Virus record (IMG/VR): IMGVR_UViG_3300048080_000243
Strand: one strand, 5' to 3'
Origin: a virus
Length of the DNA: 64,000 nt
Shown: one piece after another, positions 1-64,000 of the stretch
How the letters are laid out: each line of letters starts with the position of its first letter
Numbering within the stretch: position 1 is the first letter of the stretch
Made by a program: the position numbers and the translations under genes
The notes under the pieces: model-generated
Seen by the model: only the letters and a program-made list of their open reading frames with translations
Told to the model about the DNA's origin: nothing
Database searches by the model: none

Positions 1-101
1 GGCTCGGACTCTTGGTGTGGCCTCAACCCGTCGCCGAGATGGATTAGCCCGCAATACTTCGCGCAGATGGCCTCGGCGTGTTCTTCGAGTGTCGGCGTCA
101 T
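1..101 (-). CDS. hypothetical protein, partial (runs off window start)
   Basis: ATG at 101 overlaps the upstream stop (ATGA); open frame MTPTLEEHAEAIC to the window edge. Confidence 0.5.
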   Translation of the reverse strand, partial: MTPTLEEHAEAICAKYCGLIHLGDGLRPHQESE

Positions 102-340
102 TGGCGGTCCCCCTTGCGTTCGACGGGTGGGGCCGGGATGGGAATAGGCGCTGTCGCCATACGCACGCACTCCCGAGAAAGCCGGACGGCCTCGCACAGC
201 GTCGAAATCAGCGCGTTGTCCGGCGAGATCTTTTCCTGCTCATCCATCAGCAGTCGTTCGCACGCTCTCTCGAACTCCCAATGCGGGATCGTCATGGTGT
301 CTCCCGCCACGAGAGATTGCGCCCTCTCCTCCGGCGTCAC
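98..340 (-). CDS. hypothetical protein
   Basis: 80 aa ORF with 4-bp overlaps at both ends. Confidence 0.6.
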   Translation of the reverse strand: MTPEERAQSLVAGDTMTIPHWEFERACERLLMDEQEKISPDNALISTLCEAVRLSRECVRMATAPIPIPAPPVERKGDRQ

Positions 341-591
341 TCCGGCACCACTTCGAAGACGTCCCTATCCACCTTCCGCACAAATCCGGCAATACACCCG
401 CCTTTGATCTTCGTCTTGCCCGTAGGCGTTACCAGTTCCAGTTCGAATCGGCCACGATGCGTCGAAGAGACTCGCATCCTCATTCCCTTCTTGTACGTCT
501 TCCCGCCTCTGGTGGTCACGTCGCGATAAAGCACCACCATCTTGCCGACGTACTCCCGGCACAGAGCGAGATGCTGGCGACGAGTCCTCAT
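337..591 (-). CDS. hypothetical protein, possible SH3-like barrel
   Basis: 84 aa, beta-rich (YVGKMVVL..KKGMRMRV); coupled overlaps. Confidence 0.6.
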   Translation of the reverse strand: MRTRRQHLALCREYVGKMVVLYRDVTTRGGKTYKKGMRMRVSSTHRGRFELELVTPTGKTKIKGGCIAGFVRKVDRDVFEVVPE

Positions 592-998
592 GTTACTTCT
601 TCTTTGACGCCTTTGGGGGGCTGCCTCTTATCCCAATCTTCGAGCGACATGACATCGCTCCAATACCCGCTCAGCTTGTCGAACTCACCCTTTACGATCA
701 ACCGCAGTTCGTCCTCCGTCGGAAGCCGCCACGTCGCCTCGTTGTGGTAGTCGTAGCCGTCGAACTCCACAGGTCCCTCATAACCACCACTGGTCACTGC
801 CGCAGGAACACACTCGAAGATGATGATTCCGCTCTCCGGAAAGCCCTTCGGCAAACCGTCCAGCCCCATGTCCGAAGCAGACAAACCCACCGCATCCACG
901 TCACATTTGAACGATGGGCCCTTCCCATGAAGGACATGCACGTCACGCTTTGCACTGATGGCGATGACGATGCGTTCGCGGGGATGCTTGTCGTTCAC
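588..998 (-). CDS. hypothetical protein
   Basis: GTG at 998 overlaps the MTase TGA; 136 aa. Confidence 0.65.
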   Translation of the reverse strand: MNDKHPRERIVIAISAKRDVHVLHGKGPSFKCDVDAVGLSASDMGLDGLPKGFPESGIIIFECVPAAVTSGGYEGPVEFDGYDYHNEATWRLPTEDELRLIVKGEFDKLSGYWSDVMSLEDWDKRQPPKGVKEEVT

Positions 999-2020
999 GG
1001 CCACGCCCTCTCTTCCACAGCACCGACAGCCTGCAATCTTTCTCTGATCAGCGATTGATACGCCGGGTTCAGTTCGATTCCGATGAACGATCTTCCCAGT
1101 TCTTTCGCCACCGCCAACGTTGTACCCGACCCCGCGAATGGATCGAGCATCATGTCCCCCGGCCGCGACCCGCCCAAGATGCACGGCCGCACAAGGTCCG
1201 GTGGAAACGTGGCAAAGTGAACGCCCTTGAACGCCCTCGTCGGAATCTCCCACACCGTCCTCTTACTTCTCTTGAAATCTGTATTCGTCCACGGCACGCC
1301 GCTGCCGTCGTGGTTGCCGATACGGCCGCGCTCGCCCTCTACGTTCACCTTGCGCTGTTTGTTGCCCGATGTGTACCGATTGCCTGTCTCTGGCCGCTGG
1401 CCCGGAGCCGCGTAGCCCGGCCCCGTGACGTCGTGAAGATTGCGCCCTTTCGCGGGTTCGCGCATCGCCTTATAGTCGTAAAAGTACCGAATCGACTTGG
1501 ACAACAAAAAGATGTACTCGTGAGCTCGTACAGGTCGGTCACGCACCGACTCCGGCTTCACGTTCGGCTTATGCCAAATGATGTCGCTGCGCAAATACCA
1601 GCCATCAGCCTGCAACGCAAACGCGACTCGCCACGGGATGCCTACGAGGTCTTTAGGTTTGATCGTCGGATGATTCTTTAGCCTAGCCGCAGGGGAGTCG
1701 AACAAATACCGGTCTTTGTCCGACGCTGAAGCAGCAACACCACGCTGCATAGGAACGTTGCCACGATTCCCTCTGGAATGACAATCACCAAGATTCAGCC
1801 AAAGAGTACCGTCCTTCTTCAAAACACGTCGGACCTCTCGAAAGACAGCCACCATCCGGTCAACGTATTCTTGCGGGTCGCGTTCCAGTCCAAACTGTCC
1901 CGCAATCTTGTAATCCCGTTGCCCCCAGTATGGCGGAGACGTCACACACGTCTGCACTGATTCCGCCGGAACGTCCGGCAACACCTTCAGCGCGTCGCCG
2001 ATCAGAAGCTGGCTGCTCAC
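995..2020 (-). CDS. DNA amino-methyltransferase, beta class (probably N4-cytosine)
   Basis: Catalytic TSPPYW near the N-terminus, SAM-binding LDPFAGSGTT near the C-terminus, HFATFPPDL; GTG start at 2020. Confidence 0.92.
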   Translation of the reverse strand: MSSQLLIGDALKVLPDVPAESVQTCVTSPPYWGQRDYKIAGQFGLERDPQEYVDRMVAVFREVRRVLKKDGTLWLNLGDCHSRGNRGNVPMQRGVAASASDKDRYLFDSPAARLKNHPTIKPKDLVGIPWRVAFALQADGWYLRSDIIWHKPNVKPESVRDRPVRAHEYIFLLSKSIRYFYDYKAMREPAKGRNLHDVTGPGYAAPGQRPETGNRYTSGNKQRKVNVEGERGRIGNHDGSGVPWTNTDFKRSKRTVWEIPTRAFKGVHFATFPPDLVRPCILGGSRPGDMMLDPFAGSGTTLAVAKELGRSFIGIELNPAYQSLIRERLQAVGAVEERAWP

Positions 2021-2202
2021 GACTTTCTCTCGTTGAGCCCCGCCGCGTGGACGACGGCCACGTTTCGCTTCCGGTGGGCGACGGTACAAGACGCCATCGT
2101 CATCGGCCTGCCGCTGAACAGTTCACGTTGTCTCTTTTCGCATGTCCAGTGGCGACGCTCGCCGCCACGACCGCACAAGCAGACGTACGCCTGCCACTTC
2201 AC
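2017..2202 (-). CDS. small hypothetical protein
   Basis: 61 aa, GTGA overlaps at both ends. Confidence 0.45.
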   Translation of the reverse strand: MKWQAYVCLCGRGGERRHWTCEKRQRELFSGRPMTMASCTVAHRKRNVAVVHAAGLNERKS

Positions 2203-2768
2203 CGCACTTCCCTCAATCTTGCTTTCAGTTCTGCCACATTCCGGCCGGTGTACCGCACGACCCGAGGATGCTTGTCCGCCCCCTCGTTCCACGGTTGCGC
2301 CACGCACACAACCAGTCCACGCGGACGCACCTCCAACCACGGAAGAAAATACGTCGGCCAGTCGTCCACGAGGACACGCCCGTACATCAACGACTTGTCA
2401 CTCGTGACCGTGACTGGAACGTTATCCAACTGCTTCTTGCACCACTCCATCTTCTCGCTCCACGCCGACGGCGTGTTGCGCGGGCCCTTGGACAAAACAT
2501 GCAAATCGAACCCGAGCGACCGCAAGATGTCCACGACTTCAAAGCCGCGCGGAATCCGTTCCAGACCGCGCCAGAAACCCGGAGACCCCTGCACCAGCCG
2601 ACGCCGCGCTTTGGTATGTGACTCTTCGCTCTCGTCTCCGTCCGGCCCACGGCCGCAGTACGGCACCTCCGACGGGGCCTGCAGCCGACGCATACGAGTC
2701 ACAAGACTGCCGTCGTAGTCGGCCAGCGTACCGTCCAGATCCACGAGGGCAAGCGGCTTGTCTCTCAC
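2199..2768 (-). CDS. 5'(3')-deoxyribonucleotidase (NT5C-type HAD phosphatase)
   Basis: LVDLDGTLADY, GFWRGL, EKMEWC, DKSL, LVDD motifs. Confidence 0.85.
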   Translation of the reverse strand: MRDKPLALVDLDGTLADYDGSLVTRMRRLQAPSEVPYCGRGPDGDESEESHTKARRRLVQGSPGFWRGLERIPRGFEVVDILRSLGFDLHVLSKGPRNTPSAWSEKMEWCKKQLDNVPVTVTSDKSLMYGRVLVDDWPTYFLPWLEVRPRGLVVCVAQPWNEGADKHPRVVRYTGRNVAELKARLREVR

Positions 2769-2968
2769 TTTTCTTCCTTTCGTACTTCGATCCAGTCCCC
2801 GCCTTTCGGGTGCCCCATTTGGTTCTCCGGGCAGTAACCGCCGTAGCGGTCCCACTTCAACAGCGCCCCGCAGTTTACGCAGTGCGTCCGCGACTTCCTG
2901 ATCGTCTTGGTTTGACGACAGGACGGATGGATCACGAGAACCCGGTAGTCTTTTGGATCGCCCATCAC
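2765..2968 (-). CDS. small Zn-ribbon protein
   Basis: HCVNCG...YCP. Confidence 0.55.
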   Translation of the reverse strand: MMGDPKDYRVLVIHPSCRQTKTIRKSRTHCVNCGALLKWDRYGGYCPENQMGHPKGGDWIEVRKEEK

Positions 2969-3501
2969 CAGTCGCTTAGATCTTTGGGCGGTTTGATGTT
3001 CCGACGTCGAAGCTCGTTCACCAGCGCTCTGTACATCCTGCTCCTGAAAATCAACGGTGCCATGTCCCGCGCCAACCGACTACGTCTAAACTCTTCTTGT
3101 TCCCGCGAATCACTTACCAGCATGTACTTCGCCGCATTGAACAAGTGCGAGTCCATCATCTTCCGGATTTGTAGTACATCTCCTTCCCGCGTCATCCACG
3201 TCGTTGGGCCGCCCGCGTCACAGGTTTCGCAATCCACTTTCACACAAGCAACCCGGTCATGGGAGGGTCTTTTGTAGCGGTTCAATCGTTGCAACTCTCG
3301 TTGCCGCAGTATTTCCCGTTCGGTTCTGCTTAGGCCATCATCCTCGGAAAAGTTTTCATCGAAGCTTCTACGCTGGTCCCCCGACCTTTTGGGCTCTTGC
3401 TTTTTGGGCTCTTGCTTCTTCGGCGGCCGTGGGCGCTCAACGCCCGTCATCTCCTCGCCGATGGTCTGGAACCGTTTAGCAGCGTCGCTGGGTTCAGCCA
3501 T
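2965..3501 (-). CDS. hypothetical protein
   Basis: 178 aa; KKQEP tandem duplication; CxxxxCxxC. Confidence 0.6.
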   Translation of the reverse strand: MAEPSDAAKRFQTIGEEMTGVERPRPPKKQEPKKQEPKRSGDQRRSFDENFSEDDGLSRTEREILRQRELQRLNRYKRPSHDRVACVKVDCETCDAGGPTTWMTREGDVLQIRKMMDSHLFNAAKYMLVSDSREQEEFRRSRLARDMAPLIFRSRMYRALVNELRRRNIKPPKDLSDW

Positions 3502-3502
3502 C

Positions 3503-3877
3503 TTAGATCAGCGGCGGACCTTCAAATGGGTCCGGCTCTCCCCTCGCCGCCAACTGTACACGCACCACGGCACGAAGCCGGTCAAACTCCTTGTAATCCT
3601 GAATCCGGCCGTGGCGAAGAAGACAAAGACGGTTCTGGTACGCGATCACCGATTCGGCCTTGGCAGCTTCGAGCAGTTCATCCAACTGCAGCCGGGCCTT
3701 GCCCAGCTCGAAACGAAGAAGTCCTGTTTCCTGCAGAGCCTGAGCGATCAACGCGTCGAGATCCTGCGCCATACCTGAATCCGGGTCGGGCCGGTGACTC
3801 CCGATCTCACTGCTGTGGCCGAGATCGGCGCTGTCCCAGTCCTGCAGGAACTTCTGCTTCAGTTCGTCGATGGTCAT
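3503..3877 (-). CDS. hypothetical protein
   Basis: 124 aa; ATG preceded by CGAAATAAC-N5. Confidence 0.7.
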   Translation of the reverse strand: MTIDELKQKFLQDWDSADLGHSSEIGSHRPDPDSGMAQDLDALIAQALQETGLLRFELGKARLQLDELLEAAKAESVIAYQNRLCLLRHGRIQDYKEFDRLRAVVRVQLAARGEPDPFEGPPLI

Positions 3878-3882
3878 GGATG

Positions 3883-3891
3883 GTTATTTCG
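3883..3891 (-). promoter_or_regulatory. CGAAATAAC motif, copy 1 (5 nt before ATG 3877)
   Basis: Exact 9-mer found 5 times, always on the coding strand. Confidence 0.65.
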
Positions 3892-4510
3892 CCTCTCGGG
3901 TGAACACGACCGTTGCCATCGTTGCACGCTTCCACTTGTAGAACCGCCATTCATGTTGAAGTTCCCACCCTCCCACCTTCATGTGATACAGCAACGCCTT
4001 GTTGCTCTTGAGGTAGTCATAGAGGTCATCCCAGTCAAACACCCGCTTGCCGCGAGGGTTTCGAACGATCATGTGTCCCACGACCATCGTGTAGCCATTT
4101 GTTTGATTCACGACGTCCAACACACTCGCCAACCGGTTCAACGTGGCTCGTGGTTCTTTGGGGATGTCCACGTACACAAGCTCTGGTGCCAACATACCCC
4201 GCCGCAAGTATGAATCCATCATTTGAACCAAGTCAGCGTTTTCAATCGTGGCGTAAGGATACACTTTCTTGATCACGGCAGACGACACAGCGCAACGCTC
4301 TGGGTTCACTTCGGCCGCGTAATACTGGCCTTGTGTGATCACACCCTCAGAGATCGCCTGCACGATCTCCCCGCCTTTTTTGAGCGATTCGTATTTGCCG
4401 CAGGCGGTCCAATACTGACGAAAGTCAGGAATGGCACGACGGCCTGAGTGACGACGGTACACATCGAACACCGTCTTCAACCGCGCGGGGTCTTTGTCAG
4501 CCCACTTCAT
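3884..4510 (-). CDS. hypothetical protein, possible degenerate Rossmann/SAM-MTase-like fold
   Basis: YWTACG, YYAAEVNP, IENADL and LVYVDI are spaced like class I MTase strands; coupled to the helicase. The fold call is weak. Confidence 0.6.
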   Translation of the reverse strand: MKWADKDPARLKTVFDVYRRHSGRRAIPDFRQYWTACGKYESLKKGGEIVQAISEGVITQGQYYAAEVNPERCAVSSAVIKKVYPYATIENADLVQMMDSYLRRGMLAPELVYVDIPKEPRATLNRLASVLDVVNQTNGYTMVVGHMIVRNPRGKRVFDWDDLYDYLKSNKALLYHMKVGGWELQHEWRFYKWKRATMATVVFTREAK

Positions 4511-7500
4511 GCGGCCAGCCTGCGTTCAAACTGTCGCCGAACCGCCCAACGCGTATTTCCTGTAAGTTGAAACATTGACAAACCGTACTGGCCTGACGGT
4601 CGTGAAGGAAACCCCGGAAGCTTGCCAGAATGTACCAGTTTTTGATACTCGACGTGAGTCGTGATGTTGAAACGCTGGCGCACAATCGGCCACACTTTCA
4701 GAAACTCCTGTTTTGAAAGTATGTACACCTTGTCCAAAAACACAGATATGGACATCTTGTAAGTTTGATGCGGATTCCACGGGAATCCAGGCGGTAGCTT
4801 ACCAGCTCGTTTGGCGGACTGATACTGACTTGTGCTTGTAATGTGCAGACGCTTTCGAAGCGCAGGCCACAAACTCCAAAATTCCTCTTTGGTCATCGTC
4901 CTAGTTTTACCAACAAACAACAGCCAAGGTACACCGTACTCCACGGTAGGATCAGGAGGAAATCCGGGTGGAAGTTTTCCCGCAAGAAAAGCTTGCCTAT
5001 AAGTCAAATGTGTGTCGAGTCGCAAACGCTGTCGTACTATTGGCCAAAACCGCAAAAATTCGTTTTTCGAAAACTTGAGTGTTTTTCCAGCCACGTCATG
5101 CCACTCGATGCCGTAAGTCATTTTTGGATTTCTGGGAAACCCAACTGGAAGTTTGCCCGCTGCATGAGCCCTCAAATAGTCCTGGCCAGACTTGATGCCT
5201 ACTTGCTGTCTTAGGCCGGGAAGTTGTTGCAAAAAATGTTGTTTAGAAAGATACCGGCCACCAACAATTTTCCTCCATGTCATGTCATACGCCCATTTTG
5301 GAGAACCCGGACATTTGACGTCCAGCGTACCCGCCTTGCGACAACTGTGGTACATTCTTTCCGAGTATATATTTTTGAATTTCAAATAACTCCTAAATTC
5401 TGTCAAAGTAAAAACCACTACAGGAGGCGACAACTGGGACACCAAATCGGCCAAGGACACATCAAAGTGGTTGCGGAGACGAGAATTGACACCGCTCCAC
5501 TGCAGACCAGGGTGTCCCTTGACAGGACCTCCATGTACAGTCGGTAACGCGCCGAATCCGATCGATTCGATAATGATATCTTTGATGCCAGATAACGACA
5601 GGTAACGTGCTTGTTCAAGCCCTTGCAGTTCCGCTACAAGGTCTTTCAGACCACTATTGAAACGGTGATGCCACCATGAATTAGCTGCGCCCCAAACTCT
5701 CCCATCGCCGTGTATACGTCCACTGTTAGCTGTAGGCCACTCACCAGTTCTAGAATGATGAGCACGCACGTAACAAACAATCAAATCTCTCGACCAAGGA
5801 ATACCACGTTTTTTGTTTATGGCACCGAGCTGTTGACTTGTGATTTGAACTGTTGCAATACGCAAACAGTCCAAAGCATCGTTTTGAATGTCGAGATTTT
5901 GACCTACACCCGCAGCATCCCGCATCTCCGCGCTACGTTCACTCAGAATCTTCACCAACTCCCTGGCGATCCAATCTTTCTGAAATGTAGTCAGTAAGCT
6001 CCCCTCCACATCTTCGATCGCCTGCCGAGCCAACCCCAACACATCCGCGCTTGAAGCATCCCTTACACTCTTGCGCAACCCTTCCATGTACTCCGACACA
6101 GTGCCAAGATCTTGCAACCGCTCCAAAGCAACTCGTTCTTCATCCGTGTGTTTGAGAGTCAATTCGGGAACTTTCCACAACACACTCATAGCAAGATGGG
6201 CTACAATTGCGCCCATTGAATCCGTGATCCACTCCGCGACCGCGTCTTCATCGGCCAGTCTATCCGGAGCCGGAAGATTGACCAAAAACTCAAATTGCTT
6301 TTTCGCGTCACGCAACCCACGGCCCATCATCTGAACAGTTGTGGTCATGGACTTGCGCGGCCCCACAACCACCATGCGCTCCAACGTCGGATCGTCGAAA
6401 CCTTCCTGACACAAACCCATGGCAAACGTCACTTGAAAAGCGTTGCGTCCAGCATCAAGTTCATCACACATCCACTTTACTTTTGTATCACGGGCTGGAC
6501 CTGCTCCACATACAAGATCCAACACTTCCACTTTCTCACCCGTACGAGTTTGCAGAGTAACAGTGTTTCCGTTGGCCTGAACAACAGGCCCAATTGCCTT
6601 CATGTACCGTTTGACCATCCCTTGTTTCCGCGCTTCAAGGGCGGTCCCCGGCAAACCACACAGAGGAGATTGCGTCCAAGGCGTATAAATCAGCGTTCTC
6701 TTGGACGGTTGTTCGTACAACTTCGCTATTGTTTTTTCCGGGTGCCCCGCCACAAAACCAAGCTTCACCTTTTTCAACACCGACATTGAGTCAAGGTGCT
6801 GTCGCATCGTCATGTTGTAAACGTCGAAACGGGCCTTCGGGCCAAATAGCCGCCTGTCCTCCACGATGGCCCTTCGGTCCGAACGCATCCACGTAGCCGT
6901 AGCCAAAACCAAGCGACCCGGCTGCTCCTCCACGTAAAAATGATAGATCTTTCCCAACTCGTTCTGCGCTTTTTCTTCAATCTGGTCCTTGTATTTCTCC
7001 TGACCTTCGCTGTCCGTGTACTTGCCGTGGTGCGCTTCATCAACAAAAAGATGGACGTTTTTCCAACACTCTTTCCACCCCTGCGGGTCTTGCTCTTGGA
7101 GACGTTGGTACGCCTGAACCAGAGCCGTGTGAGTGCACACAACCACACGCTGGGAAACCGACCCGCGTGGACTCTCTCTCAAAAAGTTCACCAGACGGTC
7201 AATCGTTTTACCGTGTTCATGCATCAGAACAACAGAGGGAACGAACTCCACCACGTCTTCGCCGGGGTTGTCGCCAAAACGCACTCGCACCGGTTCCCTG
7301 TGCATGAAATCGAACGATCTCAAGATGATGGGCTTTGTTGGCGCAACAAGGATGGCCCGTGAAGTGGGGTCTTTACGAATGGCGTCGTGACAAAGCCCCA
7401 AGATCACCGCACTTTTCCCGGCACCAGTCGCCATCTTGATAAGTGCACAGCGCGATTCACGCAACCTGTGCCAAGCTTTCATCTGGTGCGGCCGAGCGAC

Positions 7501-7644
7501 CAGAGCCCCGTCTTCGTCCTTCCTCTCAGGGGCCGCCTTTGTTCCGCACACATACTCGTCCGTCAGACTCGCCCAAGGCGCAGTTTCCACCACAACGCCG
7601 TCAGCGTGTGAGGGGTTCGGAAGTTGGCCAAGTTCGGGTGTCAT
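4507..7644 (-). CDS. SF2 (ResIII/DEAH-like) helicase with C-terminal repeat arrays
   Basis: ARPHQ Q-motif, MATGAGKS, FVDEAHH, ATAT, QMMGRGLRD; two ~57 aa repeats followed by five ~59 aa repeats. Confidence 0.9.
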   Translation of the reverse strand: MTPELGQLPNPSHADGVVVETAPWASLTDEYVCGTKAAPERKDEDGALVARPHQMKAWHRLRESRCALIKMATGAGKSAVILGLCHDAIRKDPTSRAILVAPTKPIILRSFDFMHREPVRVRFGDNPGEDVVEFVPSVVLMHEHGKTIDRLVNFLRESPRGSVSQRVVVCTHTALVQAYQRLQEQDPQGWKECWKNVHLFVDEAHHGKYTDSEGQEKYKDQIEEKAQNELGKIYHFYVEEQPGRLVLATATWMRSDRRAIVEDRRLFGPKARFDVYNMTMRQHLDSMSVLKKVKLGFVAGHPEKTIAKLYEQPSKRTLIYTPWTQSPLCGLPGTALEARKQGMVKRYMKAIGPVVQANGNTVTLQTRTGEKVEVLDLVCGAGPARDTKVKWMCDELDAGRNAFQVTFAMGLCQEGFDDPTLERMVVVGPRKSMTTTVQMMGRGLRDAKKQFEFLVNLPAPDRLADEDAVAEWITDSMGAIVAHLAMSVLWKVPELTLKHTDEERVALERLQDLGTVSEYMEGLRKSVRDASSADVLGLARQAIEDVEGSLLTTFQKDWIARELVKILSERSAEMRDAAGVGQNLDIQNDALDCLRIATVQITSQQLGAINKKRGIPWSRDLIVCYVRAHHSRTGEWPTANSGRIHGDGRVWGAANSWWHHRFNSGLKDLVAELQGLEQARYLSLSGIKDIIIESIGFGALPTVHGGPVKGHPGLQWSGVNSRLRNHFDVSLADLVSQLSPPVVVFTLTEFRSYLKFKNIYSERMYHSCRKAGTLDVKCPGSPKWAYDMTWRKIVGGRYLSKQHFLQQLPGLRQQVGIKSGQDYLRAHAAGKLPVGFPRNPKMTYGIEWHDVAGKTLKFSKNEFLRFWPIVRQRLRLDTHLTYRQAFLAGKLPPGFPPDPTVEYGVPWLLFVGKTRTMTKEEFWSLWPALRKRLHITSTSQYQSAKRAGKLPPGFPWNPHQTYKMSISVFLDKVYILSKQEFLKVWPIVRQRFNITTHVEYQKLVHSGKLPGFPSRPSGQYGLSMFQLTGNTRWAVRRQFERRLAA
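4540..5420 (-). repeat. five degenerate ~59-aa (174-177 bp) coding repeats in the helicase C-terminus
   Basis: GKLPxGFPxxP recurs at about 4612, 4786, 4963 and 5140, with a more diverged copy near 5300. Confidence 0.85.
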
Positions 7645-7649
7645 GCCCA

Positions 7650-7658
7650 GTTATTTCG
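7650..7658 (-). promoter_or_regulatory. CGAAATAAC motif, copy 2 (5 nt before helicase ATG 7644)
   Basis: GTCCGAAATAAC-TGGGC-ATG. Confidence 0.7.
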
Positions 7659-7878
7659 GACTCCCATCTATCTTCCTGCACTCTTCACAATGACACTCCA
7701 CCGGGATCTCCGTCGCCCCCTCCGGAACGTGCTCCCAGCACCAATGCGACATGCCCCATTCCTCATCCTTCTCGTAGTAGGCCGCGTGCCCGCACTTGTC
7801 GCACGTAACCCACATAACTACACGGCCGTCTTCGATCCACACCCGGCCGAGCTTCGGATGTTCAGCCCACCGTCCCAC
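7651..7878 (-). CDS. small Cys-rich hypothetical protein
   Basis: CDKCG and CHCEEC; GTG start inferred. Confidence 0.55.
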   Translation of the reverse strand: MGRWAEHPKLGRVWIEDGRVVMWVTCDKCGHAAYYEKDEEWGMSHWCWEHVPEGATEIPVECHCEECRKIDGSPK

Positions 7879-8086
7879 TCGTCTCTTCTTTTTTCCGGTT
7901 GGCGGTGATGTACACGGTAGGTTCCACGCTCGTGAGGATGAACGTCTTCTCACAGGAACCACAGTCCCACTCATCCCCGCTGTTCAGGCGGCCGACGCTC
8001 TCCCACAGGGCGTTGTTCGCCCCGCAGTACGGACAGGCAAGGCGGTAATGGTCGCCTGTTGTCTCGGTATCTTCGTCTTCGGCCAT
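7862..8086 (-). CDS. Zn-ribbon protein
   Basis: ACPYCG...WDCGSCEKTF. Confidence 0.7.
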   Translation of the reverse strand: MAEDEDTETTGDHYRLACPYCGANNALWESVGRLNSGDEWDCGSCEKTFILTSVEPTVYITANRKKEETSGTVG

Positions 8087-8087
8087 A

Positions 8088-8879
8088 TCAGAGGATCAGC
8101 GTTGCCGCTTCGAACCCGGCCGCATTCTTGTGTCCGCCCCCGCCGTGCTTCTTGGCGATCTCCGAAACGTCGAAGTCACCAATAGACCGGAGCGAATACT
8201 GGAACCGCCCATCATGCCGTTGCCACCACACGAGAGCAAACGGCTGGCCCTCAGCCAAGGCGCTCCCAAGTTCTGACACGTCGAACTGGGGAGCGTTCAC
8301 GACGGGAACAGTGTGGCCCTCAAACTCCACCATGCGCATATTGCCCTTCATCGCCGCGATGTACGCTTTCGTCTTCCGCAGGATCATCGCGCCCCGTTCG
8401 ATGAGTTCCTTGGCGTCGAGCTTCGACAGTTCCTCCCAATCCTTCAACGTCATCGGCGTCGAACCCACATAAGCGCTGACCTCGTCCGGAAACGGCAAAG
8501 CGTTGCGCCAGATGTCGCGATCTTCGACGTACTTGACCAAGACAGGCCGCTCACCCTGAAAGAAATAATCCCACGCCATCCCCGCTCCGCTCCGCTCCAT
8601 GTCAAAGCGAGTGTACGGCAGTCCGGCCAAGTCCGCTTCGGCCGTCTTGTGGTGATCCAGCACCAGCAGGTCGTGCGCTGCCGCGTGAAGGGCTTCCATC
8701 ATCGACCGCTTGTAGCTGAAATCGATGATGTACACCTTCCGGTCCGCAACACTGGGCGGGGGCGTTCCGTAGAACGCCGGGTGAAGCTCCACCGCCCCGT
8801 CGAAGAACTTGTGGGCGATCCACGCGGCCGTGAAGCCGTCCTTGCAGGCGGCATGGTAGATGACGAGCGGAAGCTTCAC
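8088..8879 (-). CDS. DHH/DHHA1 phosphoesterase
   Basis: YHxxCxDG, IIDFS, LDHH, EDRD, SLRS, GGGGHKNAAGF. Confidence 0.92.
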   Translation of the reverse strand: MKLPLVIYHAACKDGFTAAWIAHKFFDGAVELHPAFYGTPPPSVADRKVYIIDFSYKRSMMEALHAAAHDLLVLDHHKTAEADLAGLPYTRFDMERSGAGMAWDYFFQGERPVLVKYVEDRDIWRNALPFPDEVSAYVGSTPMTLKDWEELSKLDAKELIERGAMILRKTKAYIAAMKGNMRMVEFEGHTVPVVNAPQFDVSELGSALAEGQPFALVWWQRHDGRFQYSLRSIGDFDVSEIAKKHGGGGHKNAAGFEAATLIL

Positions 8880-9586
8880 AGCGGGCCCACTTTTTCTTTC
8901 AGGTGGTCCGCGTACTTCTCCGTCAACTCAGCGAAGAGCAACGCAGACTTCGCCACCTCTTTCAGCGCTTCAATTCGGTCGGCGTTCCGCATCCACGCCT
9001 GAGTGTGGAACATCGGGCCCGTGGTTTCGAAGTGCTCCAACGTCTCGATGTACTGCGGCAGAAGGCCATAGATCTCTTTTGCAGTGGTCGCAAGCTCCAC
9101 CAGCTTAGCGAACACGCGCCGGGCCTCGGCTGATTCCTTCGAGATCGGCTGGGCCCTCTGCTGCAACGACTTGAACAGGTTGCCCGCCAACTGAGTCTCG
9201 GAGATTTCCGGCAGTTCCGGAATCTCCGGCCCCTGCACCGAGATCTTTTCCCCCTCACAATGCACCGTCGCCACGCACACGCTGGTCTCCCGGTCGCCGC
9301 CCACATGCACCTTCACCTTGAGGGACGGGGCGACCTTCACCAACTTTTCCAAGTGACGAGCGATGGACGCCGCGCCCATATTACGTTCGCCAGTGTTCCC
9401 CACCGCGTTGATGACCTTTGCTGGCCACATACCGACCCCGGCCAGTCCGCCGGTGAACGCGAGGGCCCCGAACTTGTCGCCCAAGGAATCTTCGTTGCGG
9501 TAGTCGCAGTTGATGGCGTCTCGAAGCGGTTCAACCTCCGCTTCCGCGCACGTCCCCGTGATCCACGCTCTGTGCCAGTTTCCCAT
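8876..9586 (-). CDS. hypothetical protein
   Basis: ATG at 9586 with GAGGAGG RBS; 236 aa. Confidence 0.7.
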   Translation of the reverse strand: MGNWHRAWITGTCAEAEVEPLRDAINCDYRNEDSLGDKFGALAFTGGLAGVGMWPAKVINAVGNTGERNMGAASIARHLEKLVKVAPSLKVKVHVGGDRETSVCVATVHCEGEKISVQGPEIPELPEISETQLAGNLFKSLQQRAQPISKESAEARRVFAKLVELATTAKEIYGLLPQYIETLEHFETTGPMFHTQAWMRNADRIEALKEVAKSALLFAELTEKYADHLKEKVGPL

Positions 9587-9828
9587 CAGCCCCTCCTCAG
9601 CGCTCCGGCCATTCGACGCGAGATTCGCATAGCGTCTCGCACCTGACGAAGCCCGTTCACCAACGTCTTTTCGGCTTGCTTTTCCTTGCCACGCCAAAGT
9701 TGGTTCAATGCAAACCCCGCGTGAAGCATGATAATCACCAACGCCGCCCCCGTCGGGTCAATCTCTTGTGCCGCCTTCTTCACGCGACGCTTCCACGTCG
9801 CCGACGTGACCTTGCGTTGCTTCGACAT
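9586..9828 (-). CDS. hypothetical protein
   Basis: 80 aa, abuts both neighbours. Confidence 0.55.
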   Translation of the reverse strand: MSKQRKVTSATWKRRVKKAAQEIDPTGAALVIIMLHAGFALNQLWRGKEKQAEKTLVNGLRQVRDAMRISRRMAGALRRG

Positions 9829-10440
9829 CTACTTCTTGAGTGCCGGAGCGGGAGCGGCAGCAACAGCCGGAGCGACGGCCGGGTCACGAAGGCGCAGCGG
9901 TTCAGCCCTCTTGGTCTCGAAGGCCCGCTGCGTCTCATCACTGGTCATAATGTCGAACTTGGCGAGGTCGATGCGAGGGAATCCGAACATGCCCGCGAAC
10001 ATCGAATTCGGGAACACCTGCAGAATGTTCTCGTACACCCGCTTCTTGTCCACCAGCATCTTCTGTTCGGCCTCAAATGAAAGCCGCCCAGCCTCAATCA
10101 CCTGTTGGACCTGCTTGTAGATGGAAGCGTCCACGTTCGGATTGTGCTCTTGAATCCACTGAAACACGGCCTTTGATCCGGACGCCCCATACCGGCCCTG
10201 AATTGCCGAAGTGTACACTTTCTTGAGGTCGTCGGTGTACATCTCAGGGACCTGTGCGACCTCTTTGATCTTCTTCCACATATTGTCGTAGCTGTTCTGG
10301 TTCTGGCTGTACTGCGCCTTGATTCCGTTCTCTTGCGTAACGCAGGTGTTGTTGAAGCCGACGGCGCAACCGACGACTCCGAGTCCGAACACGACGAACA
10401 GGGCTGCCGCCCCGAGAGCGATCATCAGTCCCTTGCTCAT
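9829..10440 (-). CDS. LemA-like membrane-anchored protein
   Basis: N-terminal TM ending GVVGC, helical body, C-terminal FPNSMFAGMFGF typical of LemA. Confidence 0.7.
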   Translation of the reverse strand: MSKGLMIALGAAALFVVFGLGVVGCAVGFNNTCVTQENGIKAQYSQNQNSYDNMWKKIKEVAQVPEMYTDDLKKVYTSAIQGRYGASGSKAVFQWIQEHNPNVDASIYKQVQQVIEAGRLSFEAEQKMLVDKKRVYENILQVFPNSMFAGMFGFPRIDLAKFDIMTSDETQRAFETKRAEPLRLRDPAVAPAVAAAPAPALKK

Positions 10441-10442
10441 GG

Positions 10443-11534
10443 CTAATACCTCCATCTTTGAGAAGGACCGTGGTCCTCCGGGGTGAACGTCTCATGCATG
10501 TAGAAAAGAATGCCAAGGCCAATAGCGATCAACACCGCCACGATCAGCGATACGACCCACGCCGTCGTGGACGGAGTGATGCACGCCCTCAGGTACTTGA
10601 ACTCGTCCATAGAGCGCCGGACGTAGAATTGGCTGACGTCTTCGTGCACGATCTTCAAGACTTCGGCCAGTTTGTCGATATTTCCGAGCGCTTGAAGATC
10701 GTCCCGCAGACGCACCTTCACCATTTCATTCTTGGTCCACGCCATCACGCTGACCCACGAAATCGAACCCTTAGGGTCGGCGCTCACAACCACAATGACA
10801 TCATTCTTCTTGCCGCCAAGCCACGAATGCTCCAGCGCGTAGAACCACTCCGGGGCCCGGTCACGCACGATCACGAACACGACGTTGGCCTGTTTCCTCG
10901 CGCCCAGTTCAGCGTTGAGTTGCGAAAACGCTTCGTTCCACTGACGAACGTCGGCGAGCGCTACGCCATCTGCAATCACGCGATCCAGATGCCAATAATC
11001 GTACACCTTGATGGGGTACGTAGGGACCGTACCTTTGTACTTCTCGTACTCTGCCGCCCGCCGAAAGAGCGTGTCCGGTGCGGCTTTGATGTAGTTGGTG
11101 TAGTGGTGTCGAACGGCAGTGGGCTCCCCCATCTTCGTGACAGTCCAGCGGGACGGCTCATCCTCCCCCTGCCTGTCCACCCGGTTGATCTCGATAGATT
11201 CGCCGTTGGTCGTGTACACCATCCAGTCATAGTCACACCAATGCTCATAGCAGGTATCGCAGGTCGTGTTTCCCTCACTGTCCGTTGTGCAGTTGCAAGA
11301 ATAGGAGTGGCTACACGGAACGGTCACACGTTTCTTGTCCGAGACGCGACCGTTCCACACTTCGTTGTCGTAGGTAGCAGCGTAGTACGTGATCCCGCAC
11401 GCGGCCCCAGCAACGGCCGCCTGTGCGCCGAGGTGAGCAAGGAACTCCCACAACGTCACGCGTCGGCCCCCGAAAATCAGGAACCCAAGCGCGATCAGCG
11501 ACGGGACGCCGAAGACAGCGAGAAAGAAAATCAC
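10443..11534 (-). CDS. membrane protein with TPM-like periplasmic domain (LemA partner)
   Basis: Two N-terminal TMs, Cys-rich segment, WLGGKKNDVIVVV, C-terminal TM. Confidence 0.7.
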   Translation of the reverse strand: MIFFLAVFGVPSLIALGFLIFGGRRVTLWEFLAHLGAQAAVAGAACGITYYAATYDNEVWNGRVSDKKRVTVPCSHSYSCNCTTDSEGNTTCDTCYEHWCDYDWMVYTTNGESIEINRVDRQGEDEPSRWTVTKMGEPTAVRHHYTNYIKAAPDTLFRRAAEYEKYKGTVPTYPIKVYDYWHLDRVIADGVALADVRQWNEAFSQLNAELGARKQANVVFVIVRDRAPEWFYALEHSWLGGKKNDVIVVVSADPKGSISWVSVMAWTKNEMVKVRLRDDLQALGNIDKLAEVLKIVHEDVSQFYVRRSMDEFKYLRACITPSTTAWVVSLIVAVLIAIGLGILFYMHETFTPEDHGPSQRWRY

Positions 11535-11725
11535 CGACGTACCCCACTCCCGCCAACCGGCGACCGAAGTGATACCCGCTCCATAAGCTTACCACATCGT
11601 CGGATTACGATACAGTTTCCGTCGTTGGTCACATTATTCTTCACACACCGCAACCGCCCACGATTGTCGTGGTGCGCAGATGCAGCCCCATGTGTAGGGC
11701 AGGCGTACTTGCCAGAGTCACCCAT
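11531..11725 (-). CDS. small Cys-rich hypothetical protein
   Basis: 64 aa, CPTHG. Confidence 0.45.
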   Translation of the reverse strand: MGDSGKYACPTHGAASAHHDNRGRLRCVKNNVTNDGNCIVIRRCGKLMERVSLRSPVGGSGVRR

Positions 11726-11726
11726 C

Positions 11727-12239
11727 TCATTCGTTGATTTCGTGTCTGGGCTGGCGCGGTTGCCGCTTCTTGTGCGGGTTTGCCGATTTCCGTATACTGG
11801 CGACGGCCGCGTTCACGAGCAGCTTCCGTTCCAGCATCTTCTGAACCTGCTTCGGTTCCAGCAGACCCCCATCCGGCATGAGAACCTGCGGATCGATGAT
11901 GCTCTCCGGTTTCACGTTTTCGTTGGTCGGGATAGGCCACCGGGACCGGCCCTCGAACACATCACTATCGTGCTTCACGACGAGAATCAGAATGCGCGGC
12001 GTCGTACCGATCCGTTCCACAAAACCCCGGATGATGTCCGCTTGGTGGCCCACACCGGCATTCACCATCACGTTGATCTCGTTGAGAAGAGGCTCGCGCA
12101 CGTACCAAAACCGGCTGGGATGGTAGGCGAACCACTTCCGGTCTACCGGGACCCACGGGACGTCCTCGTCACGGATAAACTTCCGACCGCGCTCATCGAT
12201 CATAATGACCTTGTCGATGTGGCCCTCTTCTTCACTCAT
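11727..12239 (-). CDS. hypothetical protein
   Basis: 170 aa, coupled overlap. Confidence 0.65.
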   Translation of the reverse strand: MSEEEGHIDKVIMIDERGRKFIRDEDVPWVPVDRKWFAYHPSRFWYVREPLLNEINVMVNAGVGHQADIIRGFVERIGTTPRILILVVKHDSDVFEGRSRWPIPTNENVKPESIIDPQVLMPDGGLLEPKQVQKMLERKLLVNAAVASIRKSANPHKKRQPRQPRHEINE

Positions 12240-12628
12240 CCTCGTTCCCGCTTTTTGATCTTCCGCTTTTCCTCTTCGATCTGGCGCATGGCCGCATGAA
12301 AAGCCGCAGCCCAGTTTCCCTCATACCGGATCGACCGGTCATCAACCATGGCATAAGCTTCTTTGGGCTTGGCGCTCGTGACCTTCCACGGAATCAGCTT
12401 ATGCCTCAGCAGGAACTTCCAAACCGGGCGCTTGTGACGTCGGGCCGTGAATACGATAACTTTGAGCCCGGCCTTTTCAAAAGCACGCCAAGCCGTGATC
12501 GCACCGCGCTGGAGCTCGCCGAACGCGGGAAACTTGCGGCTGTACACCAACGTGCCGTCGAAATCGAGGGCGACGGCAATATGACCCCGGTATATCTCAT
12601 CCCACCATTTCTTGCGGGGAGCACTCAC
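12236..12628 (-). CDS. HAD-family phosphatase (capless)
   Basis: VALDFDGTL, IVFTAR, KP, MVDDR. Confidence 0.8.
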   Translation of the reverse strand: MSAPRKKWWDEIYRGHIAVALDFDGTLVYSRKFPAFGELQRGAITAWRAFEKAGLKVIVFTARRHKRPVWKFLLRHKLIPWKVTSAKPKEAYAMVDDRSIRYEGNWAAAFHAAMRQIEEEKRKIKKRERG

Positions 12629-12858
12629 GATGGAGCAACCTCCAACAGCACGGGGTCCCACGACAGATTGCACTGACACTGCCAAAACTTACGCGGCGGC
12701 CCAGCTTGGGGAAGCGCTGCCACAAGCTCCGGCGTAAAATCTACTAAGTACATGCGATGACCAAAATCGCCCCAACACAACCGTTCGTGAAGATACAGAG
12801 AAACAGAATCCTCCTCGGTCGCAATAATACCAAGCCCTATGGCTTGAGCAACAGGCAT
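12625..12858 (-). CDS. hypothetical protein
   Basis: 77 aa, coupled. Confidence 0.5.
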   Translation of the reverse strand: MPVAQAIGLGIIATEEDSVSLYLHERLCWGDFGHRMYLVDFTPELVAALPQAGPPRKFWQCQCNLSWDPVLLEVAPS

Positions 12859-12860
12859 AG

Positions 12861-13034
12861 TTATTTCTTTCGGCCCTTCTTTTCATGGATCGTGTGAGCG
12901 TGAGGAGAGACAGGAGGATACTCAAGTCGAATGACCCGCTTTTCCAGTCTCTCTAGCCTGTCCCCGCCCACCCACACCAGGAAGAAAAACCCGACCACTC
13001 CCAAAAACGCCATCAGGAAAACGAAGAAAAGCAT
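12861..13034 (-). CDS. small membrane protein (not in the ORF track)
   Basis: MLFFVFLMAFLGVVGFFFLVWVG...KKGRKK, 57 aa, GGAGG RBS. Confidence 0.65.
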   Translation of the reverse strand: MLFFVFLMAFLGVVGFFFLVWVGGDRLERLEKRVIRLEYPPVSPHAHTIHEKKGRKK

Positions 13035-13045
13035 GATACCTCCTT

Positions 13046-13426
13046 TCAGTTCAGATGTGCTTTCGATGCAGGCGACTTCTTGTACTGTCTTCGTTCAAGG
13101 ATGGTCATGGCGTAGTCGAGATACATGAGCGCTTTTGAGAACCTGTTCGCTACAACCATCGGCATTTGGACCTTTCCAAGGGGATAATACTTTCTGGCCA
13201 CGAACACGCCCATGCCGATCATCTTGTTCTTCGCCCGCTTCTGCGCGAAGCCATCCTTCCGACACGCCGACACGCTTTTGTCATCCTTTTTGAAGGCATA
13301 CACCCGGTCGCCAGTGCGGAAAAGTTTCCGGCACCACGCGCAACGGGATGGCTTCACCCCACCAAGTACGATGACGCCCGTGCGCCGGTGCAAAGTCCGG
13401 ACGATCATAATAGGGGACTGTGGCAT
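13046..13426 (-). CDS. hypothetical protein
   Basis: 126 aa, CAWC. Confidence 0.6.
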   Translation of the reverse strand: MPQSPIMIVRTLHRRTGVIVLGGVKPSRCAWCRKLFRTGDRVYAFKKDDKSVSACRKDGFAQKRAKNKMIGMGVFVARKYYPLGKVQMPMVVANRFSKALMYLDYAMTILERRQYKKSPASKAHLN

Positions 13427-13938
13427 CAGTGCGTCCCGACCGATCCCTTCACCCGGTCAATAGGAAAATCAAACACGCGCGACAAGGTCTCCCACCCACT
13501 ACCACTCCCCGGCGGATCGTCCCTTTCTTTCCCAGCGAGCTCCGGACGGCATTGACCATCTAACCACTTCCTAACTTCAGTCGCGATCTCGTCCACCGAT
13601 TCGTTCGCCATGAAGAACATGAACTGACAATCGGAGACATCGCAGTCGTACCACATAAGGAAATAGGCACACTCCGAATCCCGCAGACGTGCAAGGATCA
13701 CGACGTCATCGTCCACGTCATGCAAGTTGAGGTGGAACTCCTTATCGGGAAGCCCCAACATGGCCGGGTCGTGGGCCCTGTACCGTTCAAGCAACCATGC
13801 CTTCACAGGCTGAGAATAGAAAAGGAGGACATCCAGCCACAAACTCGGGACATACTGATACATCACCCCGACCCGAGGACCCGTGAGAAGAACTTCGTCC
13901 ACCCTTGGGTATTCGACATGCGTATGGATGTACCTCAT
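13426..13938 (-). CDS. hypothetical protein
   Basis: ATG 1 nt after the HNH stop; 170 aa. Confidence 0.7.
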   Translation of the reverse strand: MRYIHTHVEYPRVDEVLLTGPRVGVMYQYVPSLWLDVLLFYSQPVKAWLLERYRAHDPAMLGLPDKEFHLNLHDVDDDVVILARLRDSECAYFLMWYDCDVSDCQFMFFMANESVDEIATEVRKWLDGQCRPELAGKERDDPPGSGSGWETLSRVFDFPIDRVKGSVGTH

Positions 13939-13939
13939 C

Positions 13940-14506
13940 TTAGACCATCTTTTCGGATCGGAGCAATCTGTACTGCGTGCGTTGCCGGTGACAGTTAGCA
14001 CACACAACGTCACATTTCTTGGCCTCTTCAAGTAATCGTTTCAAGGACATGCCGTCTTTCAACGCGTGTGCCATCGTGAACGATTTTTGACTGCCCGGTC
14101 TGTGGTCAAAATCCATGACCCACGGCGGATAACGTTTTTTACAATCGACACACGGACGGCTTTTTAGATTGTTTATTGCCGCTTTGACTTTTTCACCAAA
14201 CCGCTTCCAGCGCAGTTTGACCTTATTTTTATACTGGACCGCGTACTTGGGATCGTCAACAATCCGTTTTCTTTGTTTAGCGTAAGCCGTCTTTTCTTTC
14301 TTGCGAAAATACTCTGGATTGGCGTAATAATACTTACGCCATTTCTGACGAACTTGCTCCCTGTGTTTATTGCGCCATGTCACCGTAGCGGCGTTAGTGC
14401 AAGAGCGGCACCACCTGTCTAATCTATTCGTGCGGGGAACTTTGCGGAAATGAACAACAGTGTCCGGTTTCGCCACACCGCACTTCGTGCACTTTTTCTT
14501 GGGCAC
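13940..14506 (-). CDS. HNH homing endonuclease with N-terminal Zn finger
   Basis: CTKC, CRSC; CVDC...DFDHR...KCDVVCANCHR; visibly AT-rich. Confidence 0.88.
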   Translation of the reverse strand: MPKKKCTKCGVAKPDTVVHFRKVPRTNRLDRWCRSCTNAATVTWRNKHREQVRQKWRKYYYANPEYFRKKEKTAYAKQRKRIVDDPKYAVQYKNKVKLRWKRFGEKVKAAINNLKSRPCVDCKKRYPPWVMDFDHRPGSQKSFTMAHALKDGMSLKRLLEEAKKCDVVCANCHRQRTQYRLLRSEKMV

Positions 14507-14511
14507 ACGTC

Positions 14512-14520
14512 AGTATAGCA
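14512..14520 (-). promoter_or_regulatory. extended -10 element (TGC-TATACT) 5 nt before the HNH GTG; likely leaderless
   Basis: TGnTATACT spacing; no SD; poor -35. Confidence 0.55.
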
Positions 14521-14523
14521 CAC

Positions 14524-15147
14524 TCACCCCATATAAGGAAACTCCCCTGGCCCAGACGAATATTCGAATTCTCTGCCGGGGGTATCGGACTCACTACTTT
14601 TTTTCAAAGCGAGTTCTTGTTGTTGTACCCATGCGGTCGCCACACCCCAGATCAAAGCCATCCTTGGGTCCCCGGTCGCAAGAATGGCCCCAGCCATGGC
14701 GATAAGCGCAGCTTTTATTACGCCGAGGTTGAACAGGTCGAGTGTCGCTTCTTTCGCCAACGCTTCGTTCTTGGTGAACGCCGCAAGCTTGCGAAGATTT
14801 GCCCGCATTTCTTGATGTTGAACCGAACCATCCAACACCAACTCTTCCGGCTCCGAATAGTCCGTCTTCGTCCACTCACCACTCTGAACTTTGGCCTCGG
14901 CGTCTTCTGGAGAAAGCCGTCCCTTCTCCGGCATCGGCCGCCCGCGCTCCGTGTAAAACACCCACTTGGGCGAGATGCTTTCGACGGTGACGTGGTCCTG
15001 CTCCGTCTTCCGACGGTACATGTCGCCCACTTTTACCGACATCGGCGCGGCTTCCGTCGTCTGGAAGGTCGTCCCTGAAGAATCCATCGATTTATCAAGC
15101 ATAGGGCGCTCCCCGTAATCCGCCTGCCGAATACTAGTGGCGGCCAT
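14524..15147 (-). CDS. hypothetical protein with SH3-like module and SIRQA linker-like motif
   Basis: VKVGDMY...VTVESI...KVQSGEWTK resembles the modules at 19893-29206; hydrophobic C-terminal helices. Confidence 0.65.
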   Translation of the reverse strand: MAATSIRQADYGERPMLDKSMDSSGTTFQTTEAAPMSVKVGDMYRRKTEQDHVTVESISPKWVFYTERGRPMPEKGRLSPEDAEAKVQSGEWTKTDYSEPEELVLDGSVQHQEMRANLRKLAAFTKNEALAKEATLDLFNLGVIKAALIAMAGAILATGDPRMALIWGVATAWVQQQELALKKSSESDTPGREFEYSSGPGEFPYMG

Positions 15148-15340
15148 TTTTCTCTTTGCACGTCACGCACATGCACGCCGGACGGTGCGGCTTGCCGTCG
15201 TCCTTCGGGGCCGGGAACTCGATGGTGCTCAGGTCCACAGCCCCGCCACGCATACGCGCTTCACGATCCCGACGGCGAACAAGCTCCTCCTGCGTCAGAA
15301 CCTCCTGCACTTTTCCGCTGCGACCGCGCTTGATGAACAT
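15134..15340 (-). CDS. small hypothetical protein
   Basis: 68 aa, CMCVTC. Confidence 0.55.
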   Translation of the reverse strand: MFIKRGRSGKVQEVLTQEELVRRRDREARMRGGAVDLSTIEFPAPKDDGKPHRPACMCVTCKEKNGRH

Positions 15341-15621
15341 TACAGATCATCCTCGTTCTGGAACTTCTTCCACATGCCGGGGCTGGTCGAGAACATAGTA
15401 CCGAGCGCAGGGAACTCTCCCTGAAGCAAATAACGCTCCACCGACACTTCGGTGTGTCCATTCGTAAGCATACGGACGGTGAGTGCCCGTACGATCCACC
15501 TCTTGGACAGAGCACGCGACACCGCCTCCACGACTGTATGCTTCGCACATGCATTCGGCGGGATCACCGCGAATACTTGTCGAACGACGGTTGGAGGATT
15601 ACGTACGCGCACCGCGACCAC
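15340..15621 (-). CDS. hypothetical protein
   Basis: 93 aa, coupled. Confidence 0.6.
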   Translation of the reverse strand: MVAVRVRNPPTVVRQVFAVIPPNACAKHTVVEAVSRALSKRWIVRALTVRMLTNGHTEVSVERYLLQGEFPALGTMFSTSPGMWKKFQNEDDL

Positions 15622-15623
15622 CT

Positions 15624-15953
15624 CTACTCACCGATCCGCAAGACGACGTTTTGCGCCGCCTTATTGGGTTTGACTTTCATGACCATGACCAGCTTGTCGC
15701 CTTCCCAGTGTGATTCCACCGGACCGACTCTTTCAAACGCTGGACCAGTGGAAAGCACCACCACATTTCCCGGCAAACCCGGAACGACAACAATCCGATC
15801 CTTGAAGAACCTATCAAGCCCTACACCAGCCGTGACTTTTATCTCGGCCGCATCCACAATCTTGCCTACTTCCTTGCGCTGAACACGTCGGGCTACGAAT
15901 GACACGTACCCGATGATGAACAACACAGCCACGGCGAAGAGAAGGTACATCAC
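15624..15953 (-). CDS. membrane-anchored hypothetical protein
   Basis: N-terminal TM, 109 aa. Confidence 0.65.
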   Translation of the reverse strand: MMYLLFAVAVLFIIGYVSFVARRVQRKEVGKIVDAAEIKVTAGVGLDRFFKDRIVVVPGLPGNVVVLSTGPAFERVGPVESHWEGDKLVMVMKVKPNKAAQNVVLRIGE

Positions 15954-16303
15954 GCTACGACCACCGGGGGAGGCTCATCCGAGATCAGCGTACGCCACAG
16001 TTTCGCACCCGACACCGCCATGTCGTGCGCCGCCTTGTCCACCCCAGCCAACATCGGGAGAAGCGGAGCCGCCAATCGGTACGTGAGCGCCCGGAGAAAC
16101 CCCGGTTGGCCGCGCTTGATCTCATTCTTCACGATGGATGTTCCCTGCCTAGATTCTACCATCACGCGGGTGGCCCGCGCTAGGATTTCCAAAGCATCGG
16201 CCGCCTCACCACGGGCCATGAACGCCACCTGCCTGCCCTGATTGAGCAAGAGCGCCACGGGCTTGCCGGTCCGCCCGTCCTTCACCACGACGAATGACAC
16301 CAC
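15950..16303 (-). CDS. hypothetical protein
   Basis: GTG overlapping the MuF TAG; 117 aa. Confidence 0.6.
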   Translation of the reverse strand: MVSFVVVKDGRTGKPVALLLNQGRQVAFMARGEAADALEILARATRVMVESRQGTSIVKNEIKRGQPGFLRALTYRLAAPLLPMLAGVDKAAHDMAVSGAKLWRTLISDEPPPVVVA

Positions 16304-17919
16304 TACCTCACGCCCCCGAGATCGAAGAAGCTCCGACCCATGAAGTGCCGGTCGAGCATCCGGTTGTACGCTTGGTTGTCGAGGTAGTACAGCCGGATCG
16401 GTTCGATGATGTACAGTTGGTAACAGTCCGAGTAATACGCACGAGGCGACTCTTCGCCCATCGGAGACGCGAAGGCCGTCCCCCCAAACAACTGGACGCC
16501 CTCGATTCCCAGTACGAAGCCCTGCTCCTGTTTCTTCTCGTTGAAGCGTTCCTCCCACCACTTCTTTTCGTCTGCGGATAGCGCTTCCCACTGTCGGAAG
16601 CCATCTTCTCGCGCAAGCTGCCCCTGCGCGGGCCCGACGTCGGCCGACCACCGCGACACCAACATCGTACCATCTTCAAGCGTGTGGCTGGTGATAAGAC
16701 CCTGCAAGGATTCCGCGTCCGCCTTCATCTGTCGTTCAGCCTGCGAAAGGTCGAGCCCCTGATCGGTGTAGAACTTCAAGCGCTCTTGCTGCCACATGGG
16801 GTCCGCCGTCACCTCCGGCGTGAAATGCGTAACCGGCACGTTCTTGGGTACAGACCGACGCAGCAGATTGTCCACGCCCTGCGCAAACTCTACCGGTACG
16901 TTAGTCGCCGTAGCTTCCGGCACCGTGATGTTGGTGGATGCCGACCACGTTTCCGGAGGGTCCTTGGCGAACATCTGCCGCTCGACGTCACGAACGGCGT
17001 CCCAGTTGATGATGGGCTGAAACTCGCAACGGCAGTTCGGGTGGCTGTCCTCGGTGAGAGGATACTCCCGCGTGAGCAGTTCACTGATCTCGTACACGTT
17101 GTTGGGCGGTAGCGCGAGCTGCTTACACTTCTGACACGTCTTGATGTCGCTGATCGCGTGCCGAGTCACTTGCGTGTAGCCACGCTCGCGCCATTCCTCA
17201 AGCTGCGCCCGCGTGTACACGTTCATGGATTCCGTGCGGACGATGCGCTGATAAACGGGGCGCAGCTTGTCCCACGTGTAGCCAAGCCTGTCGCGGAACT
17301 GCTGCTCGGTCATCTCGGGCGTTTCGTAGTAATCCTTCTGCAAGACACGCAACGTGATGTCGGCCGTCCCACCACCAACCGACAATTCTTCACGAATCTT
17401 CTGAATCTGGTCAGGTCCGACCGTCTTGATCTTGGTGAAGGCTTGCGAGACGGCATCTTGGACGCGCACACGGTCCTGCGGGTCAAGCTGGGCACGCTTG
17501 CGGAACCGTGCCGTCCGGCCACGCTGGATGCACACACTGGGGTCCGCGAAACGTACAGCTTCTCCCTGCCCGTACTCCCACAGGATTTCGTGCATCCCCT
17601 CGATAGGCTTGGTGATCGCGTCAGCGACGTCACCGGCGTGACCGGAGATGGCACGCGAGAGATCTTCCAGCGAGAGACGGCCCTTCTCTTTCCAGAGTTG
17701 GATTACGTCCTCGATAAACTCGTCACGCTTGCGGGTGTGGTGCCGGACGACCTCGTTTTCCACCTGCACGAGGCTGCGCTTGACTTCCGGCGGGTGCCGC
17801 GTAACACGAAGCCTCTTCTGCCACTCGTTGAGCGGCACGAGGCCTTCGTATTCACCTGAGATCTGGCCGGGAGGGTCCGGTCGCTCGGCCGCACGCTTAG
17901 ACGCGGCCGTAATCATCAA
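16303..17919 (-). CDS. MuF/SPP1 gp7-like minor head protein with C-terminal degenerate zincin-like domain
   Basis: RIVRTESMNVY, DIKTCQKC, HPNCRC; C-terminal REDGF ... SPRAYYSDCYQLY..EPIRL. Confidence 0.85.
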   Translation of the reverse strand: MMITAASKRAAERPDPPGQISGEYEGLVPLNEWQKRLRVTRHPPEVKRSLVQVENEVVRHHTRKRDEFIEDVIQLWKEKGRLSLEDLSRAISGHAGDVADAITKPIEGMHEILWEYGQGEAVRFADPSVCIQRGRTARFRKRAQLDPQDRVRVQDAVSQAFTKIKTVGPDQIQKIREELSVGGGTADITLRVLQKDYYETPEMTEQQFRDRLGYTWDKLRPVYQRIVRTESMNVYTRAQLEEWRERGYTQVTRHAISDIKTCQKCKQLALPPNNVYEISELLTREYPLTEDSHPNCRCEFQPIINWDAVRDVERQMFAKDPPETWSASTNITVPEATATNVPVEFAQGVDNLLRRSVPKNVPVTHFTPEVTADPMWQQERLKFYTDQGLDLSQAERQMKADAESLQGLITSHTLEDGTMLVSRWSADVGPAQGQLAREDGFRQWEALSADEKKWWEERFNEKKQEQGFVLGIEGVQLFGGTAFASPMGEESPRAYYSDCYQLYIIEPIRLYYLDNQAYNRMLDRHFMGRSFFDLGGVR

Positions 17920-17999
17920 ATCCGAGATCTTTATACGAGAAGCACGCTCACCAGCCCTAGCCGCAAGCTCCCCGGCAGCACGGGCGAGGTCACCGGGGC

Positions 18000-19883
18000 C
18001 TAAACTTTTGGGCTTGCGCGTCCCTCGGCCGACGAGCGCTTGCCCTGCCCGCCCGGAGTTACCCCCGGCACCTTCGTAATCGGCTGCGGTGCCTTGTGCG
18101 GGGTCGGAGCCTTGCCGCCACCGGCCGGGGCCTTACCGTTGACGCCGGTTTGCAGCTCCCACGTATCCGGGCTCACATCGTCCGACATGCCCGCAGCTTC
18201 GTCCGGCGTAAGTTCCGGCAACCGCTGGCGCAAAACTTCTTCTTGGGCGGCCTTGTTCGCAAGCTGGCGGTTCTGCTGGTACAACGGATCGACGACCGTT
18301 CCCTCTTCTTCTTGGATGCGCTTGACCTCACGCTCGGGATCGACACCCACAACTTCACACCACGAACGATAGCTGAGTTCCAGCTTGTCCCGCATTTGAC
18401 GATGGAACATCGACCGCTGAGGGTCTTCCACAAGCTGCAGGCGCGTCTTCCACTCAGCCTGCTTGGGAATGTCGAGTTCGCGATCCTTCCCCTTGACGCG
18501 AATGCCGTGGTCAAGCTCCGCCTTGGTCGGCCGGAAGAATCCGTGGTACAACGCCACCTGTTCGTACAGGTACTGGTTCCAGCCGAACACCTTCATGCGC
18601 TTAGCCTGATAACGGCCCTGCGTGATGGCGAAGGCCACGTTCGCCGTGGCATACGGCCCGCCATCCCCAAACATCGCGGCCGAACCATGAAGCGCGATCA
18701 ACACCCGGTCCTTGACGAACTCAAACTCCGGCACGATAGGCAAAAGCCGTCCGGCCGCACCTTCGAACGTAACGTTCACGCCCTTGTGCGTGACGATGGA
18801 GAACACCGGGTCGTGCGCCGCGTCCGACAGGAGCTTCCGGAAATCGTTCAGTTCTTCTTCGGACGGAATCCACTGATCGTCACCAAGCCGCCAGATTTCC
18901 TTCGGATAGATCTTCGAATCCGCGATGGCGTACTGGGCCTCACGAAGCTTGTCCTCGTAAAGCAGGTCCTTGAGTGCCCGGAGCAAGATCGGCGTTCCAC
19001 GGAGATCGTACGGCGAAGCTTTCCTCGCCACCTGCTTGATGTTGAACGGGTCGATGGGAATGGTCGAACCGTTCATCACGGCCCACACGATCACGGGGTC
19101 GAGGTTGGCCACGATCTCACGGTCGCGAGGGTCCTGCGAATGAACGAGCGCGTAGAGCAGTTCGTCCGGCTCGTACTCGATCTGCAGGTTGTCACCGTAC
19201 GCGAGCGGGTTGTCCCGAATGGTGATGTTGTCCGGATTGATCAACGCCACCTGATCGAAGAAGCCCATCTCCTCGTTGAAGTGGGCGTACGGGTAAGCTT
19301 CACCCAAAAGTTCCATCTCACGCGAAAGGTCAATGTTGACTTGGTCGAGTTTGATCGTCTCCCGCATGTGCTCAAACATCGTGAGCGCTTCTTTGCTATC
19401 CACGCCGACGAGTTCATACGCCGACATCGGGAACTCGCCGTTGAGATCAATCAGGTTGCCGACGATAGGGTGAAAGCGGTAGTAGTATCTGAGCCACTGA
19501 TTCAGAACTTTGTAATTGGTGGGTAAGTAGAAATTTATAATATTGAGCAGCGGGTTCCGGACTTCCGGTGCCGACACGGTCGTGCGGCCGGAGAAACCCG
19601 GAAGAGACGCCACGCCAAGATCCGTACCGCCACCGGGCCCAACGACACTGCCCGCCCCCGTGTTAGCGAGTTTCGTCCACGGATCGCCGAACTGCCCGAC
19701 CGACGAATGCTTGTGCCGGACGTAGCCGCCCGAACCGCCCTCGCGATTGTGCATACGAGGATATCGCCGGGTAACTTCCGCCATCTCCGTGCGCGAAGGC
19801 TCACGCACCACGGTCTTTCCGGCGGCCCGCTTTACGAGAAGCGGCTTACCTCGGTGATCGTATAGAACAGATTCACCCGGCAC
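18000..19883 (-). CDS. portal protein
   Basis: YYRFHPIVGNLIDL, LLGEAYP, INPDNITI, RKASPYDLRGTPILLRALKDL; position in the head module. Confidence 0.85.
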   Translation of the reverse strand: MPGESVLYDHRGKPLLVKRAAGKTVVREPSRTEMAEVTRRYPRMHNREGGSGGYVRHKHSSVGQFGDPWTKLANTGAGSVVGPGGGTDLGVASLPGFSGRTTVSAPEVRNPLLNIINFYLPTNYKVLNQWLRYYYRFHPIVGNLIDLNGEFPMSAYELVGVDSKEALTMFEHMRETIKLDQVNIDLSREMELLGEAYPYAHFNEEMGFFDQVALINPDNITIRDNPLAYGDNLQIEYEPDELLYALVHSQDPRDREIVANLDPVIVWAVMNGSTIPIDPFNIKQVARKASPYDLRGTPILLRALKDLLYEDKLREAQYAIADSKIYPKEIWRLGDDQWIPSEEELNDFRKLLSDAAHDPVFSIVTHKGVNVTFEGAAGRLLPIVPEFEFVKDRVLIALHGSAAMFGDGGPYATANVAFAITQGRYQAKRMKVFGWNQYLYEQVALYHGFFRPTKAELDHGIRVKGKDRELDIPKQAEWKTRLQLVEDPQRSMFHRQMRDKLELSYRSWCEVVGVDPEREVKRIQEEEGTVVDPLYQQNRQLANKAAQEEVLRQRLPELTPDEAAGMSDDVSPDTWELQTGVNGKAPAGGGKAPTPHKAPQPITKVPGVTPGGQGKRSSAEGRASPKV

Positions 19884-19892
19884 AGCGCAGTT

Positions 19893-21230
19893 CTATTTCT
19901 TCCCGCGCAGCTTGTGAATCTTCCAGGCCGTGCCGTATTGTTTGTCGGGCTCACCGGGGTACTGCTTCTTGAGCTTTCCCATCTCCTCCTCGGAGACGCT
20001 GGGCGGCTTCTTGCTCTTCCGCACCATCTGGTCGATCTCTTCGTTCATGGCCGTGATGTCGGCCATCGAAGCCGATGCACACAACGCGTCGAACGCAGCA
20101 TCGACGTTTTCCATGCTCTTGCTGTCGGCCGCGCTCTCCGTGTCGATCTTCTCGAAACGGCTCGTGTCCGGCGCAGACTCGTCTCTCTCCGGCCAGTCTT
20201 CAGGATCGACAGAAGCCGCCGCTACCGGTTCATCACCGCCGACGTGACCCTCTCCGGCCGAATCGCCAGTCTCGCCTTCGACCACTTCCCAGTGCGAAGG
20301 GTCGATGTCGAAAACATCCTCTTCGCCTTGGTGATGCACGATGGGATGCCCGGTCGAAGGATTGTGGCCGATGACTTCGACCTGTTCGGACGGATCTTCC
20401 TTCCGGCGCATGACCGTGCCTTCGGGCGGATCGCCGCCTTCGGCGGCACGCTTGCGGAGAGAAGAAGTTTTCTTCAACTTCTTCGAACTTAGAATGACTA
20501 ACTGCTTTGGTCCCATTGGATGCGGAAATGAAGTGGTAGGTCCATACTCACCCATGGCCATAGCATCGTCGTCCCAGGACACCATAACAGTGTCCGTATT
20601 TGGTCTTACTTCAACCACCTCGCCAGTCTTATTCTGGTCTGTGGTAAGAGCCACTTCATCCCCGACCCCGAAATCTTGGATGGTGTTGACAGCACGCTTC
20701 TGGAGAGAAGCTCCCTTGCGCTTCTTGATCCTAACAGGCGCGGGTGAATCTTCCGTGCCGGAACCATCTTCATATTTTACATCGACGCGGTTGCTCCATG
20801 CATCCACATTGGTGACAACAGCAGGCTTATCTCCATCCACAAGAACGTCATCTCCAACTTTGAACTGCAACGCCTCTACCTGATCAGCGGCATTCTTGCG
20901 AAGGGACGCCTTTCGCAGGTTGAACGGCTGGATCACCTGCTCACGGCCATCCTGCTTTTTGATCTTGATAAGCTCGCCGTCATCTTCGACAACTTGAGCC
21001 GTACCCTCGAAATAGTATCCCTCGGGTTCACTGGTGACTTTGTCACCAACAGAGAAAGCCGGGGCCCCCTCAGGATGGTAAGCTGTCTTTACACCGAGAC
21101 CGCTCGCCATGCCGGTAAGTTCTGGGTCGCTGCCCGAACCTTCAAGTCCGGCCGTCAGCGTCTTGAGGAAACCGTGATCGTCCAAAGTCTGGCCGGTCTC
21201 CGGGTCCACCGGACGTGAAAGCTTCGGCAT
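19893..21230 (-). CDS. modular internal-head protein candidate (4 SH3-like modules, SLxKxA linkers)
   Basis: GVKTA, ASLRKNA, ASLQKRA and SSLRKRA each precede an FxVGDxV-type module; C-terminal KQYGTAWK. Confidence 0.75.
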   Translation of the reverse strand: MPKLSRPVDPETGQTLDDHGFLKTLTAGLEGSGSDPELTGMASGLGVKTAYHPEGAPAFSVGDKVTSEPEGYYFEGTAQVVEDDGELIKIKKQDGREQVIQPFNLRKASLRKNAADQVEALQFKVGDDVLVDGDKPAVVTNVDAWSNRVDVKYEDGSGTEDSPAPVRIKKRKGASLQKRAVNTIQDFGVGDEVALTTDQNKTGEVVEVRPNTDTVMVSWDDDAMAMGEYGPTTSFPHPMGPKQLVILSSKKLKKTSSLRKRAAEGGDPPEGTVMRRKEDPSEQVEVIGHNPSTGHPIVHHQGEEDVFDIDPSHWEVVEGETGDSAGEGHVGGDEPVAAASVDPEDWPERDESAPDTSRFEKIDTESAADSKSMENVDAAFDALCASASMADITAMNEEIDQMVRKSKKPPSVSEEEMGKLKKQYPGEPDKQYGTAWKIHKLRGKK

Positions 21231-21231
21231 C

Positions 21232-21366
21232 CTACTCCTCCTCGACCGGCGGTTCGAACTGCTTGCCCTTACGGGGCCTTCGAACTTCCCGCTGGCAAAC
21301 GATACATCCCGGCTTTCGCCGGACCTCCATTGGACAACGGGGCCTTCGTCTTCGGAAGTTCGCCAC
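21232..21366 (-). CDS. small basic Cys-containing ORF (44 aa, not in the track)
   Basis: GTG-ANFRRRRPRCPMEVRRKPGCIVC...EEE fills the gap exactly. Confidence 0.4.
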   Translation of the reverse strand: MANFRRRRPRCPMEVRRKPGCIVCQREVRRPRKGKQFEPPVEEE

Positions 21367-21370
21367 CAGC

Positions 21371-21754
21371 TTAGGTGGTCAGGTAGGGAGCTTTCACCAC
21401 GCTCTCGTCCCGCCTGTCGCGGAACGTCCGGTTCCCGTCCGTCCGCGTGGCCGGAAGATCGCCGTTGTCGATCTTGCTTGTCCCGCCCGGATCGACCGCG
21501 CGGAACTGCCGAGGATCGCCGGACTCGACGCGATCCACGCGAGTCTTGGTGCCCGCGAGGATGGCCGTCTGATGCGTCCGCAGGTTCGGGTCCGGCTGCG
21601 AGCCGTTGCCCGGTGTCGCACGCTGTTCGAACACCGCGTTCGCGTGGTTCACCGCCTGCAGCTTCTGCTCGGAACCGAGCTGATTCCCGCCATCGCTGAT
21701 CGGAAACGCGGCCCCATTCTCGACCCTGTTGTTCTGCGCGTTGTAATCGGACAT
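21371..21754 (-). CDS. hypothetical head-region protein
   Basis: 127 aa, GAGGAGG RBS. Confidence 0.7.
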   Translation of the reverse strand: MSDYNAQNNRVENGAAFPISDGGNQLGSEQKLQAVNHANAVFEQRATPGNGSQPDPNLRTHQTAILAGTKTRVDRVESGDPRQFRAVDPGGTSKIDNGDLPATRTDGNRTFRDRRDESVVKAPYLTT

Positions 21755-21769
21755 GTGACCCTCCTCGGA

Positions 21770-24700
21770 TCAGTCGGGCAAGAATGCCCGCGTTGCGTTC
21801 GGTTCTTTGTTTCTGGCAAATGGATCAAATCGCCAATCGCTGGTCCCCAGCGCCGCCAACACACCCTTTTCATCCAAGGGGTAGCTGACACCGGTGGACA
21901 TCACGATCTCGGTCGGCTCAACCGGTTCGCCATCTTGGATGGGAACCTCGACCGAACCCACGATCTTGCGGTTCTGTCTCGGAGAGTCAAGATGAACGCG
22001 CCAGCGCACCGAACCATGGACGATTTTACCATCCTCATCCACATCACTGGCAAGAGTCTTCTCGATATGAGCGGCCTCGATGAATACCGCGCCCTTGAGT
22101 CGCCGGAAAGCAGCTTGCATGGTCGCCGAAGTATTCACGATGGCGTCCTCGGCCGACGCGAACAACTTCCGGCGCTGTTCATCCGGGAACTCTTGGGACG
22201 ACAGGACCGGGTAGTGCTGCGCCATGAGAACACTGTCCGTGCGGACTTGCTCCTGCGAACGAAGGAGGGACATGGCCATCTCTTCGGGAACCGAGACTTC
22301 GGTCTGGCGCGGAACCACGCGGCCGGAAGACGGATCGAAGCATTCCTCTTCGAGGATCTGCACGACCATCATCTTGGTGCCGTGCTCGTCATAGAAGATC
22401 CGGCCGACACCGTCGGCGGTCTTTTGGAGGGAAGCTTTGCTCATCTTCGCGAGCGGAATCCACTCGGGAGGCCCACCATCGTCGAGTTGAACATGGTAAA
22501 GAGGCACGTCTCCGGGCTGCACGTCCATCACGACACCCGTTTTGTCCCCCGTTGCCTTATGAACCACAACATGGTCACCGGCTTTCAAGGTGGCGGCCTG
22601 CTTGCGGAGAGAGCCGGTCCGCTTGAAGCCCGCCTCGAAGCCTTTGCGGAACTCGTCTTCGTTTTCTTCACCGACTTCTCGGTTGATACCCTGGGTGTAC
22701 CAAACCTCCGTCCAAGCATCTTCCACATTGGTGGACCCGCTCTGTGCCATCTCGCGACCGAAGTCTTCCCCATCCTTGAACATTCGCGACTTGGCCTGCT
22801 GACGGAGAGAAGCCCGCTTCTGCAGCGAGGCCATCTGGTACTCCTCGGGCGCTCGCTCCAAGTCGGAAATCTGTTCCTTCGACAGCATGGGGCCGCTCCC
22901 GTCGTCCCAGTCCACGACGGCACGCTCGCCGAGAACGTCCTTCACCACACCCAGTCCAGCATACATGCCGCTCGAACGGGACTTGTGGTGCACGACGTCG
23001 CCGGGCTTGATCTCGGCTTGTTTGCGAAGAGAAGCAAACCTGAACTGGATACCATCCCGACGCAACATTTCTTCAATATCTTCTCTATCGGCTTCGAGGT
23101 CCATCACATCCAGGGCGTTGACTCCCCTTTCGATATTTTCAATCCCGTTCTGGGTGAGAACCTTGACCGCCCGTTGCTTTTCCACATCGTTGTTGAACAG
23201 GATCTGGACGGCTTGTTTCTGGAGAGAGCCGATCGATCTCAGCTTCTTGAGGTACTTGCTCGACCAAAGATCGTCCGTGACCTGTCCAATGCCCGGAATG
23301 TTCACCGGCGTGTCAAGACGAACGCGGTACATCTTCGTACCACCGTCCATCTCGATTCCCTGAATCGTCCCGGTCTTGCCGTCAAACGCCCCGCCGAAGT
23401 CTCCCGGCTGGGAAATCTTGACGTCATCGCCATCTTGCAACGCCTGCTTCCGCATCGAAGCGATCTGCAGATTCCGCTTGATCTCGGCCGTGCGCGTCTC
23501 AATCTGAGACTTCTCGTGCTCGTGGAACGCACGCCCAGCTTCGCCCTCATTGGGGAACCCGGTCACTTCAATGGCCGCCTGTTCGGGGATGGTCTGGGAA
23601 AGGTCGGCAGTACGACGGGAAGAGACCTTTTTGATAACACCGTCACGGATCTCTCGGTCCAACTCTTCACGAGACATCGTGTGGCTTCGGCCATCGCCAC
23701 TGTCGTAAACCGTGATTTCATCCGAAGAAATCTTCTGAATGTGGAGTTTTACGCCCGCCTGATACGCTTCTTCAGGCAACACAACCTGAAATACATCGCC
23801 AACTGCGGGCAAGTCAGCGGCCGTCCGGCGAGAAGCAGCACGGCCCTGCATCCACCGCTGCGCCGCGTTGGTGAACCCTTCGGTGAAGCCTTGTTCCCAC
23901 CGGTCCAAGTCCTCCGGCGAGACAGACCGGTCGTAATAAATCGACCCGGCCATCTGCTGGTGGTGTTCGAGGACTTCACCAGCGATCTCACCGGCGTTAC
24001 CGCTCTTGATCCGGTCCAGATCGTGTTGGTCCATGTCGGACGGGATGAACGAGCTTTCGCCTTCGGACTTCCCGTTGTCCCGGTAGCCCGCCGTGCGGAA
24101 GCTGTACGAATGCGGAAGCCCCTGCGCCACGGCCTGCTCGATGGTCTCGATGTCGTGCCCGAACTCCTGATGGAACGGGATCTGCTGCGGAAACAGCGGC
24201 ATCTCGCACTTCACGCAGTAGTGTCCCATCGGCTGCTGTTGCTCTTGAGCGACGGCCGCGTCCGGGTTGTCGTCCATCGGAGCCTTGCCGGGGATCTCTT
24301 CGGTCTGCATCTCAGCGTCCGAAGAAGCCCGACGACGAGAACCTTCGACAATCTCCAGAGTGCCCGCGTCGATACCACGAGCGATGTCATCGTGGTCATA
24401 CGACCACGCGGCACCAGTCTGAGTTTTTGCCCAGACCATGTGTGCATCACTTTGGGTTACCGTCAACACACCAAGCTCCGGATGGTTCGCGTCGGTGAAC
24501 TTGGTCCCGACAGACACCGCACGCTTCTTGAGAGAAGCCGTGCGAAGAGGCCGCACAACAGGAGACGCCTTGCGCAAGTCGGCAAGCGGCTGCTCGCTGG
24601 TGGAACCATCCTGCCACTGCACCATCACTTGGTCGCCCTCGACGTCGAGCACGATCCCGCTGGTCTTGTCGTCGATGTCGCAGAGAACCGCATCGCCGGG

Positions 24701-25495
24701 CTGAAGGTCGGACGCCGCACTGATTCCCTGAACACCCGGAACGGCCGTGCCCGCACGGGGCTGGTCGGCGTCGAGTTGGGGTGCAGAATCGGGTTCGGCG
24801 GCCCCAATCTTGCGGATCTCGTTTTCAGCGACGTAGAAAGGCGGTTCGGTGTCGTAGGGCGGGTCGAACTGGACCATGTACTTCATCTTGCCAGAACGGT
24901 CATCGAACCGCTCTTCGGTGACGGTGCCCGAAAGCTGCCCGGCCCCCGGAGTGCGCGCCTTCATGGTGACTTTGTCGCCGCGCTGAAATACGGCCGTACG
25001 AACGGAGGACACCTTGCGCAAATCGTGATGGGTTATCCAGCCCTCTTTCCCATCGTCCGTCTTCAACCAGTACATGTTGCGGTTCTCTACCTCGTCGCGT
25101 TCCACCTTCTGAATCACGCCAGAACCACCCAAGGTGGTGCTGACGCGTTCACCCACCTTGTAATCGTCTGCGGCCGTACGCGTAACGCCCGTCGCCCGCA
25201 TCTCGGTCAGCTTCTGGTGCTGGTCCTTGAAGATGTCGCCGAGTTCACGGTCCACGTCCGACCCGTTGTCGTCGGAAAAGCGTTGCGGTTCTTTCACTTC
25301 GATGTACTCTTCGGCCGCAGACCCCAGAGCAGGTTCATTGACGGGACCGACGTGTCCGGTTGGCGATGGAACGAACTTCTTGCGACCGGGGGCATCAAGG
25401 GCATCGCCAAGTTCGGCCGTCGCCACGACTTCACGTCCCTCAGGGACGAACAAACCTCCGTCACTGCCCGGTCCCCAGTTTTCGTCAATGGACAT
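21770..25495 (-). CDS. 1241-aa modular polyprotein-like protein (internal head/core candidate)
   Basis: About 14 S-x-R/K-x-A linkers separating SH3-like, C2H2, alpha/beta and helical modules. Confidence 0.8.
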   Translation of the reverse strand: MSIDENWGPGSDGGLFVPEGREVVATAELGDALDAPGRKKFVPSPTGHVGPVNEPALGSAAEEYIEVKEPQRFSDDNGSDVDRELGDIFKDQHQKLTEMRATGVTRTAADDYKVGERVSTTLGGSGVIQKVERDEVENRNMYWLKTDDGKEGWITHHDLRKVSSVRTAVFQRGDKVTMKARTPGAGQLSGTVTEERFDDRSGKMKYMVQFDPPYDTEPPFYVAENEIRKIGAAEPDSAPQLDADQPRAGTAVPGVQGISAASDLQPGDAVLCDIDDKTSGIVLDVEGDQVMVQWQDGSTSEQPLADLRKASPVVRPLRTASLKKRAVSVGTKFTDANHPELGVLTVTQSDAHMVWAKTQTGAAWSYDHDDIARGIDAGTLEIVEGSRRRASSDAEMQTEEIPGKAPMDDNPDAAVAQEQQQPMGHYCVKCEMPLFPQQIPFHQEFGHDIETIEQAVAQGLPHSYSFRTAGYRDNGKSEGESSFIPSDMDQHDLDRIKSGNAGEIAGEVLEHHQQMAGSIYYDRSVSPEDLDRWEQGFTEGFTNAAQRWMQGRAASRRTAADLPAVGDVFQVVLPEEAYQAGVKLHIQKISSDEITVYDSGDGRSHTMSREELDREIRDGVIKKVSSRRTADLSQTIPEQAAIEVTGFPNEGEAGRAFHEHEKSQIETRTAEIKRNLQIASMRKQALQDGDDVKISQPGDFGGAFDGKTGTIQGIEMDGGTKMYRVRLDTPVNIPGIGQVTDDLWSSKYLKKLRSIGSLQKQAVQILFNNDVEKQRAVKVLTQNGIENIERGVNALDVMDLEADREDIEEMLRRDGIQFRFASLRKQAEIKPGDVVHHKSRSSGMYAGLGVVKDVLGERAVVDWDDGSGPMLSKEQISDLERAPEEYQMASLQKRASLRQQAKSRMFKDGEDFGREMAQSGSTNVEDAWTEVWYTQGINREVGEENEDEFRKGFEAGFKRTGSLRKQAATLKAGDHVVVHKATGDKTGVVMDVQPGDVPLYHVQLDDGGPPEWIPLAKMSKASLQKTADGVGRIFYDEHGTKMMVVQILEEECFDPSSGRVVPRQTEVSVPEEMAMSLLRSQEQVRTDSVLMAQHYPVLSSQEFPDEQRRKLFASAEDAIVNTSATMQAAFRRLKGAVFIEAAHIEKTLASDVDEDGKIVHGSVRWRVHLDSPRQNRKIVGSVEVPIQDGEPVEPTEIVMSTGVSYPLDEKGVLAALGTSDWRFDPFARNKEPNATRAFLPD

Positions 25496-25504
25496 GTCGG
25501 CTCC

Positions 25505-27808
25505 TTACTTCAAACCGGAGAACAGCGTGGACACAGGAACTTGCGACTGTTGAGCCGGGAAAATCTCCGTGAGTTCACCCGACCCGCAACAGTCGGTCTC
25601 AACGATGGTCTTGACGACACGCGGCTGGCCTGCGGCCGTGCGAAGAGAACTCACCTTGGTAAAGTTCCTACGAAGAGTAACCTCGCGAACAGTGAGATTT
25701 TCACCATGTATGCCGCCTGTGGCGTCCGCAAGATACGCTTCCCCGCCATCAGTCCACACAACTCGCCAAGTAGTTCCAACGTCAGCGTAGTTGGTAAGAC
25801 CGGCTGCTCCCTCACCCTTGGTCTTGCGCTCAGCCTTCACAATGTCACCGGCCCGGATGTCTTCACCAACGGCAACACGGAGCGAAGAAGTTTTTATTAC
25901 ACCGGTGCTTTTCAAGTAGTCTAAGACCGATTGCTTGAACCCGGAGCCTCTTTGGAAAAACCCCTGATCAATCATTTCTTGCACTTCTTCACCCGTAAAC
26001 TCCGCCATATTTTTGTTGGTGCTTTCATCTTCAACCCAAATCCCTTCGCCGGTATCAGAGGACATGGACTGAACAACGTATGGACCCCAACCAGCAGTAC
26101 GAACAGCAGCCGTAGGAGGGGTGTACAAAACGAGTCGTTCCGAAAAATGCGGCCACTCGTCCATTCCGTAACGAAGTCGCGTTCCATCTTCGGCCGCAAC
26201 TTCAACTCCGCTCGAATCAGCTCGGGTGACCTTCCACGTCTCGTGCGTGTCCACGTGCATCAACGTGTCGCCCTGCTTGGGCGTAGAGGACAACGCCGCA
26301 CGACGAGACGAACCAATCTTCTGCCACTCCCCCGACGTCAACTTTCGATTGATCTGATCGACGGTGTAAGCGTAGAAGATCGTGGGGCTCACGTCCTCCT
26401 CGATGACTTCGACGGTGTTCTGGTACGTGCGATGAACCGAATACGCACGGCCGTCTTCGGTCAGGTACGAGTCACCGACAGCCGGAACCGATTCACCCTG
26501 CACAATCTTCTCGCCGCCGCGTGAGTCGGCGTCCAACTCGGGTGCTTTCAGAGACTTTGGGCCACCCTCTTGAGCGCGGTCAGCCGTCTTCACGTTCGTA
26601 GGATAACACATCGACCCGCCTTTAGTGAATGAGGCCGCTTTCTCCGAACACTCCGGACACGGAACGAAGTGCCACCCGTCATCGCTCGGATGCTCGGCTT
26701 CAGCCTCTTCCCAAAGCTGTTTGAAGACGGGGTCCTGCTCACCCTCTTGGATGGGTACAACGCCCGTACCCTCACACTGGCCCGTACATCCATTCGGGGG
26801 CCCGAAGATATCGTAACGGTCGGTGAACACAAGCTCCACCGACGCCACACGGATCTTCGTTCGCTTTCGACTCGCCCACACCGTCCAACGCCCGCCTTTG
26901 GTGAAAGCAGGCGCAGCATTCGGAGTCGTCAAATCCGGGGTTTCCTTCGAAGGATCGTGCAACTTCCGACGCTTCGGCGCTTTGTCTTCATCTTCTTCGG
27001 CAATAGTCGTACTGTGGCTGTCATCCCCACTCTCCAACCCCGCGATGATCTGGTCCACATCTACCGACGCCCGCACGTTCTTGTTCTCCTGCAAGCCTTC
27101 CCAGAACGTGCGATCCGCCGGATCTTCGCCCTCTTCTTCTTGAAACCGGCGAGGACGAGACTGCTGTTCATGACGAAAGTCCAAAGGCGTATTGGTTGGT
27201 CCAACATCAGTCGGATACTCGTTCTGCAACGGCACTTCGTCGCCCATGTTGCCGGGTTCCGGCTTCTGTTTGCGAAGAGTAGGATGCCAGTCTTTCGGGG
27301 CACTCGTAGCAAACATGCCGATATCCTGATCACGGAAGTTGCGTTCCGAACCTGCACCCTTTGACGCCGGACCTCGCTCCGTGATGAGACCACTGTCCAC
27401 ATCTTGTTTCCATTTCGAACGAGTCCACTTCAAAGGCATCGACTTCAGATCTGACTTGTCGTGCTCGCCGATGACTTCCGCGTCGGTCACTTGTTTGACC
27501 GTGAACGGAAACTCGCTCAGCGCACCAAGATCGATATGCGTAAACCTCTCCCCCACCTTCGGGTCTTCGAGGCTCGCAAAGTCCAGCCACGACCCGGCCA
27601 TGCCCTTGTCGGGCACGCCATGCACGTACTGGTCGATGCCACTCTTCGCCTCGCCGTACCGCGTTTTGAACTCTTGGTACAGCAGGGGACGGATCTCTTT
27701 GCCGAACTCTAAAACGGCCGCCTCAGCAACGTCGGCGAACAGGACGTTGTCGGCGAGTTGCCGGTTTACAAAAGCCCGAACTTCGGCCGGATCGACGCTG
27801 TCGGCCAC
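25505..27808 (-). CDS. 767-aa modular polyprotein-like protein
   Basis: NVRA, IRVA, NVKTA, SSRRAA, VRTA, SSLRVA and SSLRTA linkers; SH3-like modules; CxxxCxGxG...CPxC. Confidence 0.8.
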   Translation of the reverse strand: MADSVDPAEVRAFVNRQLADNVLFADVAEAAVLEFGKEIRPLLYQEFKTRYGEAKSGIDQYVHGVPDKGMAGSWLDFASLEDPKVGERFTHIDLGALSEFPFTVKQVTDAEVIGEHDKSDLKSMPLKWTRSKWKQDVDSGLITERGPASKGAGSERNFRDQDIGMFATSAPKDWHPTLRKQKPEPGNMGDEVPLQNEYPTDVGPTNTPLDFRHEQQSRPRRFQEEEGEDPADRTFWEGLQENKNVRASVDVDQIIAGLESGDDSHSTTIAEEDEDKAPKRRKLHDPSKETPDLTTPNAAPAFTKGGRWTVWASRKRTKIRVASVELVFTDRYDIFGPPNGCTGQCEGTGVVPIQEGEQDPVFKQLWEEAEAEHPSDDGWHFVPCPECSEKAASFTKGGSMCYPTNVKTADRAQEGGPKSLKAPELDADSRGGEKIVQGESVPAVGDSYLTEDGRAYSVHRTYQNTVEVIEEDVSPTIFYAYTVDQINRKLTSGEWQKIGSSRRAALSSTPKQGDTLMHVDTHETWKVTRADSSGVEVAAEDGTRLRYGMDEWPHFSERLVLYTPPTAAVRTAGWGPYVVQSMSSDTGEGIWVEDESTNKNMAEFTGEEVQEMIDQGFFQRGSGFKQSVLDYLKSTGVIKTSSLRVAVGEDIRAGDIVKAERKTKGEGAAGLTNYADVGTTWRVVWTDGGEAYLADATGGIHGENLTVREVTLRRNFTKVSSLRTAAGQPRVVKTIVETDCCGSGELTEIFPAQQSQVPVSTLFSGLK

Positions 27809-27817
27809 ACGATACCC

Positions 27818-29206
27818 CTAGTCAGAGATCGCAGCGATGTGGTCGCAACGACGTTGCGTTGTACCACCGCAAGAACACGCTCCCTTGTTGAGGTCAGTCA
27901 GCACGCGGGCCCCAGTCTTGATACTGGTATGCTGCCAGATGTTCGGCCGAATCTCAGTGATCTGTACGCCGCCCAGACGGAACGTGGTGTGAACCGCTTC
28001 GATCAGACGGTCACCCTCGGCGTTGCTGTCTTCGCCCGTGCTCACGTCCTTGTGGTCGTTGTCCATCCCACGCGCCGGATTGCTGTGCTTGATGTCGCGG
28101 AACTCATCGTCCTGATTGCCCTCGCCAGCACCCACCTTCGACACTTCGGGATGCGCGACCAGTTCTTCCCACTCGGCGAGCGACATGACGTGCGGGCCGT
28201 CCGTATCCATGCCCCTCTGGACGGTGTACGTAACCGTCCCACCACCGACAGCCACGACGTTGATCTGGCCCTCCGGCGTGTCGTAGGACTCGCCACGCTT
28301 CGGACCCGATGCCGTCTTCATCTTGACGACATTCTGCCCTTCCTCGATCCACATGTGACCGCAGTTGCGACAATCGATGGCCGCCTCGGAAACGAGGTAG
28401 TGCTCGACGTCGCCGCAGTCCGGGCACTTCAGCCGGGCCATCTTGACCTCAAGTCCGGCCGTGAGATCATCGCCCTCGTTCACGCGGCTGCCCTCACGAC
28501 GCCGGAACTTGTCCTCGTCCTTGATGTACTTGCCGAGAGAGAAGCCCGAATCCGGAAGGTCCGTGAGATCCTGTTGACTGATCGGAACTTCGGACGGCTC
28601 GCCACCACGACGTTCCTTCCAGTCTCCGCCCGACGGAACGAGGTCGCCGCGAGCAGCGACCTTCTTGAGATCCGAGATGGGCGTTGTGTACGTTCCGTCG
28701 CTGAACTCAACCAAGATCGCTTCGATTCCCGGCGTTGCAGACTGCACCGCAACCCCAGTTTTGCCAGAAGAAATCTCTCTTACTCGGTCCCCTTCCTCGA
28801 TATCACCAGCCGCCGACCGCCCGGTCGTGTGCTCGGCGTCGTGCTCGTCCTGAATCGGCATCTTGTCCGGAGCTTGATCCGTCGGCATGTTCGGGTCACG
28901 ATAGTTGCCCTGCGACGACGCCGTGCGACGACCTACACCGGCCAGCCGCAGAACGTCGGCCGCCATTTCCTCGTGCAAGACGCCCTCTTGGATCATGCGT
29001 GCGCCGAGCCCCGTCAAAAGCGCGTCATCAGGTTGCCCCGGAAGCAACCGCTCGGTAAGCCCAGCAAGCGGATCAAAATCGTCGGCGGACGACACGACGA
29101 CTTCTTCAACCTGCTTGCCCTGACTTCCGGGGACTGCACGCGCCACGCGGATTTGTCCGCTGCGGTGTGTGCCCTGTGCTACGGACCAGTCAACCGATGA
29201 GGGCAT
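27818..29206 (-). CDS. 462-aa modular protein with Zn ribbon and C-terminal SWIM-type finger
   Basis: IRVA, RRTA and MKTA linkers; CPDC...CRNC; CSC-GGTTQRR-CDH. Confidence 0.75.
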   Translation of the reverse strand: MPSSVDWSVAQGTHRSGQIRVARAVPGSQGKQVEEVVVSSADDFDPLAGLTERLLPGQPDDALLTGLGARMIQEGVLHEEMAADVLRLAGVGRRTASSQGNYRDPNMPTDQAPDKMPIQDEHDAEHTTGRSAAGDIEEGDRVREISSGKTGVAVQSATPGIEAILVEFSDGTYTTPISDLKKVAARGDLVPSGGDWKERRGGEPSEVPISQQDLTDLPDSGFSLGKYIKDEDKFRRREGSRVNEGDDLTAGLEVKMARLKCPDCGDVEHYLVSEAAIDCRNCGHMWIEEGQNVVKMKTASGPKRGESYDTPEGQINVVAVGGGTVTYTVQRGMDTDGPHVMSLAEWEELVAHPEVSKVGAGEGNQDDEFRDIKHSNPARGMDNDHKDVSTGEDSNAEGDRLIEAVHTTFRLGGVQITEIRPNIWQHTSIKTGARVLTDLNKGACSCGGTTQRRCDHIAAISD

Positions 29207-29238
29207 GTGTAACCTCCTGAATCACCGCGACGGTCATC

Positions 29239-29670
29239 TTACGTTACTATACCACGCGGCCGAAGCTTCATCAATTCCAACGCGGCCAGATTCACCTTCA
29301 CCCGCTCAATCTTGGTCTTAGTGCTGAGGGTAGAATCCATCCACCCACAGTACAGCTTCATGTTGTGCCGTGCCCTCAGCCAACACGCATGCGGGTTCAC
29401 AACAAGCAAACAGTCGTTGCAAGTCGTCGGCGTTTGGCCATCCATCTGCCGAGCGTGGTTTAGCTGTTTCCGGACTTCCGGTTTGGGCTTCAATTCTTCT
29501 GGTGTCACCCAGCGAAAGTGCACACTGTTGGGCCCAAGACGTTTGATGTGTATGACTTTGTCGAGAAACGCCACGTAGATGGCGTGGCCCACTTCCAGAT
29601 GCCGAATCGCTTCTTCCACCATCGCCCGCAATTCGGGCTGGGGGATGGCGGAGACATCGCTCTCAGTCAC
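29239..29670 (-). CDS. hypothetical protein
   Basis: 143 aa, CNDC. Confidence 0.65.
   Translation of the reverse strand: MTESDVSAIPQPELRAMVEEAIRHLEVGHAIYVAFLDKVIHIKRLGPNSVHFRWVTPEELKPKPEVRKQLNHARQMDGQTPTTCNDCLLVVNPHACWLRARHNMKLYCGWMDSTLSTKTKIERVKVNLAALELMKLRPRGIVT
29246..29274 (-). promoter_or_regulatory. sigma70-like promoter for the modular-protein operon
   Basis: TTGATG-17 nt-TATAGT with TGn extension, about 40 nt before ATG 29206 (CAGGAGG RBS). Confidence 0.7.
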
Positions 29671-30014
29671 GCACGCTCGGCCGACACCCTGAGACGGTTG
29701 AAAGACATTTCACCGACAAAGTCCGACACGCGCCACGAAGGTAGAAATCTGTACTTTTCCCGACATCCTTTAGCCAACGCGTCTTCAGTCTCCGGCGTCC
29801 ATCGCCCGGTCAGCATCAACACGACCATCTCATGAACGATGTTCGGCTCGAACGCTTCCAAAAAGCCGGACTCTTCCCGCCACTCAAGCATCAAAGTAGC
29901 CGTCTTGCCGCCACTTGTCTTTTCGACCTTCACCTTTTCAGCGAACGGCCGGAACACGCGGTAAGAGAACTGCCCGAGTTCGATCTCGGCGATAGCCCCA
30001 TCTTCCGGCATCAC
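29667..30014 (-). CDS. hypothetical protein
   Basis: 115 aa, coupled. Confidence 0.65.
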   Translation of the reverse strand: MMPEDGAIAEIELGQFSYRVFRPFAEKVKVEKTSGGKTATLMLEWREESGFLEAFEPNIVHEMVVLMLTGRWTPETEDALAKGCREKYRFLPSWRVSDFVGEMSFNRLRVSAERA

Positions 30015-30577
30015 AGCGTCCCGCCTTTTTCTTTGGCTTCTCGCAACAGGTCCGCCATCTGTGACGGCCGGAGAGGGTGCGTCGTCTGATTCGCACGATC
30101 CAGACGACCAAAATCGCGAACGACACGATTGACAATCTCGTCCGTACTGCGCGGGTCCTTCTCAATGTTAGAGAGTTTCGTTTCGTTGAGAACCGCATCG
30201 CGCGCAGACGGTTCCAGCGCCAAGAACCACTGAATGGCCTGGATCGACACGTTGCAAATGTCCACCCCAGCCGCAGCCGTCTGTTTCTTCAAACCGTGCA
30301 ACAACACAGCGCGTGGCAACTCCGTCAATCGTTCCTGCAGCGTCTTCACGCTCTCCTGCAACCACTCCTCGAAAGTCAACTTGGACACGTCCCGACCATC
30401 GGGAAGCGTACGCATCGAAGGCGGAAGCGTAGCTGCCTTCAAGTAGTACTCGTTCATTTCGACAATCCACTCGCGCCGGTTGAACTCAAGCTGTGGCCCC
30501 GCCAGTTCACCGATAGTGGACAGCCCGGTGTTGATCCTCCGTTGTTGCCGGAGTGGGTGTACTGGAATCGGGTCCAT
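30011..30577 (-). CDS. hypothetical protein
   Basis: 188 aa, coupled. Confidence 0.7.
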   Translation of the reverse strand: MDPIPVHPLRQQRRINTGLSTIGELAGPQLEFNRREWIVEMNEYYLKAATLPPSMRTLPDGRDVSKLTFEEWLQESVKTLQERLTELPRAVLLHGLKKQTAAAGVDICNVSIQAIQWFLALEPSARDAVLNETKLSNIEKDPRSTDEIVNRVVRDFGRLDRANQTTHPLRPSQMADLLREAKEKGGTL

Positions 30578-30834
30578 TAGACGACCTTGACCGACCCTCC
30601 CCAGCCGACGAGATGCATACGGTCATCGAACGTGCAGCCATCTTGACCGTATCTGTCGCAACGTACCGACACTTTCGTTTCCCCGGTGTTCTGGTTCACG
30701 TTGTTCGGGTCGAGGTCGTTGAGGTGTCCCTTCGGACACAAATAAAACAGAGACACGATCCCCGCCCGGATCATCCCAAACTTCCACCACGGCGCAGTGA
30801 ACTTCGCGACTTCGTCCCTTTGAATCTCAAGCAC
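30577..30834 (-). CDS. small Zn-binding hypothetical protein
   Basis: AGGAGG then GTG 30834; CPKGH...C...C. Confidence 0.65.
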   Translation of the reverse strand: MLEIQRDEVAKFTAPWWKFGMIRAGIVSLFYLCPKGHLNDLDPNNVNQNTGETKVSVRCDRYGQDGCTFDDRMHLVGWGGSVKVV

Positions 30835-30845
30835 GCAAAGACCTC

Positions 30846-31217
30846 CTATCTGAGCATCAGGTTGTTGAGTTGTTCTGCTGGAACCCGGTACTGTTCGCAC
30901 TCAGGCATCTCGGCGTCCGAGTCCACCGGTTTACCCGCAAGGTGACACGACTCCACGCCACAAGTCAGCATGGCCTTCGTCTCACCTGTCCTATCATTTC
31001 GGAAATCCGCGTTCTGAAGATTCGCGCACGGGAAGTTGTAGGCATCGCCCACCGCCGAATGAAACTCCTCCGACGCCAAAATCTCCTGCCCCCGCTCTTC
31101 GAGCGCCCTCGCAGTGAGCGCAAGCTTCGGAGAGATGCTGACGAATGGCTCAAGAATCTTTCTCGCATAACGAATCGCCCGCAACTCGTCCAACAACGGA
31201 ATGCCGTATCTTACCAC
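30846..31217 (-). CDS. hypothetical protein
   Basis: 123 aa, overlaps the terminase end. Confidence 0.65.
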   Translation of the reverse strand: MVRYGIPLLDELRAIRYARKILEPFVSISPKLALTARALEERGQEILASEEFHSAVGDAYNFPCANLQNADFRNDRTGETKAMLTCGVESCHLAGKPVDSDAEMPECEQYRVPAEQLNNLMLR

Positions 31218-33235
31218 CCGGACGTCCTCCCGCCACGACCACGGCTTGAACCGCGCCCGCCAACAGGCAAACCAACAGAACGCCTCGGCATGATGGATGT
31301 CGGCAGCATGTTTGGCGGCAAAGTCGGGTCCGGGGGCACCTGTGAGTTATTTCGGATAGCGGTCATGTCAGCAGAAGAGACTGGGAAACCTTGGGCCTTG
31401 GGCGAGAACGGGTTGCCACTGGCGTTCCCAGCCGACGTGTGCTGGGCCTTCACCCCGACGCTCCGTCTCTTAGCGAACGCCCACAATGCTGCTTGCGGGT
31501 CTTTTAGCCTACCATTGAGCAGTCTGGCGCACCCGGCGAGAGCGTCCGCGATGTCCTTGGAACCAAAAGTCGGCGACCCCTCAGGCGGGTGATCCACTTT
31601 GTTCGACCCCACTCGGACGAGCCGCGTCAACTCCTGCGTCTGTAACGGGTGGTCGAGAAGTTCGGCCGCGCCCGTGTAAATCAGGCTCTGCAAAAGCGCG
31701 TAATCGGCATAGCTGACCACGTGCTCTTCCGTGTACACGCGATGACGCTTCAAAGCTTCTTGCAGCGTGGCTGAGTTCCACGCATCACACCCGAACATCC
31801 TAATCCGAAGACCGCGCCGCATAAGGTCAAGAATCAAAGCTTCGACGCTGGCAACCGCCACTTGAAGCTGGCGCGACGGGTCGGGCTGCCACACGACGAC
31901 TGCCTCTTCGATCAGCTTATTCACGGTCGTCTGTTGAATCTCGCCTGAAGTTTCAGACTTGATCTCGACCTTCACAGGTTCGCCACGGGCGATAACAAGC
32001 GCTGCACGGTTACTGACTCGCCCAAGGTCAACCCACCCAACGCGCGAATGTTGCATTTCCTGTACGCTGTTGATAAGCCACTCACCGATTTCCTGCCCGA
32101 GCATCCTCTCACGCTTCGAACGCCCGTTCATGGCGTCCACAAGTTCCACTTCCACCAACGTGGAGCGAGTGCGGAAGATGGGAATACGATTCTTGTTGAT
32201 ACATTCGGTGATGCGTTCCGGGTACTCGAAAAACGCCCCAGCGATCTTGGGCGGGATCGTGAGGTACTTGGCCTTGGCGTCCGCCGGGGTAGTCTTGAAC
32301 TCCTTCTCGAAGTCAATCGGGATCTTGAATCCTTCAAAGTCGAAAGTCTGATCCGAGAAACTGCCCGGCGGCCGGACTTCCCACGTTGACGCGCGTGCAA
32401 CTTTGAACCGCAGCGTCTCGTTGAGCGCCTGCTCGTACATTCGCATCGTGAAATCCGTGTCCGACTCCGAACGCGGAAACGACATAACGATCCCACGCCA
32501 TCGTCCGGGGAAGCGGGAGTTCGCCGATGTCGTGAGCGTGCTGTAAATCTTGTCGCCGTTGGCAATCTTGGTCTCGCTCTTGAAGGCCGAAGCCTCGTCC
32601 ATGACCCAGAACAAGATGTCGTGTCCTTCGTAGCTCTCCTGTTGGCTGTGCTCAGAGATGGCGCGAATGCCTTTCGGAAAGTTGATGCGGTCTTCTTTGA
32701 TCCGCACGTACTCGCTGGCCGGACTGAAGCTAGCCATGGACGGAACCATGCGCCCCCGGTGGAACATGCGGTAACGCTTCCGAAGCCAAACCCACGCCTT
32801 CACCAACTCCACAAGCGTGGCGAAATACACATCACTCGCCTGATCCGAACTGTACGCCACGTTGACCAGACTGATGAAGCCACGGCCCTTGAAACCCAAC
32901 CACTCGCGTGGCTTGTGCAGACACAGGAGGATGTAGATAACGTACATGGCGATTGCACGCGCCATCGTGTCTTTGCCGGAACCCTTGCCGAGAAGCCAAA
33001 TGGCCGTACTCGCGCGGTCAAGGTCGCGCTCGAAGAACCTCGTCCCGTCGGGGCCGACGAAGTCCTCCATGAACTCGTACTGCTTGTCGGAAAACCGGAA
33101 GTTCAGGTGTTCCGGCGACTCACAAAACTCGCGAAGTTTGATAGGACGTTCGATCCAGTCGGTGACAGTGCTAATGCTGGCGATATCACCTTTGCCGTCC
33201 TTCAAACCCGCTTCGACAATACTGCGAAGCGACAT
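31211..33235 (-). CDS. terL: terminase large subunit
   Basis: Walker A GKGSGKD, VNVAYS, Walker B FWVMDEAS, RNase H-like VDLG, CDAWN, KDIADALAG. Confidence 0.92.
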   Translation of the reverse strand: MSLRSIVEAGLKDGKGDIASISTVTDWIERPIKLREFCESPEHLNFRFSDKQYEFMEDFVGPDGTRFFERDLDRASTAIWLLGKGSGKDTMARAIAMYVIYILLCLHKPREWLGFKGRGFISLVNVAYSSDQASDVYFATLVELVKAWVWLRKRYRMFHRGRMVPSMASFSPASEYVRIKEDRINFPKGIRAISEHSQQESYEGHDILFWVMDEASAFKSETKIANGDKIYSTLTTSANSRFPGRWRGIVMSFPRSESDTDFTMRMYEQALNETLRFKVARASTWEVRPPGSFSDQTFDFEGFKIPIDFEKEFKTTPADAKAKYLTIPPKIAGAFFEYPERITECINKNRIPIFRTRSTLVEVELVDAMNGRSKRERMLGQEIGEWLINSVQEMQHSRVGWVDLGRVSNRAALVIARGEPVKVEIKSETSGEIQQTTVNKLIEEAVVVWQPDPSRQLQVAVASVEALILDLMRRGLRIRMFGCDAWNSATLQEALKRHRVYTEEHVVSYADYALLQSLIYTGAAELLDHPLQTQELTRLVRVGSNKVDHPPEGSPTFGSKDIADALAGCARLLNGRLKDPQAALWAFAKRRSVGVKAQHTSAGNASGNPFSPKAQGFPVSSADMTAIRNNSQVPPDPTLPPNMLPTSIMPRRSVGLPVGGRGSSRGRGGRTSGW
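31346..31354 (-). promoter_or_regulatory. CGAAATAAC motif, copy 3 (inside the terL 3' end)
   Basis: Exact match; in-frame GTG 6 nt downstream; about 130 nt before gene 31217. Confidence 0.45.
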
Positions 33236-33240
33236 GTGCT

Positions 33241-33642
33241 CTACTTTTTCACTGCCCTGTACGTCTCCACAAGGATCGGGACAATGAACGTCGTCACCAG
33301 CAAAGTCCACCGCTGATAACCCGGCATCGCGTAATGTCCCTTCCCCGCCTGTTCACCGATGAACCGATATTTGAGGTCTTCTGCATACCGATCAGTCGGC
33401 ACTACTTGGAAACCGTACATCTCGTTCTCTGGAACGAAGCGTCCTCTACCAAGACTCGGAATGTCTACCGGCACGCCGACTTTGTAGAGAGGACGAACTT
33501 CGACGGGAGTAAAAGAAGCCGCAGGAGCGGGCATGGGGGGTGTCGTGGCCGGAACCACAACGGCCGCAACGACTGTTGGCGTCGTTGCGGGGGGTCCCGC
33601 TCCTGCGGCGGCAAACGCGGTGAAAAGCAGCGCGAACAACAT
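33241..33642 (-). CDS. exported/membrane protein of the lysis region
   Basis: Signal-like N-terminus, P/T/A-rich linker, C-terminal hydrophobic segment. Confidence 0.65.
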   Translation of the reverse strand: MLFALLFTAFAAAGAGPPATTPTVVAAVVVPATTPPMPAPAASFTPVEVRPLYKVGVPVDIPSLGRGRFVPENEMYGFQVVPTDRYAEDLKYRFIGEQAGKGHYAMPGYQRWTLLVTTFIVPILVETYRAVKK

Positions 33643-34217
33643 CAGACCTTCTTGAATCCTTCGGGCGTCTTTCCGTTGGCGATGGCCGCAATCGCATCAT
33701 CCTTCGCCTTGGGGTCGGTCAGCGTCTGCGCCCACTTGAGCAGGTCAGACTCATGGGGCTTGGTTCCGGCCTTCCAGTATTCGTACATGCCGGTAGCCGC
33801 AGCCGGTCCCAAGACCGAGATCAGCAACGCATAGACAAGCGGAACGCCGGTCGCCAGAGTCGCGGCCAAAGTGCCAAGACCGCCGAGAATGGAAATCACG
33901 ACAAGACGCTTCTTGGGTGACAGACCCGCGACCAGCTTCGCGATGATGTCCGCCACGAACTTGAAGCGAAGAAGCTGCCCCAAGATCATGATGAACAACG
34001 GCAACGCCACCAACCACTGATGATTCTGGACCGCTTGAGCCAGCTTCATCGTGTCGTTGAGCACCTGTCCCGGCGAAGGCGGAGGACCGGCCGGGTCTGT
34101 CGGCGCAACGACAGCCGTCGGCGTAGCCCCTTCTCCGTCTGCCGCAGCATACACAACACCCGCGATGATCCCCACGAACCCGAGAACCATCATCCACGAA
34201 CCAATTCGCTTGATCAT
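33642..34217 (-). CDS. holin-like multi-pass membrane protein
   Basis: Four hydrophobic helices, basic C-terminus, next to the endolysins. Confidence 0.6.
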   Translation of the reverse strand: MIKRIGSWMMVLGFVGIIAGVVYAAADGEGATPTAVVAPTDPAGPPPSPGQVLNDTMKLAQAVQNHQWLVALPLFIMILGQLLRFKFVADIIAKLVAGLSPKKRLVVISILGGLGTLAATLATGVPLVYALLISVLGPAAATGMYEYWKAGTKPHESDLLKWAQTLTDPKAKDDAIAAIANGKTPEGFKKV

Positions 34218-34218
34218 C

Positions 34219-34413
34219 TCACCCTCCCTTGTGAAAATACCAGAGAACAACCCACTTCACCGCGACAGCGACAGCGACCAGCCCAATCAAGAAGACCGCC
34301 CCAACCATGAACGCCACAGCAACAAGCGCCCCGCGAAGCGGACTGCGCTTGATCGAAACGTCAACGCGACGTTTCTTCGTCCCGGTGAGGTCGATCTTCT
34401 TGATAGGTTCCGT
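34219..34413 (-). CDS. small membrane protein with apparent ACG start (not in the track)
   Basis: AGGAGG-5 nt-ACG GAA CCT ATC AAG; 64 codons with one long TM; in frame with the upstream TAG. Confidence 0.55.
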   Translation of the reverse strand, partial: TEPIKKIDLTGTKKRRVDVSIKRSPLRGALVAVAFMVGAVFLIGLVAVAVAVKWVVLWYFHKGG

Positions 34414-34422
34414 ACGTTCCTC

Positions 34423-34896
34423 CTACTTGTTCAGCCGGGCCAGATCCTTCTCGATGTCCGCCTTGTGGGACGTCGCGAGTTCGCGGGTCTTCTGCTCCAT
34501 GTGCTCACAGGCCAGGCACTTTTCATACGCTGCCACGGCCTTCTTGAGATTGGAGGCGTACCCCGCCCGGTCCTTCTTACCGGCAGCTTCCAACGCAACA
34601 AGGTGCCATGCAAAGGCAGCGTTGTTCCACGCCCACGCGATGCACGTTGCACAGTTCGGCTGCCCACTCACCTGCCCCTTCAGGCCGGTGATGGTCGCAT
34701 GATCCTTCAGTTCCTTGCTGTCCGCGAACTTCTCCCACGACTGTGCCAGTTCCGCCGTGGCATTGCTGTCGCTCGGCTTCTCCGGACGAGCAGCTTGGTA
34801 CGCCGCCTCTGGATCGTTGGCGGGCTTTCCGTTCTCCATCGCGAACACCGGCACCGCGAAAAGCACCGTCAGCAGAACTGCGAAGATCGATTTCAC
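34423..34896 (-). CDS. secreted helical (TPR-like) protein
   Basis: GGAGG then GTG; Sec signal KSIFAVLLTVLFAVPVFA; AWAWNNAAFAW helical repeats. Confidence 0.7.
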   Translation of the reverse strand: MKSIFAVLLTVLFAVPVFAMENGKPANDPEAAYQAARPEKPSDSNATAELAQSWEKFADSKELKDHATITGLKGQVSGQPNCATCIAWAWNNAAFAWHLVALEAAGKKDRAGYASNLKKAVAAYEKCLACEHMEQKTRELATSHKADIEKDLARLNK

Positions 34897-34940
34897 TGCA
34901 CACCTCCCATGGCGAAATGTTTGGTTGAAAGAAACCACGC

Positions 34941-35669
34941 TCATCCGCCTTGAACGTGACTTCCTATGATCGGATCTGTGATGTACCACGGCATTGGCTC
35001 TGCCCACAAAGTTTCGTACCGATACAACAGCCCTGGGATGTACTTGCCGTGCGTCTTTTCCGTCCATCCCGGACCGCCGTTGTGATGCACAGCAGCCAAA
35101 CGAAGCTTACTTTTGTGTTCCTCAAGCAACCGCGCAAGATGGCCCACTGAAGTCCACACGCACGTGACACGATTGTGCAGGAACTTCTGCCAGTATGCCT
35201 CGGCTCTCCGGTCCCACGACGCTTTCGCTGCTTGGTACGTTTGGTGCTTTATGCCCTTGTAATCCTTCCGCCGGGGTTCGGGCGGAATGCGACCCAACCA
35301 CACGGCCGCGTTGAGGACCTCGTGACGCTGACACGCGAGCGGGCCCCAACCAATCTTGTTGTCGTGCCAGTCGAACGTGCCACACGACTCACGATAGGCG
35401 ACAGCCCAATAGAACCGGTACAGACGCCGCGCAGCGTCTTCGTCCCAGCATTTATGGTCGGCGACACCTTCGGCCGCACGCCACGAAGTCCAAACGTGGT
35501 CCTCACGCTCGGCCGACGAAGGTGGGGCGGGCTTCACCCAGCGATGGAGCACGGTCCGCACGACTTCGTCACAACGAATGACGTCCGCGGGCTCTTGTCC
35601 GGCACTGATTCCGACGAACCCGGTAAACGCTGCAGCCATAAGTACGATCAATAGAATACGCTTGAGCAT
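34941..35669 (-). CDS. signal-peptide lytic transglycosylase-like protein
   Basis: Sec signal; AVAYRES (catalytic E), GPLACQ, AVHHNGGPG, as in SLT motifs. Confidence 0.6.
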   Translation of the reverse strand: MLKRILLIVLMAAAFTGFVGISAGQEPADVIRCDEVVRTVLHRWVKPAPPSSAEREDHVWTSWRAAEGVADHKCWDEDAARRLYRFYWAVAYRESCGTFDWHDNKIGWGPLACQRHEVLNAAVWLGRIPPEPRRKDYKGIKHQTYQAAKASWDRRAEAYWQKFLHNRVTCVWTSVGHLARLLEEHKSKLRLAAVHHNGGPGWTEKTHGKYIPGLLYRYETLWAEPMPWYITDPIIGSHVQGG

Positions 35670-35683
35670 GTTTTTCCTCCTAA

Positions 35684-35760
35684 CCCAGTTTGAACGAAGC
35701 TTCTAAGTCCGAAGCCACCCGTTCTGGGCGAAAGGTTGGAAGACAGTCCTGACACGACTG
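35684..35760 (-). other. two stem-loops in the intergenic leader next to the SD of gene 35669
   Basis: CCCAG/CTGGG plus AACG/CGTT plus GCTTC/GAAGC nested stems; CAGTC/GACTG hairpin. Confidence 0.5.
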
Positions 35761-35767
35761 GTCCTCA

Positions 35768-36718
35768 TCACGTCAACTCCACGGCCGTTTGGAGGCGAAT
35801 CCCGAACTGCGCTTCCAAGTCGAGATGCTTTCCGTGGACCGTTCCACCACCATTCGCAATCGCCAGCTTCCGACGGCGCACATCTTCCGCCCATTGGGGC
35901 TTGGCAGCGTCGGCACGACGGTTCGCGACGATCTTCAGAAGATCTACCTCGGTAACGGCCTTCTCGAAGTCTCGCACAATCTGGGCCTTCGTGACGTCCC
36001 GGATCGACCCATTCTGGGTCTTGATGTCGAACATGAGTGCGACCGCCCGTTCCGTCTTCAGGCCGTAGTCCCGACAAAGCTGCAGGGCCGCTGCAAACAA
36101 GCCCGCCGCCGCATTCTGCTCAATCTGTTGAAACTCGTCCGTCCGGCCGAGAGCCTTGAAGTACCCGGCCCACGGTTCAAAGAATCGACAACGCGGATCT
36201 TGAATCGAACGGACCCATGCAAGCTGGTCCGCCCGGTCCGGATCTGCGAGAACGGCCTCTAACTCGGGAAGCCTCTTCCCGAACACCGTGGACATGATCG
36301 CCGGGTGGTCCTTCGCCATCTTCAAGAGAAGCGACTGAAGACTTCCCTGTCCGATGTTCCACTGGCAGACACCAAAGCTGAGTCCTTGGCCGTTGAAGTC
36401 GCCCGAGATCCCTGCGAAGCAATCTGGTGGCGGCGTACCCGTCTCAAACGTCCCGGTCAACGCAAGGCACCGGTACGCGAGCGGCTTCGTGACCATATCG
36501 TTCCCAACCTGAGCCGCTGGGGTTAGTGCCTTCCAAGTTGCCTCTCCGACCACTCCGTCTGCAGTGAGCCCCTTCGACGCCTGGAACGCACGGACGGCCG
36601 ATTCGGTCCCTCCGCCAAAGACCCCGTCCACCGGTCCACGATAGGAACCAGCCCCCTCCAACGCCCTTTGGAGCGTCTTGACGTCCTCGCCGGTCCAACC
36701 CCTACGAAGCGAGTTCAT
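35768..36718 (-). CDS. endolysin: PG_binding_1 domain plus lysozyme-like catalytic domain
   Basis: LRRGWTGEDVKTLQRAL...VDGVFG...AVRAFQ...DGVVGEATW; FETG...GQGLSFGVCQWN. Confidence 0.85.
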   Translation of the reverse strand: MNSLRRGWTGEDVKTLQRALEGAGSYRGPVDGVFGGGTESAVRAFQASKGLTADGVVGEATWKALTPAAQVGNDMVTKPLAYRCLALTGTFETGTPPPDCFAGISGDFNGQGLSFGVCQWNIGQGSLQSLLLKMAKDHPAIMSTVFGKRLPELEAVLADPDRADQLAWVRSIQDPRCRFFEPWAGYFKALGRTDEFQQIEQNAAAGLFAAALQLCRDYGLKTERAVALMFDIKTQNGSIRDVTKAQIVRDFEKAVTEVDLLKIVANRRADAAKPQWAEDVRRRKLAIANGGGTVHGKHLDLEAQFGIRLQTAVELT

Positions 36719-36783
36719 GGTTGCACCCACTCCCCCAGTTCCCGTCGGGGCGTCGGTTGCGGAACAATCTCAAAATCAGCCAT
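36715..36783 (-). CDS. 22-aa upstream ORF coupled to the endolysin start
   Basis: ATG 9 nt after the -10 box; TGA overlaps the endolysin ATG (ATGA). Confidence 0.4.
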   Translation of the reverse strand: MADFEIVPQPTPRRELGEWVQP

Positions 36784-36792
36784 TACCCGTAT

Positions 36793-36821
36793 ATTTTAGC
36801 CCCTGACGGCCTCGGCGTCAA
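36793..36821 (-). promoter_or_regulatory. sigma70-like promoter of the lysis cassette with TGACG-N7-CGTCA palindrome
   Basis: TTGACG-17 nt-TAAAAT; inverted repeat 36804-36820 over the -35 and spacer. Confidence 0.75.
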
Positions 36822-37312
36822 GAGATGGAGACTTCGTTGCCCGCCACATCACGACGACGCCCTCCATGCGGACAATACCCATAAGCGCCTAGACTAGCAT
36901 TGCAGTTTGAACACAAAACTCTAAACCCGCTTGGAAACTTACGTCTTTTCAAATCGTAGTACACGGACTGGCCGCCCCCACCCACCAAACGACGGTGCTT
37001 CATTCCACCACCTCCAACATGATCCAAAACCAAAAACTCTAACTTGTTTTCACTACAACAGTCACAACGCAAAGTCCCGCCGGAATAGTGCGACAGTGCT
37101 TTCATTCTGTTGACCCAGCGATGACACCTGCCATTCTTTACAAACCACCGGCGATTTACCGCTCGCTTCCACGGTCGCATACAATCCCTGCAGTACCCCT
37201 GAAAACCGTCATATCGGGATTTGTTTTTGCCAAACTTTACGCCGGGACTCCCGTTCGATCTCTTGCACTTTGGGCAGATTTTAGGGGGCCGTTCCTGTCC
37301 ACAACCTTCCAC
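36818..37312 (-). CDS. HNH (His-Me finger) homing endonuclease overlapping the purZ 3' end
   Basis: CPKC, YCRDC, CDCC..LVLDH..VLCSNCN; resembles 48663-49238. Confidence 0.85.
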   Translation of the reverse strand: MEGCGQERPPKICPKCKRSNGSPGVKFGKNKSRYDGFQGYCRDCMRPWKRAVNRRWFVKNGRCHRWVNRMKALSHYSGGTLRCDCCSENKLEFLVLDHVGGGGMKHRRLVGGGGQSVYYDLKRRKFPSGFRVLCSNCNASLGAYGYCPHGGRRRDVAGNEVSIS

Positions 37313-38328
37313 CCTTCACCACCTGTCCCGACAAACGCAACAGGACACTTGGCCACCTCCTCCAAATACGACACGAAATCTTTGGTTTTCTGCGACAAAT
37401 CATACCATTCAGTCTTACCTTCGTCAATGCTAGACAAGTAGTCAGCGAAGGTCAGGGCGATCTGGTTCGGCTGGTTGAGTTGCACAGCCCGGTGAAAGAG
37501 TTCGGCGTCCCACTCACTCACCCGCCGGACCTTCTTGGTCACGGTCGTGCGTTCAAGCACCGGCTTGCCGACGCGCTTGCTCATTTCATCCCACGTCAGT
37601 TCGTGGAACATGGGCCCGGAGTTCCCGGCCACCCGGATGGGATAGGTCCGTACCACCAGCATGATGTCTGTGACGAGTCGAGGAGAAATCCCGACGTCGG
37701 CACAAAGCTGAGCCGCGTTCGTGTCGGCCGTCGTACAGTACGGCCAAGGACCGTGAATCAAACTCAGACCGGAGCCCTGCGTGCCTTCGAGCAGGATCGA
37801 AGAACCGCCCCGGTGCCAGGCGAGGATGTAATCGATCGTCCTCTCCTTCACCCACGGCCGAAGTTCCGGCACGTCACGAACCAGACGAAACTTCGACGGG
37901 TCGCGCATCAGGCGGCCAAGTCTGGCAGCGCCGACACCCTCTCCGGTCGAGCCGATTCTCTTGTGAAGTTCCCCATCGACCCCGCCCTCGGCCTCGTGCT
38001 CGGTCTTGCTCAGCACGGTCGCCGCTCCGTCAATCATGATGCGGCTCTCGATGTTGGGGTCCACCTGCTTGATCATTTCCAGTTCCTGCAAGAACTGTTC
38101 GGGGGACACCACCGCCCCCGCCCCGATCACGAGGTTGGCGTCGGGGTTGGTCCACCCGCAAGGAATGCTTTGCATCTTGTAAAGCTTCCCGTCGCAGTAG
38201 AACGAATGGCCAGCATTCGGGCCCCCGACGCGAACATGCACGCCGTAATCACGGGCGATATGGTTGACGATCACGCCCTTTCCCTCGGAGCCGTACTGAG
38301 CACCCACCACGACCAAGACTTTGCTCAT
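37237..38328 (-). CDS. purZ: PurZ/PurZ0-like aminodeoxyadenylosuccinate synthetase (PurA paralogue)
   Basis: GAQYGSEGKG (Ser at the PurA Asp13 position), GPNAGH, IGSTGEG, EGTQG, PYCT, PIRVAGNSG, ERTTVTKKVRRV, TFADY. Confidence 0.85.
   Translation of the reverse strand: MSKVLVVVGAQYGSEGKGVIVNHIARDYGVHVRVGGPNAGHSFYCDGKLYKMQSIPCGWTNPDANLVIGAGAVVSPEQFLQELEMIKQVDPNIESRIMIDGAATVLSKTEHEAEGGVDGELHKRIGSTGEGVGAARLGRLMRDPSKFRLVRDVPELRPWVKERTIDYILAWHRGGSSILLEGTQGSGLSLIHGPWPYCTTADTNAAQLCADVGISPRLVTDIMLVVRTYPIRVAGNSGPMFHELTWDEMSKRVGKPVLERTTVTKKVRRVSEWDAELFHRAVQLNQPNQIALTFADYLSSIDEGKTEWYDLSQKTKDFVSYLEEVAKCPVAFVGTGGEGWKVVDRNGPLKSAQSARDRTGVPA
37399..37427 (-). promoter_or_regulatory. sigma70-like promoter embedded in purZ coding sequence, positioned to drive the HNH
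   Basis: TTGACG-17 nt-TATGAT with TGn extension. Confidence 0.7.
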
Positions 38329-38337
38329 GTCTTCTCC

Positions 38338-38883
38338 CTATCGATGACCGAGGTTGAGATACGAAGAGACCGCCGACACCACCGCCCCCGGCGCTACACG
38401 CGACGTGTCGATCACCAGATCCGCGAGCATGGTCAGTTCATCCACTTTCATCTCGGTCCGGTTCTTTCGGACTTCGTCGTAGGACCGCATTTCCTTGACC
38501 TTGCTCACCCTTCCCTTGTACCGGGAAACGAGCGTCCTTTGCGGTGCGCGAAGGTGGATATGGAACACGGCCGGACCGAAAGACCGGCGGATCGCCCGAA
38601 TCTGAGGCTCGATACGCACAGCATCCACGACCAGCCGTGCGCCGGGGTTGTTGTCCACCATTTCATGGACGCCATCACACACCCACTCCCCGTCACGCTT
38701 CTTGTCGAGAAGCTGGCCGAAAGTCTGCAAGCGACTCCGGTGCGCGACACTGTCGTGCGCGAGCTTCATCAGGTACTCGCGCGTCTTGAACACGTCGAAA
38801 TCGTGCTGCCGGATCAGCCCATCGCAGAGCGTGGACTTCCCGACCGCCACAGGGCCCGAGACCAACACAATCAAGCGTTCCAT
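38338..38883 (-). CDS. P-loop nucleotide (NMP-type) kinase
   Basis: LVSGPVAVGKST, LVVDAVR, lid LVSRY, ADLVIDT; 9 nt upstream of purZ. Confidence 0.82.
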   Translation of the reverse strand: MERLIVLVSGPVAVGKSTLCDGLIRQHDFDVFKTREYLMKLAHDSVAHRSRLQTFGQLLDKKRDGEWVCDGVHEMVDNNPGARLVVDAVRIEPQIRAIRRSFGPAVFHIHLRAPQRTLVSRYKGRVSKVKEMRSYDEVRKNRTEMKVDELTMLADLVIDTSRVAPGAVVSAVSSYLNLGHR

Positions 38884-38888
38884 GCCGG

Positions 38889-38897
38889 GTTATTTCG
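38889..38897 (-). promoter_or_regulatory. CGAAATAAC motif, copy 4 (intergenic, 5 nt before the kinase ATG)
   Basis: GTCCGAAATAAC-CCGGC-ATG in a 20-nt gap with no SD. Confidence 0.75.
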
Positions 38898-38903
38898 GAC
38901 GTA

Positions 38904-39437
38904 CTACTTCTTGGCCGGGGCCTTTGGTCCCATATCTGCCACCGCCGTGGCCGTGGCCGCCATCTTCAACGCCTCAAGGGTGACGGGACGGTCGCACTGC
39001 TTGATTCCAAGCATACCACCGAAAATCGTGACTATCGTAACGATGTAGGGTAGCATCGGACGCACAAGAGGCCAGCCCACATCAATCGCCGCAGCCACAA
39101 TCTTACCTAACCGGCGAACACGCTTCACTTCCGCAGCAGCACCATTATCGCCGGTATCGGGCGGATTCGGAGTTGCCGGAACAACCGGTGCCGGAGCAGT
39201 CCCATTCTTGTGGACCTTCTCCCAGTCTTGGAGAATCCGCGTTTGTTCCGCAGATTCATCTTTGATCTTCGAAACGTTACCTTCAAGGTTGATCATTCTC
39301 AGATCGAGGCGACCAACTTGAGCCCCAACCGCCCGGAGACCACCCTCAACCTGCTCGACGCGGCCGTCAAGCTGAGGCAGAACCGCCCCAGTGATTTTGA
39401 CGTGATCGAGGACTTGTTTCTCTTCGTCTGGTGTCAT
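38904..39437 (-). CDS. coiled-coil protein with C-terminal TM
   Basis: Heptad region, P-rich linker, hydrophobic helix. Confidence 0.65.
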   Translation of the reverse strand: MTPDEEKQVLDHVKITGAVLPQLDGRVEQVEGGLRAVGAQVGRLDLRMINLEGNVSKIKDESAEQTRILQDWEKVHKNGTAPAPVVPATPNPPDTGDNGAAAEVKRVRRLGKIVAAAIDVGWPLVRPMLPYIVTIVTIFGGMLGIKQCDRPVTLEALKMAATATAVADMGPKAPAKK

Positions 39438-39449
39438 GGCTCGTCGCTG

Positions 39450-39950
39450 CTACGGTCCGACCTGAATCTCAATCCACGCATTGTGAAGCAAAACATTGGC
39501 AAACAACGTGTCCGAGAGACGGTCGATCTCAACGTACAGCACGTCTCCCACGGCGGCTGCAGGCAACTCCACACTTGTTTCGATGTCCGCGAGAAGACTG
39601 ATGTTGGCGAAAGTATCGGTCTTCAAGACCGTAGTGATCGTGCCGCCTGACGAAAGCGCTTGCCGGTACATCCGCTGCGCTCGCCATGCCACATCCACAG
39701 CCGACGCCGAATCTGCGTCCGACGACCACCGCCACTTCAGTACAACGGGGCTGTTTGCTTTGTAAGTTGCCGGAACAGGCACCCCCACAAACACAACCCC
39801 GCTGTCATTGAGAAGAACTTTCGGGGACCGAACCATGCCCAGTGCAGGCAACGACACAGGACCCGAATTGATCACTGCATCGGGACTGAGCGGGATCACC
39901 AACGTCCCGCTCAGTTCAGCAAGAGATGTTGGGACTCTGAGTGCCGCCAT
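39450..39950 (-). CDS. putative virion accessory beta protein
   Basis: GGGAGG then ATG 39950; beta-sandwich-like composition. Confidence 0.6.
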   Translation of the reverse strand: MAALRVPTSLAELSGTLVIPLSPDAVINSGPVSLPALGMVRSPKVLLNDSGVVFVGVPVPATYKANSPVVLKWRWSSDADSASAVDVAWRAQRMYRQALSSGGTITTVLKTDTFANISLLADIETSVELPAAAVGDVLYVEIDRLSDTLFANVLLHNAWIEIQVGP

Positions 39951-40016
39951 GTTACGCACCTCCCGAAGCCAGCCACATAGGAAAAACAACGCTCGTTTCA
40001 GCAAGAGTATACCGCG

Positions 40017-40238
40017 TCAGACCACTTTCTCGCTATCCTTCTTTCGCTGTGGCCAAAACAAGTGCCCACAAACGACACCCACCGCGAACGGAAGCACGGG
40101 ATGCCGCTGTGCGAAGGCCAACGTCACTTCACTGATCGTGTCGCCCGGCATCGTGTTGGCCGCCACATAGATGTCCCACACGATCAAAATGACGACAACA
40201 ACGATCAGGATTCCGATTGTTACCTTTCGATTGTTCAC
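40017..40238 (-). CDS. small two-TM protein (holin-like)
   Basis: 73 aa, two hydrophobic helices, basic ends. Confidence 0.6.
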   Translation of the reverse strand: MNNRKVTIGILIVVVVILIVWDIYVAANTMPGDTISEVTLAFAQRHPVLPFAVGVVCGHLFWPQRKKDSEKVV

Positions 40239-40741
40239 GACGCAGCCTCCACTGCCGCCTTGAAGCGGCCAACCGCCACCGTCCCGAGGAACAAAGCATC
40301 CGGCTGGTACACGCCGTTCGCGTCCGCAATCAGGATCTCGATTCGCTCGTAAGCAGATCCGAGCAATTCCATCGGAAAGTTCTCCAAAAACTTCGTCGTG
40401 TACTGGCGAACCCCATCATACGCACTCACAGGCTCCGTGGACTTGTCTCGGAAAGAGTCAAGCGATGTGTAGACAACCTCCACAGCCGCAGGGACCTGAA
40501 TCACATCGGTCGGTACGTCAACAGGCGGTACGGGGAGCGGTGCTCCTCCAGACTTGAAGACACGATAGATGATCCTCTTGCTCGCGCTAATGTCGAGGGT
40601 CGCAGACACTTCGATTACGACTTGCTGAACGAACACGACCGTCGGCACCACCGGCATGAAGCGCCAAAAGCCCTTCGGCCGCCGTGGGCCTCCAACCGCC
40701 TTCGTGAAGTCGTCGGTGATGAGCGGGAGCAGCGAAGCCAT
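40235..40741 (-). CDS. hypothetical, putative virion protein
   Basis: 168 aa, beta-rich. Confidence 0.6.
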   Translation of the reverse strand: MASLLPLITDDFTKAVGGPRRPKGFWRFMPVVPTVVFVQQVVIEVSATLDISASKRIIYRVFKSGGAPLPVPPVDVPTDVIQVPAAVEVVYTSLDSFRDKSTEPVSAYDGVRQYTTKFLENFPMELLGSAYERIEILIADANGVYQPDALFLGTVAVGRFKAAVEAAS

Positions 40742-41326
40742 CTATCCCTCCTGATACCAGACGACAGCGTTCGCCCCTGTCCCGGTGAGACTCACCGTGA
40801 CCCCGAGCGTGGCCCGGATCGGTACAGCGAGAGCCGTGGGGACAGACTGATTGGCTGGAACCTTCATCTGATACAAGCCAACTCCACTCGCCAACGAAGC
40901 ATGATCGAAAGCTGTGAGCGTGGCTGCGGCACCTCCTGCCGCCACGACCGCCCCACCGAACAGCCCACGCTTGTTCAGCACCATGAGAGGGCTGGCGCTG
41001 GCAGACAGGACACCAGACGACTTGTATTCACCAATGGGGCGACGAAGCAACGGCACCTGCGACGTGTACGCCTGCACCAACGCATCGTCTGGGTCCGGGA
41101 CCACCGTGGCCCCGGCCTTGAAGCTGGCCTCGAAATCCGCGATCTCGGTGGCATCAGCCAGGTTCGTACAGATGCGGAGTTCTGCGGCCAAATCCACAAG
41201 GAAGACGACGTACTTCGGGTTCGTCGTGTTCGCGGAGTTGTCCTGGTAGTAGAACGACAGGAACGAGGCGACCTTTGCCGCCTTCAGGTTGGTCCACGAG
41301 ATTGGGCTGAATCCGTTGTTCATCAC
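40742..41326 (-). CDS. putative virion accessory protein
   Basis: 194 aa, C-terminal jelly-roll-like strands. Confidence 0.6.
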   Translation of the reverse strand: MMNNGFSPISWTNLKAAKVASFLSFYYQDNSANTTNPKYVVFLVDLAAELRICTNLADATEIADFEASFKAGATVVPDPDDALVQAYTSQVPLLRRPIGEYKSSGVLSASASPLMVLNKRGLFGGAVVAAGGAAATLTAFDHASLASGVGLYQMKVPANQSVPTALAVPIRATLGVTVSLTGTGANAVVWYQEG

Positions 41327-42171
41327 TGCTCCGAGAAGTCGAAGGTGGCGGACAACACCGCGCCGTTCTGATCTGGAATAGCGTAAGACGACACGAAAGC
41401 CGGTCCCACGATCTTGATTGGGACCCCAAGAAAACGGACTACGGATGTCGTCGAGGCTCTAACAACGTCACTCACCACAATCTCCACTGCTCCAGTCACC
41501 CCTATTGCTTTCGCTTTCAGGAAAAACAGAGCGCTGGTTGCGCTGCTGGTCCCAACGACCAATGTGACAAGCGATGCCGTAATGCCTGTGGCGACATAGT
41601 GATGCGACCACAGCGTTCGGTTGTCTCCGCCAGCCGGTCCCAAGCTGGCCAACCCGATGGTGCCGATGGTCCCACCACCGCCAGTGCTATTCACGAACAG
41701 CGTGATAGTGCCAACGTTGGCCCCCCCCCACCCAACCCTCGTGACTACCATCTTCTCGATGAAGCAGATATTCGTGGCGGCCGTAGCAACCGCAACCGCT
41801 CCAGCCAAAGTCACGACCTCGGTGAACGGTCCTGCCCCGGTTTGGTCGTAGTAAGTGAGAGTGACCTGCTGCGCCCCCGTCCCGGCCCCCGTGTCGCTCG
41901 CGCTGGACGATGTGAAAGACCTCTGCGCGTTCACCGTCTGCTCGTTGTAGGTCGTGGCCCGAATCACGTTCAGCGATCCAGCAGTCCCTCCGCCGAGAGT
42001 ACGAATGCCCGTGGAGACGCCCGTGGCGGCATTCGACGGAACGATGGTGATTGGGACTGGGGGCTGGTCGGAAGCCATCGAAACCGGGATCGAAGCCACC
42101 ATGAGCTTCTGACCAAGCAGTGGATTCCCGGTTGCATCATACAGGACAACCGGACCGCCTGAGCGTCCCAC
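41323..42171 (-). CDS. putative virion accessory protein
   Basis: G/T/A-rich; DATGNPLLGQK..ASIPVSMASDQ. Confidence 0.65.
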   Translation of the reverse strand: MGRSGGPVVLYDATGNPLLGQKLMVASIPVSMASDQPPVPITIVPSNAATGVSTGIRTLGGGTAGSLNVIRATTYNEQTVNAQRSFTSSSASDTGAGTGAQQVTLTYYDQTGAGPFTEVVTLAGAVAVATAATNICFIEKMVVTRVGWGGANVGTITLFVNSTGGGGTIGTIGLASLGPAGGDNRTLWSHHYVATGITASLVTLVVGTSSATSALFFLKAKAIGVTGAVEIVVSDVVRASTTSVVRFLGVPIKIVGPAFVSSYAIPDQNGAVLSATFDFSEQ

Positions 42172-42830
42172 TAGGTTAGCTCCGTCACGCGAGCGCTACC
42201 GCTAACACCCGCAGGCCAGATACCTGTGATGATTCCCGTGTAGGCGGGGAAGGGGACCTCATAGAGATCATCCGCCGGAACTTTGGTCGTAAAGCTTGAA
42301 ATCGAAACTCCGCTCCCCAGCTTCAAGTACAAAGTGCGGTTCGTGTCGTTGAAGACGAATGCCCCTTTCCTGTTCACGTTTGCAGCCAGTATGTCAACGG
42401 CAGAAGTGCTACCTGTAACGTCCGATGCGGTTCCAATACTCGGTCGTTGATGGAAAAATGGCCAAGCATTGGCTTCAAAGTTCGGATTTCCCTGATCTGC
42501 GATGACCCGCCACGTCCCATAGGACAGGCCGGACAACAATGTGGCGAAATCCATCCGCAACTGAAGATCTTGAACTGTAACGATATCTTGAATCTTCTTG
42601 ATGCCGTCCGTGTCTTTGATAGACCGAAGCAGCAGTTCAATCGAAAGTAACGTGGACTCGTTGGCCTTCTCATCCACGATCTCTTGCACGAGAATACGAA
42701 TAAGTTCAAGCGTAGCCTGAGCATCCTCATCCGATACTGGAAGCGGTGGAGGATCGTCCGGAGGAAACGGCTTTGCCACCAGCGCATCTTGGTCGATGAG
42801 CGCTTGAATGTCGCTCGGCGTGACACTCAT
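42171..42830 (-). CDS. putative virion accessory protein
   Basis: C-terminal LAANVNRKGAFVFND..LYLKLG..YTGIITG module. Confidence 0.65.
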   Translation of the reverse strand: MSVTPSDIQALIDQDALVAKPFPPDDPPPLPVSDEDAQATLELIRILVQEIVDEKANESTLLSIELLLRSIKDTDGIKKIQDIVTVQDLQLRMDFATLLSGLSYGTWRVIADQGNPNFEANAWPFFHQRPSIGTASDVTGSTSAVDILAANVNRKGAFVFNDTNRTLYLKLGSGVSISSFTTKVPADDLYEVPFPAYTGIITGIWPAGVSGSARVTELT

Positions 42831-43222
42831 ACGACCCGGATGAAGTTGTTGAAGGTTCCCTGCCCGGCCGGGAACGCACCACGCGGGCCCGAACTCGTGC
42901 CCGGAACATCGAGCATTAGCTGATATAACAGCGCCTGATCGATGTCGAGAGCCGCCTTCAAATCCCCGGCGCGAACCGTGTACTTGATCAGACCATCTTT
43001 CGGCGTGATTACGACTTGATCGGCGTGGTTCGAATCCCGCGTATACGGAGTCGGCGTGCTACGCACGCGAACCGCGACGACGACGCGGTAGCCGGTCAGA
43101 TCAAACGGGACCAGTTCGAACTTGCCGGTACTGGGATTGAGCCTTCGCTGAAAAAGCTGGATGCCGAACGTCTCTGTCGTACCGGCAGCGTGATTTGCCG
43201 GAGGCAGTGGAATCTGCGCCAT
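42827..43222 (-). CDS. BppU-N/Ig-like adaptor protein
   Basis: PFDLTGYRV...DGLIKYTV...DL pattern. Confidence 0.5.
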   Translation of the reverse strand: MAQIPLPPANHAAGTTETFGIQLFQRRLNPSTGKFELVPFDLTGYRVVVAVRVRSTPTPYTRDSNHADQVVITPKDGLIKYTVRAGDLKAALDIDQALLYQLMLDVPGTSSGPRGAFPAGQGTFNNFIRVV

Positions 43223-43435
43223 TTACGGCGTAGGTGTTGGCGTTGCGGTCGGCGTTACGGTCGGCGTCGGAGAAAAGGTTTGTGTTTGTGTAAAAGTCGT
43301 CGTCGGAACGTTCGACGCCGGTGTCGCAGTTGCCACCGGCGCAGGACCCGCTGCATAAGTTCCGTTCGGCAGCACCACCGGAAGCACCATCATCACAAAC
43401 ACCAGAGCGGCCATGATTTTCCTTGTTGTGTTCAT
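43223..43435 (-). CDS. secreted Pro/Thr-rich peptide
   Basis: Sec signal ending TYA, then PTTTFTQTQTFSPTPTVTPTATPTPTP; GAGGGG RBS. Confidence 0.65.
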   Translation of the reverse strand: MNTTRKIMAALVFVMMVLPVVLPNGTYAAGPAPVATATPASNVPTTTFTQTQTFSPTPTVTPTATPTPTP

Positions 43436-43455
43436 GCCAGCCCCCTCGGATTGCA

Positions 43456-44898
43456 TTACTGCGTCCACTCGACCACGACGAACACGGCCCACTCTGCGTT
43501 CACTGGAGACCATCCCACGTTCGTGGTGAAACGAACGTCGATGTCATCCCCGGCCACGAACGTCGCTGTCCCGCTGCTGTTGTAGTTCCGCTGCGTGTTC
43601 GTTCCGTCGATCACCACGGACGGGGTTCCAACCACGGAGGCGTTGTTCTTGAACACCACGAAGGTCGCCGTTCCCGCCGTTCGCGCCGCGCTCCCCGACA
43701 CCGAGATCGCCTTGATCCTGCCATTGAACGGCATCCTGAACCGTGCCTGTCCAGCCGGTAGGATGGTCGAAGTCGGCAGGTCCATTGTCGCGTCCGTCTG
43801 GCTCGCCGCCAAGTTCACCATCGTCCACGGCCCATACGAAGACCGGGACTTCGTCGCGTTCCCGTCCACGGTAACCCCGCCACCACCAGTCGTGGTGATC
43901 GTCCCGTCACCGTAGGTCGTGCTTGCTCCAACTACCACAGAAGTGCCTGCTCGCACTGTCCTGTACCTGTTGCCAACCTTGCCAACATCGGTCGAGTTAT
44001 CGTTGTCGGGACGAATAAACCCGGTAGACGGAGCCGTGCGAATGTCGCCTGCCGTCGAATCGATACGAGTTTCCGTTCCCTTCAGCAAAGCGAAACCGGC
44101 CGTCGATTCGATCTGAACGAAACTACCACGGGCAACGACCGAAACCTGCCCGTTACTATAAGCAGAGAGATTCGAGTCGAACGTGTCCTCTTTCATCTCC
44201 GCTGCCCCAAGACCTGCGACGATGTTGACGTTGGTACTTCCATTCAACTGAACTCCGCTGTACGTCGGCCCCCCGTTTAGGGCCGAAGTATTTCCGAGAC
44301 CGGCCACCAAATGAAAGTTGCCAGCGCTGGTCGCCCGTACAAACGCCCCGGACACACCTTCGTTCAGAGTTGCTCCGTAGAGAGGACCCACGTCAACAAA
44401 CGATCCGTCGGCGTTGCAGAACAGGTCCACGTCGATGTCAGAGGCGATGTCGAAGAAGCTCCCCGACGTCTCCTTACCCATCAGGAGCGACTTGCCGTCG
44501 CGCAGCATGCGCAGCGAACCGTGCCTGTATGCGATACCCCCGAACGTGACAGGAGGACCGACCCACGTTGCCGGAGTAGTGCCCGCCGGATCGTACGCCG
44601 CCCAAGCACGATAGAACGTAGATAGGGGACCGCTAGGAATAAAGCTCATAGCATCTTGCGTCACGTTGTCAACCAGTACGCCCGTTGCGCTGAACAAACT
44701 GCGCCTCGTGTAGGTTTGCAACGAAGATGTCCAACTGATCTCCGCAGCGCTGGCTACGGACTGCGTGCCCGCAGCAGCATCCTTCCGAAGATAGCGGGCA
44801 TCGGCACCAGTAATGCTGAGCGGTGTGGACGTCGGAAACAAGGCTGCGCGAGACGGCAAAGCCGACAGCGCCATGAGAAGGGCAAGTGTGAGTTTCAT
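43456..44898 (-). CDS. tail-fibre-like protein carrying an N-terminal signal peptide
   Basis: MKLTLALLMALSALPSRA; IRPDNDNSTDVGKVGNRYRTV fibre motif; C-terminal beta-sandwich. Confidence 0.65.
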   Translation of the reverse strand: MKLTLALLMALSALPSRAALFPTSTPLSITGADARYLRKDAAAGTQSVASAAEISWTSSLQTYTRRSLFSATGVLVDNVTQDAMSFIPSGPLSTFYRAWAAYDPAGTTPATWVGPPVTFGGIAYRHGSLRMLRDGKSLLMGKETSGSFFDIASDIDVDLFCNADGSFVDVGPLYGATLNEGVSGAFVRATSAGNFHLVAGLGNTSALNGGPTYSGVQLNGSTNVNIVAGLGAAEMKEDTFDSNLSAYSNGQVSVVARGSFVQIESTAGFALLKGTETRIDSTAGDIRTAPSTGFIRPDNDNSTDVGKVGNRYRTVRAGTSVVVGASTTYGDGTITTTGGGGVTVDGNATKSRSSYGPWTMVNLAASQTDATMDLPTSTILPAGQARFRMPFNGRIKAISVSGSAARTAGTATFVVFKNNASVVGTPSVVIDGTNTQRNYNSSGTATFVAGDDIDVRFTTNVGWSPVNAEWAVFVVVEWTQ

Positions 44899-44907
44899 CC
44901 CAGCCCC

Positions 44908-45534
44908 CTAAACAGGCTCAACTTCGAGACTGATTTCATACGTCCCAGAAGGGGCATCCGTTCCGAGAGTGATCCCGCTAAGTTGGGCGTAGATCGTGCC
45001 GTCTGCTCCCTTGGTTGTCGTCGATTCATCAGCGTAGTCCAGCGGAGGAGCAGGAATCACATCAATGCGATCAGTACCGCCACTTGAAGAAAACGATTTC
45101 AGATCCGTGACCGCAGACCGTCCAGATTTCTGGTAAATGGCCAAACTGAAATCCGTCGCACCGCTCGGTCGGACTACGGAGATAGACTTGATTTTGCACG
45201 CACGCGCACTCTGGCCACTGAACCCAGAATTGCCAGACACGCTGTCCCGATTGAGCCCACCCACGCCTTTTTCCGGGCTATTCCACCGTGAAGCATGACG
45301 CGGCTGCTGTCCCGACGCCCCAGCAGCCCCAGAACCCACGGCACCATACGCGGACTGCACAGCATCCGGGATGGCCGCATTGACTGGGGTGCCCTTGTAC
45401 GCTGGGTCGGTGAGTGTGCCCGTGATCCGGATAGGGATGTCCACGCTGACCAAAGCCGGGTCCGCGATCACGAACGTCTTGGTCAAATGCAACACCAAGC
45501 CGTCGTACGAACTCACCTTTGCCGCGTCACCCAT
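44908..45534 (-). CDS. putative virion protein
   Basis: 208 aa, S/G/T-rich. Confidence 0.6.
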   Translation of the reverse strand: MGDAAKVSSYDGLVLHLTKTFVIADPALVSVDIPIRITGTLTDPAYKGTPVNAAIPDAVQSAYGAVGSGAAGASGQQPRHASRWNSPEKGVGGLNRDSVSGNSGFSGQSARACKIKSISVVRPSGATDFSLAIYQKSGRSAVTDLKSFSSSGGTDRIDVIPAPPLDYADESTTTKGADGTIYAQLSGITLGTDAPSGTYEISLEVEPV

Positions 45535-45551
45535 GTTCAGCTCCTCAAGTA

Positions 45552-45582
45552 GAAACGGGGGAGGCCGGTGGGCCGCCCCCGC
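45552..45582 (-). terminator. intrinsic terminator-like hairpin
   Basis: CGGGGG-CGGCC-CACC-GGCC-T-CCCCCG followed by TTTCT. Confidence 0.55.
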
Positions 45583-45595
45583 CTAAATCCGACGT

Positions 45596-45877
45596 CTAGC
45601 TGTTCACCTGCCGCGTAATCGCGATCAGGTTCTGCGGGAACACGATCAGGTCGATGCTCTTGCTCAAAGCACCGACCGGGACCGTACCCCGGATCGTGAT
45701 TCCACCCGTGGTGGAATCCACGGCCGTCACCGTCCCGGAGAACTCCTTGATCGTCTGCAGGCTTGAAGCTGCAGCCGCTCCGGTCGCCGTCGCTGTCGCG
45801 CCGACGTTCGTGGGGAAATGGTGGGGGACCTTGAGAGTCACCGCCACCACATCATTCACGCTCAGTGGAAATGCCAT
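45596..45877 (-). CDS. small putative structural protein
   Basis: 93 aa, GGGAGG RBS. Confidence 0.65.
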   Translation of the reverse strand: MAFPLSVNDVVAVTLKVPHHFPTNVGATATATGAAAASSLQTIKEFSGTVTAVDSTTGGITIRGTVPVGALSKSIDLIVFPQNLIAITRQVNS

Positions 45878-45946
45878 TTCACATCACCTCCCTCTGCGCC
45901 CTCACCGGGCCCCTAAGGGCTCTCTTGGATCGGGCTAGCGAAGTCT

Positions 45947-46186
45947 CTATTCTCTTGGCGGTTTGAATGCGAACACTTTCTCTTTGCGCACCTTTTCAAT
46001 CATACCACTGTTGACGATGAACTCCACCTTGCCACTAAAGTTCGGCGTCAACGACTCGAAAAGGACGTCCAGATACTTGCGCAGATGATCGGGCTGCATG
46101 ATGCAGCCGCTGACGTTGAGAACAAGCGTTGCCTGTTTCTCCTGCACGATCACTTCCGGTCTCGCCGGTGCCTCTGTGTTGCTCAC
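45947..46186 (-). CDS. hypothetical protein
   Basis: 79 aa, coupled. Confidence 0.6.
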   Translation of the reverse strand: MSNTEAPARPEVIVQEKQATLVLNVSGCIMQPDHLRKYLDVLFESLTPNFSGKVEFIVNSGMIEKVRKEKVFAFKPPRE

Positions 46187-46494
46187 GCAAGCTCCTTCGC
46201 GATACGAGCCGTAACCACACGACTCTGTCGTTCATCGAGTCCGAATGGTTTCAAGATCGCCGCAATCTTGTCAAGACGTGCTATATCTAACACTATTGGC
46301 GTTGGGAGCACAACTACTTCGACCGCCCCAAGTTCCTTCTTCGCTTCCCCATACACCCGCTGCAGATCCGACGCCGACTCCAGATAAATCGCCAGCACGT
46401 TGAGCGGGCGCTTCTGAGCGCTCACCGCGATAGACGCCGCCGCCAACGCGTTCGCGATGGGGCGCTCCCGGTCACGCAAAATCCTCAGAGCCAT
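46183..46494 (-). CDS. hypothetical protein
   Basis: 103 aa, coupled. Confidence 0.6.
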   Translation of the reverse strand: MALRILRDRERPIANALAAASIAVSAQKRPLNVLAIYLESASDLQRVYGEAKKELGAVEVVVLPTPIVLDIARLDKIAAILKPFGLDERQSRVVTARIAKELA

Positions 46495-47138
46495 TAGTCC
46501 GGCGCTCCCACAAGCTGGGCCTGTTTCATTCCACCGTTGCCGTTCACCGGCAGGACCATGTCCGGTGGAGTCTCAAGCTGGTCCTCAATCTCGGTGAGAC
46601 GAGACATGAAAGCTTCGCCAACAGCTTGGCGAACTTTGAGCGGGACGGCCGGAAGCAAAACAGACGTCGCGAGCCTCACAAGCTCCTCGGCGATACGCTT
46701 GCGCTCAAAAATGACGACCGCGATTACCTGTGGCGGAAGCGGCTTCCAACCCATGATATCAGACTCTTCCTTGACCGACGACGTAATGGCGAACGCGGCC
46801 TCCGAAAACTTCTGCGGCCGAAGGGGTCCAGTAGCCACACCGGTAACCTTGTCGATCACTTCCGTGCTGATCGCGTCCTGAGCAATCTGCCGCAGACTCC
46901 GGAGCGACGTGAGGACGTTGGCCCTTCGGTCGATCCCGGCCTCAAGCATTCGCTTCTGAAGCGCTTCACGCGATTTGACGCGGTCGCCTTCCCAGTCGTA
47001 CACCTTCTTCCACTTGTTGAGAGTAACGACCGAGACTTTCAGTTCTCGGGCAATCCTCTTGAGGGGCCATCCATCGACCACCCAAAACTGGTACGCCCCG
47101 TCGTACTTCTCGCTACGCGGGCGAGACTCCGGCGTCAA
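46494..47138 (-). CDS. putative terminase small subunit (N-terminal HTH)
   Basis: YQFWVVDGWPLKRIARELKVSVVTLNKWKKVYDW HTH followed by a helical oligomerisation region. Confidence 0.55.
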   Translation of the reverse strand: MTPESRPRSEKYDGAYQFWVVDGWPLKRIARELKVSVVTLNKWKKVYDWEGDRVKSREALQKRMLEAGIDRRANVLTSLRSLRQIAQDAISTEVIDKVTGVATGPLRPQKFSEAAFAITSSVKEESDIMGWKPLPPQVIAVVIFERKRIAEELVRLATSVLLPAVPLKVRQAVGEAFMSRLTEIEDQLETPPDMVLPVNGNGGMKQAQLVGAPD

Positions 47139-47632
47139 TCCAACAACCCTTTGTGACGGAGCGCGTCCTCCAAGGCAGACATGAGTTCCTGCTCCTGCTG
47201 GGAAAGGTCCCGCGTGCGGGCCTTCTCTTGAAGCCGGTTATACTTGTCCCGCGCGACTTCGGGCGGGATCGTGTGCTCCGGTGGCTCCGCCTGCAGCGCT
47301 TCTTGGACCAGCGAACCCTCGGTCAGAAGCCCAGCATTCTTGATTTCGTCGTACTTGTCCGCCCGGACCAGCATCTTGCGGCCGTCCTGCGTGGCGACGA
47401 GCTTCCACACCCCGCCATCGTCCCACGGGTAGCTGCCGAGACGTTGGGCGTCAGCGGCTTCGAAGAGGAACTGGTCACCAGCGATGTGCATGAAGCCTTC
47501 GGGAACCGGGTCAGCCGAGACGATGGCCGTCTTGACCAAAGACGCGAGACGCTGATTGCCAGCGACCGCCGGAAGACCTTGGAGAAGATCATCCATGAAA
47601 TCTTGCGATGGCCGAAGATCCTCGCGCGGCAT
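47135..47632 (-). CDS. hypothetical head-associated protein
   Basis: First gene after a promoter; SLVKTA motif like the modular proteins. Confidence 0.7.
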   Translation of the reverse strand: MPREDLRPSQDFMDDLLQGLPAVAGNQRLASLVKTAIVSADPVPEGFMHIAGDQFLFEAADAQRLGSYPWDDGGVWKLVATQDGRKMLVRADKYDEIKNAGLLTEGSLVQEALQAEPPEHTIPPEVARDKYNRLQEKARTRDLSQQEQELMSALEDALRHKGLLD

Positions 47633-47650
47633 GTGCGTTCCTCCTAGTGG

Positions 47651-47679
47651 ATTCTACCAGACAGGGGTACGAAGCACAA
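47651..47679 (-). promoter_or_regulatory. sigma70-like promoter
   Basis: TTGTGC-17 nt-TAGAAT with TGn extension, followed by TAGGAGG RBS. Confidence 0.7.
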
Positions 47680-47680
47680 C

Positions 47681-48586
47681 CTAAGCCTGTTTCTGCCCCG
47701 GTGCGGTAAGCGTGGCAATCTCCCCGTTTGAACGCCGAACTTGGTGAAGCTCCATGTTGAAGTCGGCATCCACAATCACCAGCTCGTCGTAATCCTCGCG
47801 CCGAAGATCCGGAAACTCGAAGCTCTTCCAGTGACGTTCGTAAGCATCAGGTTCAACATAAGTCGAACCACCTTTCCGGGTCTCGTTGCGCTCCCGGTAC
47901 ACATCCACTTCAACCGACACGAAAGCAATCATGCGCCACGCTTGGTACTCTTTACCAACGGCCGACCACCGACTCCGCTTCTCTCGGCTCAAGTTGGTGC
48001 GGTCCACCATCACGTGCTTGCCGTTCTCGAAGGCTGCACGGATGCCTTCAAGCTCAACGCGGTGATACACGCGCCGAAGCTCGTTGTACGGCCCGCCGAC
48101 CATATTACTGATCTCATCCAGATTCACGCGGGCCCACGCACCGTCATCCGTCATTAGACGACGGCTGAATGTGCTTTTCCCACTGCCCGGAAACCCTACC
48201 ATCGCAATCAACTTGAGACCTTTGTGCGGGACAATACGTGCCGCAATCTCAGACCACGAACGACGACGTCGGTACGACACCGCCTCGTTGCCGATGTAGG
48301 CGAAGCGAGGAATCTTCCCTTTACTTCCGTCGTCAATGCTGTCGTACGGCAACCCGTGTTCTTCCATGAAGGCTGTCATCGTCTTGACGTGCTCTTGGAT
48401 CTCTTCCGGCGAATACAAAACCGCCGACGTCCGGGCCGAACTGATGACCACCTTCAGCCCAGACGCGCGAATACGTTCGAGCGCGTCCTTTACACCGTCT
48501 TCTGGCTGCTCAGTCTTCCCATCACGAACGGTGTCGTCAAAATCGACGGCAACCGTGTCCGATGAAGTTTCGAAGCCGTCGGCCAT
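47681..48586 (-). CDS. HAD phosphatase-like plus polynucleotide-kinase (AAA_33-like) fusion
   Basis: VAVDFDDT, ISSAR; MVGFPGSGKST, RVNLDEI, MVDRTN, RNETR. Confidence 0.8.
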   Translation of the reverse strand: MADGFETSSDTVAVDFDDTVRDGKTEQPEDGVKDALERIRASGLKVVISSARTSAVLYSPEEIQEHVKTMTAFMEEHGLPYDSIDDGSKGKIPRFAYIGNEAVSYRRRRSWSEIAARIVPHKGLKLIAMVGFPGSGKSTFSRRLMTDDGAWARVNLDEISNMVGGPYNELRRVYHRVELEGIRAAFENGKHVMVDRTNLSREKRSRWSAVGKEYQAWRMIAFVSVEVDVYRERNETRKGGSTYVEPDAYERHWKSFEFPDLRREDYDELVIVDADFNMELHQVRRSNGEIATLTAPGQKQA

Positions 48587-48592
48587 GGGTGT

Positions 48593-48620
48593 AGTGTACC
48601 ACCCGAACACGACGGCACAA
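48593..48620 (-). promoter_or_regulatory. leaderless sigma70-like promoter for the HAD-kinase gene
   Basis: TTGTGC-16 nt-TACACT-6 nt-ATG with TGn extension. Confidence 0.6.
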
Positions 48621-48626
48621 AACGTA

Positions 48627-48656
48627 TTGACACGAGTTACCTACAAGTGGTACAGT
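48627..48656 (+). promoter_or_regulatory. leaderless sigma70-like promoter for the plus-strand HNH
   Basis: TTGACA-18 nt-TACAGT-6 nt-ATG with TGn extension. Confidence 0.65.
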
Positions 48657-48662
48657 ATTCGC

Positions 48663-49238
48663 ATGTTAGGTAACCGCGAAAAGAAAAACACTTACATGCG
48701 CGCGTACAAAAGCAAACACAGGACACAAGCACGGAAAAATGGAAATTGTACGTACTGCTTTGCCCGCAAAGCCACACCGGGCAAACTCGGGTGCCGTCCA
48801 TGCCTCGACAAAGCCATCGCAAAATACAAGGCCAGATACCCCGCTAAAAAAGCAAACGGGCTGTGCGTAAGGTGTGGTCACAGGAAAACCGCACGGGGTG
48901 TCACCCTGTGCCAAAAATGTGGCACTAGGGTAAACTCGTCGAGAAACAAAAGACGCAACCAAGCAAAATTACAGGCAATAGCCAAATACGGCGGGGCATG
49001 CTCTTGCTGTGGAGAAACACACCCTGATTTTCTAAATATAGATCACTTGAAAAATAACGGGGGCCAGCACAGAAAAACCCTTGGCCGCTGGGGTCCCGCT
49101 TTCTTCGAATGGCTAAAGACTCAAAAGTACCCCAAAGGCTACGACGTAAAATGTTTCAACTGCAACATCGCCAGGTCATTCAAATACAACAAGGGCGTGT
49201 GCCCTCACAAGCAGAAATCTACCGTTAGGACGTTTTAG
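48663..49238 (+). CDS. HNH homing endonuclease with tandem Zn-finger repeats (only plus-strand gene)
   Basis: CTYC..CRPC, CVRC..CQKC, YGGACSCCG..FLNIDHL..VKCFNCN..CPH; A-rich. Confidence 0.88.
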   Translation: MLGNREKKNTYMRAYKSKHRTQARKNGNCTYCFARKATPGKLGCRPCLDKAIAKYKARYPAKKANGLCVRCGHRKTARGVTLCQKCGTRVNSSRNKRRNQAKLQAIAKYGGACSCCGETHPDFLNIDHLKNNGGQHRKTLGRWGPAFFEWLKTQKYPKGYDVKCFNCNIARSFKYNKGVCPHKQKSTVRTF

Positions 49239-49722
49239 TCGGCCTGGACAACAGTGGAAGAGCAGACAACTGCTTCCGCCCGGCGTCGTCCTTCCAACTT
49301 TCCACATCATCAACCACGGGCCAAACCTCCCACAGCCCCAATAGGGAACCCACCAAAGATAGCACGTACGATTCCTTCCTGCTTATGTAGAGGTCAGAGT
49401 CTTTGCCTTTGGGACAGTGCGAACACACCTCTTCGGGATCATTTGAATTATAAAACACCGCCCCACAGATCAAACACCCGCTCAAGTAAACAAACGGAAA
49501 ACCGTCTTGAATCCGCGCCCGAGGCGGCTTGGATTCCAACCGTGAAAGGATGAGGTTGGACATGGTCACGAACACTTCTTTGTGTGCTTCGGCCGCCTTC
49601 ATGTTGACCTTCACCGGCTGCACGTCCGGTCGGATCGTGGCTTCGGTGTCACCCTCGGCCAACACCGCATCGATGGCCTTCCGGAAATCCGGGGTCGGCG
49701 CTTCTACGGTTGGTTCACTCAT
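49225..49722 (-). CDS. hypothetical Zn-ribbon protein
   Basis: CLICG...CSHCP. Confidence 0.65.
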   Translation of the reverse strand: MSEPTVEAPTPDFRKAIDAVLAEGDTEATIRPDVQPVKVNMKAAEAHKEVFVTMSNLILSRLESKPPRARIQDGFPFVYLSGCLICGAVFYNSNDPEEVCSHCPKGKDSDLYISRKESYVLSLVGSLLGLWEVWPVVDDVESWKDDAGRKQLSALPLLSRPTKTS

Positions 49723-50122
49723 CGCTCACCATCCCTTCTACCATGTCGCGAAGTTCGCTCACACGTTGACGCTGTGCCACAACAGCCTGCTCAATCTCCA
49801 TAAACTCGTCCCACGGGGCTCTTCCTTCCTGCCCCTCTTTCCTGTCTTCGTGCTGGTTGAGTTCTCTCTGGACCGTCCGTTCCCCGTCTTCGATTTCACG
49901 GATGGCCGCCTGCGACCGCTCGATGGCCCGTTCATGCTCAAGCCGAAACTCGCGCAGCATCTTCAATTTCGCTTCGGCCATCGCCTTGGAGGTCTTGTCG
50001 AGAGCGAACCGCTTGGCCTGCTCCCACGCTTCGGCCCGAGTGCGCTCCATCTCGCCAAGTTGCTGCGTGGCGATTTCGAGCGCCTGCTTGCGCTCTTTGA
50101 TCCGAGCGCGAGCGTTAGCCAC
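49715..50122 (-). CDS. coiled-coil protein
   Basis: GTG 50122 with GGAG RBS; E/R/A heptads. Confidence 0.6.
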   Translation of the reverse strand: MANARARIKERKQALEIATQQLGEMERTRAEAWEQAKRFALDKTSKAMAEAKLKMLREFRLEHERAIERSQAAIREIEDGERTVQRELNQHEDRKEGQEGRAPWDEFMEIEQAVVAQRQRVSELRDMVEGMVSDE

Positions 50123-50402
50123 GTCGCCGCGCTCCGACAAGCGAAGCTCGATGCGAAGCGACTGCGGCGGCTCGGTCCTGTTGCCCGAAGAGTTCCCCGG
50201 TTTCGGAGTCATACGGAATCACCGATTCCCAGAAAATGTCGTCGTCAACGAACGCATCCTGCAGCATCCCTCCGTACGTGTCTTTTTCCACCAGAAACCA
50301 GATTCCTCCGTCTTGCGTAGCCGAGTGGAACACGAACTGCCGCTGCTGGTCTCCCTCCAGCGACAGGGTGAGGATAGACAGCGGTTCAGGAGGTTTCGCC
50401 AT
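50115..50402 (-). CDS. hypothetical protein
   Basis: 95 aa, fills the gap. Confidence 0.55.
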   Translation of the reverse strand: MAKPPEPLSILTLSLEGDQQRQFVFHSATQDGGIWFLVEKDTYGGMLQDAFVDDDIFWESVIPYDSETGELFGQQDRAAAVASHRASLVGARRRG

Positions 50403-50739
50403 GTTCCACGCCGGGAACAACGACATCCCTGTCGGTTTTCATTTCACCCTCCGGAACCGCACTCCCGGTGACACGAACGTTCAAGAGTGCCCTGCCAAAC
50501 ACACCGAGCGCACACGAACCGATATCGGCGCAGATACGACGACCAGTGGTCACGTCAGCATCTCGGGTCTCACCATGCTCGAAATCGCCGACAGGCCTGA
50601 GCTTCGTTTCATCCCACTCCATGCCTTCCTGGAGCCCAAACGACAGACATTTCTCCCGTACGCACGGCTTGTTCCCGAAGAGGCCACGAATGTGCGGACA
50701 GATTTTCTTGTCCAGTTCCTCTTCGGTGACGGCCTTCAT
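50386..50739 (-). CDS. hypothetical protein
   Basis: KICPHI...CVREKCL pattern. Confidence 0.65.
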   Translation of the reverse strand: MKAVTEEELDKKICPHIRGLFGNKPCVREKCLSFGLQEGMEWDETKLRPVGDFEHGETRDADVTTGRRICADIGSCALGVFGRALLNVRVTGSAVPEGEMKTDRDVVVPGVEHGETS

Positions 50740-51020
50740 GCTACCTCCCGAGTCTTAGCCAGTTCTTTCGCGTCCAGAAGCACCACGACACACTTCGTCA
50801 AGCCCGCAGCCGCTTCCGTCGGATCACCCTCTTCATTTTCGACCGCTTCGGACAGCCGATGCACGGCGTCCCAGACTTGATCCAACAAATGCTTGGTGGG
50901 AATGTGCGTATGATGGCGACTCTCAAGCACACTCCCATGTCCCGCGACCAACCGAATCTGGATGTCACGCAAGATCTTCGCCGCGTACGGCGGAACGCCT
51001 TCCCCTACGACAAGTTTCAT
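50736..51020 (-). CDS. small helical hypothetical protein
   Basis: 94 aa, coupled. Confidence 0.6.
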   Translation of the reverse strand: MKLVVGEGVPPYAAKILRDIQIRLVAGHGSVLESRHHTHIPTKHLLDQVWDAVHRLSEAVENEEGDPTEAAAGLTKCVVVLLDAKELAKTREVA

Positions 51021-51781
51021 TTCTTGCTATACAGGGGCTCGACCACCACTTCCCGCGCCACAAGCCGGGCGATGGCCTCGTCGTGAATCTTGTCCACCAC
51101 CGGCCGTTCAGCACCGGCCCAAACCAAAGCAAGAACATCTGAAGCGAGAGAGTTCTGCAAGATGGGCTGGTACGGCGACGTAACCTGATAACGGTACGTC
51201 ATCAGCTTGGAGATGGACAGGAGCAGATCGTACTCTTCTCGCACGTCACGCGGTATCAACCAGCCGCCGGTGAACCGCGTATTCCGACAACGCCGGACGA
51301 GGTCCCCGAGCTTCGCCTTCGGCCAGTCCACAAGAAGGCCCATCGCGTTCTTCTGGTTCTCCGGCAGAAGACGCAACACGTTCGTGTGAATGGTCATAGG
51401 ACCCGGTCGCGCATGAGTAAACGCCATCCTCGTCAGCGCCACCTGCGACGCCCACAAAACAGCACACGGCAAGTCCACGCGGGCCTCGACGGTCCCGAAG
51501 AGCAGTTCCACACCGGTAATGCTGATGCGAAGTTCCGCATCCGGCATACGGATGGTGACTGATTCGGCGTTGGGGTTGGCCACTTCATCCATGTTGATCA
51601 GCCCACGGATCGCGGACGTCATGGACTCCACCACGGCCGTGTTGGGAAGAGGAAGCGTAGGACACCCATCGAGAACGGACGGCAGGTTGATCGTCACGTC
51701 CTTCAGTTCGCCGCCACTATCCATGAGTTTCGAAATCAGATCCAGCCACTCTTCATCAAACCGGGTATGTCCGCTCATCAT
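51017..51781 (-). CDS. hypothetical protein, possibly a degenerate thymidylate-synthase fold
   Basis: FDEEWLDLISKLMDSG and RVDLP...RPGPMTIHTNVLRLLPEN echo ThyA N-terminal and C-terminal motifs; no catalytic PC. Confidence 0.55.
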   Translation of the reverse strand: MMSGHTRFDEEWLDLISKLMDSGGELKDVTINLPSVLDGCPTLPLPNTAVVESMTSAIRGLINMDEVANPNAESVTIRMPDAELRISITGVELLFGTVEARVDLPCAVLWASQVALTRMAFTHARPGPMTIHTNVLRLLPENQKNAMGLLVDWPKAKLGDLVRRCRNTRFTGGWLIPRDVREEYDLLLSISKLMTYRYQVTSPYQPILQNSLASDVLALVWAGAERPVVDKIHDEAIARLVAREVVVEPLYSKK

Positions 51782-52056
51782 CGACTCCCCAAGGGTGCTA
51801 CCCTCTTATTGCGTTGCGCGTACAGATTTTCCAGACACGCCACCACAACGGCCGCGCTCTGTACAAGTTCTTTGTGCCGATCCGCGTACTTGCCCTCGAT
51901 GTGCGCTCGGGCCGCCTCGCCCAGTTCCTCGGTCAGAATCACCATCCACGTACCGAAATCGTGGTCCGTCTGACCAAACTTACGGTTCTGACGACCACGC
52001 TCCGCGACAATCGCCGCCAAAATCGACGCCTGCGGACTTTTCTTGGTGCGCTTCAT
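51778..52056 (-). CDS. MazG-like nucleotide pyrophosphohydrolase
   Basis: AERGRQ..KFG..WMVILTEELGEAARA..KELVQSAAVVVACLE. Confidence 0.75.
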   Translation of the reverse strand: MKRTKKSPQASILAAIVAERGRQNRKFGQTDHDFGTWMVILTEELGEAARAHIEGKYADRHKELVQSAAVVVACLENLYAQRNKRVAPLGSR

Positions 52057-52640
52057 GCGCCCCATGCAAGTTCTCCCGTCACATGACGACGCAACCACCG
52101 GTCAGCATCATCGAACTTCATGATCACCAAAACATTATTTCGATTCCCGGCTTCCTGCAAAAACATAACCGGCGGGGCCTTCACGCGGTTGGCGTCAGTC
52201 ACGGCCTCCCTCCACCACTTGAGCACCTCGTTGCTGATCGGCAGATCGCGCGGGTAAAACTCCAGCTTCCGGCTGGCTTTCACCCACTGATCCAACACTG
52301 GCAACAAATCCATCGCATCGCGCTTTCCCAGCGCTCGACTGATCTCAGGGCAATGCAGCACCATCACCGTAGGAAACAATTCGGCGATGCAGAGTTCCCC
52401 ATCCTTCGCAGTCTTCACCGACATGAGCACGCCATTCCCGTCCCACTCGCACCGCTCGAAAAACTGTTCGAAGATCGGGTGACGCTGGCGGTACTTGACT
52501 TCAATCAAGAAGTCCGACGTCGGGACATCACCCGGATAAAGACCCGCGCCCACTCCGGAACCGGGATTACGAAGATGATCCTTGTTGTGACTGTACCATT
52601 GACCAACAAGCGCCTCGCTAGCTTTCCAAGTCTTAGCCAC
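52053..52640 (-). CDS. PD-(D/E)xK Holliday junction resolvase-like nuclease
   Basis: WKASE, RNPGSG, PGDV, FLIEVKYR. Confidence 0.7.
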   Translation of the reverse strand: MAKTWKASEALVGQWYSHNKDHLRNPGSGVGAGLYPGDVPTSDFLIEVKYRQRHPIFEQFFERCEWDGNGVLMSVKTAKDGELCIAELFPTVMVLHCPEISRALGKRDAMDLLPVLDQWVKASRKLEFYPRDLPISNEVLKWWREAVTDANRVKAPPVMFLQEAGNRNNVLVIMKFDDADRWLRRHVTGELAWGA

Positions 52641-52839
52641 GAATGTCCTTCTGTTCAGCAACCCACGCAGGGACCATCAACGTTCCGCTATCTCCTTCCG
52701 CCTTCACTTCACTGTCTTCGCACAGTTGCGATTTTGGAATCCACACCGACACGCCTTCGACCTTGCACAGAAGAGCCTTATCGGTTTCTTTCGTGACTTC
52801 GACGTTCTCGATCTCAACCATGTCGCCCCGGCACGACAT
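52633..52839 (-). CDS. small conserved phage protein
   Basis: ETDKALL...WIPKSQ pattern. Confidence 0.7.
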   Translation of the reverse strand: MSCRGDMVEIENVEVTKETDKALLCKVEGVSVWIPKSQLCEDSEVKAEGDSGTLMVPAWVAEQKDIRG

Positions 52840-52840
52840 C

Positions 52841-54820
52841 TCACCCTACCTTCACGTGGCTGACGCCGTTCTTGCTCTCGACCCACAGGGCAGCATCGTT
52901 ACCAACCATGTTCCGCAAACGCTCGTCATGAGAAATAATCAAAACACGGCCGAAGTTCTCCTCGCTGCTCTGCAACAGCTTCAATGCCCGCTGCAGCCCG
53001 TCTTGGTCGAGGTCATCGGTAATCTCGTCCACGAACAGCATCGTGGACTTCGCACGCTCGCCACGATGCAAACGGAGGATCTTGGACAAGGCCAGACGGA
53101 GCGCAAGCACCACACGGCGCTTCTCCCCACCGGAACATCCGTTGAGCGGCTGTTTCTCCTGTCCCACGATCACGCGGATGTCCAGCTTGTCCTGCACCGA
53201 CCCGCTCTTGGTCTCGACCTTCGAATCCATCTCGATGGACACCGGTTTCGAGGACAGTTCCCGCAGGTAGTTGTTGGTCTCAGCTTCCAGAATCGGGATA
53301 GCCCGGTCGAGCAGGAGCGACCGGAGTCCGTGTTGGCCGAACGCCTCGGAAAGCGTAGCCCACACCAGCGCATCGCGTTCCTTCTCGACAAGCTCCGTCT
53401 TGGCGACTTCCAGTTCGGATTCAAGCTTGGCCCGCATCTCACGCTGCGCCTCGACCCGACCGATGGCCGTTTCGATACCGGAAATGTCACGATTCAATAC
53501 ATTGATCTTCACGTCTAAGTCGGCCTGCTCATTGAGACTGGCCTCAATGCCATCCAGTTTTTGTGCAAGGGCCTTTTGAGATACGAGCAGTTCTTTCAAT
53601 GTCTCCCCCGCCACACGAGCGCGTTCCTTCACCGCCTCTTCATCTACGCGGGCACGTTCTTTTGTCTCCAAATAGCTCTTGTATCTGGCAACCCGCGTGT
53701 TTTGGTTCCTGTCGTACTCCGCGTCACTGATTTCTTGATTCATCTTTTGCAAATCGGCCGTAAGACGAACCAACAACGCCTGTTTGGGTTCGCCTTTCAA
53801 CACCGACAAGCAAAACGGACACTGATCCACCGCTTCAACCTCTTTGATCCGCTCCTGTATCTCACTGGCCTGTCGCTGGCACGCCTGTTTGGTCGCACTG
53901 CTACCCTTAGCGTTAGCGTAGGCCGTCGCAGCGTCGGCTACGGTACTTGCGCACGCGACATCCGCATCGTCCAGCTCAACTTCTTCCAACACCCCAACGC
54001 TTGCAACAACAGCTTTCGCGGACGTCAACGCACTAGACGCTTGAACCACTTTTCGATCCATGGCGGACTTTTCTTGAGCCAGTTCCACCCCACGTTTCGA
54101 CAACGTAGGGTCGAGCTTGGTCATCAATTTCGCGCGTTGCGCCTTTATCGTATCCGCTTCCGACTTCAGCGCATCGAGGTCAACCTTGTTCTCAACTTCG
54201 ATCCCAGCAAGTTGAGTCTCGGTCGCCCGCACTTTGGCCTTCGCCGCGTCCAACGTCCTCGACGCCACAAGCGCCGCGTCGGACGCTTTCTTCTTGGCGA
54301 CTTCAAGCACACCCGCCCCAAGCAGGCGACACACGAACTCTTTCCGGCCCTTGTCGGTCGCCGACAAGAACTCCGAACCCTCAGCCTGCCCGAACAAGTA
54401 CGTGTTGCGGAAAAGCGAAAAGTCCATCCCGAGCACCTGATTGAGACGCTGCTGCTTCTCGGCGATGGAACCACCCCAGACCTTATCGTACTTGACCACA
54501 AACTCGCTGGACCCCGAGTCCCCGGCCTTCTTGGTGCGAGTGACTTCGTAAAACGCTCCCTCCAAGCTGACGATCATGTGAACGGAGCACGACGGCTGGC
54601 CGTGCCGGATCAAGTCCGACGCGCTGATCTCCCGGATCGTCTCGCCGAACAAACACCACGAAACGGCCTCAAAGATCGTAGACTTACCCGCGCCGTTGCT
54701 GTCGTGCGGCCGGTCATTGTTGGAACCGAGGATCAACGTCAACGGTGGCAGTTGGCTAAACGACACAGACGTGTCCTGGTGACTCATAAAGTCGCGAATG
54801 TCAAGCCGGAGGATGTCCAT
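52841..54820 (-). CDS. sbcC: Rad50/SbcC (T4 gp46-like) ATPase
   Basis: DFMSH, NGAGKST, GQ Q-loop, coiled coil with CPFC hook, CSGGE signature, LFVDE, IISH. Confidence 0.92.
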   Translation of the reverse strand: MDILRLDIRDFMSHQDTSVSFSQLPPLTLILGSNNDRPHDSNGAGKSTIFEAVSWCLFGETIREISASDLIRHGQPSCSVHMIVSLEGAFYEVTRTKKAGDSGSSEFVVKYDKVWGGSIAEKQQRLNQVLGMDFSLFRNTYLFGQAEGSEFLSATDKGRKEFVCRLLGAGVLEVAKKKASDAALVASRTLDAAKAKVRATETQLAGIEVENKVDLDALKSEADTIKAQRAKLMTKLDPTLSKRGVELAQEKSAMDRKVVQASSALTSAKAVVASVGVLEEVELDDADVACASTVADAATAYANAKGSSATKQACQRQASEIQERIKEVEAVDQCPFCLSVLKGEPKQALLVRLTADLQKMNQEISDAEYDRNQNTRVARYKSYLETKERARVDEEAVKERARVAGETLKELLVSQKALAQKLDGIEASLNEQADLDVKINVLNRDISGIETAIGRVEAQREMRAKLESELEVAKTELVEKERDALVWATLSEAFGQHGLRSLLLDRAIPILEAETNNYLRELSSKPVSIEMDSKVETKSGSVQDKLDIRVIVGQEKQPLNGCSGGEKRRVVLALRLALSKILRLHRGERAKSTMLFVDEITDDLDQDGLQRALKLLQSSEENFGRVLIISHDERLRNMVGNDAALWVESKNGVSHVKVG

Positions 54821-55020
54821 TATGTCAGTTCTTTCGATTCCTTCTGCTTCCACGCCCACGCCACCGCAACACACTCCATTGTCGCCTTCAACGCCGCATC
54901 AAAAGTTGTAGCACTTCCGCTTCCCAACGTCTCACCGCCGGACCCCGCGTTCTGGACACGCCAGTAAAACCCCACCTCAGACTGTGAAATGCTCAACTCG
55001 GCGCTAATACGAACGTCCAT
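54820..55020 (-). CDS. small hypothetical protein
   Basis: 66 aa, TAATG overlaps. Confidence 0.55.
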   Translation of the reverse strand: MDVRISAELSISQSEVGFYWRVQNAGSGGETLGSGSATTFDAALKATMECVAVAWAWKQKESKELT

Positions 55021-55382
55021 TACGCCCCGCCCTTAGCGTCACACGCCGCCCAAAGCCTTCTAACCTCCGCGACCAGGGCAGGCACGTCCGAACGCGCCGA
55101 TACGACGAAGTCGGCGTCACGGAATGTCTGCTCGTCTTCGTAGTGGTCGTCGCAGATTTCCTCCACGCCGCCATCCTTTTCGATCTGACGCGGTGACGGG
55201 TGCAGCTTGCGATCACCAAAGTTCCAGATACAGAACGTGCCCTGCCCACCCTCAACTTTGCGAACAGGACTCAGGATCTCGGTTCCGTAATACTTGCCTT
55301 CGAGCGGTTCCAACGTCCATGGCCCCGGCGTAGCTGCACTGGCTCGGGCGTCAATGGCGTTCAACTCATCGGCGGTCATCAC
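55020..55382 (-). CDS. Ead/Ea22-like phage protein
   Basis: AATPGPW...DADFVVSARSDVPALVAEVRRL. Confidence 0.7.
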   Translation of the reverse strand: MMTADELNAIDARASAATPGPWTLEPLEGKYYGTEILSPVRKVEGGQGTFCIWNFGDRKLHPSPRQIEKDGGVEEICDDHYEDEQTFRDADFVVSARSDVPALVAEVRRLWAACDAKGGA

Positions 55383-55561
55383 ATCTCCTCTCGTCCTACC
55401 ACTACCTTACATCGTTTCGTGTACCAAGGCGGACTCGGCTTCTCAGGGTTCAAAATCATAAGCCCGTGACAAAACAGGTAACCCCTCTTGGTCTTGTGTA
55501 CTTGACTTCGCCAACGCGCCCCATGCTTCGAACAGCGGCCAACAGACTTCTTACCGGCCAC
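55379..55561 (-). CDS. small basic hypothetical protein
   Basis: GTG overlapping the Mre11 TAG; 60 aa. Confidence 0.5.
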   Translation of the reverse strand: MAGKKSVGRCSKHGARWRSQVHKTKRGYLFCHGLMILNPEKPSPPWYTKRCKVVVGREEM

Positions 55562-56706
55562 TAACGTGCTTCTGTTAGGATTTGCACGCCCCGCTGGAAC
55601 GCCTCTTTCTTGACGTCCTTTGGCAGGTCGTCGCGGGACTTGAGCCACGCCCGCAGCATCTCGTCGTAGTTGAGTTCTTTGATCTCCGTCGGCTTCCGCT
55701 CCTCGTCCACGCGGTTGCACTCGATGGACACATTCATCGGCGCGAATCCGCCTTCGATCTCGGCCGCCACTTTCACCAGATCGATCTTCCGGAAGGCCGC
55801 CCGCGATCCCTTGAAGCGAAGCTTCACAATGGCCCCCTTGTCGCCGCCGAGATCCGGCAAACCGGAGAAGCCTTCTTGGTCCAAATCGATGTCCAGCATC
55901 ACGAATCGCTTCGCCGATTTCACCTGCACGAACTCCCACACATTCGTGCCGGGGTCCCACGACAGGAAGCCCTTATCTTCGTTGCGTTCGCCGAAGTCCA
56001 CGCGATCAATGCTTCCCGGAATCACGATCTTCTCTTGGATCGTCTGGTGCTTATGCAAGTGCCCGCTGACGATAAGGTCAAAGCGGGCCGGATGAAGGTC
56101 GTCCGTCGAAAGATACGGATTCGGAAGCTCGAAATCGCCGGGCCCGACCTTCGCGCCGGAAACCGCTCCGTGCACCACCAGCACACGGCGGGTGTCCTTG
56201 CGTGCTTTGGACCGCTCCCACAACGCGGCCATAGCTTCGACGTCCACCGTCTTCTCGCCCAGCCCCACAGCGATGTAGTATTCAACACCCTCACGCTCGA
56301 TCACGGCCGGTTTGCTCACCACCGAAAAGCGCTTCTGAAACCCTCCGAACCGCGCGAGTTCCTTGTAGATGGTCAGACTCGTCTGCGTCGGCAGGATCAT
56401 ATCCTGTCCATCGTGGCTGGGCGTCCCCGGCATGATGATCACCCAACGATCATCGCGATCTTGAAGGAACTGAGCGAACAGACGGAAAAACTCCAACCGC
56501 TCGGTGTCGCTGGGATTGCGCCGATGAAAGGCGTCACCAGCAAAGACGATTCCGGTGACGTTGTTCTCGTTGGCGTACGCGAGCATTTCCTCGGCGCACG
56601 TGATGGTCGCCGCCAAGCTACTGTTACGGCCCGTCTCGGGGTCGATCTTGCCCCACGTGTTCCCGGCACCGAAGTGCCAGTCAGCGGTGAAAATCACGCG
56701 CCCCAT
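55561..56706 (-). CDS. sbcD: Mre11/SbcD (T4 gp47-like) metallophosphoesterase nuclease
   Basis: TADWH, AGDAFH, PGTPSHD, VHG, SGHLH, PGSIDRVDFGE. Confidence 0.9.
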   Translation of the reverse strand: MGRVIFTADWHFGAGNTWGKIDPETGRNSSLAATITCAEEMLAYANENNVTGIVFAGDAFHRRNPSDTERLEFFRLFAQFLQDRDDRWVIIMPGTPSHDGQDMILPTQTSLTIYKELARFGGFQKRFSVVSKPAVIEREGVEYYIAVGLGEKTVDVEAMAALWERSKARKDTRRVLVVHGAVSGAKVGPGDFELPNPYLSTDDLHPARFDLIVSGHLHKHQTIQEKIVIPGSIDRVDFGERNEDKGFLSWDPGTNVWEFVQVKSAKRFVMLDIDLDQEGFSGLPDLGGDKGAIVKLRFKGSRAAFRKIDLVKVAAEIEGGFAPMNVSIECNRVDEERKPTEIKELNYDEMLRAWLKSRDDLPKDVKKEAFQRGVQILTEAR

Positions 56707-56714
56707 ACAGCGAC

Positions 56715-56876
56715 CTACAAACCGGCTCTTCGGATTAGCAGTGGAGAGCTGCTTCCCGAAGATACTGACCATGTATTACGGTTCCCCTCGACCGCCAGGT
56801 ATGAGCAGCCATCCAACTGTGGACGCTTGCTTCGGTCTCGGCCGCTGGTCGTACCGGTTTGCAGGTCCACTCTCAT
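56715..56876 (-). CDS. 53-aa ORF behind the CGAAATAAC motif (not in the track)
   Basis: ATG at the exact motif spacing plus ATGA overlap; ends 8 nt before Mre11. Confidence 0.45.
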   Translation of the reverse strand: MRVDLQTGTTSGRDRSKRPQLDGCSYLAVEGNRNTWSVSSGSSSPLLIRRAGL

Positions 56877-57205
56877 GCCCCGTTATTTCGGGACGGGAGT
56901 TCCACGTTCTTGCGTTCGATGCCAGCCGCTTTCAAAATGGCCCACGCTTCAGGCGGCCAGTCTTCGATACGCGCAGCGCGAAAGTAGTTGTGCGCCTGTT
57001 TAGTACGCACGACAGGCCGGAACTGAGCACCGACACGCTTGCACTTGAAACACCAATGTACCTCCCACGCGCCGTCCGTCGTGCGAGCCCATTCGCCGAT
57101 AGAACCGTCACAGATTTTTTCCGGCGGCAGTCCATACGCCACCAACCCGTCAGGGGAGTAATGCGCGTACGACCACCACTTGCCAGCCTCGAATCGGAAT
57201 CCCAT
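56873..57205 (-). CDS. hypothetical protein
   Basis: 110 aa, CFKC. Confidence 0.6.
   Translation of the reverse strand: MGFRFEAGKWWSYAHYSPDGLVAYGLPPEKICDGSIGEWARTTDGAWEVHWCFKCKRVGAQFRPVVRTKQAHNYFRAARIEDWPPEAWAILKAAGIERKNVELPSRNNGA
56882..56890 (-). promoter_or_regulatory. CGAAATAAC motif, copy 5 (5 nt before ATG 56876)
   Basis: CCGAAATAAC-GGGGC-ATG; here the TAA is not a stop codon. Confidence 0.65.
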
Positions 57206-57230
57206 AGATGGTTCTTTCGGATCGGATACA

Positions 57231-57261
57231 GAAAAGCCGGGCGAGTTTCCCCGCCCGGCTT
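57231..57261 (-). terminator. intrinsic terminator after ssb
   Basis: AAGCCGGGCG-GGGAAACT-CGCCCGGCTT-TTCT. Confidence 0.85.
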
Positions 57262-57282
57262 GGTTCCCTTCACGTGTGACGA

Positions 57283-57867
57283 CTAGAAGTCGTCGTCGTC
57301 CTTCGCCGCAACGGGCTTGGCCTTCGCCGGAGGAGCCGCATCGCCGTCTTCGGCCGGAGCCGGACGGGGCTTCGGCTTGGCAGCCGCCGCAGCGGGTTTC
57401 TCGGCCGCAGCCGCACCGCCACGTCCGAGGTTGCGGTCGGACGCGTCGTCCTCGTCCTCGTCGGGGGAAGTCTGCCCGGCCTTGCGCCGCCGGACCTTAT
57501 CGACCACCGACATCAGGCCGCCCTTGCTTCCGGTCTTGTGCACGACCAGAATGCGGACCTTCGCGTTGATGAAGTCGTTCGTGTCGAACGCGTTGCCGGG
57601 CGTGGTGAGAGTGTCCTCATCCATGCCCATCGAAATGAACCACTCGGCCGCCTTGGTGCCCGGCCGAATCTTGCCGTCCTTGATGTTGCACAGCCCGGAC
57701 ACGTTCTTGCCCTTGTCCGGACCCTCCACGATCTTGAAAATGATCTGGAGAGACTGCCCGAAACTCGGGTTTCCGCCCGTGAAGGGCTCGATGCTCTCGA
57801 CCCGCGCGTTGTACCCGCCCTCTTCGACCAGGGGTTCCAGTTCTGCCGACGTCAGCTTCATTTCCAC
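57283..57867 (-). CDS. single-stranded DNA-binding protein (OB fold, acidic tail)
   Basis: Beta-rich N-terminus, A/P/K linker, C-terminal KDDDDF; next to recA. Confidence 0.75.
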   Translation of the reverse strand: MEMKLTSAELEPLVEEGGYNARVESIEPFTGGNPSFGQSLQIIFKIVEGPDKGKNVSGLCNIKDGKIRPGTKAAEWFISMGMDEDTLTTPGNAFDTNDFINAKVRILVVHKTGSKGGLMSVVDKVRRRKAGQTSPDEDEDDASDRNLGRGGAAAAEKPAAAAAKPKPRPAPAEDGDAAPPAKAKPVAAKDDDDF

Positions 57868-57885
57868 ACCTCCGTTTGGGTTGAC

Positions 57886-58527
57886 TTAGTCGTCATTTCC
57901 GAACCGCGCTCGGGCACCCGCTTGAGCGCCCGACACGCTCTTGATTTCGCCAATCTCGACCTGAATGACGACCACTTTGATCTGGCGAGAGATGTTCCGG
58001 TCTGTCGCCTGCAGGTTGTCGTACTCGACTTGGCACATCTGGTGAAACGCTTTGATCTGTTCCACCCGACGGGAACACTCGGTCACGAGCCTGCGCTCGC
58101 GGTCAAGGACCATGGACACGGCCGCGTCCTGCAACGAAATGTTGCGGAGCGACTGAATCGACGGCATCGTCATCTTGCACTGCGCCGACCGAGCGTCATT
58201 GAGCGCTTCGACTTCGGACTGCAAGCTCTCCAGCCGAGCCCGCGTCCAAATCGCTCGCATGAGGAACGCCTTGCACCTGTCTTGGCGGTCCTGCACTTCA
58301 GAGAGAAGACCGTGCATCTTGGTCATTCCCTCTTTGACCGGATCGAGCGGAAGCTTGAGTTCAAGCTTCTTGAGTTCCTCGATGGCCTCGCCGTACGGAA
58401 TGTCGGCCGAAAGCTTGGAAAGGCGAGAGTCCATGTCGTCCAGCGGCTTGGCGTCGAACTTCGGGGCCTCGTTCATGTTGAACGCGACGTTCTCCGAATC
58501 AACCACTTTGGGCGTTTTCTCAGCCAT
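57886..58527 (-). CDS. coiled-coil protein, possible UvsY-like recombination mediator
   Basis: Long helical heptads ending NISRQIK; lies between recA and ssb. Confidence 0.5.
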   Translation of the reverse strand: MAEKTPKVVDSENVAFNMNEAPKFDAKPLDDMDSRLSKLSADIPYGEAIEELKKLELKLPLDPVKEGMTKMHGLLSEVQDRQDRCKAFLMRAIWTRARLESLQSEVEALNDARSAQCKMTMPSIQSLRNISLQDAAVSMVLDRERRLVTECSRRVEQIKAFHQMCQVEYDNLQATDRNISRQIKVVVIQVEIGEIKSVSGAQAGARARFGNDD

Positions 58528-58536
58528 CGTCTCCCC

Positions 58537-58935
58537 CTACCCGGCCAACATCAGTTCGGGTTTCATGACCAGACCCTCGATGTTTTCCGCGTCAAGCGGG
58601 GTCACGTAGAACTGAACCATCGCCTCGTTACGACGAGAAATGGCGAACCAGTTCGCAGCCCACGACGCCAATACCTCGGCGTCTCGCGGGTTGACCGTCA
58701 CCATGGCAACGGCGGCACGCAACGCTGTCTCAGCCCTCTTGCGAGCCTGCTCTGGCAGGACGATGAAATGCTTTCCGATGTCGCTCTCGTCCTGCTTCGC
58801 GAAACACTTCGATTGGACAATACGCGGACCCGCAAACTCCGCGACAGCCCGTCGCAGTTCCTTCGACGCCTTCATGTACTTTTCCGCACCTTTGATCTTC
58901 GCGACCACAGTGGGAGTCGAACCGGTCTTTTTCAC
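58537..58935 (-). CDS. hypothetical protein
   Basis: 132 aa. Confidence 0.65.
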   Translation of the reverse strand: MKKTGSTPTVVAKIKGAEKYMKASKELRRAVAEFAGPRIVQSKCFAKQDESDIGKHFIVLPEQARKRAETALRAAVAMVTVNPRDAEVLASWAANWFAISRRNEAMVQFYVTPLDAENIEGLVMKPELMLAG

Positions 58936-58950
58936 GCTCAGTCCTTTCGG

Positions 58951-59919
58951 TCAGTAGCTGTCAGGTTCGGTCATGATCTGCGAATAGATGTCTTGCGTCT
59001 TGACTTCGCAGAGTTGCCGAAGCTTGGCGAGTGCTTTCTTGTCCTCGAAAATCATGTCGGCCAACAGCGGGAGTGTCTTCGCCCTGAAGCCCTCGAAGAC
59101 GTATTTCTGTTCCTTCTTCACGATCACGCTGAGGCGCACGGCCGTTTCCATGTGATCACGACGCACCACGATGCCCCGGAAGTAGTCGAGCCACAGGTGA
59201 CACGACCCGCGCAGCCCGACCTTCGACTTCTTGAGCTGGATGCGGACCTGATGGCCACGGGCCGCGCCTGTGACGTCGCTCTGGATCGTGGTCTCTTTTG
59301 GTGGGCCCGGCTCACGATCCACGCGCAAGCGATAACTCGCGTAGAACTTGAGCGCCCGTCCACCCGGCGTAGTCTCCGGGTTGCCATACGCACCGATCTT
59401 CTCACGGATCTGGTTGATGAAGACGACGACGGCCCGATTCGGTATAATGGACAACAGCCGTTTGATTCCGACCGCCATCATCTGGGCCTTGAGACCCATG
59501 AGCTTCGATGCGTCTTCAAGGCTGTCCTTTTCCAGTTCCTTCGGCGGAGAAAGCGCATCCACGCTGTCCACCACGATAAACTGGCAACCCTTTTTGATCC
59601 GGTCGTGGACGCCATCGAAAATCTTTGCACCGTTCATCTCATTTTCCGGCACCCACAGTTCGTTGTCAGGCTTGCCCTCTTCAAGCGTCGCCCCCATCAT
59701 CTTGGCATAGTCCGAATCGAGGGCACGCTCGGCATCCACGAAGCACACTTTCAGGCCGAGACGCTGGGCGTTCGAAATAAGGTCAAGCGAAATGCCGGTC
59801 TTACCGCCCTCTTCGGGACCGAAAAGCTCGACGATCCTCCCAACCTGCAAACCGCCGTGACGAAGGAGCAGGTTGAGCGCGAGCGAACTGCTAGGGACCG
59901 GCGGGACTTTATCAGCCAT
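58951..59919 (-). CDS. recA: RecA/UvsX recombinase
   Basis: ELFGPEEGGKT, FVDAERALD, IVVDSVDAL, FINQIREKIG..YGNPETTPGGRALKFYASYRL. Confidence 0.95.
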   Translation of the reverse strand: MADKVPPVPSSSLALNLLLRHGGLQVGRIVELFGPEEGGKTGISLDLISNAQRLGLKVCFVDAERALDSDYAKMMGATLEEGKPDNELWVPENEMNGAKIFDGVHDRIKKGCQFIVVDSVDALSPPKELEKDSLEDASKLMGLKAQMMAVGIKRLLSIIPNRAVVVFINQIREKIGAYGNPETTPGGRALKFYASYRLRVDREPGPPKETTIQSDVTGAARGHQVRIQLKKSKVGLRGSCHLWLDYFRGIVVRRDHMETAVRLSVIVKKEQKYVFEGFRAKTLPLLADMIFEDKKALAKLRQLCEVKTQDIYSQIMTEPDSY

Positions 59920-60214
59920 GACTTTTCTCCTTTTCGCCAATAGCCATGCCCGCCGCAAACGCCTCCGATGGTGTCGGCCTTGTGTCGCCGAAGACCGGAT
60001 GCGTAACCTTGAACAGCTTCCGAATGCGTGCGGCAGTCTTGGCGTCATAGTACCCAGTCGCGTAACCGATGTTCTCGGCCGCGTGAGGCGTGATCTTGAG
60101 GTACTCCCCCATGAAATCCTGCGCGTCGGCCTCGTTGTCGATGGACTCGACGATGCGCAAAATATCACCCAGGGTCTTCGCGTCCGCGATCCGCTGGGCC
60201 ATCGTCGCGCTCAC
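59912..60214 (-). CDS. hypothetical protein
   Basis: 100 aa, coupled. Confidence 0.7.
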   Translation of the reverse strand: MSATMAQRIADAKTLGDILRIVESIDNEADAQDFMGEYLKITPHAAENIGYATGYYDAKTAARIRKLFKVTHPVFGDTRPTPSEAFAAGMAIGEKEKSHG

Positions 60215-60393
60215 GGCTTCGTCCCAACAGTGAGAGCGGCCACGTACGCCACCAAAGCGTTGTAAACCTCTGGTTCCAACACAATCCGATTCGTGGCTTC
60301 GATCCCGTTCTCCGTCGTGAGCACAAGCTGACCAAGCTCATCGACGTCCACGTAAACGCCGTCGCCAAGGTATCGCTTTCGTTCGTCGCTCAT
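60211..60393 (-). CDS. small conserved phage protein
   Basis: YLGDGVYV...LTTENG. Confidence 0.7.
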   Translation of the reverse strand: MSDERKRYLGDGVYVDVDELGQLVLTTENGIEATNRIVLEPEVYNALVAYVAALTVGTKP

Positions 60394-60722
60394 GGCTTCA
60401 CCGCCAGCGCGGATTCGATCTTGGCGAGCGCTGCCTTGCAGCCACACTCCCCGTCGCCATCAATCGGCGGATGTTCGTGAATGCCGCTGCAAGTCTCGCC
60501 GATAAACCGATGCGCCTCCCGCAGCGCCTCGTCGCGGGCCTCGTAGGTCGAGACGGCGTGCGTTGCGGCCTCGACCGCCGTCCGACGAACCACGGCGCTG
60601 CACGGGCAGAGCGTCACCTTCGGCCCCATCGGCTCGATGCTCACGCCGACGAACACGGCGTCTCCGCACTTTTCGCACGGCGTGTCTGGCTCGTGCTGGA
60701 ACAGCTTGGCTAGGGCGCTCAT
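60390..60722 (-). CDS. hypothetical protein
   Basis: CEKCG; coupled. Confidence 0.6.
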   Translation of the reverse strand: MSALAKLFQHEPDTPCEKCGDAVFVGVSIEPMGPKVTLCPCSAVVRRTAVEAATHAVSTYEARDEALREAHRFIGETCSGIHEHPPIDGDGECGCKAALAKIESALAVKP

Positions 60723-61009
60723 GCGCTCACCGTCTCAAACAAGTGACCGATGAACCGACCCTCGTCAAGCTGGAATGTACCGATGTACTGAAGCTCGTCG
60801 AACTCCCCGTCCTGCTCCAGCATGTGACCAGTACCAGCCACTCGAAACTGCCTCGGCACCTTCTGCTGCTCGGACGGGTCAACCATAACCCAGATACAAG
60901 GCCGCCCGTTCTGCACTTGCACGGTGAGTACCTTCGCCCCGACGGGCAACAGAAACTCGACGCGATCCATCACGTCGAAAGCGTACTTCCACACCGCAAG
61001 AGGTTTCAT
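60719..61009 (-). CDS. conserved phage hypothetical protein
   Basis: VWKY..LPVGAKVLTVQVQ..IW..GTGH..YIGTFQ..HLFE. Confidence 0.75.
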   Translation of the reverse strand: MKPLAVWKYAFDVMDRVEFLLPVGAKVLTVQVQNGRPCIWVMVDPSEQQKVPRQFRVAGTGHMLEQDGEFDELQYIGTFQLDEGRFIGHLFETVSA

Positions 61010-63636
61010 GTCGTGACTGATTCTTTCGGGGCTTCAGCCCGGCCAGCATCAACATCTGCCTGTCTACGTTTGATCGCGTCCAGTTCATCAGACCCACCAC
61101 GACCCTCCTCCACCTTACCGGGTAAGGGCGTCTTTGTCGGCTTGGCCCACGTATCGGCCACAGTCGTGTCGAGCACGATCGGTATGTCCCAGCCCTTCAC
61201 CGGCGGGGACGTCAACTCTTCGCTAATGATAACCCCAGCGCGTGGGACGTCTTCAATCTTCACTTCCCACATGAGGCCATCGTGTTCGTTGAGCACCAAA
61301 TACGCTTCCATACCCTCGGCGTCCAAACGGCGCTGCGCCCAAATAGCCCCACGATTAGGAAGATCGCCAGAATAGCTACCCTGAATGTGGGCGTCGAACA
61401 GTTCCCGCTCGGCTGCTTCACGAACCTTGAAATCCGGGTGGTTGATGTTCGGATGACGGCGACAACGTCCGAACAAACCCGCCACGTACCCGTTCTTCTT
61501 AGCAAAGCGAATGACACGATCCCGATACTCTGCTGTCACCGAATAACGCGCCCAGAACCGCTCATACTGAACGTTGGCCTCAGCCTCAGATATCCCGAAC
61601 TTTGAAGCCAAACCACGGGTCGTGATGCCGTTGAACATGCCGAAGTTCATGCGCTTGCCCCGGTCGCGGTATCCCTTCTTGGTCGGGTCCCCATCCTGTT
61701 TTTTGTGGTCCGTGTCTACTTCTTCTTTAGTCTTACGGAAAACGTCCACAGCGGTGTCAGCGTGCAAATCCTGATACAGCTGAAACGCATCGACCAGCTT
61801 GGGATCTCGGCCGCAGAACGCGATGCCACGCAACTCGATCTGGCCGTAGTCCACCTTGATGAACTTGTAGCCCGGTCGGGCAACGAACGCTCGTCGCACC
61901 GACGAATTCTTGGACACAGCCATGATGTTGATGGGCTTACGCGACGACACGCGCCCCGACACCGTGCCGTGAATCAAGAAGTTGGTGTGCATCGTGCCGT
62001 CCGGCTCAAGCACGTTCAAAATATTCTCACCCCACGACGACAGCAACTTCTGATTCTGCCGGTATTCAATCAGGTCCTGAACCAACGGGTGTCTGCCACT
62101 AATGGCGTCCAAAACCGGCCGGGCAGTAGAACCGCGCTCCACGTGTGTGAGGCTGTCGGGAAACGGAATCTTCAGCCTTTCGAAAAGAACAACGGACATT
62201 TGAGCCGGATTATCGATGTTGGTACCCTCGCCCACCTCCGGATACTTTTGGATCTTCTCCTTCAGTGCTTTCACCTGTCCGCGCCACTTCACAATCTCGA
62301 CCCCCAAAACTTCCGCGTCCACCTTCAAACCGCGCTTCTCCATCCTCGCGTACAGGTGAACCATCGGCATCACAATACCGGTGAACAGCGGCTCCCACAG
62401 CCCCTCTTCGATTAGGCGCGGTTTGTGTTCGTGATACAGCCGAAGCGTGCCGTCCGTGTCGCCCATCGCGTACTTGGCCAAAGCTTCGAGCGGTACTTTG
62501 GACAGATCGTAACTCTTGGACCCGCGCTTTCCGGCGAAACGTTCAACCTCTCGCTTGTACAGTCCCAGATCGTGATACTTGAGCGTGAGCGCGTCCAGTT
62601 CCGTGGTCTCGTTCTCGTCCAGAAGGTGCGCCGACTGTCCCGTATCGAAGTCCACCCCGTTGACCACCATTCCGGCCGTGTCGGAGACTTCAATATCATA
62701 CTTGACGTGATGCCCGACCTTCGGAATCGGTGACGCCAAAAGCCGAGCGATAAGCGCCATCACCGCTGCTTGAGCATCACCCCAAAAATCCGCGACGATC
62801 TCACCGACACGACGACTGACGGGAATGTAGATGCCCTGTCGTTCCGCCCACGAAAAGGCGACTCCGAGCGGCCTCGCACGCCACGGGGACACGCCCAAAG
62901 CTTCACGGAGTTCTTCCGGCACATGCGCGAGTGTGGTCTCCCAGTCGAACGCACACCGGTCAGGACGGTCGGGGCCCTCGAATAGTTCCACGACCTGCTG
63001 CACGTCCTCAATCTTGGTGAGCAGACGGTAGTCCTTCTTCGGTTCCTCCACACCCTCTTCGACCATCTTCTTGGCCATCCGGAAATCTGTGACGATGGCC
63101 TCTCGGACAGCGGCCGACTTGGACACGCGCTTCTCGATGTCGCTGGGATGGTGCGTGACCACGACCCTGCGGCCAAGCTCGGGCTGGGTGAAATACCGGC
63201 CTCGGATGTCTTCAGATCGTCCAAAACCCAACAGCGACTGGGTAGCCACGTCGCCCATGGCGATGATCACCTGCGGCTGGACCCTTTGCGCTTCGTCTCT
63301 CAGGAACGGATAGCAGAAATCGATCCGTTTGGTCGTGACGTCGTCTTCTTCCTGCGGCCGACACCTAAGCGCAGTGGTAACAAACACGTCACCAAGGTTG
63401 ATACCGGCCTCAATGAGAAGCTCGTTGATCAGCACGCCAAGCTTGCCCACCATGAGCTTGCCGTTCTTGTCTTCGAGAGCAGCCGGAAAACGGCCGACCA
63501 ACATGTACTTCGGCTGGTCGGCGTTTCCGCTTCCCGGCACTTTCCAGCTTCGACAGCCCTTCTTGTGAAGCTTACAGGCTGTGCAGAGCCCGGATTCAAC
63601 CGAACCCTGCAAATCAAGAGAAGCCTGTGTGGACAC
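61006..63636 (-). CDS. polA: family A DNA polymerase with N-terminal family-4 UDG-like domain and 3'-5' exonuclease
   Basis: UDG: CTAC, RCRP, FCYPFL, THHPS; Exo: FDWET, GHHVKYD, YAMGD; Pol: DYGQIELR, KRMNFG, HD. Confidence 0.93.
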   Translation of the reverse strand: MSTQASLDLQGSVESGLCTACKLHKKGCRSWKVPGSGNADQPKYMLVGRFPAALEDKNGKLMVGKLGVLINELLIEAGINLGDVFVTTALRCRPQEEDDVTTKRIDFCYPFLRDEAQRVQPQVIIAMGDVATQSLLGFGRSEDIRGRYFTQPELGRRVVVTHHPSDIEKRVSKSAAVREAIVTDFRMAKKMVEEGVEEPKKDYRLLTKIEDVQQVVELFEGPDRPDRCAFDWETTLAHVPEELREALGVSPWRARPLGVAFSWAERQGIYIPVSRRVGEIVADFWGDAQAAVMALIARLLASPIPKVGHHVKYDIEVSDTAGMVVNGVDFDTGQSAHLLDENETTELDALTLKYHDLGLYKREVERFAGKRGSKSYDLSKVPLEALAKYAMGDTDGTLRLYHEHKPRLIEEGLWEPLFTGIVMPMVHLYARMEKRGLKVDAEVLGVEIVKWRGQVKALKEKIQKYPEVGEGTNIDNPAQMSVVLFERLKIPFPDSLTHVERGSTARPVLDAISGRHPLVQDLIEYRQNQKLLSSWGENILNVLEPDGTMHTNFLIHGTVSGRVSSRKPINIMAVSKNSSVRRAFVARPGYKFIKVDYGQIELRGIAFCGRDPKLVDAFQLYQDLHADTAVDVFRKTKEEVDTDHKKQDGDPTKKGYRDRGKRMNFGMFNGITTRGLASKFGISEAEANVQYERFWARYSVTAEYRDRVIRFAKKNGYVAGLFGRCRRHPNINHPDFKVREAAERELFDAHIQGSYSGDLPNRGAIWAQRRLDAEGMEAYLVLNEHDGLMWEVKIEDVPRAGVIISEELTSPPVKGWDIPIVLDTTVADTWAKPTKTPLPGKVEEGRGGSDELDAIKRRQADVDAGRAEAPKESVTT

Positions 63637-63640
63637 GGGC

Positions 63641-63991
63641 CTATTTCTTGATGAACTTGTAGACGATCCGTTCACCACCGTCGGGGCCTTTCTTGGTCCC
63701 GTCGCTTTCCAAGTACGTGCGGTTGTTGAGATGGAACTTGTTGAGACGGTTGCGTGCCGTCTTCTCCGAGCACTTGTACGCTTTCCGGAGAGCCTGCACC
63801 ATCTCCTCGGTCGTGCGCGGTGCTTCGAGCAAGAGCCCAATCAGGAACATGTTCTTCGGGAGCTTCGGCGGAGCGCCGAACTCCTTCTTCGCCGTCTGGT
63901 AGCGCTTGATCACTTCGGCCGGTCCGAGCTTCTGCCAGTTCGCCCGGATCATCGCCTGCTTGCTCGCCCTCGCCTTTCGTTTCTTCGGCAC
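63641..63991 (-). CDS. basic, possibly winged-helix DNA-binding protein
   Basis: GAGGA RBS; LLLEAPRTTEEMVQAL...TARNRL. Confidence 0.6.
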   Translation of the reverse strand: MPKKRKARASKQAMIRANWQKLGPAEVIKRYQTAKKEFGAPPKLPKNMFLIGLLLEAPRTTEEMVQALRKAYKCSEKTARNRLNKFHLNNRTYLESDGTKKGPDGGERIVYKFIKK

Positions 63992-64000
63992 GCTATCCTC

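What the first reader, a model, noticed from the sequence alone, without database searches (positions are those of the whole stretch)
3875..56890. Exact CGAAATAAC motif 5 nt before ATG: candidate phage-specific leaderless promoter
Seen: the 9-mer occurs 5 times by my manual scan (3883, 7650, 31346, 38889, 56882), always on the coding strand. In 4 of the 5 an ATG starts exactly 5 nt later (genes at 3877, helicase, kinase-purZ, and a 53-aa ORF before Mre11/Rad50). A rough expectation at 60% GC is about 0.1 copies per strand. In two cases the TAA doubles as a stop codon, but at 38889 the motif is intergenic and at 56882 the TAA is out of frame, so Lys-stop bias does not explain it. Inference: a -10-like element for a phage sigma or transcription factor that produces leaderless mRNA, preferentially for DNA-metabolism genes.
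Basis: partly seen in the sequence, partly recalled or inferred. Interest (0 to 1): 0.72.

Follow-up and report, generated by a model that had tools for sequence, protein, structure and literature searches.

The report
Start-abutting promoter-like box in Z-genome phage
An uncultured sediment phage with a 2-aminoadenine (PurZ) gene set places an exact 9-base box five bases before the ATG of its DNA-replication and nucleotide genes. The box most likely serves as a promoter, read by the phage's own sigma factor, that starts leaderless messages, but no RNA data exist to prove it.

Summary
CGAAATAAC occurs 5 times in the window, always on the coding (minus) strand, against 0.32 expected. Four copies lie exactly 5 nt before an ATG start. 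The same phage is present in a second assembly. That assembly adds a sixth copy just beyond the window, also 5 nt before an ATG, so 5 of 6 copies fit (P about 3e-9). A one-mismatch copy (CGAAAGAAC-N5-ATG) sits 15 nt after the strongest intrinsic terminator.

The AT core AAATAA falls at -12 to -7 relative to the A of the ATG, with C at -1. This is the standard -10/start-site geometry of leaderless genes. There is no properly spaced Shine-Dalgarno and no conserved -35.

The gene immediately upstream of the sixth copy encodes a divergent sigma-70-family factor, supported by a profile search and a fold search. All genes led by the box, where annotated, belong to DNA metabolism. The polymerase block and the Mre11/SbcC block lie in the early/replication region, the kinase-PurZ pair lies among late genes, and the helicase and the nucleotidase/methylase block lie after the head genes.

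Best reading (about 0.5): a single-element phage promoter read by the phage sigma, giving leaderless mRNAs. Main rival (about 0.3): an mRNA-level start-associated sequence like those of Cluster K mycobacteriophages. The phage lineage is an orphan, and the one 66%-identical relative does not keep the exact box. This scan has noted similar start-abutting motifs in other phages.

The parts
56882..56890 (-). Site B: exact CGAAATAAC, then 5 nt (GGGGC), then ATG at 56876-56874. This ATG opens a 53-aa ORF that ends 8 nt before the probable true Mre11 start (ATG 56706, MGRVIFTADWH). SbcC follows.
57211..57219 (-). Site G: one-mismatch variant CGAAAGAAC, then 5 nt (CATCT), then ATG at 57205 (110-aa gene). 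It lies 15 nt after the terminator.
   Evidence: Chance that one of five such 9-mers abuts a real start at N5 is about 0.007 (my estimate from about 100 starts in 72 kb).
57234..57261 (-). Strong intrinsic terminator: 12-bp stem with 9 G-C pairs, followed by a T tract. It is the strongest in the window and lies just upstream of site G.
   Evidence: (MFE -35.5 kcal/mol, z -3.65)
38889..38897 (-). Site C: exact box in a 20-nt intergenic gap, then 5 nt (CCGGC), then ATG 38883 of a P-loop nucleotide kinase. PurZ follows 9 nt after the kinase stop.
37237..38883 (-). Kinase (38883..38338) and PurZ-type adenylosuccinate synthetase (38328..37237; N-terminus GAQYGSEGKG). This is the unit led by site C.
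7650..7658 (-). Site D: exact box whose TAA is the stop of the upstream 107-aa gene, then 5 nt (TGGGC), then ATG 7644 of a 1045-aa SF2 helicase.
3883..3891 (-). Site E: exact box whose TAA is the stop of the upstream 208-aa gene, then 5 nt (CATCC), then ATG 3877 of a 124-aa gene. That gene heads a block with a 5'-nucleotidase and an N6/N4 methyltransferase.
31346..31354 (-). Site F: exact box inside the large-terminase gene, in frame (R-N-N), with no ATG at +5 (a GTG lies at +6 in the TerL frame). Probably a chance or unused copy.
58941..58949 (-). Site H: two-mismatch variant CGAAAGGAC, then 5 nt, then GTG 58935 (132-aa gene). It contains an AAGGA Shine-Dalgarno, so it may be an ordinary ribosome-binding site.
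12864..12872 (-). Site I: two-mismatch variant CGAAAGAAA, then 5 nt, then ATG 12858 (77-aa gene). It overlaps a second near-copy, AGAAATAAC.

Best explanation
The box is the single recognition element (a -10-type element) of a phage-specific promoter class. After early expression of the phage's own sigma-70-family factor (246 aa, encoded just beyond the window at L004:2132-2872), host core RNA polymerase carrying this sigma binds (C)CGAAATAAC. It melts the AAATAA core at -12..-7 and starts RNA at the A of the ATG, which lies 6 nt after the core and follows C at -1. The resulting mRNAs are leaderless or nearly so, which is why these genes carry no properly spaced Shine-Dalgarno and always use ATG. 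The class drives DNA-replication, recombination and nucleotide-metabolism units: the 79-aa/217-aa/polymerase block, the 110-aa gene, the 53-aa ORF with Mre11 and SbcC, the kinase-PurZ pair, the helicase, and the 124-aa to nucleotidase to methylase block. Some of these units sit among or after late genes. Shown here: the motif, its statistics, its geometry, the absence of a properly spaced SD and of a -35, the sigma gene, and the gene functions. Inferred: that this sigma reads this box, that RNA starts at the ATG, and that the host translates leaderless mRNA.
For: (1) There are 6 exact copies on the coding strand, and 5 have ATG at +5. (2) Geometry matches that of known leaderless genes: the AT core lies at -12..-7 from the first base of the start codon, with pyrimidine at -1 and purine at +1 at every site; all five exact-box starts and site G use ATG, and only the SD-like variant H uses GTG. 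In the genome as a whole only about 52% of starts are ATG and 47% have C at -1. (3) No properly spaced SD core lies upstream of the ATG at any of the five sites; the only core found, GAGG at site E, sits about 14 nt from the ATG, too far to act. About half of the other genes show GGAG/GAGG/AGGA there. (4) A phage sigma exists. The profile of the P0106 family hits B. subtilis SigA across regions 2-4 (E 7e-5) and ECF sigma region 2 (E 5e-4). The top 50 Foldseek PDB hits of the model are all sigma factors, best E 1.5e-4, and the Swiss-Prot AlphaFold hits are sigma-H, sigma-E and SigA. Its gene ends 3 nt before the sixth box. (5) A k-mer census finds no other repeated AT-rich start-proximal motif that could serve as this sigma's promoter. 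(6) Functional coherence: the annotated genes led by the box are DNA-metabolism genes even where embedded among or placed after late genes. (7) Variant site G sits 15 nt after a strong terminator, where a new transcript must begin within about 28 nt of the ATG. (8) Precedents exist. PhiEco32 sigma gp36 reads middle and late promoters defined by one element, AATGTA, centred at -11.5 (PMC12276001). Thermus phage phiYS40 makes most middle/late mRNAs leaderless (PMC3594737).
Against: No RNA data exist. AAATAA lacks the T at -12 and the T at -7 of TATAAT/TANNNT. No -35 is conserved (alignment A1), although the sigma has a sigma-4-like C-terminal domain. In the only closer relative (sigma 66% identical, L009) the orthologous 17-nt gap reads CGAAAGTAT at the same spacing, with 6 of 9 positions identical. 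More distant relatives place an SD there (L011; L010). Three boxes overlap upstream coding sequence in tightly packed operons, so co-transcription with upstream genes is also likely. The host, and thus its capacity for leaderless translation, is unknown. About half of all genes here lack a clear SD, so absence of an SD is not unique to box genes.
Confidence: 0.5

Rival explanations
1. The box acts at the mRNA level as a start-associated element, like the SAS of Cluster K mycobacteriophages. On this reading it sits in polycistronic mRNA at the ribosome-binding position. There it is bound by a phage or host factor (protein, RNA or ribosome) that switches translation of DNA-metabolism genes on or off, as a RegA-like operator or a non-SD initiation signal would.
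For: The box occupies -14..-6, exactly where GGAGG lies in other genes. Cluster K SAS share many traits: asymmetric, one orientation, 3-9 bp from the start, strong ATG preference, non-structural genes only, and the upstream stop codon sometimes lies inside the motif (PMC3203893). In Adephagia the SAS lie downstream of separate promoters, so they are transcribed (PMC11373665). Every upstream gene except the one at site G ends 0-20 nt before the ATG, so coupling could feed ribosomes to these starts. Sites B-D can place AAAUAA in a small hairpin loop.
Against: The box has no SD core and only 4 nt (GAAA) can pair with a 16S 3' tail. No RegA-type or other RNA-binding domain was found among about 75 proteins scanned. 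The hairpin is not consistent across sites (0 to -9 kcal/mol; combined P about 0.03, driven by one site). The invariant 5-nt spacing and the canonical -10/TSS register would be coincidental under this reading. Site G follows a strong terminator with no upstream ORF to couple to.
Confidence: 0.3
2. The box is a degenerate Shine-Dalgarno or A/U-rich enhancer (GAAA[T/G][A/G]A in the register of GAAAGGAGG). It works with termination-reinitiation and is kept by descent or local copying, not by a dedicated factor.
For: Variants grade towards an SD: CGAAAGAAC (G), CGAAAGGAC (H, with AAGGA and GTG at N5). The register equals that of an extended SD. AATAAC also occurs 1 and 11 nt before two other starts, the latter with its own SD.
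Against: Weak, low-specificity signals do not explain six identical 9-10-mers with invariant flanking C's and an invariant spacer length. The two core G's that matter for pairing are exactly the ones replaced.
Confidence: 0.08
3. The repeats are chance or an artefact of codon usage.
For: One copy (site F) is ordinary coding sequence. Purine-rich relatives such as CGAAAGAAC are common in coding DNA (5 copies).
Against: Expected 0.03-0.32 copies against 6 observed. P(5 of 6 with ATG at +5) is 3.5e-9.
Confidence: 0.01

Closest known systems
PhiEco32 gp36-dependent middle/late promoters (phage-encoded distant sigma homolog; single element AATGTA centred at -11.5; PMC12276001)
   Same: A phage-encoded divergent sigma-70-family protein. 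Promoters are defined by one short A/T-rich element near -10, with no conserved -35. A small conserved partner gene lies nearby (here a 79-aa protein next to the sigma; function untested).
   Different: The box sequence differs. Here the box abuts the start codon, so transcripts would be leaderless. The genes served are replication genes, not late genes. Nothing has been tested biochemically.
Leaderless middle/late transcripts of Thermus phage phiYS40, and leaderless-gene promoters of Actinomycetota (-10 TANNNT about 6-7 nt before the start codon)
   Same: A -10-type element lies at -12..-7 from the first base of an ATG, with no SD.
   Different: Those use the host primary sigma and a TANNNT-type hexamer. 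Here the hexamer is AAATAA within a longer invariant 9-10-mer, and a phage sigma is the presumed reader. The actinobacterial part of this comparison rests on my own knowledge. The phiYS40 part is cited from PMC3594737.
Start-associated sequences (SAS) of Cluster K mycobacteriophages (GGGATAGGAGCCC; PMC3203893, PMC11373665, PMC12699233)
   Same: A short asymmetric repeat in one orientation, a few bases before ATG starts of non-structural genes. The upstream stop codon sometimes lies inside it. The function is unproven.
   Different: SAS contain the AGGAG Shine-Dalgarno core, have 3-9 bp variable spacing, and are conserved across a whole phage cluster. This box has no SD core, has fixed 5-nt spacing, and is known from one orphan genome.
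T4 late promoters (TATAAATA read by gp55) and the T4 RegA translational operators
   Same: The T4 late promoter is a single 8-bp A/T-rich -10-type element read by a phage sigma-like protein. RegA sites overlap the start regions of replication genes.
   Different: T4 late transcripts have leaders with an SD. No gp55/gp33 or RegA homolog was detected here. This comparison is from my own knowledge and was not tested beyond the Pfam and PHROG scans.

Membership tests
Promoter producing leaderless mRNA | -10-type element placed so that transcription starts on the first base of the start codon (hexamer at about -12..-7) | tested here: met
   AAATAA lies at -12..-7 and C at -1 relative to the A of the ATG at all five sites. 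This tests geometry only.
Promoter producing leaderless mRNA | Primary 5' end mapped at the start codon | not testable with these tools
   Only one DNA run holds the phage and no RNA holder is listed.
Promoter producing leaderless mRNA | AUG start and no Shine-Dalgarno | tested here: met
   5 of 5 exact-box starts are ATG. No properly spaced SD core is present; the only core in -18..-5 is GAGG at site E, about 14 nt from the ATG.
Promoter producing leaderless mRNA | Match to the sigma-70 -10 consensus TATAAT/TANNNT | tested here: not met
   AAATAA lacks T at -12 and T at -7. The sigma-70 pattern scan lists no site at any of the box positions. A non-canonical sigma would be needed.
Phage-sigma single-element promoters (phiEco32 gp36 type) | Phage encodes its own sigma-70-family factor | tested here: met
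   P0106: profile hit to SigA at E 7e-5 and to ECF region 2 at E 5e-4. The Foldseek top 50 are all sigma factors. Weak TIGR02937 and Sigma70_r3 hits.
Phage-sigma single-element promoters (phiEco32 gp36 type) | One conserved element near -10 and no conserved -35 | tested here: met
   Alignment A1 of six sites has invariant columns only in the 9-mer.
Phage-sigma single-element promoters (phiEco32 gp36 type) | The sigma directs initiation from the element | not testable with these tools
   Needs in vitro transcription or infection transcriptomics.
Start-associated sequences (Cluster K SAS) | Asymmetric repeat, one orientation, a few bp before ATG of non-structural genes | tested here: met
   compared with PMC3203893
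Start-associated sequences (Cluster K SAS) | Contains the SD core AGGAG and matches GGGATAGGAGCCC | tested here: not met
   The box has no GGAG, GAGG or AGGA.
Start-associated sequences (Cluster K SAS) | Conserved at orthologous genes across related phages | tested here: inconclusive
   There is one relative only (L009). Spacing and CGAAA are kept, the rest is changed, 6 of 9 identical.
RegA-type translational operator | Phage encodes a RegA-family or other RNA-binding repressor | tested here: not met
   No such domain was found in about 75 proteins scanned with Pfam, PHROGs or NCBIfam. Orphan proteins could hide one.

The most novel reading that the evidence does not exclude
The P0106-type sigma factor may be adapted to read promoters in hypermodified DNA. 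In this PurZ phage the non-template -10 core would be ZZZTZZ (2-aminoadenine). One distant homolog of the sigma sits in a contig with 7-deazaguanine synthesis genes (radical SAM, PTPS and GTP cyclohydrolase I families). Under this reading the box-plus-sigma pair is a dedicated transcription system for modified genomes. Fusing the promoter to the ATG makes translation of replication genes depend on that system alone.
Probability: 0.12. Interest if true: 0.85.

Novelty: new variant of a known kind. Interest (0 to 1): 0.55.

Why it matters
If the box is a sigma-specific leaderless promoter, one short element would set both transcription and translation of the replication genes of a Z-genome phage. 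How RNA polymerases recognise promoters in 2-aminoadenine DNA is unknown. A cognate sigma-promoter pair would make that question directly testable in vitro, using core RNAP, this sigma, and A- versus Z-containing templates. It also adds a case with a sigma factor attached to the unresolved question of what start-associated sequences in phages do. If it is instead an mRNA element, it would be an SAS without a Shine-Dalgarno, which would also be new.

Tried and rejected
RNA evidence: no RNA holder is listed for this phage. Only one sediment-metagenome DNA run holds it.

Relatives: single-protein scans of IMG/VR with the helicase, polymerase and Mre11 found nothing. The PurZ hits L001 and L002 and the kinase hits L005-L008 belong to other lineages and lack the box. 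The polymerase has no relative above 31% identity among 5.8 billion proteins. Nucleotide search of GenBank phages gave only a 52-nt PurZ match.

Pattern scans of IMG/VR: the 18-specified-base version gave 0 hits. CCGAAATAACNNNNCATG gave 109 contigs with one hit each, consistent with chance. The sigma-family scan of IMG/VR gave none, and the scan of JGI metagenomes gave one distant locus.

Structure and RNA families: the hairpin idea (AAAUAA loop closed by GUCC/GGGC) was tested against random flanks. Support is weak and inconsistent. No Rfam family and no tRNA were found in the window. A search for a -35 element found nothing (alignment A1 and inspection by eye).

5' coding-region folding of box genes does not differ clearly from other genes. 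No whole genome is held for this window. P23-45 as a leaderless precedent could not be verified because the paper is not held, so phiYS40 was used instead.
Full report
**What is in the sequence**

The window is a phage genome read almost entirely from the minus strand.
- CGAAATAAC occurs five times, all on that strand. Shuffles expect 0.32 copies.
- Four copies are followed after exactly five bases by an ATG.
- These ATGs open a 124-aa gene (3877), a 1045-aa SF2 helicase (7644), a P-loop kinase followed by PurZ (38883) and a 53-aa ORF ahead of Mre11/SbcC (56876).
- The fifth copy lies in frame inside the large-terminase gene and has no ATG.
It is the upstream stop at two sites, intergenic at one, and out of frame at one.

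**Extension beyond the window**

The contig is 73,362 bp and a singleton.
- Two contigs of one Logan assembly are identical to the window over 6611 and 3320 bases. They extend it by 4318 and 3433 bases.
- The upstream extension holds a sixth exact copy (L004:2876-2884), 5 nt before the ATG of a 79-aa gene. That gene lies two genes before the DNA polymerase.
- Orthologs of this small protein in three other contigs support this start; the closest (78% identical) begins at the same residue.
- Five of six copies therefore sit at -14..-6 of an ATG. On the joined 71.7 kb the coding strand expects 0.03-0.23 copies. The probability of five ATGs at +5 is 3.5e-9.
- A census of repeated 8-12-mers shows this is the only AT-rich repeat and the only one tied to starts.

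**Degenerate copies**

- CGAAAGAAC-N5-ATG precedes a 110-aa gene at 57205. It lies 15 nt after the strongest intrinsic terminator of the window (12-bp stem, -35.5 kcal/mol, z -3.65).
- CGAAAGGAC-N5-GTG (58935) and CGAAAGAAA-N5-ATG (12858) are weaker candidates. The first contains an ordinary AAGGA Shine-Dalgarno.

**Anatomy**

- Alignment of the six sites shows invariant columns only in the 9-mer. A preceding C occurs in five sites, and four of the five ATG sites have GC just before the ATG. Nothing is conserved upstream.
- Relative to the A of the ATG, the AAATAA core occupies -12..-7 and position -1 is C.
- Many other genes carry GGAGG-type Shine-Dalgarno sequences at this location. The five box genes have no core between box and ATG. 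About half of all genes here also lack a clear core.
- A small hairpin with AAAUAA in the loop can form at sites B-D. It cannot form at sites A and E. Against random flanks the combined support is only P about 0.03.

**A phage sigma factor**

The 246-aa protein encoded at L004:2132-2872 ends 3 nt before the sixth box.
- On its own it gives only weak hits to Sigma70_r3, the sigma-70/ECF superfamily and a CRISPR-associated RpoE-like sigma.
- It has a 66%-identical homolog and three distant ones.
- The family profile matches B. subtilis SigA across regions 2-4 (E 7e-5), ECF sigma region 2 (E 5e-4), and many other sigma factors.
- The AlphaFold model built with the alignment finds only sigma factors among its top 50 PDB matches, best E 1.5e-4. 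The single-sequence model gave the same families.
- Between the sigma-2-like and sigma-4-like parts lies a CxxCxGxG zinc finger. It is present only in the two closest proteins.
- The sigma is flanked by a ribbon-helix-helix gene and by the conserved 79-aa gene.

**Genome layout**

In reading order along the minus strand:
1. Small early genes, the RHH gene and the sigma gene.
2. Box A, the 79-aa gene, a 217-aa gene and the polymerase.
3. A UvsX-like recombinase, the terminator, box G, and box B with Mre11 and SbcC.
4. A polynucleotide kinase and unassigned genes.
5. Box C with the kinase and PurZ.
6. The endolysin, large terminase, large unassigned proteins, portal and head genes.
7. Box D with the helicase.
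8. Box E with the 124-aa gene, a nucleotidase and a methyltransferase.

Every exact box at a start leads a unit whose annotated genes are replication, recombination or nucleotide-metabolism genes. This holds also where that unit is embedded among late genes (box C) or follows them (boxes D and E). PurZ carries the GSEGKG signature. Its significance as the PurZ hallmark rests on published work that I recall but did not re-read.

**Relatives**

The lineage is an orphan.
- In the one closer relative (L009) the sigma-to-partner gap has the same 17-nt length but reads CGAAAGTAT, with 6 of 9 positions identical.
- In L011 the partner gene has an SD and nearly abuts the sigma gene.
- In L010 a 74-nt gap holds CCGATACAATAAC about 15 nt before an SD-led ATG.
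- The exact box is therefore specific to this phage. Whether relatives have their own boxes cannot be seen from 2-4-kb contigs.
- A scan of IMG/VR for the box plus CATG gave only single, chance-level hits.

**Interpretation**

Best reading: a single-element promoter read by the phage sigma, starting RNA on the ATG.
- It accounts for the invariant spacing and the canonical -10/start-site register.
- It accounts for the pyrimidine-purine step at the start and the exclusive use of ATG at the exact-box starts.
- It accounts for the missing SD and for the existence of a sigma gene with no other candidate promoter motif.
- It accounts for the coherent gene set scattered across the genome and for the variant just after a terminator.
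- Precedents are the gp36 promoters of phiEco32 (one element, AATGTA, at -11.5; PMC12276001) and the leaderless middle/late mRNAs of phiYS40 (PMC3594737).

Against this reading:
- The hexamer is a poor match to the -10 consensus.
- No -35 is conserved.
- The exact box is not conserved in L009.
- The genes are tightly packed.
- No RNA evidence exists.

Main rival: an mRNA-level start-associated sequence. Cluster K mycobacteriophage SAS share most descriptive traits and remain unexplained (PMC3203893; PMC11373665). However, they contain the SD core, which this box lacks. No RNA-binding regulator was detected here.

I put the promoter model at about 0.5, the mRNA-element model at about 0.3, a degenerate SD or A/U enhancer at under 0.1, and chance at about 0.01.

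**Earlier notes of this scan**

Notes on other genomes describe similar start-abutting promoter-like motifs in other uncultured phages, one of them also with a phage ECF-type sigma. I treat these as leads only. They suggest the arrangement is recurrent and not unique to this phage.

**Verdict**

This is a real, highly non-random start-abutting box. It is most likely a phage-sigma-dependent leaderless promoter for the replication gene class of a Z-genome phage. It is a new variant of known kinds (phage-sigma single-element promoters, leaderless phage transcripts, start-associated sequences). The mechanism is unproven.

Noticed in passing
L004:1857-3129 (just beyond window position 64000, minus strand): A conserved three-gene module: a ribbon-helix-helix protein (78 aa), a sigma-70-family factor (246 aa, with a DnaJ/Q-like CxxCxGxG zinc finger between the sigma-2 and sigma-4 parts) and a 79-aa partner. 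The sigma-partner pair recurs in L009, L010 and L011. The partner may be a co-factor or an anti-sigma.
   Followed up: partly
contig of P0111 (no DNA served): A distant homolog of the phage sigma lies next to genes with radical SAM, PTPS and GTP cyclohydrolase I domains, a queuosine/7-deazaguanine-type gene set. This sigma family therefore appears in at least two phages that carry DNA-hypermodification pathways.
   Followed up: no
window 56706-56876 (minus strand): The Mre11 ORF is open from 56775, but the conserved MGRVIFTADWH start is the ATG at 56706. The 53-aa ORF led by box B ends 8 nt before it and has atypical composition (GC3 0.59, Ser/Arg-rich). It may be a leader ORF and not a real protein.
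   Followed up: partly
window 37399-37427, 36793-36821, 29246-29274 (minus strand): Good sigma-70-type promoter matches on the coding strand: TTGACG-17-TATGAT with TG, TTGACG-17-TAAAAT, and TTGATG-17-TATAGT with TG. They lie ahead of the putative HNH gene, the endolysin and the 462-aa gene. Lysis and late units may therefore use the host sigma while replication units use the box.
   Followed up: no
L005, L006, L007, L008: Homologs of the P-loop kinase (about 40-45% identity) are again linked to PurZ/PurA-like genes and dCTP-deaminase-like (DCD) genes, in contigs that also carry transposases and restriction systems. The kinase-PurZ pairing therefore recurs outside this phage lineage.
   Followed up: no
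L004:3822-6428 (window 63840..61006): The DNA polymerase combines uracil-DNA-glycosylase-like, 3'-5' exonuclease and PolA domains. It has no relative above 31% identity in 5.8 billion proteins.
   Followed up: no
L004:1834-1859: AATAAC also lies 11 nt before the ATG of the RHH gene, with an AGGGAG Shine-Dalgarno in between. Seven of the eight coding-strand AATAAC hexamers in the 71.7 kb lie within 12 nt upstream of a gene start.
   Followed up: partly
window 48610-49225: An unusually long stretch of about 600 nt with poor coding signal. It follows a terminator-like hairpin (49208-49189, minus strand) and holds a plus-strand TTGACA-18-TACAGT match (48627-48656). It may be a regulatory or origin region.
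   Followed up: no

What the first reader, a model, noticed from the sequence alone, without database searches (positions are those of the whole stretch)
19893..29206. 9 kb cluster of modular polyproteins cut into small SH3-like domains by a repeated S-L-R-K-x-A linker
Seen: four proteins (445, 1241, 767 and 462 aa) between portal and terminase contain about 28 copies of (S-x)-R/K-x-A by manual count (SLRKQA, SLQKRA, SRRTA, SLRTA and others). Most are immediately followed by a 50-70 aa module (F.VGD.V...G.V..V...V.W.DG), interspersed with C2H2, DnaJ-like Zn, alpha/beta and helical modules. Established: prohead proteases of T4 and phiKZ process internal proteins at short repeated motifs, and T4 IPI is an injected anti-restriction protein. 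Inference: these are precursors cleaved in the prohead into dozens of mini-proteins, either a core scaffold or an injected, diversifiable effector arsenal. I do not recognise this architecture as a characterised system.
Basis: partly seen in the sequence, partly recalled or inferred. Interest (0 to 1): 0.85.

Follow-up and report, generated by a model that had tools for sequence, protein, structure and literature searches.

The report
Phage head polyproteins with repeated cut-site linkers
Four large genes next to the portal gene of an uncultured sediment phage encode strings of small folded domains joined by one conserved six-residue peptide, most likely the site where the phage's herpesvirus-like capsid protease cuts them into about 30 small proteins carried in the head; cutting has not been shown.

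Summary
Four co-directional ORFs (445, 1241, 767 and 462 aa) between terminase and portal carry 28 loose, 20 S-anchored or 12 strict copies of S-[LM]-[RKQ]-[KTQ]-x-A. Shuffling predicts 0.05 strict copies, and the other 17,062 aa of window ORFs hold 2. Eleven sites, not "most", precede a Tudor/SH3-like barrel (AF2 pLDDT 85, linkers disordered). The rest flank zinc, helical and other beta modules.

Linkers are 59% identical pairwise, against 24% for module cores. Identical linker peptides use different codons, so selection acts on the peptide.

Related uncultured phages (portals 38-53% identical) have motif-rich modular ORFs at the same locus, each phage with its own uniform linker. One zinc module recurs in another phage's polyprotein. 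No peptidase is embedded.

The phage's own protease-scaffold fusion lies 1.6 kb outside the window and resembles herpesvirus assemblin, which cuts after Ala. K-x-A sites also sit at the capsid-protein N-terminal boundary and after the protease domain in relatives.

Best reading (about 0.5): head-packaged polyproteins cut in trans at the linkers. This is a new variant of T4/phiKZ-type head-protein processing and of polyvalent proteins. No cleavage or virion data exist. This scan noted a similar [AS]-S-K-T-A motif earlier in an actinophage (e1-3416485).

The parts
27818..29206 (-). Polyprotein D (462 aa), first gene of the cluster. It has 3 loose linker sites (GRRTA, GRSA, SIKTGA), one Tudor/SH3-like module (aa 133-184 = nt 28655-28810) and a CxxC...CxxC zinc ribbon (nt 28352-28435).
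25505..27808 (-). Polyprotein C (767 aa). It has a 409-aa N-terminal part carrying a C-x3-C-x-G-x-G...C-P-x-C zinc module (nt 26609-26791), then four modules separated by VKTA, SSRRAA, VRTA, SLRVA and SLRTAA, one of them Tudor/SH3-like (nt 25664-25864).
   Evidence: The zinc module is 58% identical to one in P0216 of another phage.
21770..25495 (-). Polyprotein B (1241 aa). It has 16 linker sites, including the tandem SLQKRA-SLRQQA (nt 22793-22828), and six Tudor/SH3-like modules (nt 25007-25171, 24806-24991, 24563-24715, 23240-23443, 22850-23014, 22430-22597). It also has a C2H2-like module (nt 24146-24223), helical and alpha/beta modules, and a 214-aa C-terminal domain (nt 21773-22414).
   Evidence: No homologue of the whole protein was found among 5.8 billion proteins.
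21371..21754 (-). 127-aa ORF between B and A with no linker motif. It is conserved in position: a 128-aa ORF sits in the same place next to the A445 homologue P0193.
19893..21230 (-). Polyprotein A (445 aa). It has a conserved N-terminal leader (MPKLSRPVDPETGQTLDD..), three Tudor/SH3-like modules (nt 20904-21065, 20712-20873, 20463-20681) separated by SLRKNA, SLQKRA and SLRKRA, then an acidic 183-aa C-terminal part.
   Evidence: The homologue P0193 shares the leader and the GASLQKQA / GSFQRQA linkers.
18000..19883 (-). Portal protein, 9 nt downstream of A. Its N-terminal extension contains LLVKRA|AGK ahead of the conserved core.
   Evidence: phrog_16240 E 2e-47; 31% identical to Bacillus phage G gp14; N-terminal K/R-x-A sites are also present in the relatives' portals.
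16303..17919 (-). MuF-like minor head protein with RFRKRA|QL. By eye from the printed sequences, not a formal alignment, this sits at about the place where relatives have LMRKKA|A, MRRTA|A or LIRKKA|A.
   Evidence: PF04233 E 2e-4 and phrog_115 E 1e-11; motif.
14524..15147 (-). 207-aa ORF that starts with MAATSIRQA|DYGE, a nine-residue leader ending in the linker motif. It is a candidate further substrate or head-internal protein.
   Evidence: Weak Tudor-like Phage_ProQ_C_like hit, E 0.007, below the Pfam cut-off.
31211..33310 (-). Large terminase subunit, the upstream boundary of the locus.
   Evidence: phrog_2 E 1e-10
29246..29274 (-). Sigma-70-like promoter match (TTGATG-17-TATAGT with TG) 40 nt upstream of the start of polyprotein D. 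The genes D-C-B and A-portal are separated by only 9 nt, so they probably form one operon.
   Evidence: 2 promoter-like sites in 16 kb against 4 expected, so weak on its own; spacing.

Best explanation
The four ORFs are precursor polyproteins of head-internal proteins.

Proposed sequence of events:
1. They are made late, together with the portal, and are taken into the prohead (inferred).
2. There the phage's own serine protease cuts the exposed linkers, most likely after the final Ala of [K/R]-x-[A/S/G]-S-L-[R/Q/K]-[K/T]-x-A (inferred). This protease is the N-terminal domain of a protease-scaffold fusion with an assemblin/HK97-like fold. Its gene lies 1.6 kb beyond the left edge of the window.
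3. Cutting would release about 30 pieces: eleven 6-9 kDa Tudor/SH3-like barrels; zinc-ribbon, helical and other beta modules of similar size; and four larger end domains of 20-46 kDa. Nearly all pieces are acidic.
4. The pieces stay in the capsid with the DNA and enter the host on infection (inferred). The locus behaves as a shufflable cargo locus.

Shown here: the motif and its enrichment; selection on the peptide; the fold of the modules and the disorder of the linkers; conservation of the architecture and of the locus in relatives; the presence and kinship of the protease.

Inferred: packaging into the head, the cut itself and its exact position, and ejection into the host.
For: - Enrichment: 12 strict copies against 0.05 expected, and 20 S-anchored copies against 0.6 expected; the motif is almost absent from the rest of the window.
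- Linker 6-mers are 59% identical pairwise while SH3-like module cores are 24% identical. Modules match each other only at E 1e-3 to 1e-5.
- Identical linker peptides differ at 3 of 6 codons, so there has been no recent DNA copying.
- AF2 on the paralogue alignment gives a five-strand barrel at pLDDT 85 with both linkers below 60. Foldseek gives Tudor/chromo/KOW folds at TM about 0.7.
- The polyproteins have no HExxH and no Pfam peptidase, so any processing must be in trans.
- L005 is 100% identical to window 1-6611 and continues into an 892-aa (truncated) protease-scaffold fusion. That protein hits phrog_18299 'head maturation protease' at E 5e-8. H61, S119 and H145 are invariant in five homologues. 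All top 50 Foldseek PDB hits are herpesvirus assemblins.
- Assemblin is likewise fused to its scaffold and cuts after Ala (YLQA-T, VQA-S; PMC4498786).
- Relatives with 38-53% identical portals carry ORFs directly upstream of the portal that are enriched in [KR][KRTQ]xA: 12 against 1.9 expected (z 7.7), and 11, 12 and 5 against about 2 (z 5-6). These ORFs also contain SH3-like modules.
- Each phage has its own uniform linker: [AS]SKRTA, AMK[RK]KA, VSSKKTA, LSMRKTA.
- ORFs of the locus often start with a short leader that ends in the motif: MMRTRKTA, MSNRKQA, MNKIA, MIRLA; in the window, MAATSIRQA.
- The relatives' capsid proteins have [LIV]-[KR]-[KR]-E-A exactly where phage G's shorter capsid protein begins.
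- A K/Q-x-A site follows each protease domain by 30-60 residues.
- Relatives' proteins at this locus carry the InPase domain, which is typical of head-packaged polyvalent proteins (PMC5512222).
Against: - There is no proteomic, structural or expression evidence of any kind. Only one DNA run holds the sequence.
- The full phage-specific linker does not occur in the portal, MuF or capsid proteins of the same phage, which have only a looser K-x-A. The expected co-variation of substrate sites with one protease is therefore not seen.
- [KR]-x-A is short and common in basic stretches, so the sites in the head proteins could be chance or ordinary conserved sequence.
- The protease model is poor (pLDDT 49) and the assemblin matches are weak (E 2e-3 to 7e-2). 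Pfam, PDB sequence search and HK97 gp4 comparison gave nothing.
- This phage's own capsid protein is not in hand.
- Within-phage uniformity of the linkers could also arise from repeated duplication of a module together with its linker.
Confidence: 0.5

Rival explanations
1. The proteins are uncleaved 'beads on a string'. They work full length, as virion or non-virion proteins, and the conserved linker is a structural or binding element, for example a docking peptide for the portal, scaffold, DNA or a chaperone. It is not a cut site.
For: No cleavage evidence exists. The full motif is absent from the classic protease substrates of the same phage. Basic linkers next to acidic modules could serve electrostatic roles. 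In another phage group, this scan's follow-up on a conserved peptide at domain joints of cargo proteins left docking handle versus cutting site open (e1-3408790).
Against: The linker is predicted to be disordered. ORF boundaries coincide with linkers, and short N-terminal leaders end in the motif, which suits removable junctions better than binding sites. Tandem double linkers such as SLQKRA-SLRQQA with nothing between them make little sense as spacers.
Confidence: 0.2
2. The proteins are cut at the linkers, but not by the prohead protease inside the prohead. A host protease or another phage protease acts in the cytoplasm of the producing cell or after injection, so this is a cytoplasmic polyprotein strategy.
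For: The linkers are rich in Arg/Lys and exposed, so many proteases could cut them. Polyvalent proteins are proposed to be processed after delivery (PMC5512222). The motif in the head proteins is only loosely similar.
Against: No other protease candidate was found in the window. The locus lies inside the head-gene module, with 9-nt spacing to the portal gene. P1 = Ala fits an assemblin-like enzyme (PMC4498786).
Confidence: 0.12
3. The proteins form a sacrificial core or scaffold filler. They help to build or size the prohead, are then chopped up and leave, as the T4 core proteins and the HK97 delta domain do. They would not be cargo.
For: There are many closely spaced sites. Acidic composition resembles that of scaffolds. 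The genes sit in the head module.
Against: A long dedicated scaffold already exists, fused to the protease. Stable folded 7-kDa barrels and zinc modules are unlikely to escape through capsid pores (inference). Relatives carry enzymes (InPase) and a sigma-like module in such proteins, which suits cargo. The locus is hypervariable between relatives, unlike scaffolds.
Confidence: 0.1

Closest known systems
Head-protein processing by prohead proteases in T4 (gp21, L/I-x-E) and the phiKZ-like giant phages (phiKZ gp175; SPN3US gp245, A-x-E; PMC10052503)
   Same: A short motif is proposed to be cut by one capsid protease in many head proteins, including ejected internal proteins. Several motif copies can occur within one substrate (the SPN3US gp53 propeptide). 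Short N-terminal leaders end in the motif, like the T4 capsid-targeting sequence.
   Different: Here P1 would be Ala after basic residues, not Glu. In SPN3US, 13 of 14 mapped sites remove an N-terminal propeptide (PMC10052503); here up to 16 sites in one protein would separate independently folded mini-domains along the whole chain. The protease is fused to its scaffold. Nothing has been shown experimentally.
Polyvalent proteins of phages and conjugative elements (Iyer et al. 2017, PMC5512222)
   Same: Large multi-domain proteins encoded beside portal, terminase and MuF genes, predicted to be packaged and delivered with the DNA. Domain content is mosaic and shuffling. Relatives of this phage carry the family's InPase domain at the same locus. 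Virus Rctr197k has a 2175-aa multi-enzyme protein between terminase and portal.
   Different: The four window proteins contain none of the hallmark enzymatic domains and no embedded metallopeptidase. Instead they consist mostly of 60-90-aa Tudor/SH3-like and zinc modules joined by one uniform linker. The terms 'linker' and 'SH3' do not occur in that paper's main text.
Herpesvirus assemblin-scaffold precursor (pUL26; PMC4498786)
   Same: A serine protease is fused N-terminally to the scaffold protein and cuts after Ala in short sites (YLQA-T, VQA-S). The phage protease model matches only assemblins among its top 50 PDB hits.
   Different: The assemblin sites named in that paper lie in pUL26 and pUL26.5, the protease-scaffold precursor and the scaffold; here roughly 28 sites lie in separate cargo-like polyproteins. 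The fold match is weak because the model is poor.
Earlier finding of this scan, e1-3416485: [AS]-S-K-T-A at module joints of giant proteins flanking the portal of an actinobacterial phage
   Same: The same kind of motif (small-S-K-T-A), the same position next to the portal, and the same inference of a prohead-protease cut site. Relatives seen here have [AS]SKRTA and VSSKKTA.
   Different: It is a different genome, and it is an AI note rather than independent evidence. In the window the consensus is S-L-[RQ]-K-x-A and the modules are mainly Tudor/SH3-like.

Membership tests
Polyvalent proteins (Iyer et al. 2017) | Large multi-domain polypeptide encoded in a phage head or packaging gene neighbourhood (portal, terminase, MuF) | tested here: met
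   The four ORFs lie between TerL and the portal, with a MuF-like gene next.
Polyvalent proteins (Iyer et al. 2017) | Presence of the family's hallmark effector domains (MuF fusion, ART, InPase, PBECR, lysozyme, LPDs and others) | tested here: not met
   Pfam and PHROG scans of the four proteins give no family above threshold. InPase (PF18823, E 2e-32 and 1e-23) is present only in the relatives' proteins at this locus.
Polyvalent proteins (Iyer et al. 2017) | Embedded peptidase (zincin-like MPTase) proposed to release the domains | tested here: not met
   No HExxH in A, B or C, and only a non-canonical H..EH in D. None in the polyproteins of L013 and L017. No Pfam peptidase hit.
Substrates of a prohead protease (T4/phiKZ-type internal or ejected head proteins) | The protein is present in the prohead or virion and is cut at the protease's motif | not testable with these tools
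   This needs virion mass spectrometry or an in vitro assay. Only sequence-level support exists.
Substrates of a prohead protease (T4/phiKZ-type internal or ejected head proteins) | The same motif marks the known maturation sites of capsid protein, portal, scaffold and the protease itself in the same phage | tested here: inconclusive
   A looser [KR]-x-A occurs at the capsid-protein N-terminal boundary, the portal N-terminus, MuF and after the protease domain. The full phage-specific linker does not. This phage's own capsid protein is not available.
Assemblin/HK97-type capsid maturation serine proteases (protease encoded at L005:8252-10927) | Sequence or fold kinship with known prohead proteases, with conserved His and Ser | tested here: inconclusive
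   phrog_18299 at E 5e-8. Invariant H31, H61, S119 and H145. The top 50 Foldseek PDB hits are all assemblins, but at E 2e-3 to 7e-2 on a model of pLDDT 49. No hit in Pfam, in the PDB sequence search or against HK97 gp4.
Tudor/SH3-like beta-barrel fold (the repeated module) | Five-stranded small barrel | tested here: met
   AF2 pLDDT 85 with five strands. Foldseek gives Tudor, chromo and KOW domains at TMq 0.6-0.73 and rmsd 1.5-2.5 A. The Atlas structural neighbours of A445 are KOW/Tudor repeat proteins.

The most novel reading that the evidence does not exclude
A lineage of tailed phages related to Bacillus phage G and the cluster-C mycobacteriophages uses a true polyprotein strategy for capsid cargo. 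Long precursors are loaded into the prohead and cut after Ala at dozens of uniform linkers by an assemblin-like protease. This releases a library of 6-10 kDa Tudor/SH3-like, zinc and helical mini-proteins, and in relatives enzymes and a sigma-like module, which are injected with the DNA. Because any module placed between two linkers is packaged and released, the locus would act as a plug-in site for new early-acting or counter-defence proteins.
Probability: 0.3. Interest if true: 0.8.

Novelty: new variant of a known kind. Interest (0 to 1): 0.62.

Why it matters
If the linkers are cut, this would be a highly regular polyprotein in a tailed phage, with up to 16 proposed sites in one chain. I found no description of such an architecture in six full-text literature searches. 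It would also be a phage capsid protease with the after-alanine specificity of herpesvirus assemblin, which would add a functional link between the two lineages.

It would give a simple sequence rule for predicting which proteins are packaged and injected in a large, mostly uncultured phage group. It would also explain how such phages gain and swap small cargo proteins.

The idea can be tested directly in cultivable relatives (phage G, Mycobacterium phage Myrna). A defined linker plus protease pair could also serve as a tool for loading foreign proteins into capsids.

Tried and rejected
- Searches for the cluster itself: megablast of the cluster and tblastn of the 1241-aa protein against 50,697 phage records gave no match. 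Word-indexed searches of 5.8 billion proteins with B1241 and C767 returned only themselves, plus one protein (P0216) that shares a zinc module.
- Profile search with the module against 1.84 billion representatives gave 1490 hits. The four top-ranked hits I read (P0068, P0069, P0072, P0077) look like eukaryotic tandem Tudor repeats, and none of the top-ranked hits carries the linker motif. I rejected them as relatives of the architecture. Only P0193 and P0148 were useful.
- ESM Atlas look-ups gave no usable feature hits.
- Embedded peptidase: none found.
- Protease-linker complex prediction: no verdict, score 0.02. This counts neither for nor against.
- Protease family: Pfam, the PDB profile search and hhalign against HK97 gp4 gave nothing.
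- The matrix trained on the window's linkers does not pick out head proteins of relatives or of phage G above background, apart from single sites.
- The second group of beta modules is not related to the SH3-like module.
- This phage's own capsid gene could not be reached. The neighbouring contig ends inside the protease-scaffold gene.
- The frame upstream of A445 is open for 198 codons, but it is Arg-rich and has no start codon, so it is not coding.
Full report
**Context.** The window is 64 kb of a 73,362-bp contig from a sediment metagenome. Every gene is on the minus strand. It is a novel phage.
- The portal (18000-19883) is only 31% identical to Bacillus phage G gp14, its nearest cultured relative.
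- Nothing in 50,697 phage records matches the cluster at DNA or protein level.
- Other genes include a large terminase, a MuF-like protein, a PurZ-like synthetase, a family-A polymerase and Mre11/Rad50-type genes.

**Observation.**
- The four ORFs have the stated lengths and positions.
- The S-anchored pattern gives 20 copies against 0.59 expected from shuffling. The strict S[LM][RKQ][KTQ]xA gives 12 against 0.05. The remaining 17,062 aa of window ORFs hold 7 and 2.
- The extended consensus is [K/R]-x-[A/S/G]-S-L-[R/Q/K]-[K/T]-x-A. An 11-residue matrix built from it finds nothing comparable elsewhere in the window.
- One point needs correcting. Eleven sites, not most, precede the F.VGD.V...W.DG module. 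Five other beta modules are unrelated to it. The rest are zinc, helical or alpha/beta modules, plus four larger terminal domains.
- A 127-aa ORF lies between B and A.

**The linker itself is under selection.**
- The 15 six-residue linkers are 59% identical pairwise, while the SH3-like cores are 24% identical.
- Modules recognise one another only at E 1e-3 to 1e-5.
- Linkers with identical peptides (SLRKQA, SLQKRA) differ at three of six codons, all synonymous.
- AF2 on the alignment of the 11 paralogous modules gives a five-strand barrel (pLDDT 85) with both flanking linkers at low confidence.
- The barrel matches Tudor, chromo and KOW domains at TM about 0.7.
- Nearly all predicted pieces are acidic (pI 4.4-6.8). 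The basic residues are concentrated in the linkers.

**The architecture is conserved in relatives at the same locus.**
- Portal homologues of 40-50% identity are common in metagenomes.
- Their contigs show large ORFs, then portal, MuF (~500 aa), three small ORFs, a protease-scaffold fusion (870-990 aa), a ~158-aa protein and the capsid protein (~325 aa).
- The ORFs upstream of the portal are modular in the same way. For example, L004:366-1697 has SH3-like modules split by AMKKNA, SSVKKA, NVKKKA and AMKKSA.
- A portal-profile scan of IMG/VR gave 24 loci. In them, [KR][KRTQ]xA is strongly enriched in the ORFs just upstream of the portal:
  - L013: 12 copies against 1.9 expected (z 7.7).
  - L016/L017: three ORFs with 11, 12 and 5 copies against about 2 (z 5-6).
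  - L015: 7 copies against 1.
  - Several of these ORFs also have SH3-like hits.
- Each phage has its own uniform linker: [AS]SKRTA in L017, AMK[RK]KA in L013, VSSKKTA in L009, LSMRKTA in L011.
- P0193 is a homologue of A445 in the same synteny. It shares the N-terminal leader and the GASLQKQA linker but has a different set of modules.
- C767's zinc module recurs at 58% identity in P0216. That protein also has a sigma-70-like segment (my reading of the sequence; no family hit) and lies between the portal and the protease of another phage. Modules therefore move between phages while the linker type is kept.
- ORFs of the locus often begin with a short leader that ends in the motif: MMRTRKTA, MSNRKQA, MNKIA, MIRLA. 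So does the window's 207-aa ORF at 14524-15147, with MAATSIRQA. Gene boundaries and linkers thus appear interchangeable.

**The protease.**
- The polyproteins contain no zincin motif and no Pfam peptidase.
- Contig L005 is 100% identical to window 1-6611 and runs 4.3 kb further. At L005:8252-10927 it encodes this phage's protease-scaffold fusion, truncated at 892 aa.
- That protein is about 50% identical to the relatives' fusions, with invariant H31, H61, S119 and H145. It hits phrog_18299 'head maturation protease' at E 5e-8.
- Its AF2 model is poor (pLDDT 49), yet all 50 best Foldseek PDB hits are herpesvirus assemblins (E 2e-3 to 7e-2).
- Assemblin is also fused to its scaffold and cuts after Ala (YLQA-T, VQA-S; PMC4498786). 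This makes Ala the likely P1 residue here.

**K-x-A sites in the head proteins.**
- The relatives' capsid proteins have [LIV]-[KR]-[KR]-E-A at residues 45-60, exactly where phage G's shorter capsid protein gp27 begins.
- Portals have K/R-x-A in their N-terminal extensions. MuF proteins have LMRKKA|A, MRRTA|A or, in the window, RFRKRA|Q.
- Each protease domain is followed within 30-60 residues by a K/Q-x-A site: VKQA|A in this phage, LQQA|K, AKVA|A, AKQA|A and KKTA|E in relatives.
- The scaffold part of this phage's fusion contains AASLKRA, AVKTA, LRTA and TRSA.
- Phage G gp20 and gp21 carry RLKKTA and IKKTA, and gp21 has an SH3-like module.
- Myrna gp97, annotated 'tape measure', is a protease-scaffold fusion. 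Myrna gp87, upstream of the portal, has eight R-R-x-A sites.

**Weaknesses.**
- There are no virion or cleavage data. The phage G proteome paper does not map cut sites.
- The full phage-specific linker is not found in the same phage's portal, MuF or capsid protein. Substrate-protease co-variation is therefore not demonstrated, and the short K-x-A sites in head proteins could be coincidental.
- The complex prediction gave no verdict.
- This phage's own capsid protein is out of reach.

**Interpretation.**
- The best reading (about 0.5) is head-packaged polyproteins cut in trans at the linkers by the assemblin-like protease. This would yield about 30 small, mostly acidic proteins that travel with the DNA.
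- The rivals are uncleaved multidomain proteins (0.2), cleavage by another protease or at another time (0.12), and a sacrificial core (0.1).

**Comparison with known systems.**
- It works like T4, phiKZ and SPN3US head-protein processing (PMC10052503) and resembles polyvalent proteins (PMC5512222), whose InPase domain occurs at this locus in relatives.
- The window proteins fail two membership features of polyvalent proteins: they have no hallmark effector domain and no embedded peptidase.
- The motif (basic residues then Ala, not Glu), the number and regularity of the sites, and the mini-domain content differ from the T4/phiKZ cases.
- Six full-text searches found no description of this architecture.
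- The scan itself noted a like motif, [AS]-S-K-T-A, in an actinophage earlier (e1-3416485).

**Verdict.** This is a new variant of a known kind. It is a real and conserved feature whose mechanism is inferred, not shown.

Noticed in passing
window 1-17900 and L005:6612-10929: The head-gene module is split in this phage. Relatives have portal, MuF, three small ORFs, protease-scaffold and capsid protein within about 8 kb. Here about 17 kb of HNH, membrane, DHH phosphoesterase, helicase, methylase and other genes separate MuF from the protease-scaffold gene, which lies 1.6 kb beyond the left edge of the window. No capsid-protein gene is in the window.
   Followed up: partly
window 14524-15147 (-): A 207-aa ORF begins MAATSIRQA|DYGE, a nine-residue leader that ends in the linker motif, reminiscent of the T4 capsid-targeting sequence. 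It has a weak Tudor-like (Phage_ProQ_C_like) Pfam hit at E 0.007.
   Followed up: partly
L011:10001-11809 (P0216): In another phage of the family, a 602-aa protein between an intein-bearing portal and an intein-bearing protease-scaffold gene has LSMRKTA/LNMRKQA linkers flanking HEAT-like repeats (read by eye), a sigma-70-like segment and the same zinc module as C767. A separate sigma-factor gene follows it.
   Followed up: partly
L006:1383-3746; P0045, P0051, P0056, P0057: Portal genes of this family are often interrupted. The 81%-identical relative L006 has the portal in two pieces, with a LAGLIDADG ORF just upstream of its N-terminal piece. Several homologues carry intein or Hint domains (PF14890, PF05203, PF14528).
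   Followed up: no
L036:22577-26212 (Mycobacterium phage Myrna gp97): The gene annotated 'tape measure' is a homologue of the protease-scaffold fusion: its N-terminal ~200 aa resemble the protease domains (read by eye, not aligned with a tool), and it sits just upstream of the decoration-like and major head genes. gp87 upstream of the portal has eight R-R-x-A sites.
   Followed up: partly
L002:6991-13518 (Virus Rctr197k_045): A 2175-aa ORF between terminase and portal is annotated only as 'similar to hypothetical protein'. By eye it looks like a multi-enzyme polyvalent protein (HExxH motifs; GNAT-like, HAD-like and PRTase-like segments). R-T-A-A occurs at several apparent domain joints.
   Followed up: no
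window 37237-38328 (-): A PurZ-type adenylosuccinate-synthetase homologue (phrog_1211, E 1e-72) with a kinase gene next to it suggests a 2-aminoadenine (Z) genome.
   Followed up: no
P0068-P0077 (profile search): The SH3-like module profile retrieves very long proteins with up to 30 near-identical tandem Tudor-like repeats (GDKVEARYKGR..YDVDYDDGEKE). They look eukaryotic and lack the linker motif, so they are unrelated to the phage architecture.
   Followed up: partly
window 29246-29274 (-): A sigma-70-like promoter match (TTGATG-17-TATAGT, extended -10 TG) lies 40 nt upstream of the first polyprotein gene. The count of such sites in the region is not above chance.
   Followed up: no

What the first reader, a model, noticed from the sequence alone, without database searches (positions are those of the whole stretch)
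37237..38883. PurZ0-like synthetase paired with a dedicated nucleotide kinase: a 2-aminoadenine (Z) genome module in a large phage
Seen: QYGSEGKG with Ser replacing PurA Asp13, plus PIRVAGNSG, TTVTKKVRR and TFADY. A P-loop NMP-kinase gene lies 9 nt upstream, and the pair has its own CGAAATAAC start inside the late region. Established: Asp-to-Ser at this site is the PurZ hallmark (dGMP converted toward dZMP). Retention of the Asp matching the PurA TKLD guanine-specificity motif is the feature of GTP-using PurZ0, and described pathways rely on host PurB and host kinases. Inference: this phage makes Z-DNA and encodes its own dZMP (or dGMP) kinase, a pathway variant in a genome type much larger than the classic Z phages. 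An alternative substrate or product cannot be excluded.
Basis: partly seen in the sequence, partly recalled or inferred. Interest (0 to 1): 0.9.

Follow-up and report, generated by a model that had tools for sequence, protein, structure and literature searches.

The report
Phage PurZ-like synthetase with kinase partner
An uncultivated sediment phage carries a relative of PurZ0, the enzyme that starts synthesis of the DNA base 2-aminoadenine (Z). The gene is coupled to an adenylate-kinase-like gene whose relatives are fused to PurZ-like enzymes in hundreds of bacterial and archaeal genomes, so this kinase family was not found in any deposited phage and may be a missing step of the Z pathway.

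Summary
Genes 37237-38328(-) and 38338-38883(-) encode a 363-aa PurA-family enzyme with Ser at PurA Asp13 and a 181-aa P-loop kinase. They lie 9 nt apart, behind a CGAAATAAC motif.

In a tree the synthetase sits in a large metagenome-only phage clade (here 'cladeW') that is sister to the characterised PurZ0 enzymes. It is not among Asp-type PurA. It scores below NCBI's PurZ cut-off (244 vs 300 bits). Its NTP-site motif, T-F-A-D-Y, mixes PurZ0 and PurZ features.

Most cladeW genes lie in PolA-PurZ-dUTPase(DutZ-like) clusters. This phage has the kinase instead. No DutZ, DatZ, MazZ or NDT was found in the 64 kb.

The kinase folds like an adenylate-kinase-type NMP kinase. It matched none of 50,697 deposited phage records. 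Its family is fused or adjacent to Ser-type PurA-like domains in most of the bacterial and archaeal loci sampled (63 of 80), usually beside an M78/CapP-like peptidase. The scan had already noted this cellular cassette on other DNA.

Best reading (about 50%): a Z-nucleotide module of dGMP to dSMP, host PurB, then phage kinase dZMP to dZDP. Whether the virion DNA contains Z is untested.

The parts
38889..38897 (-). CGAAATAAC motif 5 nt upstream of the kinase ATG; candidate phage-specific promoter or start signal for the two-gene unit
   Evidence: 5 exact copies, all on the minus strand, against 0.32 expected. Position read. The function is inferred only.
38338..38883 (-). 181-aa adenylate-kinase-like P-loop NMP kinase (AAA_18/UPF0200-like); proposed dZMP kinase
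   Evidence: Pfam AAA_18 5.6e-9. AF2 model pLDDT 93. Foldseek: Sulfolobus AK-related protein 3lw7 (AMP-bound) TM 0.76-0.83, UMP/CMP kinases and AK1. UPF0200 proteins TM up to 0.84 and the kinase domain of a pVip. The family profile hits 3lw7 at 1.7e-8 and AK1 at 1e-5. PADLOC VakA 3.5e-6. 946 representative relatives, at least 20 of the top 150 fused to a PurZ-like domain.
38329..38337 (-). 9-nt spacer GGAGAAGAC with a Shine-Dalgarno-like GGAG, coupling the kinase stop to the synthetase start
   Evidence: Sequence read directly.
37237..38328 (-). 363-aa Ser-type PurA-family synthetase, in the clade sister to PurZ0; proposed N6-succino-2-amino-2'-deoxyadenylate (dSMP) synthase
   Evidence: PF00709 1.4e-56. 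NF003295 287 bits and NF038379 244 bits, both below their cut-offs. phrog_1211 1.3e-72. PDB: P. horikoshii PurA 206 bits, PurZ0 7vf6 160, phiVC8 PurZ 148. Tree; site table.
36818..37312 (-). HNH endonuclease ORF overlapping the 3' end of the synthetase gene by 76 nt; probable homing or mobility element travelling with purZ
   Evidence: phrog_2255 HNH endonuclease 9.8e-9. 28% identical (E 2e-9) to the HNH gene that flanks the PurZ-like gene in L002. HNH genes also lie next to purZ in Wayne, vB_BpsS-140 and L095.

Best explanation
The two genes form one translationally coupled unit that makes 2-aminoadenine (Z) deoxynucleotides. The synthetase is a Ser-type PurA relative of a new clade sister to PurZ0. 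It condenses dGMP with aspartate, using GTP or ATP, to give dSMP. No PurB-like gene was found in the window, so host PurB is expected to release dZMP. The adenylate-kinase-like NMP kinase then phosphorylates dZMP to dZDP, and host NDP kinase makes dZTP for replication. Shown here: the family placement, the conserved catalytic residues, the kinase fold, the gene coupling, and the recurrent fusion of this kinase family to Ser-type PurA domains. Inferred: both substrates, the phosphate donor, and whether Z enters the virion DNA fully, partly or not at all.
For: Ser at Asp13 with all other catalytic and IMP/Asp-site residues kept. G302K and R303K match phiVC8 PurZ and Hiyaa PurZ0. The Ser-type superclade excludes Asp-type archaeal and bacterial PurA (99/99). 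The window protein lies in a 28-row clade (100/99) that joins characterised PurZ0 (99/95). Of the 80 best IMG/VR PurZ-like loci, about two thirds of them cladeW at 43-62% identity, 60 have a dUTPase-like gene just downstream, 50 have PolA upstream and 16 have a MazZ-like gene (examples). This is the published PurZ0/DutZ/DpoZ architecture (PMC12884076; bioRxiv 10.1101/2025.10.22.683976). The kinase has an NMP-kinase fold. It is closest to an AMP-bound adenylate-kinase-like protein and to AK1, while guanylate kinases match only at the P-loop. Rosetta-stone evidence: at least 20 of the top 150 kinase relatives are fused N-terminally to a GGQYGSEGKG domain. 44-45 of 80 genome loci are such fusions and 63 of 80 have the kinase adjacent. 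Other cladeW phages carry unrelated nucleotide kinases near purZ: guanylate kinase plus NDT in L132, the nearest relative at 65%, and DNMK-like genes (only 'faint' precomputed Pfam hits) in L095. The genes are 9 nt apart with an SD-like GGAG.
Against: No DatZ, DutZ, MazZ, NDT or PurB was found in the 64 kb, by tblastn and phmmer or by Pfam and PHROGs scans of most ORFs. The paper reports dutZ in all 98 PurZ0 genomes (PMC12884076). The PolA is only 23-26% identical to DpoZ examples. The synthetase is below the curated PurZ cut-off that five reference PurZ/PurZ0 proteins pass. The kinase's nearest relatives all sit in cellular defence-island contexts, not in phages. The pair sits at a moron-like position among late genes. 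No biochemical or DNA-composition data exist. About 9.4 kb of the contig was not seen.
Confidence: 0.5

Rival explanations
1. The pair is a conflict module rather than a genome-chemistry module. It would be a phage-borne, stripped-down version of the cellular kinase/PurZ-like cassette. The phage would use it as a moron to alter the nucleotide pool, either against competing phages (superinfection exclusion) or against a host defence, without replacing A in its own DNA.
For: The kinase's closest relatives (39-49% identity) are in chromosomal cassettes of M78/CapP-like peptidase, kinase, PurA-like and DUF7002, next to type I restriction genes. The kinase hits PADLOC VakA, and the fused versions hit the kinase domain of the defence dCTPase. 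The location is moron-like, between tail-fibre-like genes and lysis genes, with its own upstream motif. No dATP-clearing enzyme or DpoZ-like polymerase was found. In L132 the PurZ-like gene lies next to a Gad2 anti-defence domain.
Against: The synthetase is not in the cellular fusion clade (100/100). It lies deep inside the phage cladeW, which is otherwise embedded in replication modules. No M78 or DUF7002 partner is present in the window. The function of the cellular cassette is itself unknown.
Confidence: 0.25
2. The enzymes act on ribonucleotides: GMP to 2-aminoadenosine monophosphate, then to the diphosphate. The product would be a modified ribonucleotide (a signal, a cofactor analogue or an RNA precursor) rather than a DNA precursor.
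For: Nothing in the sequence data settles specificity for the 2'-deoxy form. The clade is nearer to archaeal PurA, which uses ribo-IMP, than PurZ0 is: NF003295 scores 287 against 185-190 for PurZ0. The kinase resembles AMP-binding adenylate-kinase-like proteins.
Against: Most cladeW genes are flanked by a DNA polymerase and a dUTPase-like dNTP pyrophosphatase. The 302-303 Lys-Lys is shared with dGMP-using phiVC8 PurZ and Hiyaa PurZ0.
Confidence: 0.1
3. Ordinary auxiliary purine metabolism: a PurA that makes AMP from IMP, plus an adenylate kinase, to boost adenine nucleotides during infection.
For: The best solved-structure match is P. horikoshii PurA (206 bits) and the best NCBIfam model is archaeal PurA. 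The kinase is adenylate-kinase-like.
Against: The catalytic Asp13 is Ser, whereas the paper reports 99% conservation of Asp in the PurA group (PMC12884076). The protein is below the PurA equivalog cut-off (287 vs 368), while a true archaeal PurA scores 524. The tree separates it from Asp-type PurA at 99/99.
Confidence: 0.07

Closest known systems
PurZ0 of actinophages (Gordonia phage Archimedes PDB 7VF6, Ghobes, Arthrobacter phage Wayne, Streptomyces phage Hiyaa)
   Same: Ser at Asp13. Asp kept at the D333 guanine-specificity position. Lys at 303. Sister position in the tree (99/95). Relatives of the window gene share the PolA-PurZ-dUTPase(DutZ-like) architecture.
   Different: Only 35-39% identical. 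Scores 244 bits on NF038379, against 325-374 for PurZ0. Has Phe331 and Tyr334 as in ATP-using PurZ (Ghobes PurZ0 also has Phe331). Full-length C-terminus like archaeal PurA. No dutZ or dmtZ in the window. Paired with a kinase instead.
PurZ of phiVC8 (PDB 6FM1), S-2L (7ODX) and Acinetobacter phages
   Same: Ser at Asp13. TTVTKKVRR segment identical to phiVC8. Phe and Tyr at 331 and 334.
   Different: A separate clade (100/98). PurZ has Asn or Gln at 333. PurZ genomes carry DatZ and MazZ, which were not found here.
Archaeal short adenylosuccinate synthetase (P. horikoshii PurA, PDB 2D7U/5K7X; NCBIfam NF003295)
   Same: Best match by sequence to a solved structure (206 bits, aligned end to end). 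Same short architecture.
   Different: The archaeal enzymes have Asp13 and TKLD (Thaumarchaeota set here), score 524 bits on NF003295 against 287, and form a separate clade.
Cellular kinase-PurZ-like fusions/pairs in M78(CapP-like)-macro / DUF7002 cassettes
   Same: The same kinase family (39-49% identity). The same kinase-then-synthetase order. Ser13 and the TF.DY motif in the synthetase domain. Unfused, adjacent versions exist.
   Different: The window's synthetase belongs to the phage cladeW, not the fusion clade. There are two ORFs rather than one. No M78 peptidase or DUF7002 partner is present. The context is a phage, not a chromosomal island.
Nucleotide kinases attached to defence enzymes (pVip-associated/fused kinases 'VakA'; kinase domain of defence dCTP deaminase)
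   Same: PADLOC VakA 3.5e-6. The fused relatives hit the dCTPase model at positions 156-321. Structural match to the kinase domain of pVip P0DW53.
   Different: Weak similarity only. The partner enzyme here is a PurA-family synthetase.

Membership tests
PurZ group (Ser-type PurA relatives that make dSMP) | Catalytic Asp13 of PurA replaced by Ser | tested here: met
   GAQYGSEGKG; alignment column for Asp13 is Ser. The paper reports Ser in all 147 phage sequences of the PurZ group (PMC12884076).
PurZ group (Ser-type PurA relatives that make dSMP) | Phylogenetic separation from Asp-type PurA | tested here: met
   Ser-type superclade of 79 rows at 99/99, excluding short archaeal and long PurA.
PurZ group (Ser-type PurA relatives that make dSMP) | Score at or above the curated cut-off of NCBIfam NF038379 (300 bits) | tested here: not met
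   244.5 bits. Archimedes 325, Wayne 367, Hiyaa 374, S-2L 350, phiVC8 397. CladeW member L001 scores 236.
PurZ group (Ser-type PurA relatives that make dSMP) | Catalyses dGMP + Asp + NTP to dSMP | not testable with these tools
   Needs an enzyme assay.
PurZ0 subgroup | Asp retained at the PurA D333 (TKLD) position | tested here: met
   The window has T-F-A-D-Y. PurZ0 has D, PurZ has N or Q.
PurZ0 subgroup | Falls inside the monophyletic PurZ0 clade | tested here: inconclusive
   It is sister to the four PurZ0 references, not nested among them. The joint clade has 99/95 support, but the node joining PurZ0 and cladeW, to the exclusion of L017, has only 93/39.
PurZ0 subgroup | Genome also encodes DutZ (reported in 98 of 98 PurZ0 genomes) | tested here: not met
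   No dUTPase-family hit in the 64 kb window. 9.4 kb of the contig was not seen. Three cladeW phage records that are at least 90% complete also lack it.
PurZ0 subgroup | GTP as phosphate donor | not testable with these tools
   D333 fits GTP, while F331 and Y334 fit the adenine-stacking residues of PurZ (bioRxiv 10.1101/2025.10.22.683976).
Housekeeping adenylosuccinate synthetase PurA | Asp13 general base and an equivalog-level score | tested here: not met
   Ser13. NF003295 287 bits against a cut-off of 368. TIGR00184 218 against 395.
Adenylate-kinase-like NMP kinase (AAA_18 / UPF0200) | Walker A P-loop and NMP-kinase fold | tested here: met
   GPVAVGKST. AF2 pLDDT 93. TM 0.76-0.84 to 3lw7 and UPF0200 proteins.
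Adenylate-kinase-like NMP kinase (AAA_18 / UPF0200) | Identity of the phosphorylated nucleotide (dZMP?) | not testable with these tools
   There is only a lean towards adenine-type kinases: AK1 at 1e-5, while guanylate kinases match at the P-loop only.
Cellular M78-macro / kinase-PurZ-like / DUF7002 cassette | M78 peptidase and DUF7002 partners next to the kinase-synthetase | tested here: not met
   tblastn of both partners against the window gives nothing better than E 0.45.
Cellular M78-macro / kinase-PurZ-like / DUF7002 cassette | Synthetase domain belongs to the fusion clade | tested here: not met
   The fusion clade (100/100) excludes the window protein.
Classic Z-cluster (PurZ + DatZ + MazZ + DpoZ) | DatZ (HD/YfbR-like dATPase) and MazZ (MazG/DUF550) present | tested here: not met
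   No hit with phiVC8 or S-2L DatZ/MazZ, and none in the Pfam scans.
Classic Z-cluster (PurZ + DatZ + MazZ + DpoZ) | DpoZ-type family A polymerase | tested here: inconclusive
   A UDG-exo-PolA of 944 aa is present. It is only 23-26% identical to phiVC8 DpoZ, Wayne PolA and the cladeW PolAs. No polymerase tree was made.

The most novel reading that the evidence does not exclude
This adenylate-kinase-like family is a dedicated (d)ZMP kinase, and kinase plus Ser-type synthetase is an old two-enzyme unit used on both sides of the phage-host conflict. Phages would use it to finish dZTP synthesis for their own DNA. Hundreds of bacteria and archaea would use the fused form, under an M78/CapP-like protease switch, to make Z-type nucleotides as an antiviral weapon. 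This phage would then be a recombinant joining a cellular-type kinase to a phage-type PurZ0-like gene. It may also build Z-DNA without any of the known dATP-clearing enzymes.
Probability: 0.2. Interest if true: 0.85.

Novelty: new variant of a known kind. Interest (0 to 1): 0.66.

Why it matters
[quoted passage not shown] A kinase genetically locked to PurZ-type enzymes, fused in hundreds of cellular genomes and coupled here in a phage, is a concrete candidate for the missing phosphorylation step. It can be tested with two recombinant proteins.

The work also shows a large PurZ0-sister clade seen only in metagenomes. That clade falls below the curated PurZ cut-off, so such genes are liable to be annotated only as generic adenylosuccinate synthetase.

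It also links phage Z-genome chemistry to an uncharacterised cellular cassette found in defence-island contexts. For synthetic biology, a dedicated dZMP kinase could improve engineered Z-DNA production.

Tried and rejected
- Complex prediction on synthetase plus kinase gave no verdict (score 0.00). It is not evidence for or against binding.
- The unseen 9.4 kb of the 73-kb contig could not be reached. The look-up of encoding contigs with the end genes found nothing. With the synthetase it returned only a 14-kb Logan copy. No whole genome is held.
- Searches for relatives of this phage failed. Megablast of 20 kb against phages gave no match. The PolA found nothing in viral contigs. The kinase found nothing in viral contigs or metagenome contigs. 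The kinase alignment was too divergent to scan with.
- Looking for native long-read data to detect base-calling errors at A failed. Only one run holds the sequence, a sediment metagenome kept as contigs.
- The kinase tree was too poorly resolved to say whether the phage kinase is nested within the cellular fused kinases. Fused and free forms intermix and there is no starred clade around the window row.
- The literature searches found no paper that links a kinase to PurZ, or an adenylosuccinate synthetase to anti-phage defence. The library is limited.
- Rejected: true PurA (Ser13, tree, cut-offs).
- Rejected: membership of the cellular fusion clade (tree).
- Rejected: 'genome much larger than known Z phages' (Hiyaa is 83 kb).
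Full report
**What is in the sequence.** The window is coding almost only on the minus strand and looks like a tailed phage.
- It encodes a UDG-exo-PolA, RecA, an SbcC/Rad50-like ATPase, a Metallophos (Mre11-type) phosphoesterase and an SF2 helicase.
- It also encodes an N6_N4 methylase, a Mu-F-like head protein, a small-terminase-like protein and an endolysin with a PG_binding_1 domain.
- Its contig is 73,362 b. It occurs in one sediment metagenome. There are no tRNA genes.
- At the reported coordinates lie two ORFs: a 181-aa P-loop protein (38338-38883) and a 363-aa PurA-family protein (37237-38328).
- They are separated by 9 nt that include an SD-like GGAG. A CGAAATAAC motif sits 5 nt before the kinase ATG.
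- That 9-mer occurs five times, always on the coding strand, against 0.32 expected.

**The synthetase.** It matches PF00709 (1.4e-56) and phrog_1211.
- Among NCBIfam models it scores 287 bits on the archaeal short PurA equivalog (cut-off 368). It scores 244.5 on the PurZ model NF038379 (cut-off 300).
- For calibration I ran the references. PurZ0 of Archimedes, Wayne and Hiyaa score 325, 367 and 374 on NF038379. PurZ of S-2L and phiVC8 score 350 and 397.
- A real thaumarchaeal PurA scores 524 on NF003295 and 174 on the PurZ model. So the window protein is intermediate and is not captured by the curated PurZ definition.
- In deposited phages the best identity is 33-39%.
- In metagenomes there is a large family at 54-65% identity, and nearly all members carry Ser. 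I call it cladeW.

**Phylogeny.** I built a careful IQ-TREE of 92 rows. The rows were:
- the window protein and 26 cladeW sequences;
- four PurZ0 and four PurZ references;
- 23 cellular fusion domains and 21 cellular stand-alone genes;
- nine short archaeal Asp-type PurA and four long PurA, the latter used as outgroup.

All Ser-type sequences separate from Asp-type PurA (99/99). The window protein lies in cladeW (100/99), and its nearest relative is P0002 at 65%. CladeW joins the characterised PurZ0 enzymes and one Saccharibacteria sequence in a clade with 99/95 support. PurZ proper (100/98) and the cellular fusions (100/100) are separate.

**Active-site positions.** The site table uses E. coli numbering.
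- D13 is Ser.
- K16, N38, H41, T129, R143, Q224, V273, T301 and R305 are kept.
- G302K and R303K match phiVC8 PurZ and Hiyaa PurZ0.
- The TKLD segment reads T-F-A-D-Y. The Asp is kept as in PurA and PurZ0, whereas PurZ has Asn or Gln. Phe and Tyr are as in PurZ, where the preprint 10.1101/2025.10.22.683976 says F295 and Y298 stabilise the adenine of ATP.
- The phosphate donor therefore cannot be called from sequence.

**Is cladeW a Z-pathway clade?** Context says most of it is.
- Of the 80 best IMG/VR loci, 60 have a dUTPase-fold gene immediately downstream. 50 have a family A polymerase upstream and 16 have a MazZ-like gene.
- This is the arrangement described for PurZ0 phages (DpoZ, PurZ0, DutZ) in PMC12884076 and the metaGPA preprint.
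- Other members vary. The nearest relative's contig has a guanylate kinase, an NDT (DmtZ-type) gene and a Gad2 domain. Another has an adenosine-deaminase gene directly upstream and DNMK-like genes supported only by faint precomputed Pfam hits.
- Five cladeW records tested, three of them at least 90% complete, have no dUTPase, no YfbR-like gene and no copy of this kinase.

**What this phage lacks.** I found none of the known accessory genes in the 64 kb.
- tblastn and phmmer with DatZ, MazZ, DutZ, NDT, PurB, guanylate kinase, adenosine deaminase and DNMK queries found nothing.
- Pfam and PHROGs scans of most ORFs found no dUTPase, HD, MazG, DUF550 or NDT. The precomputed Pfam table of the Logan copy covers the structural region.
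- The only other nucleotide enzymes are an NT5C-like 5'-deoxynucleotidase (2199-2855), a DHH/DHHA1 protein (8088-8879) and an AAA_33 kinase-like protein (47681-48610).
- The PolA is 23-26% identical to DpoZ examples and to cladeW polymerases.
- About 9.4 kb of the contig could not be seen.
- A Z-substituted genome is therefore an inference from the synthetase's family, not something shown.

**The kinase.** It is AAA_18 by Pfam.
- A high-confidence AlphaFold model (pLDDT 93) matches adenylate-kinase-type NMP kinases.
- Matches include the AMP-bound Sulfolobus AdkA-like protein 3lw7 (TM about 0.8), UMP/CMP kinases and AK1. They also include archaeal UPF0200 proteins and the kinase domain of a prokaryotic viperin.
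- A family profile hits 3lw7 (1.7e-8) and AK1 (1e-5). Guanylate kinases match only over the P-loop.
- PADLOC gives VakA, and for fused relatives the kinase part of the defence dCTPase.

**The kinase recurs with PurZ-like domains, but in cells.**
- An exhaustive HMMER search found 946 representative relatives. At least 20 of the top 150 carry a C-terminal GGQYGSEGKG domain starting near residue 190, and the full-length proteins are about 530-545 aa.
- A scan of one genome per prokaryotic species found at least 558 loci with the Ser-type motif. Of the best 80, 44-45 are kinase fusions and 63 have the kinase adjacent.
- 44 have a roughly 461-aa M78/CapP-like peptidase, with a DarG-like C-terminal region, directly upstream. 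Unfused kinase, PurA-like and DUF7002 versions also exist.
- Hosts span Acidobacteriota, Chloroflexota, Pseudomonadota, Planctomycetota, Verrucomicrobiota, Actinomycetota, Thermoplasmatota and Nitrosopumilus. These genomes also keep a normal PurA.
- The scan had already noted this cassette on other DNA. My counts agree with those notes.

**In phages the kinase is rare.**
- It matched none of 50,697 deposited phage records.
- Only six of the 80 IMG/VR loci have it. All six are of the cellular-fusion type at 38-42% identity, and one has an M78 gene.
- The kinase tree is unresolved. The relatives whose context I looked up are all cellular.
- This phage thus joins a phage-clade synthetase to a kinase family otherwise tied to the cellular PurZ-like clade. 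It has neither the M78 nor the DUF7002 partner.

**Interpretation.**
- Repeated fusion and adjacency across two synthetase clades is strong evidence that kinase and synthetase act in one pathway.
- The simplest chemistry is that the kinase takes the pathway's monophosphate product onward (dZMP to dZDP), after host PurB.
- The papers read here assign this step to host enzymes (PMC8342488 and the preprint) or leave it open as 'uncharacterized phage proteins' (PMC12884076). Neither PMC12884076 nor PMC8342488 mentions a kinase at all.
- I put about 50% on this Z-nucleotide module.
- I put about 25% on a conflict or moron function derived from the cellular cassette.
- Smaller weights go to a ribonucleotide version and to plain purine metabolism. 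The plain-metabolism reading is contradicted by Ser13, the tree and the model scores.
- Nothing here measures a substrate or the base composition of the DNA.

**Verdict.**
- It is a new variant of a known kind: a PurZ0-sister synthetase with a previously undescribed kinase partner.
- The 'large genome' point does not hold, because Hiyaa is 83 kb.
- 'Z-DNA' remains to be shown.

Noticed in passing
window 3883-3891, 7650-7658, 31346-31354, 38889-38897, 56882-56890 (all minus strand): CGAAATAAC occurs 5 times against 0.32 expected. By ORF coordinates four copies sit 5 nt before an ATG (read in sequence only for the kinase): a 124-aa ORF, the helicase, the kinase, and a 53-aa ORF before the Metallophos/Rad50-like genes. 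This may mark a regulon of DNA-metabolism genes.
   Followed up: partly
window 36818-37312 (-): An HNH endonuclease ORF overlaps the synthetase 3' end by 76 nt. It is homologous (E 2e-9) to the HNH that flanks the PurZ-like gene in L002. HNH genes also abut purZ in Wayne, vB_BpsS-140 and L095, which suggests that purZ spreads by homing.
   Followed up: partly
window 2199-2855 (-): NT5C-like 5'(3')-deoxyribonucleotidase (Pfam 6.2e-8; phrog_2643). It is the only candidate in the window for draining a dNMP such as dAMP. A role in the Z pathway is speculative.
   Followed up: partly
window 995-2089 (-); L133, L136, L141: The N6_N4 DNA methylase is 48-52% identical to methylases that lie just downstream of PurZ-DutZ in three IMG/VR cladeW loci. 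A methylase may travel with these clusters.
   Followed up: no
window 61006-63840 (-): A 944-aa polymerase with an N-terminal UDG-superfamily domain, a 3'-5' exonuclease and a PolA domain. It is only 23-26% identical to DpoZ examples. No relatives were found in IMG/VR with the pattern scan.
   Followed up: partly
window 47681-48610 (-): A second P-loop kinase-like protein (AAA_33 1.6e-18, KTI12-like) with a roughly 130-aa N-terminal extension. It may be a polynucleotide-kinase-type enzyme.
   Followed up: no
L095 3083-5112; L132 4885-11047: Other cladeW phages place different enzymes by the PurZ-like gene. L095 has an adenosine/AMP-deaminase-family gene directly upstream. L132 has NDT, guanylate kinase and a Gad2 anti-defence domain nearby. 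These may be alternative ways to remove dA or to finish dZTP synthesis.
   Followed up: no
IMG/VR records of L140, L149, L162 (G047, G050, G051): Three cladeW phage records at least 90% complete have a PurZ-like gene but no dUTPase-family gene, no YfbR/DatZ-like gene and no copy of this kinase. PurZ-like genes therefore occur without any known dATP-clearing partner.
   Followed up: partly
L031, L035, L043, L071 (Dehalococcoidia chromosomes): Here a stand-alone Ser-type PurA-like gene is followed by a 293-aa dCTP-deaminase/dUTPase-fold protein. The same kinase family follows about 1.8 kb downstream. This is a third arrangement of the same parts in cells.
   Followed up: no
G006 (Nanoarchaeota MAG, L018): The only PF00709 match found in this 0.9-Mb genome is the Ser-type gene. 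Either the contig is viral and mis-binned, or this archaeon has no Asp-type PurA.
   Followed up: no
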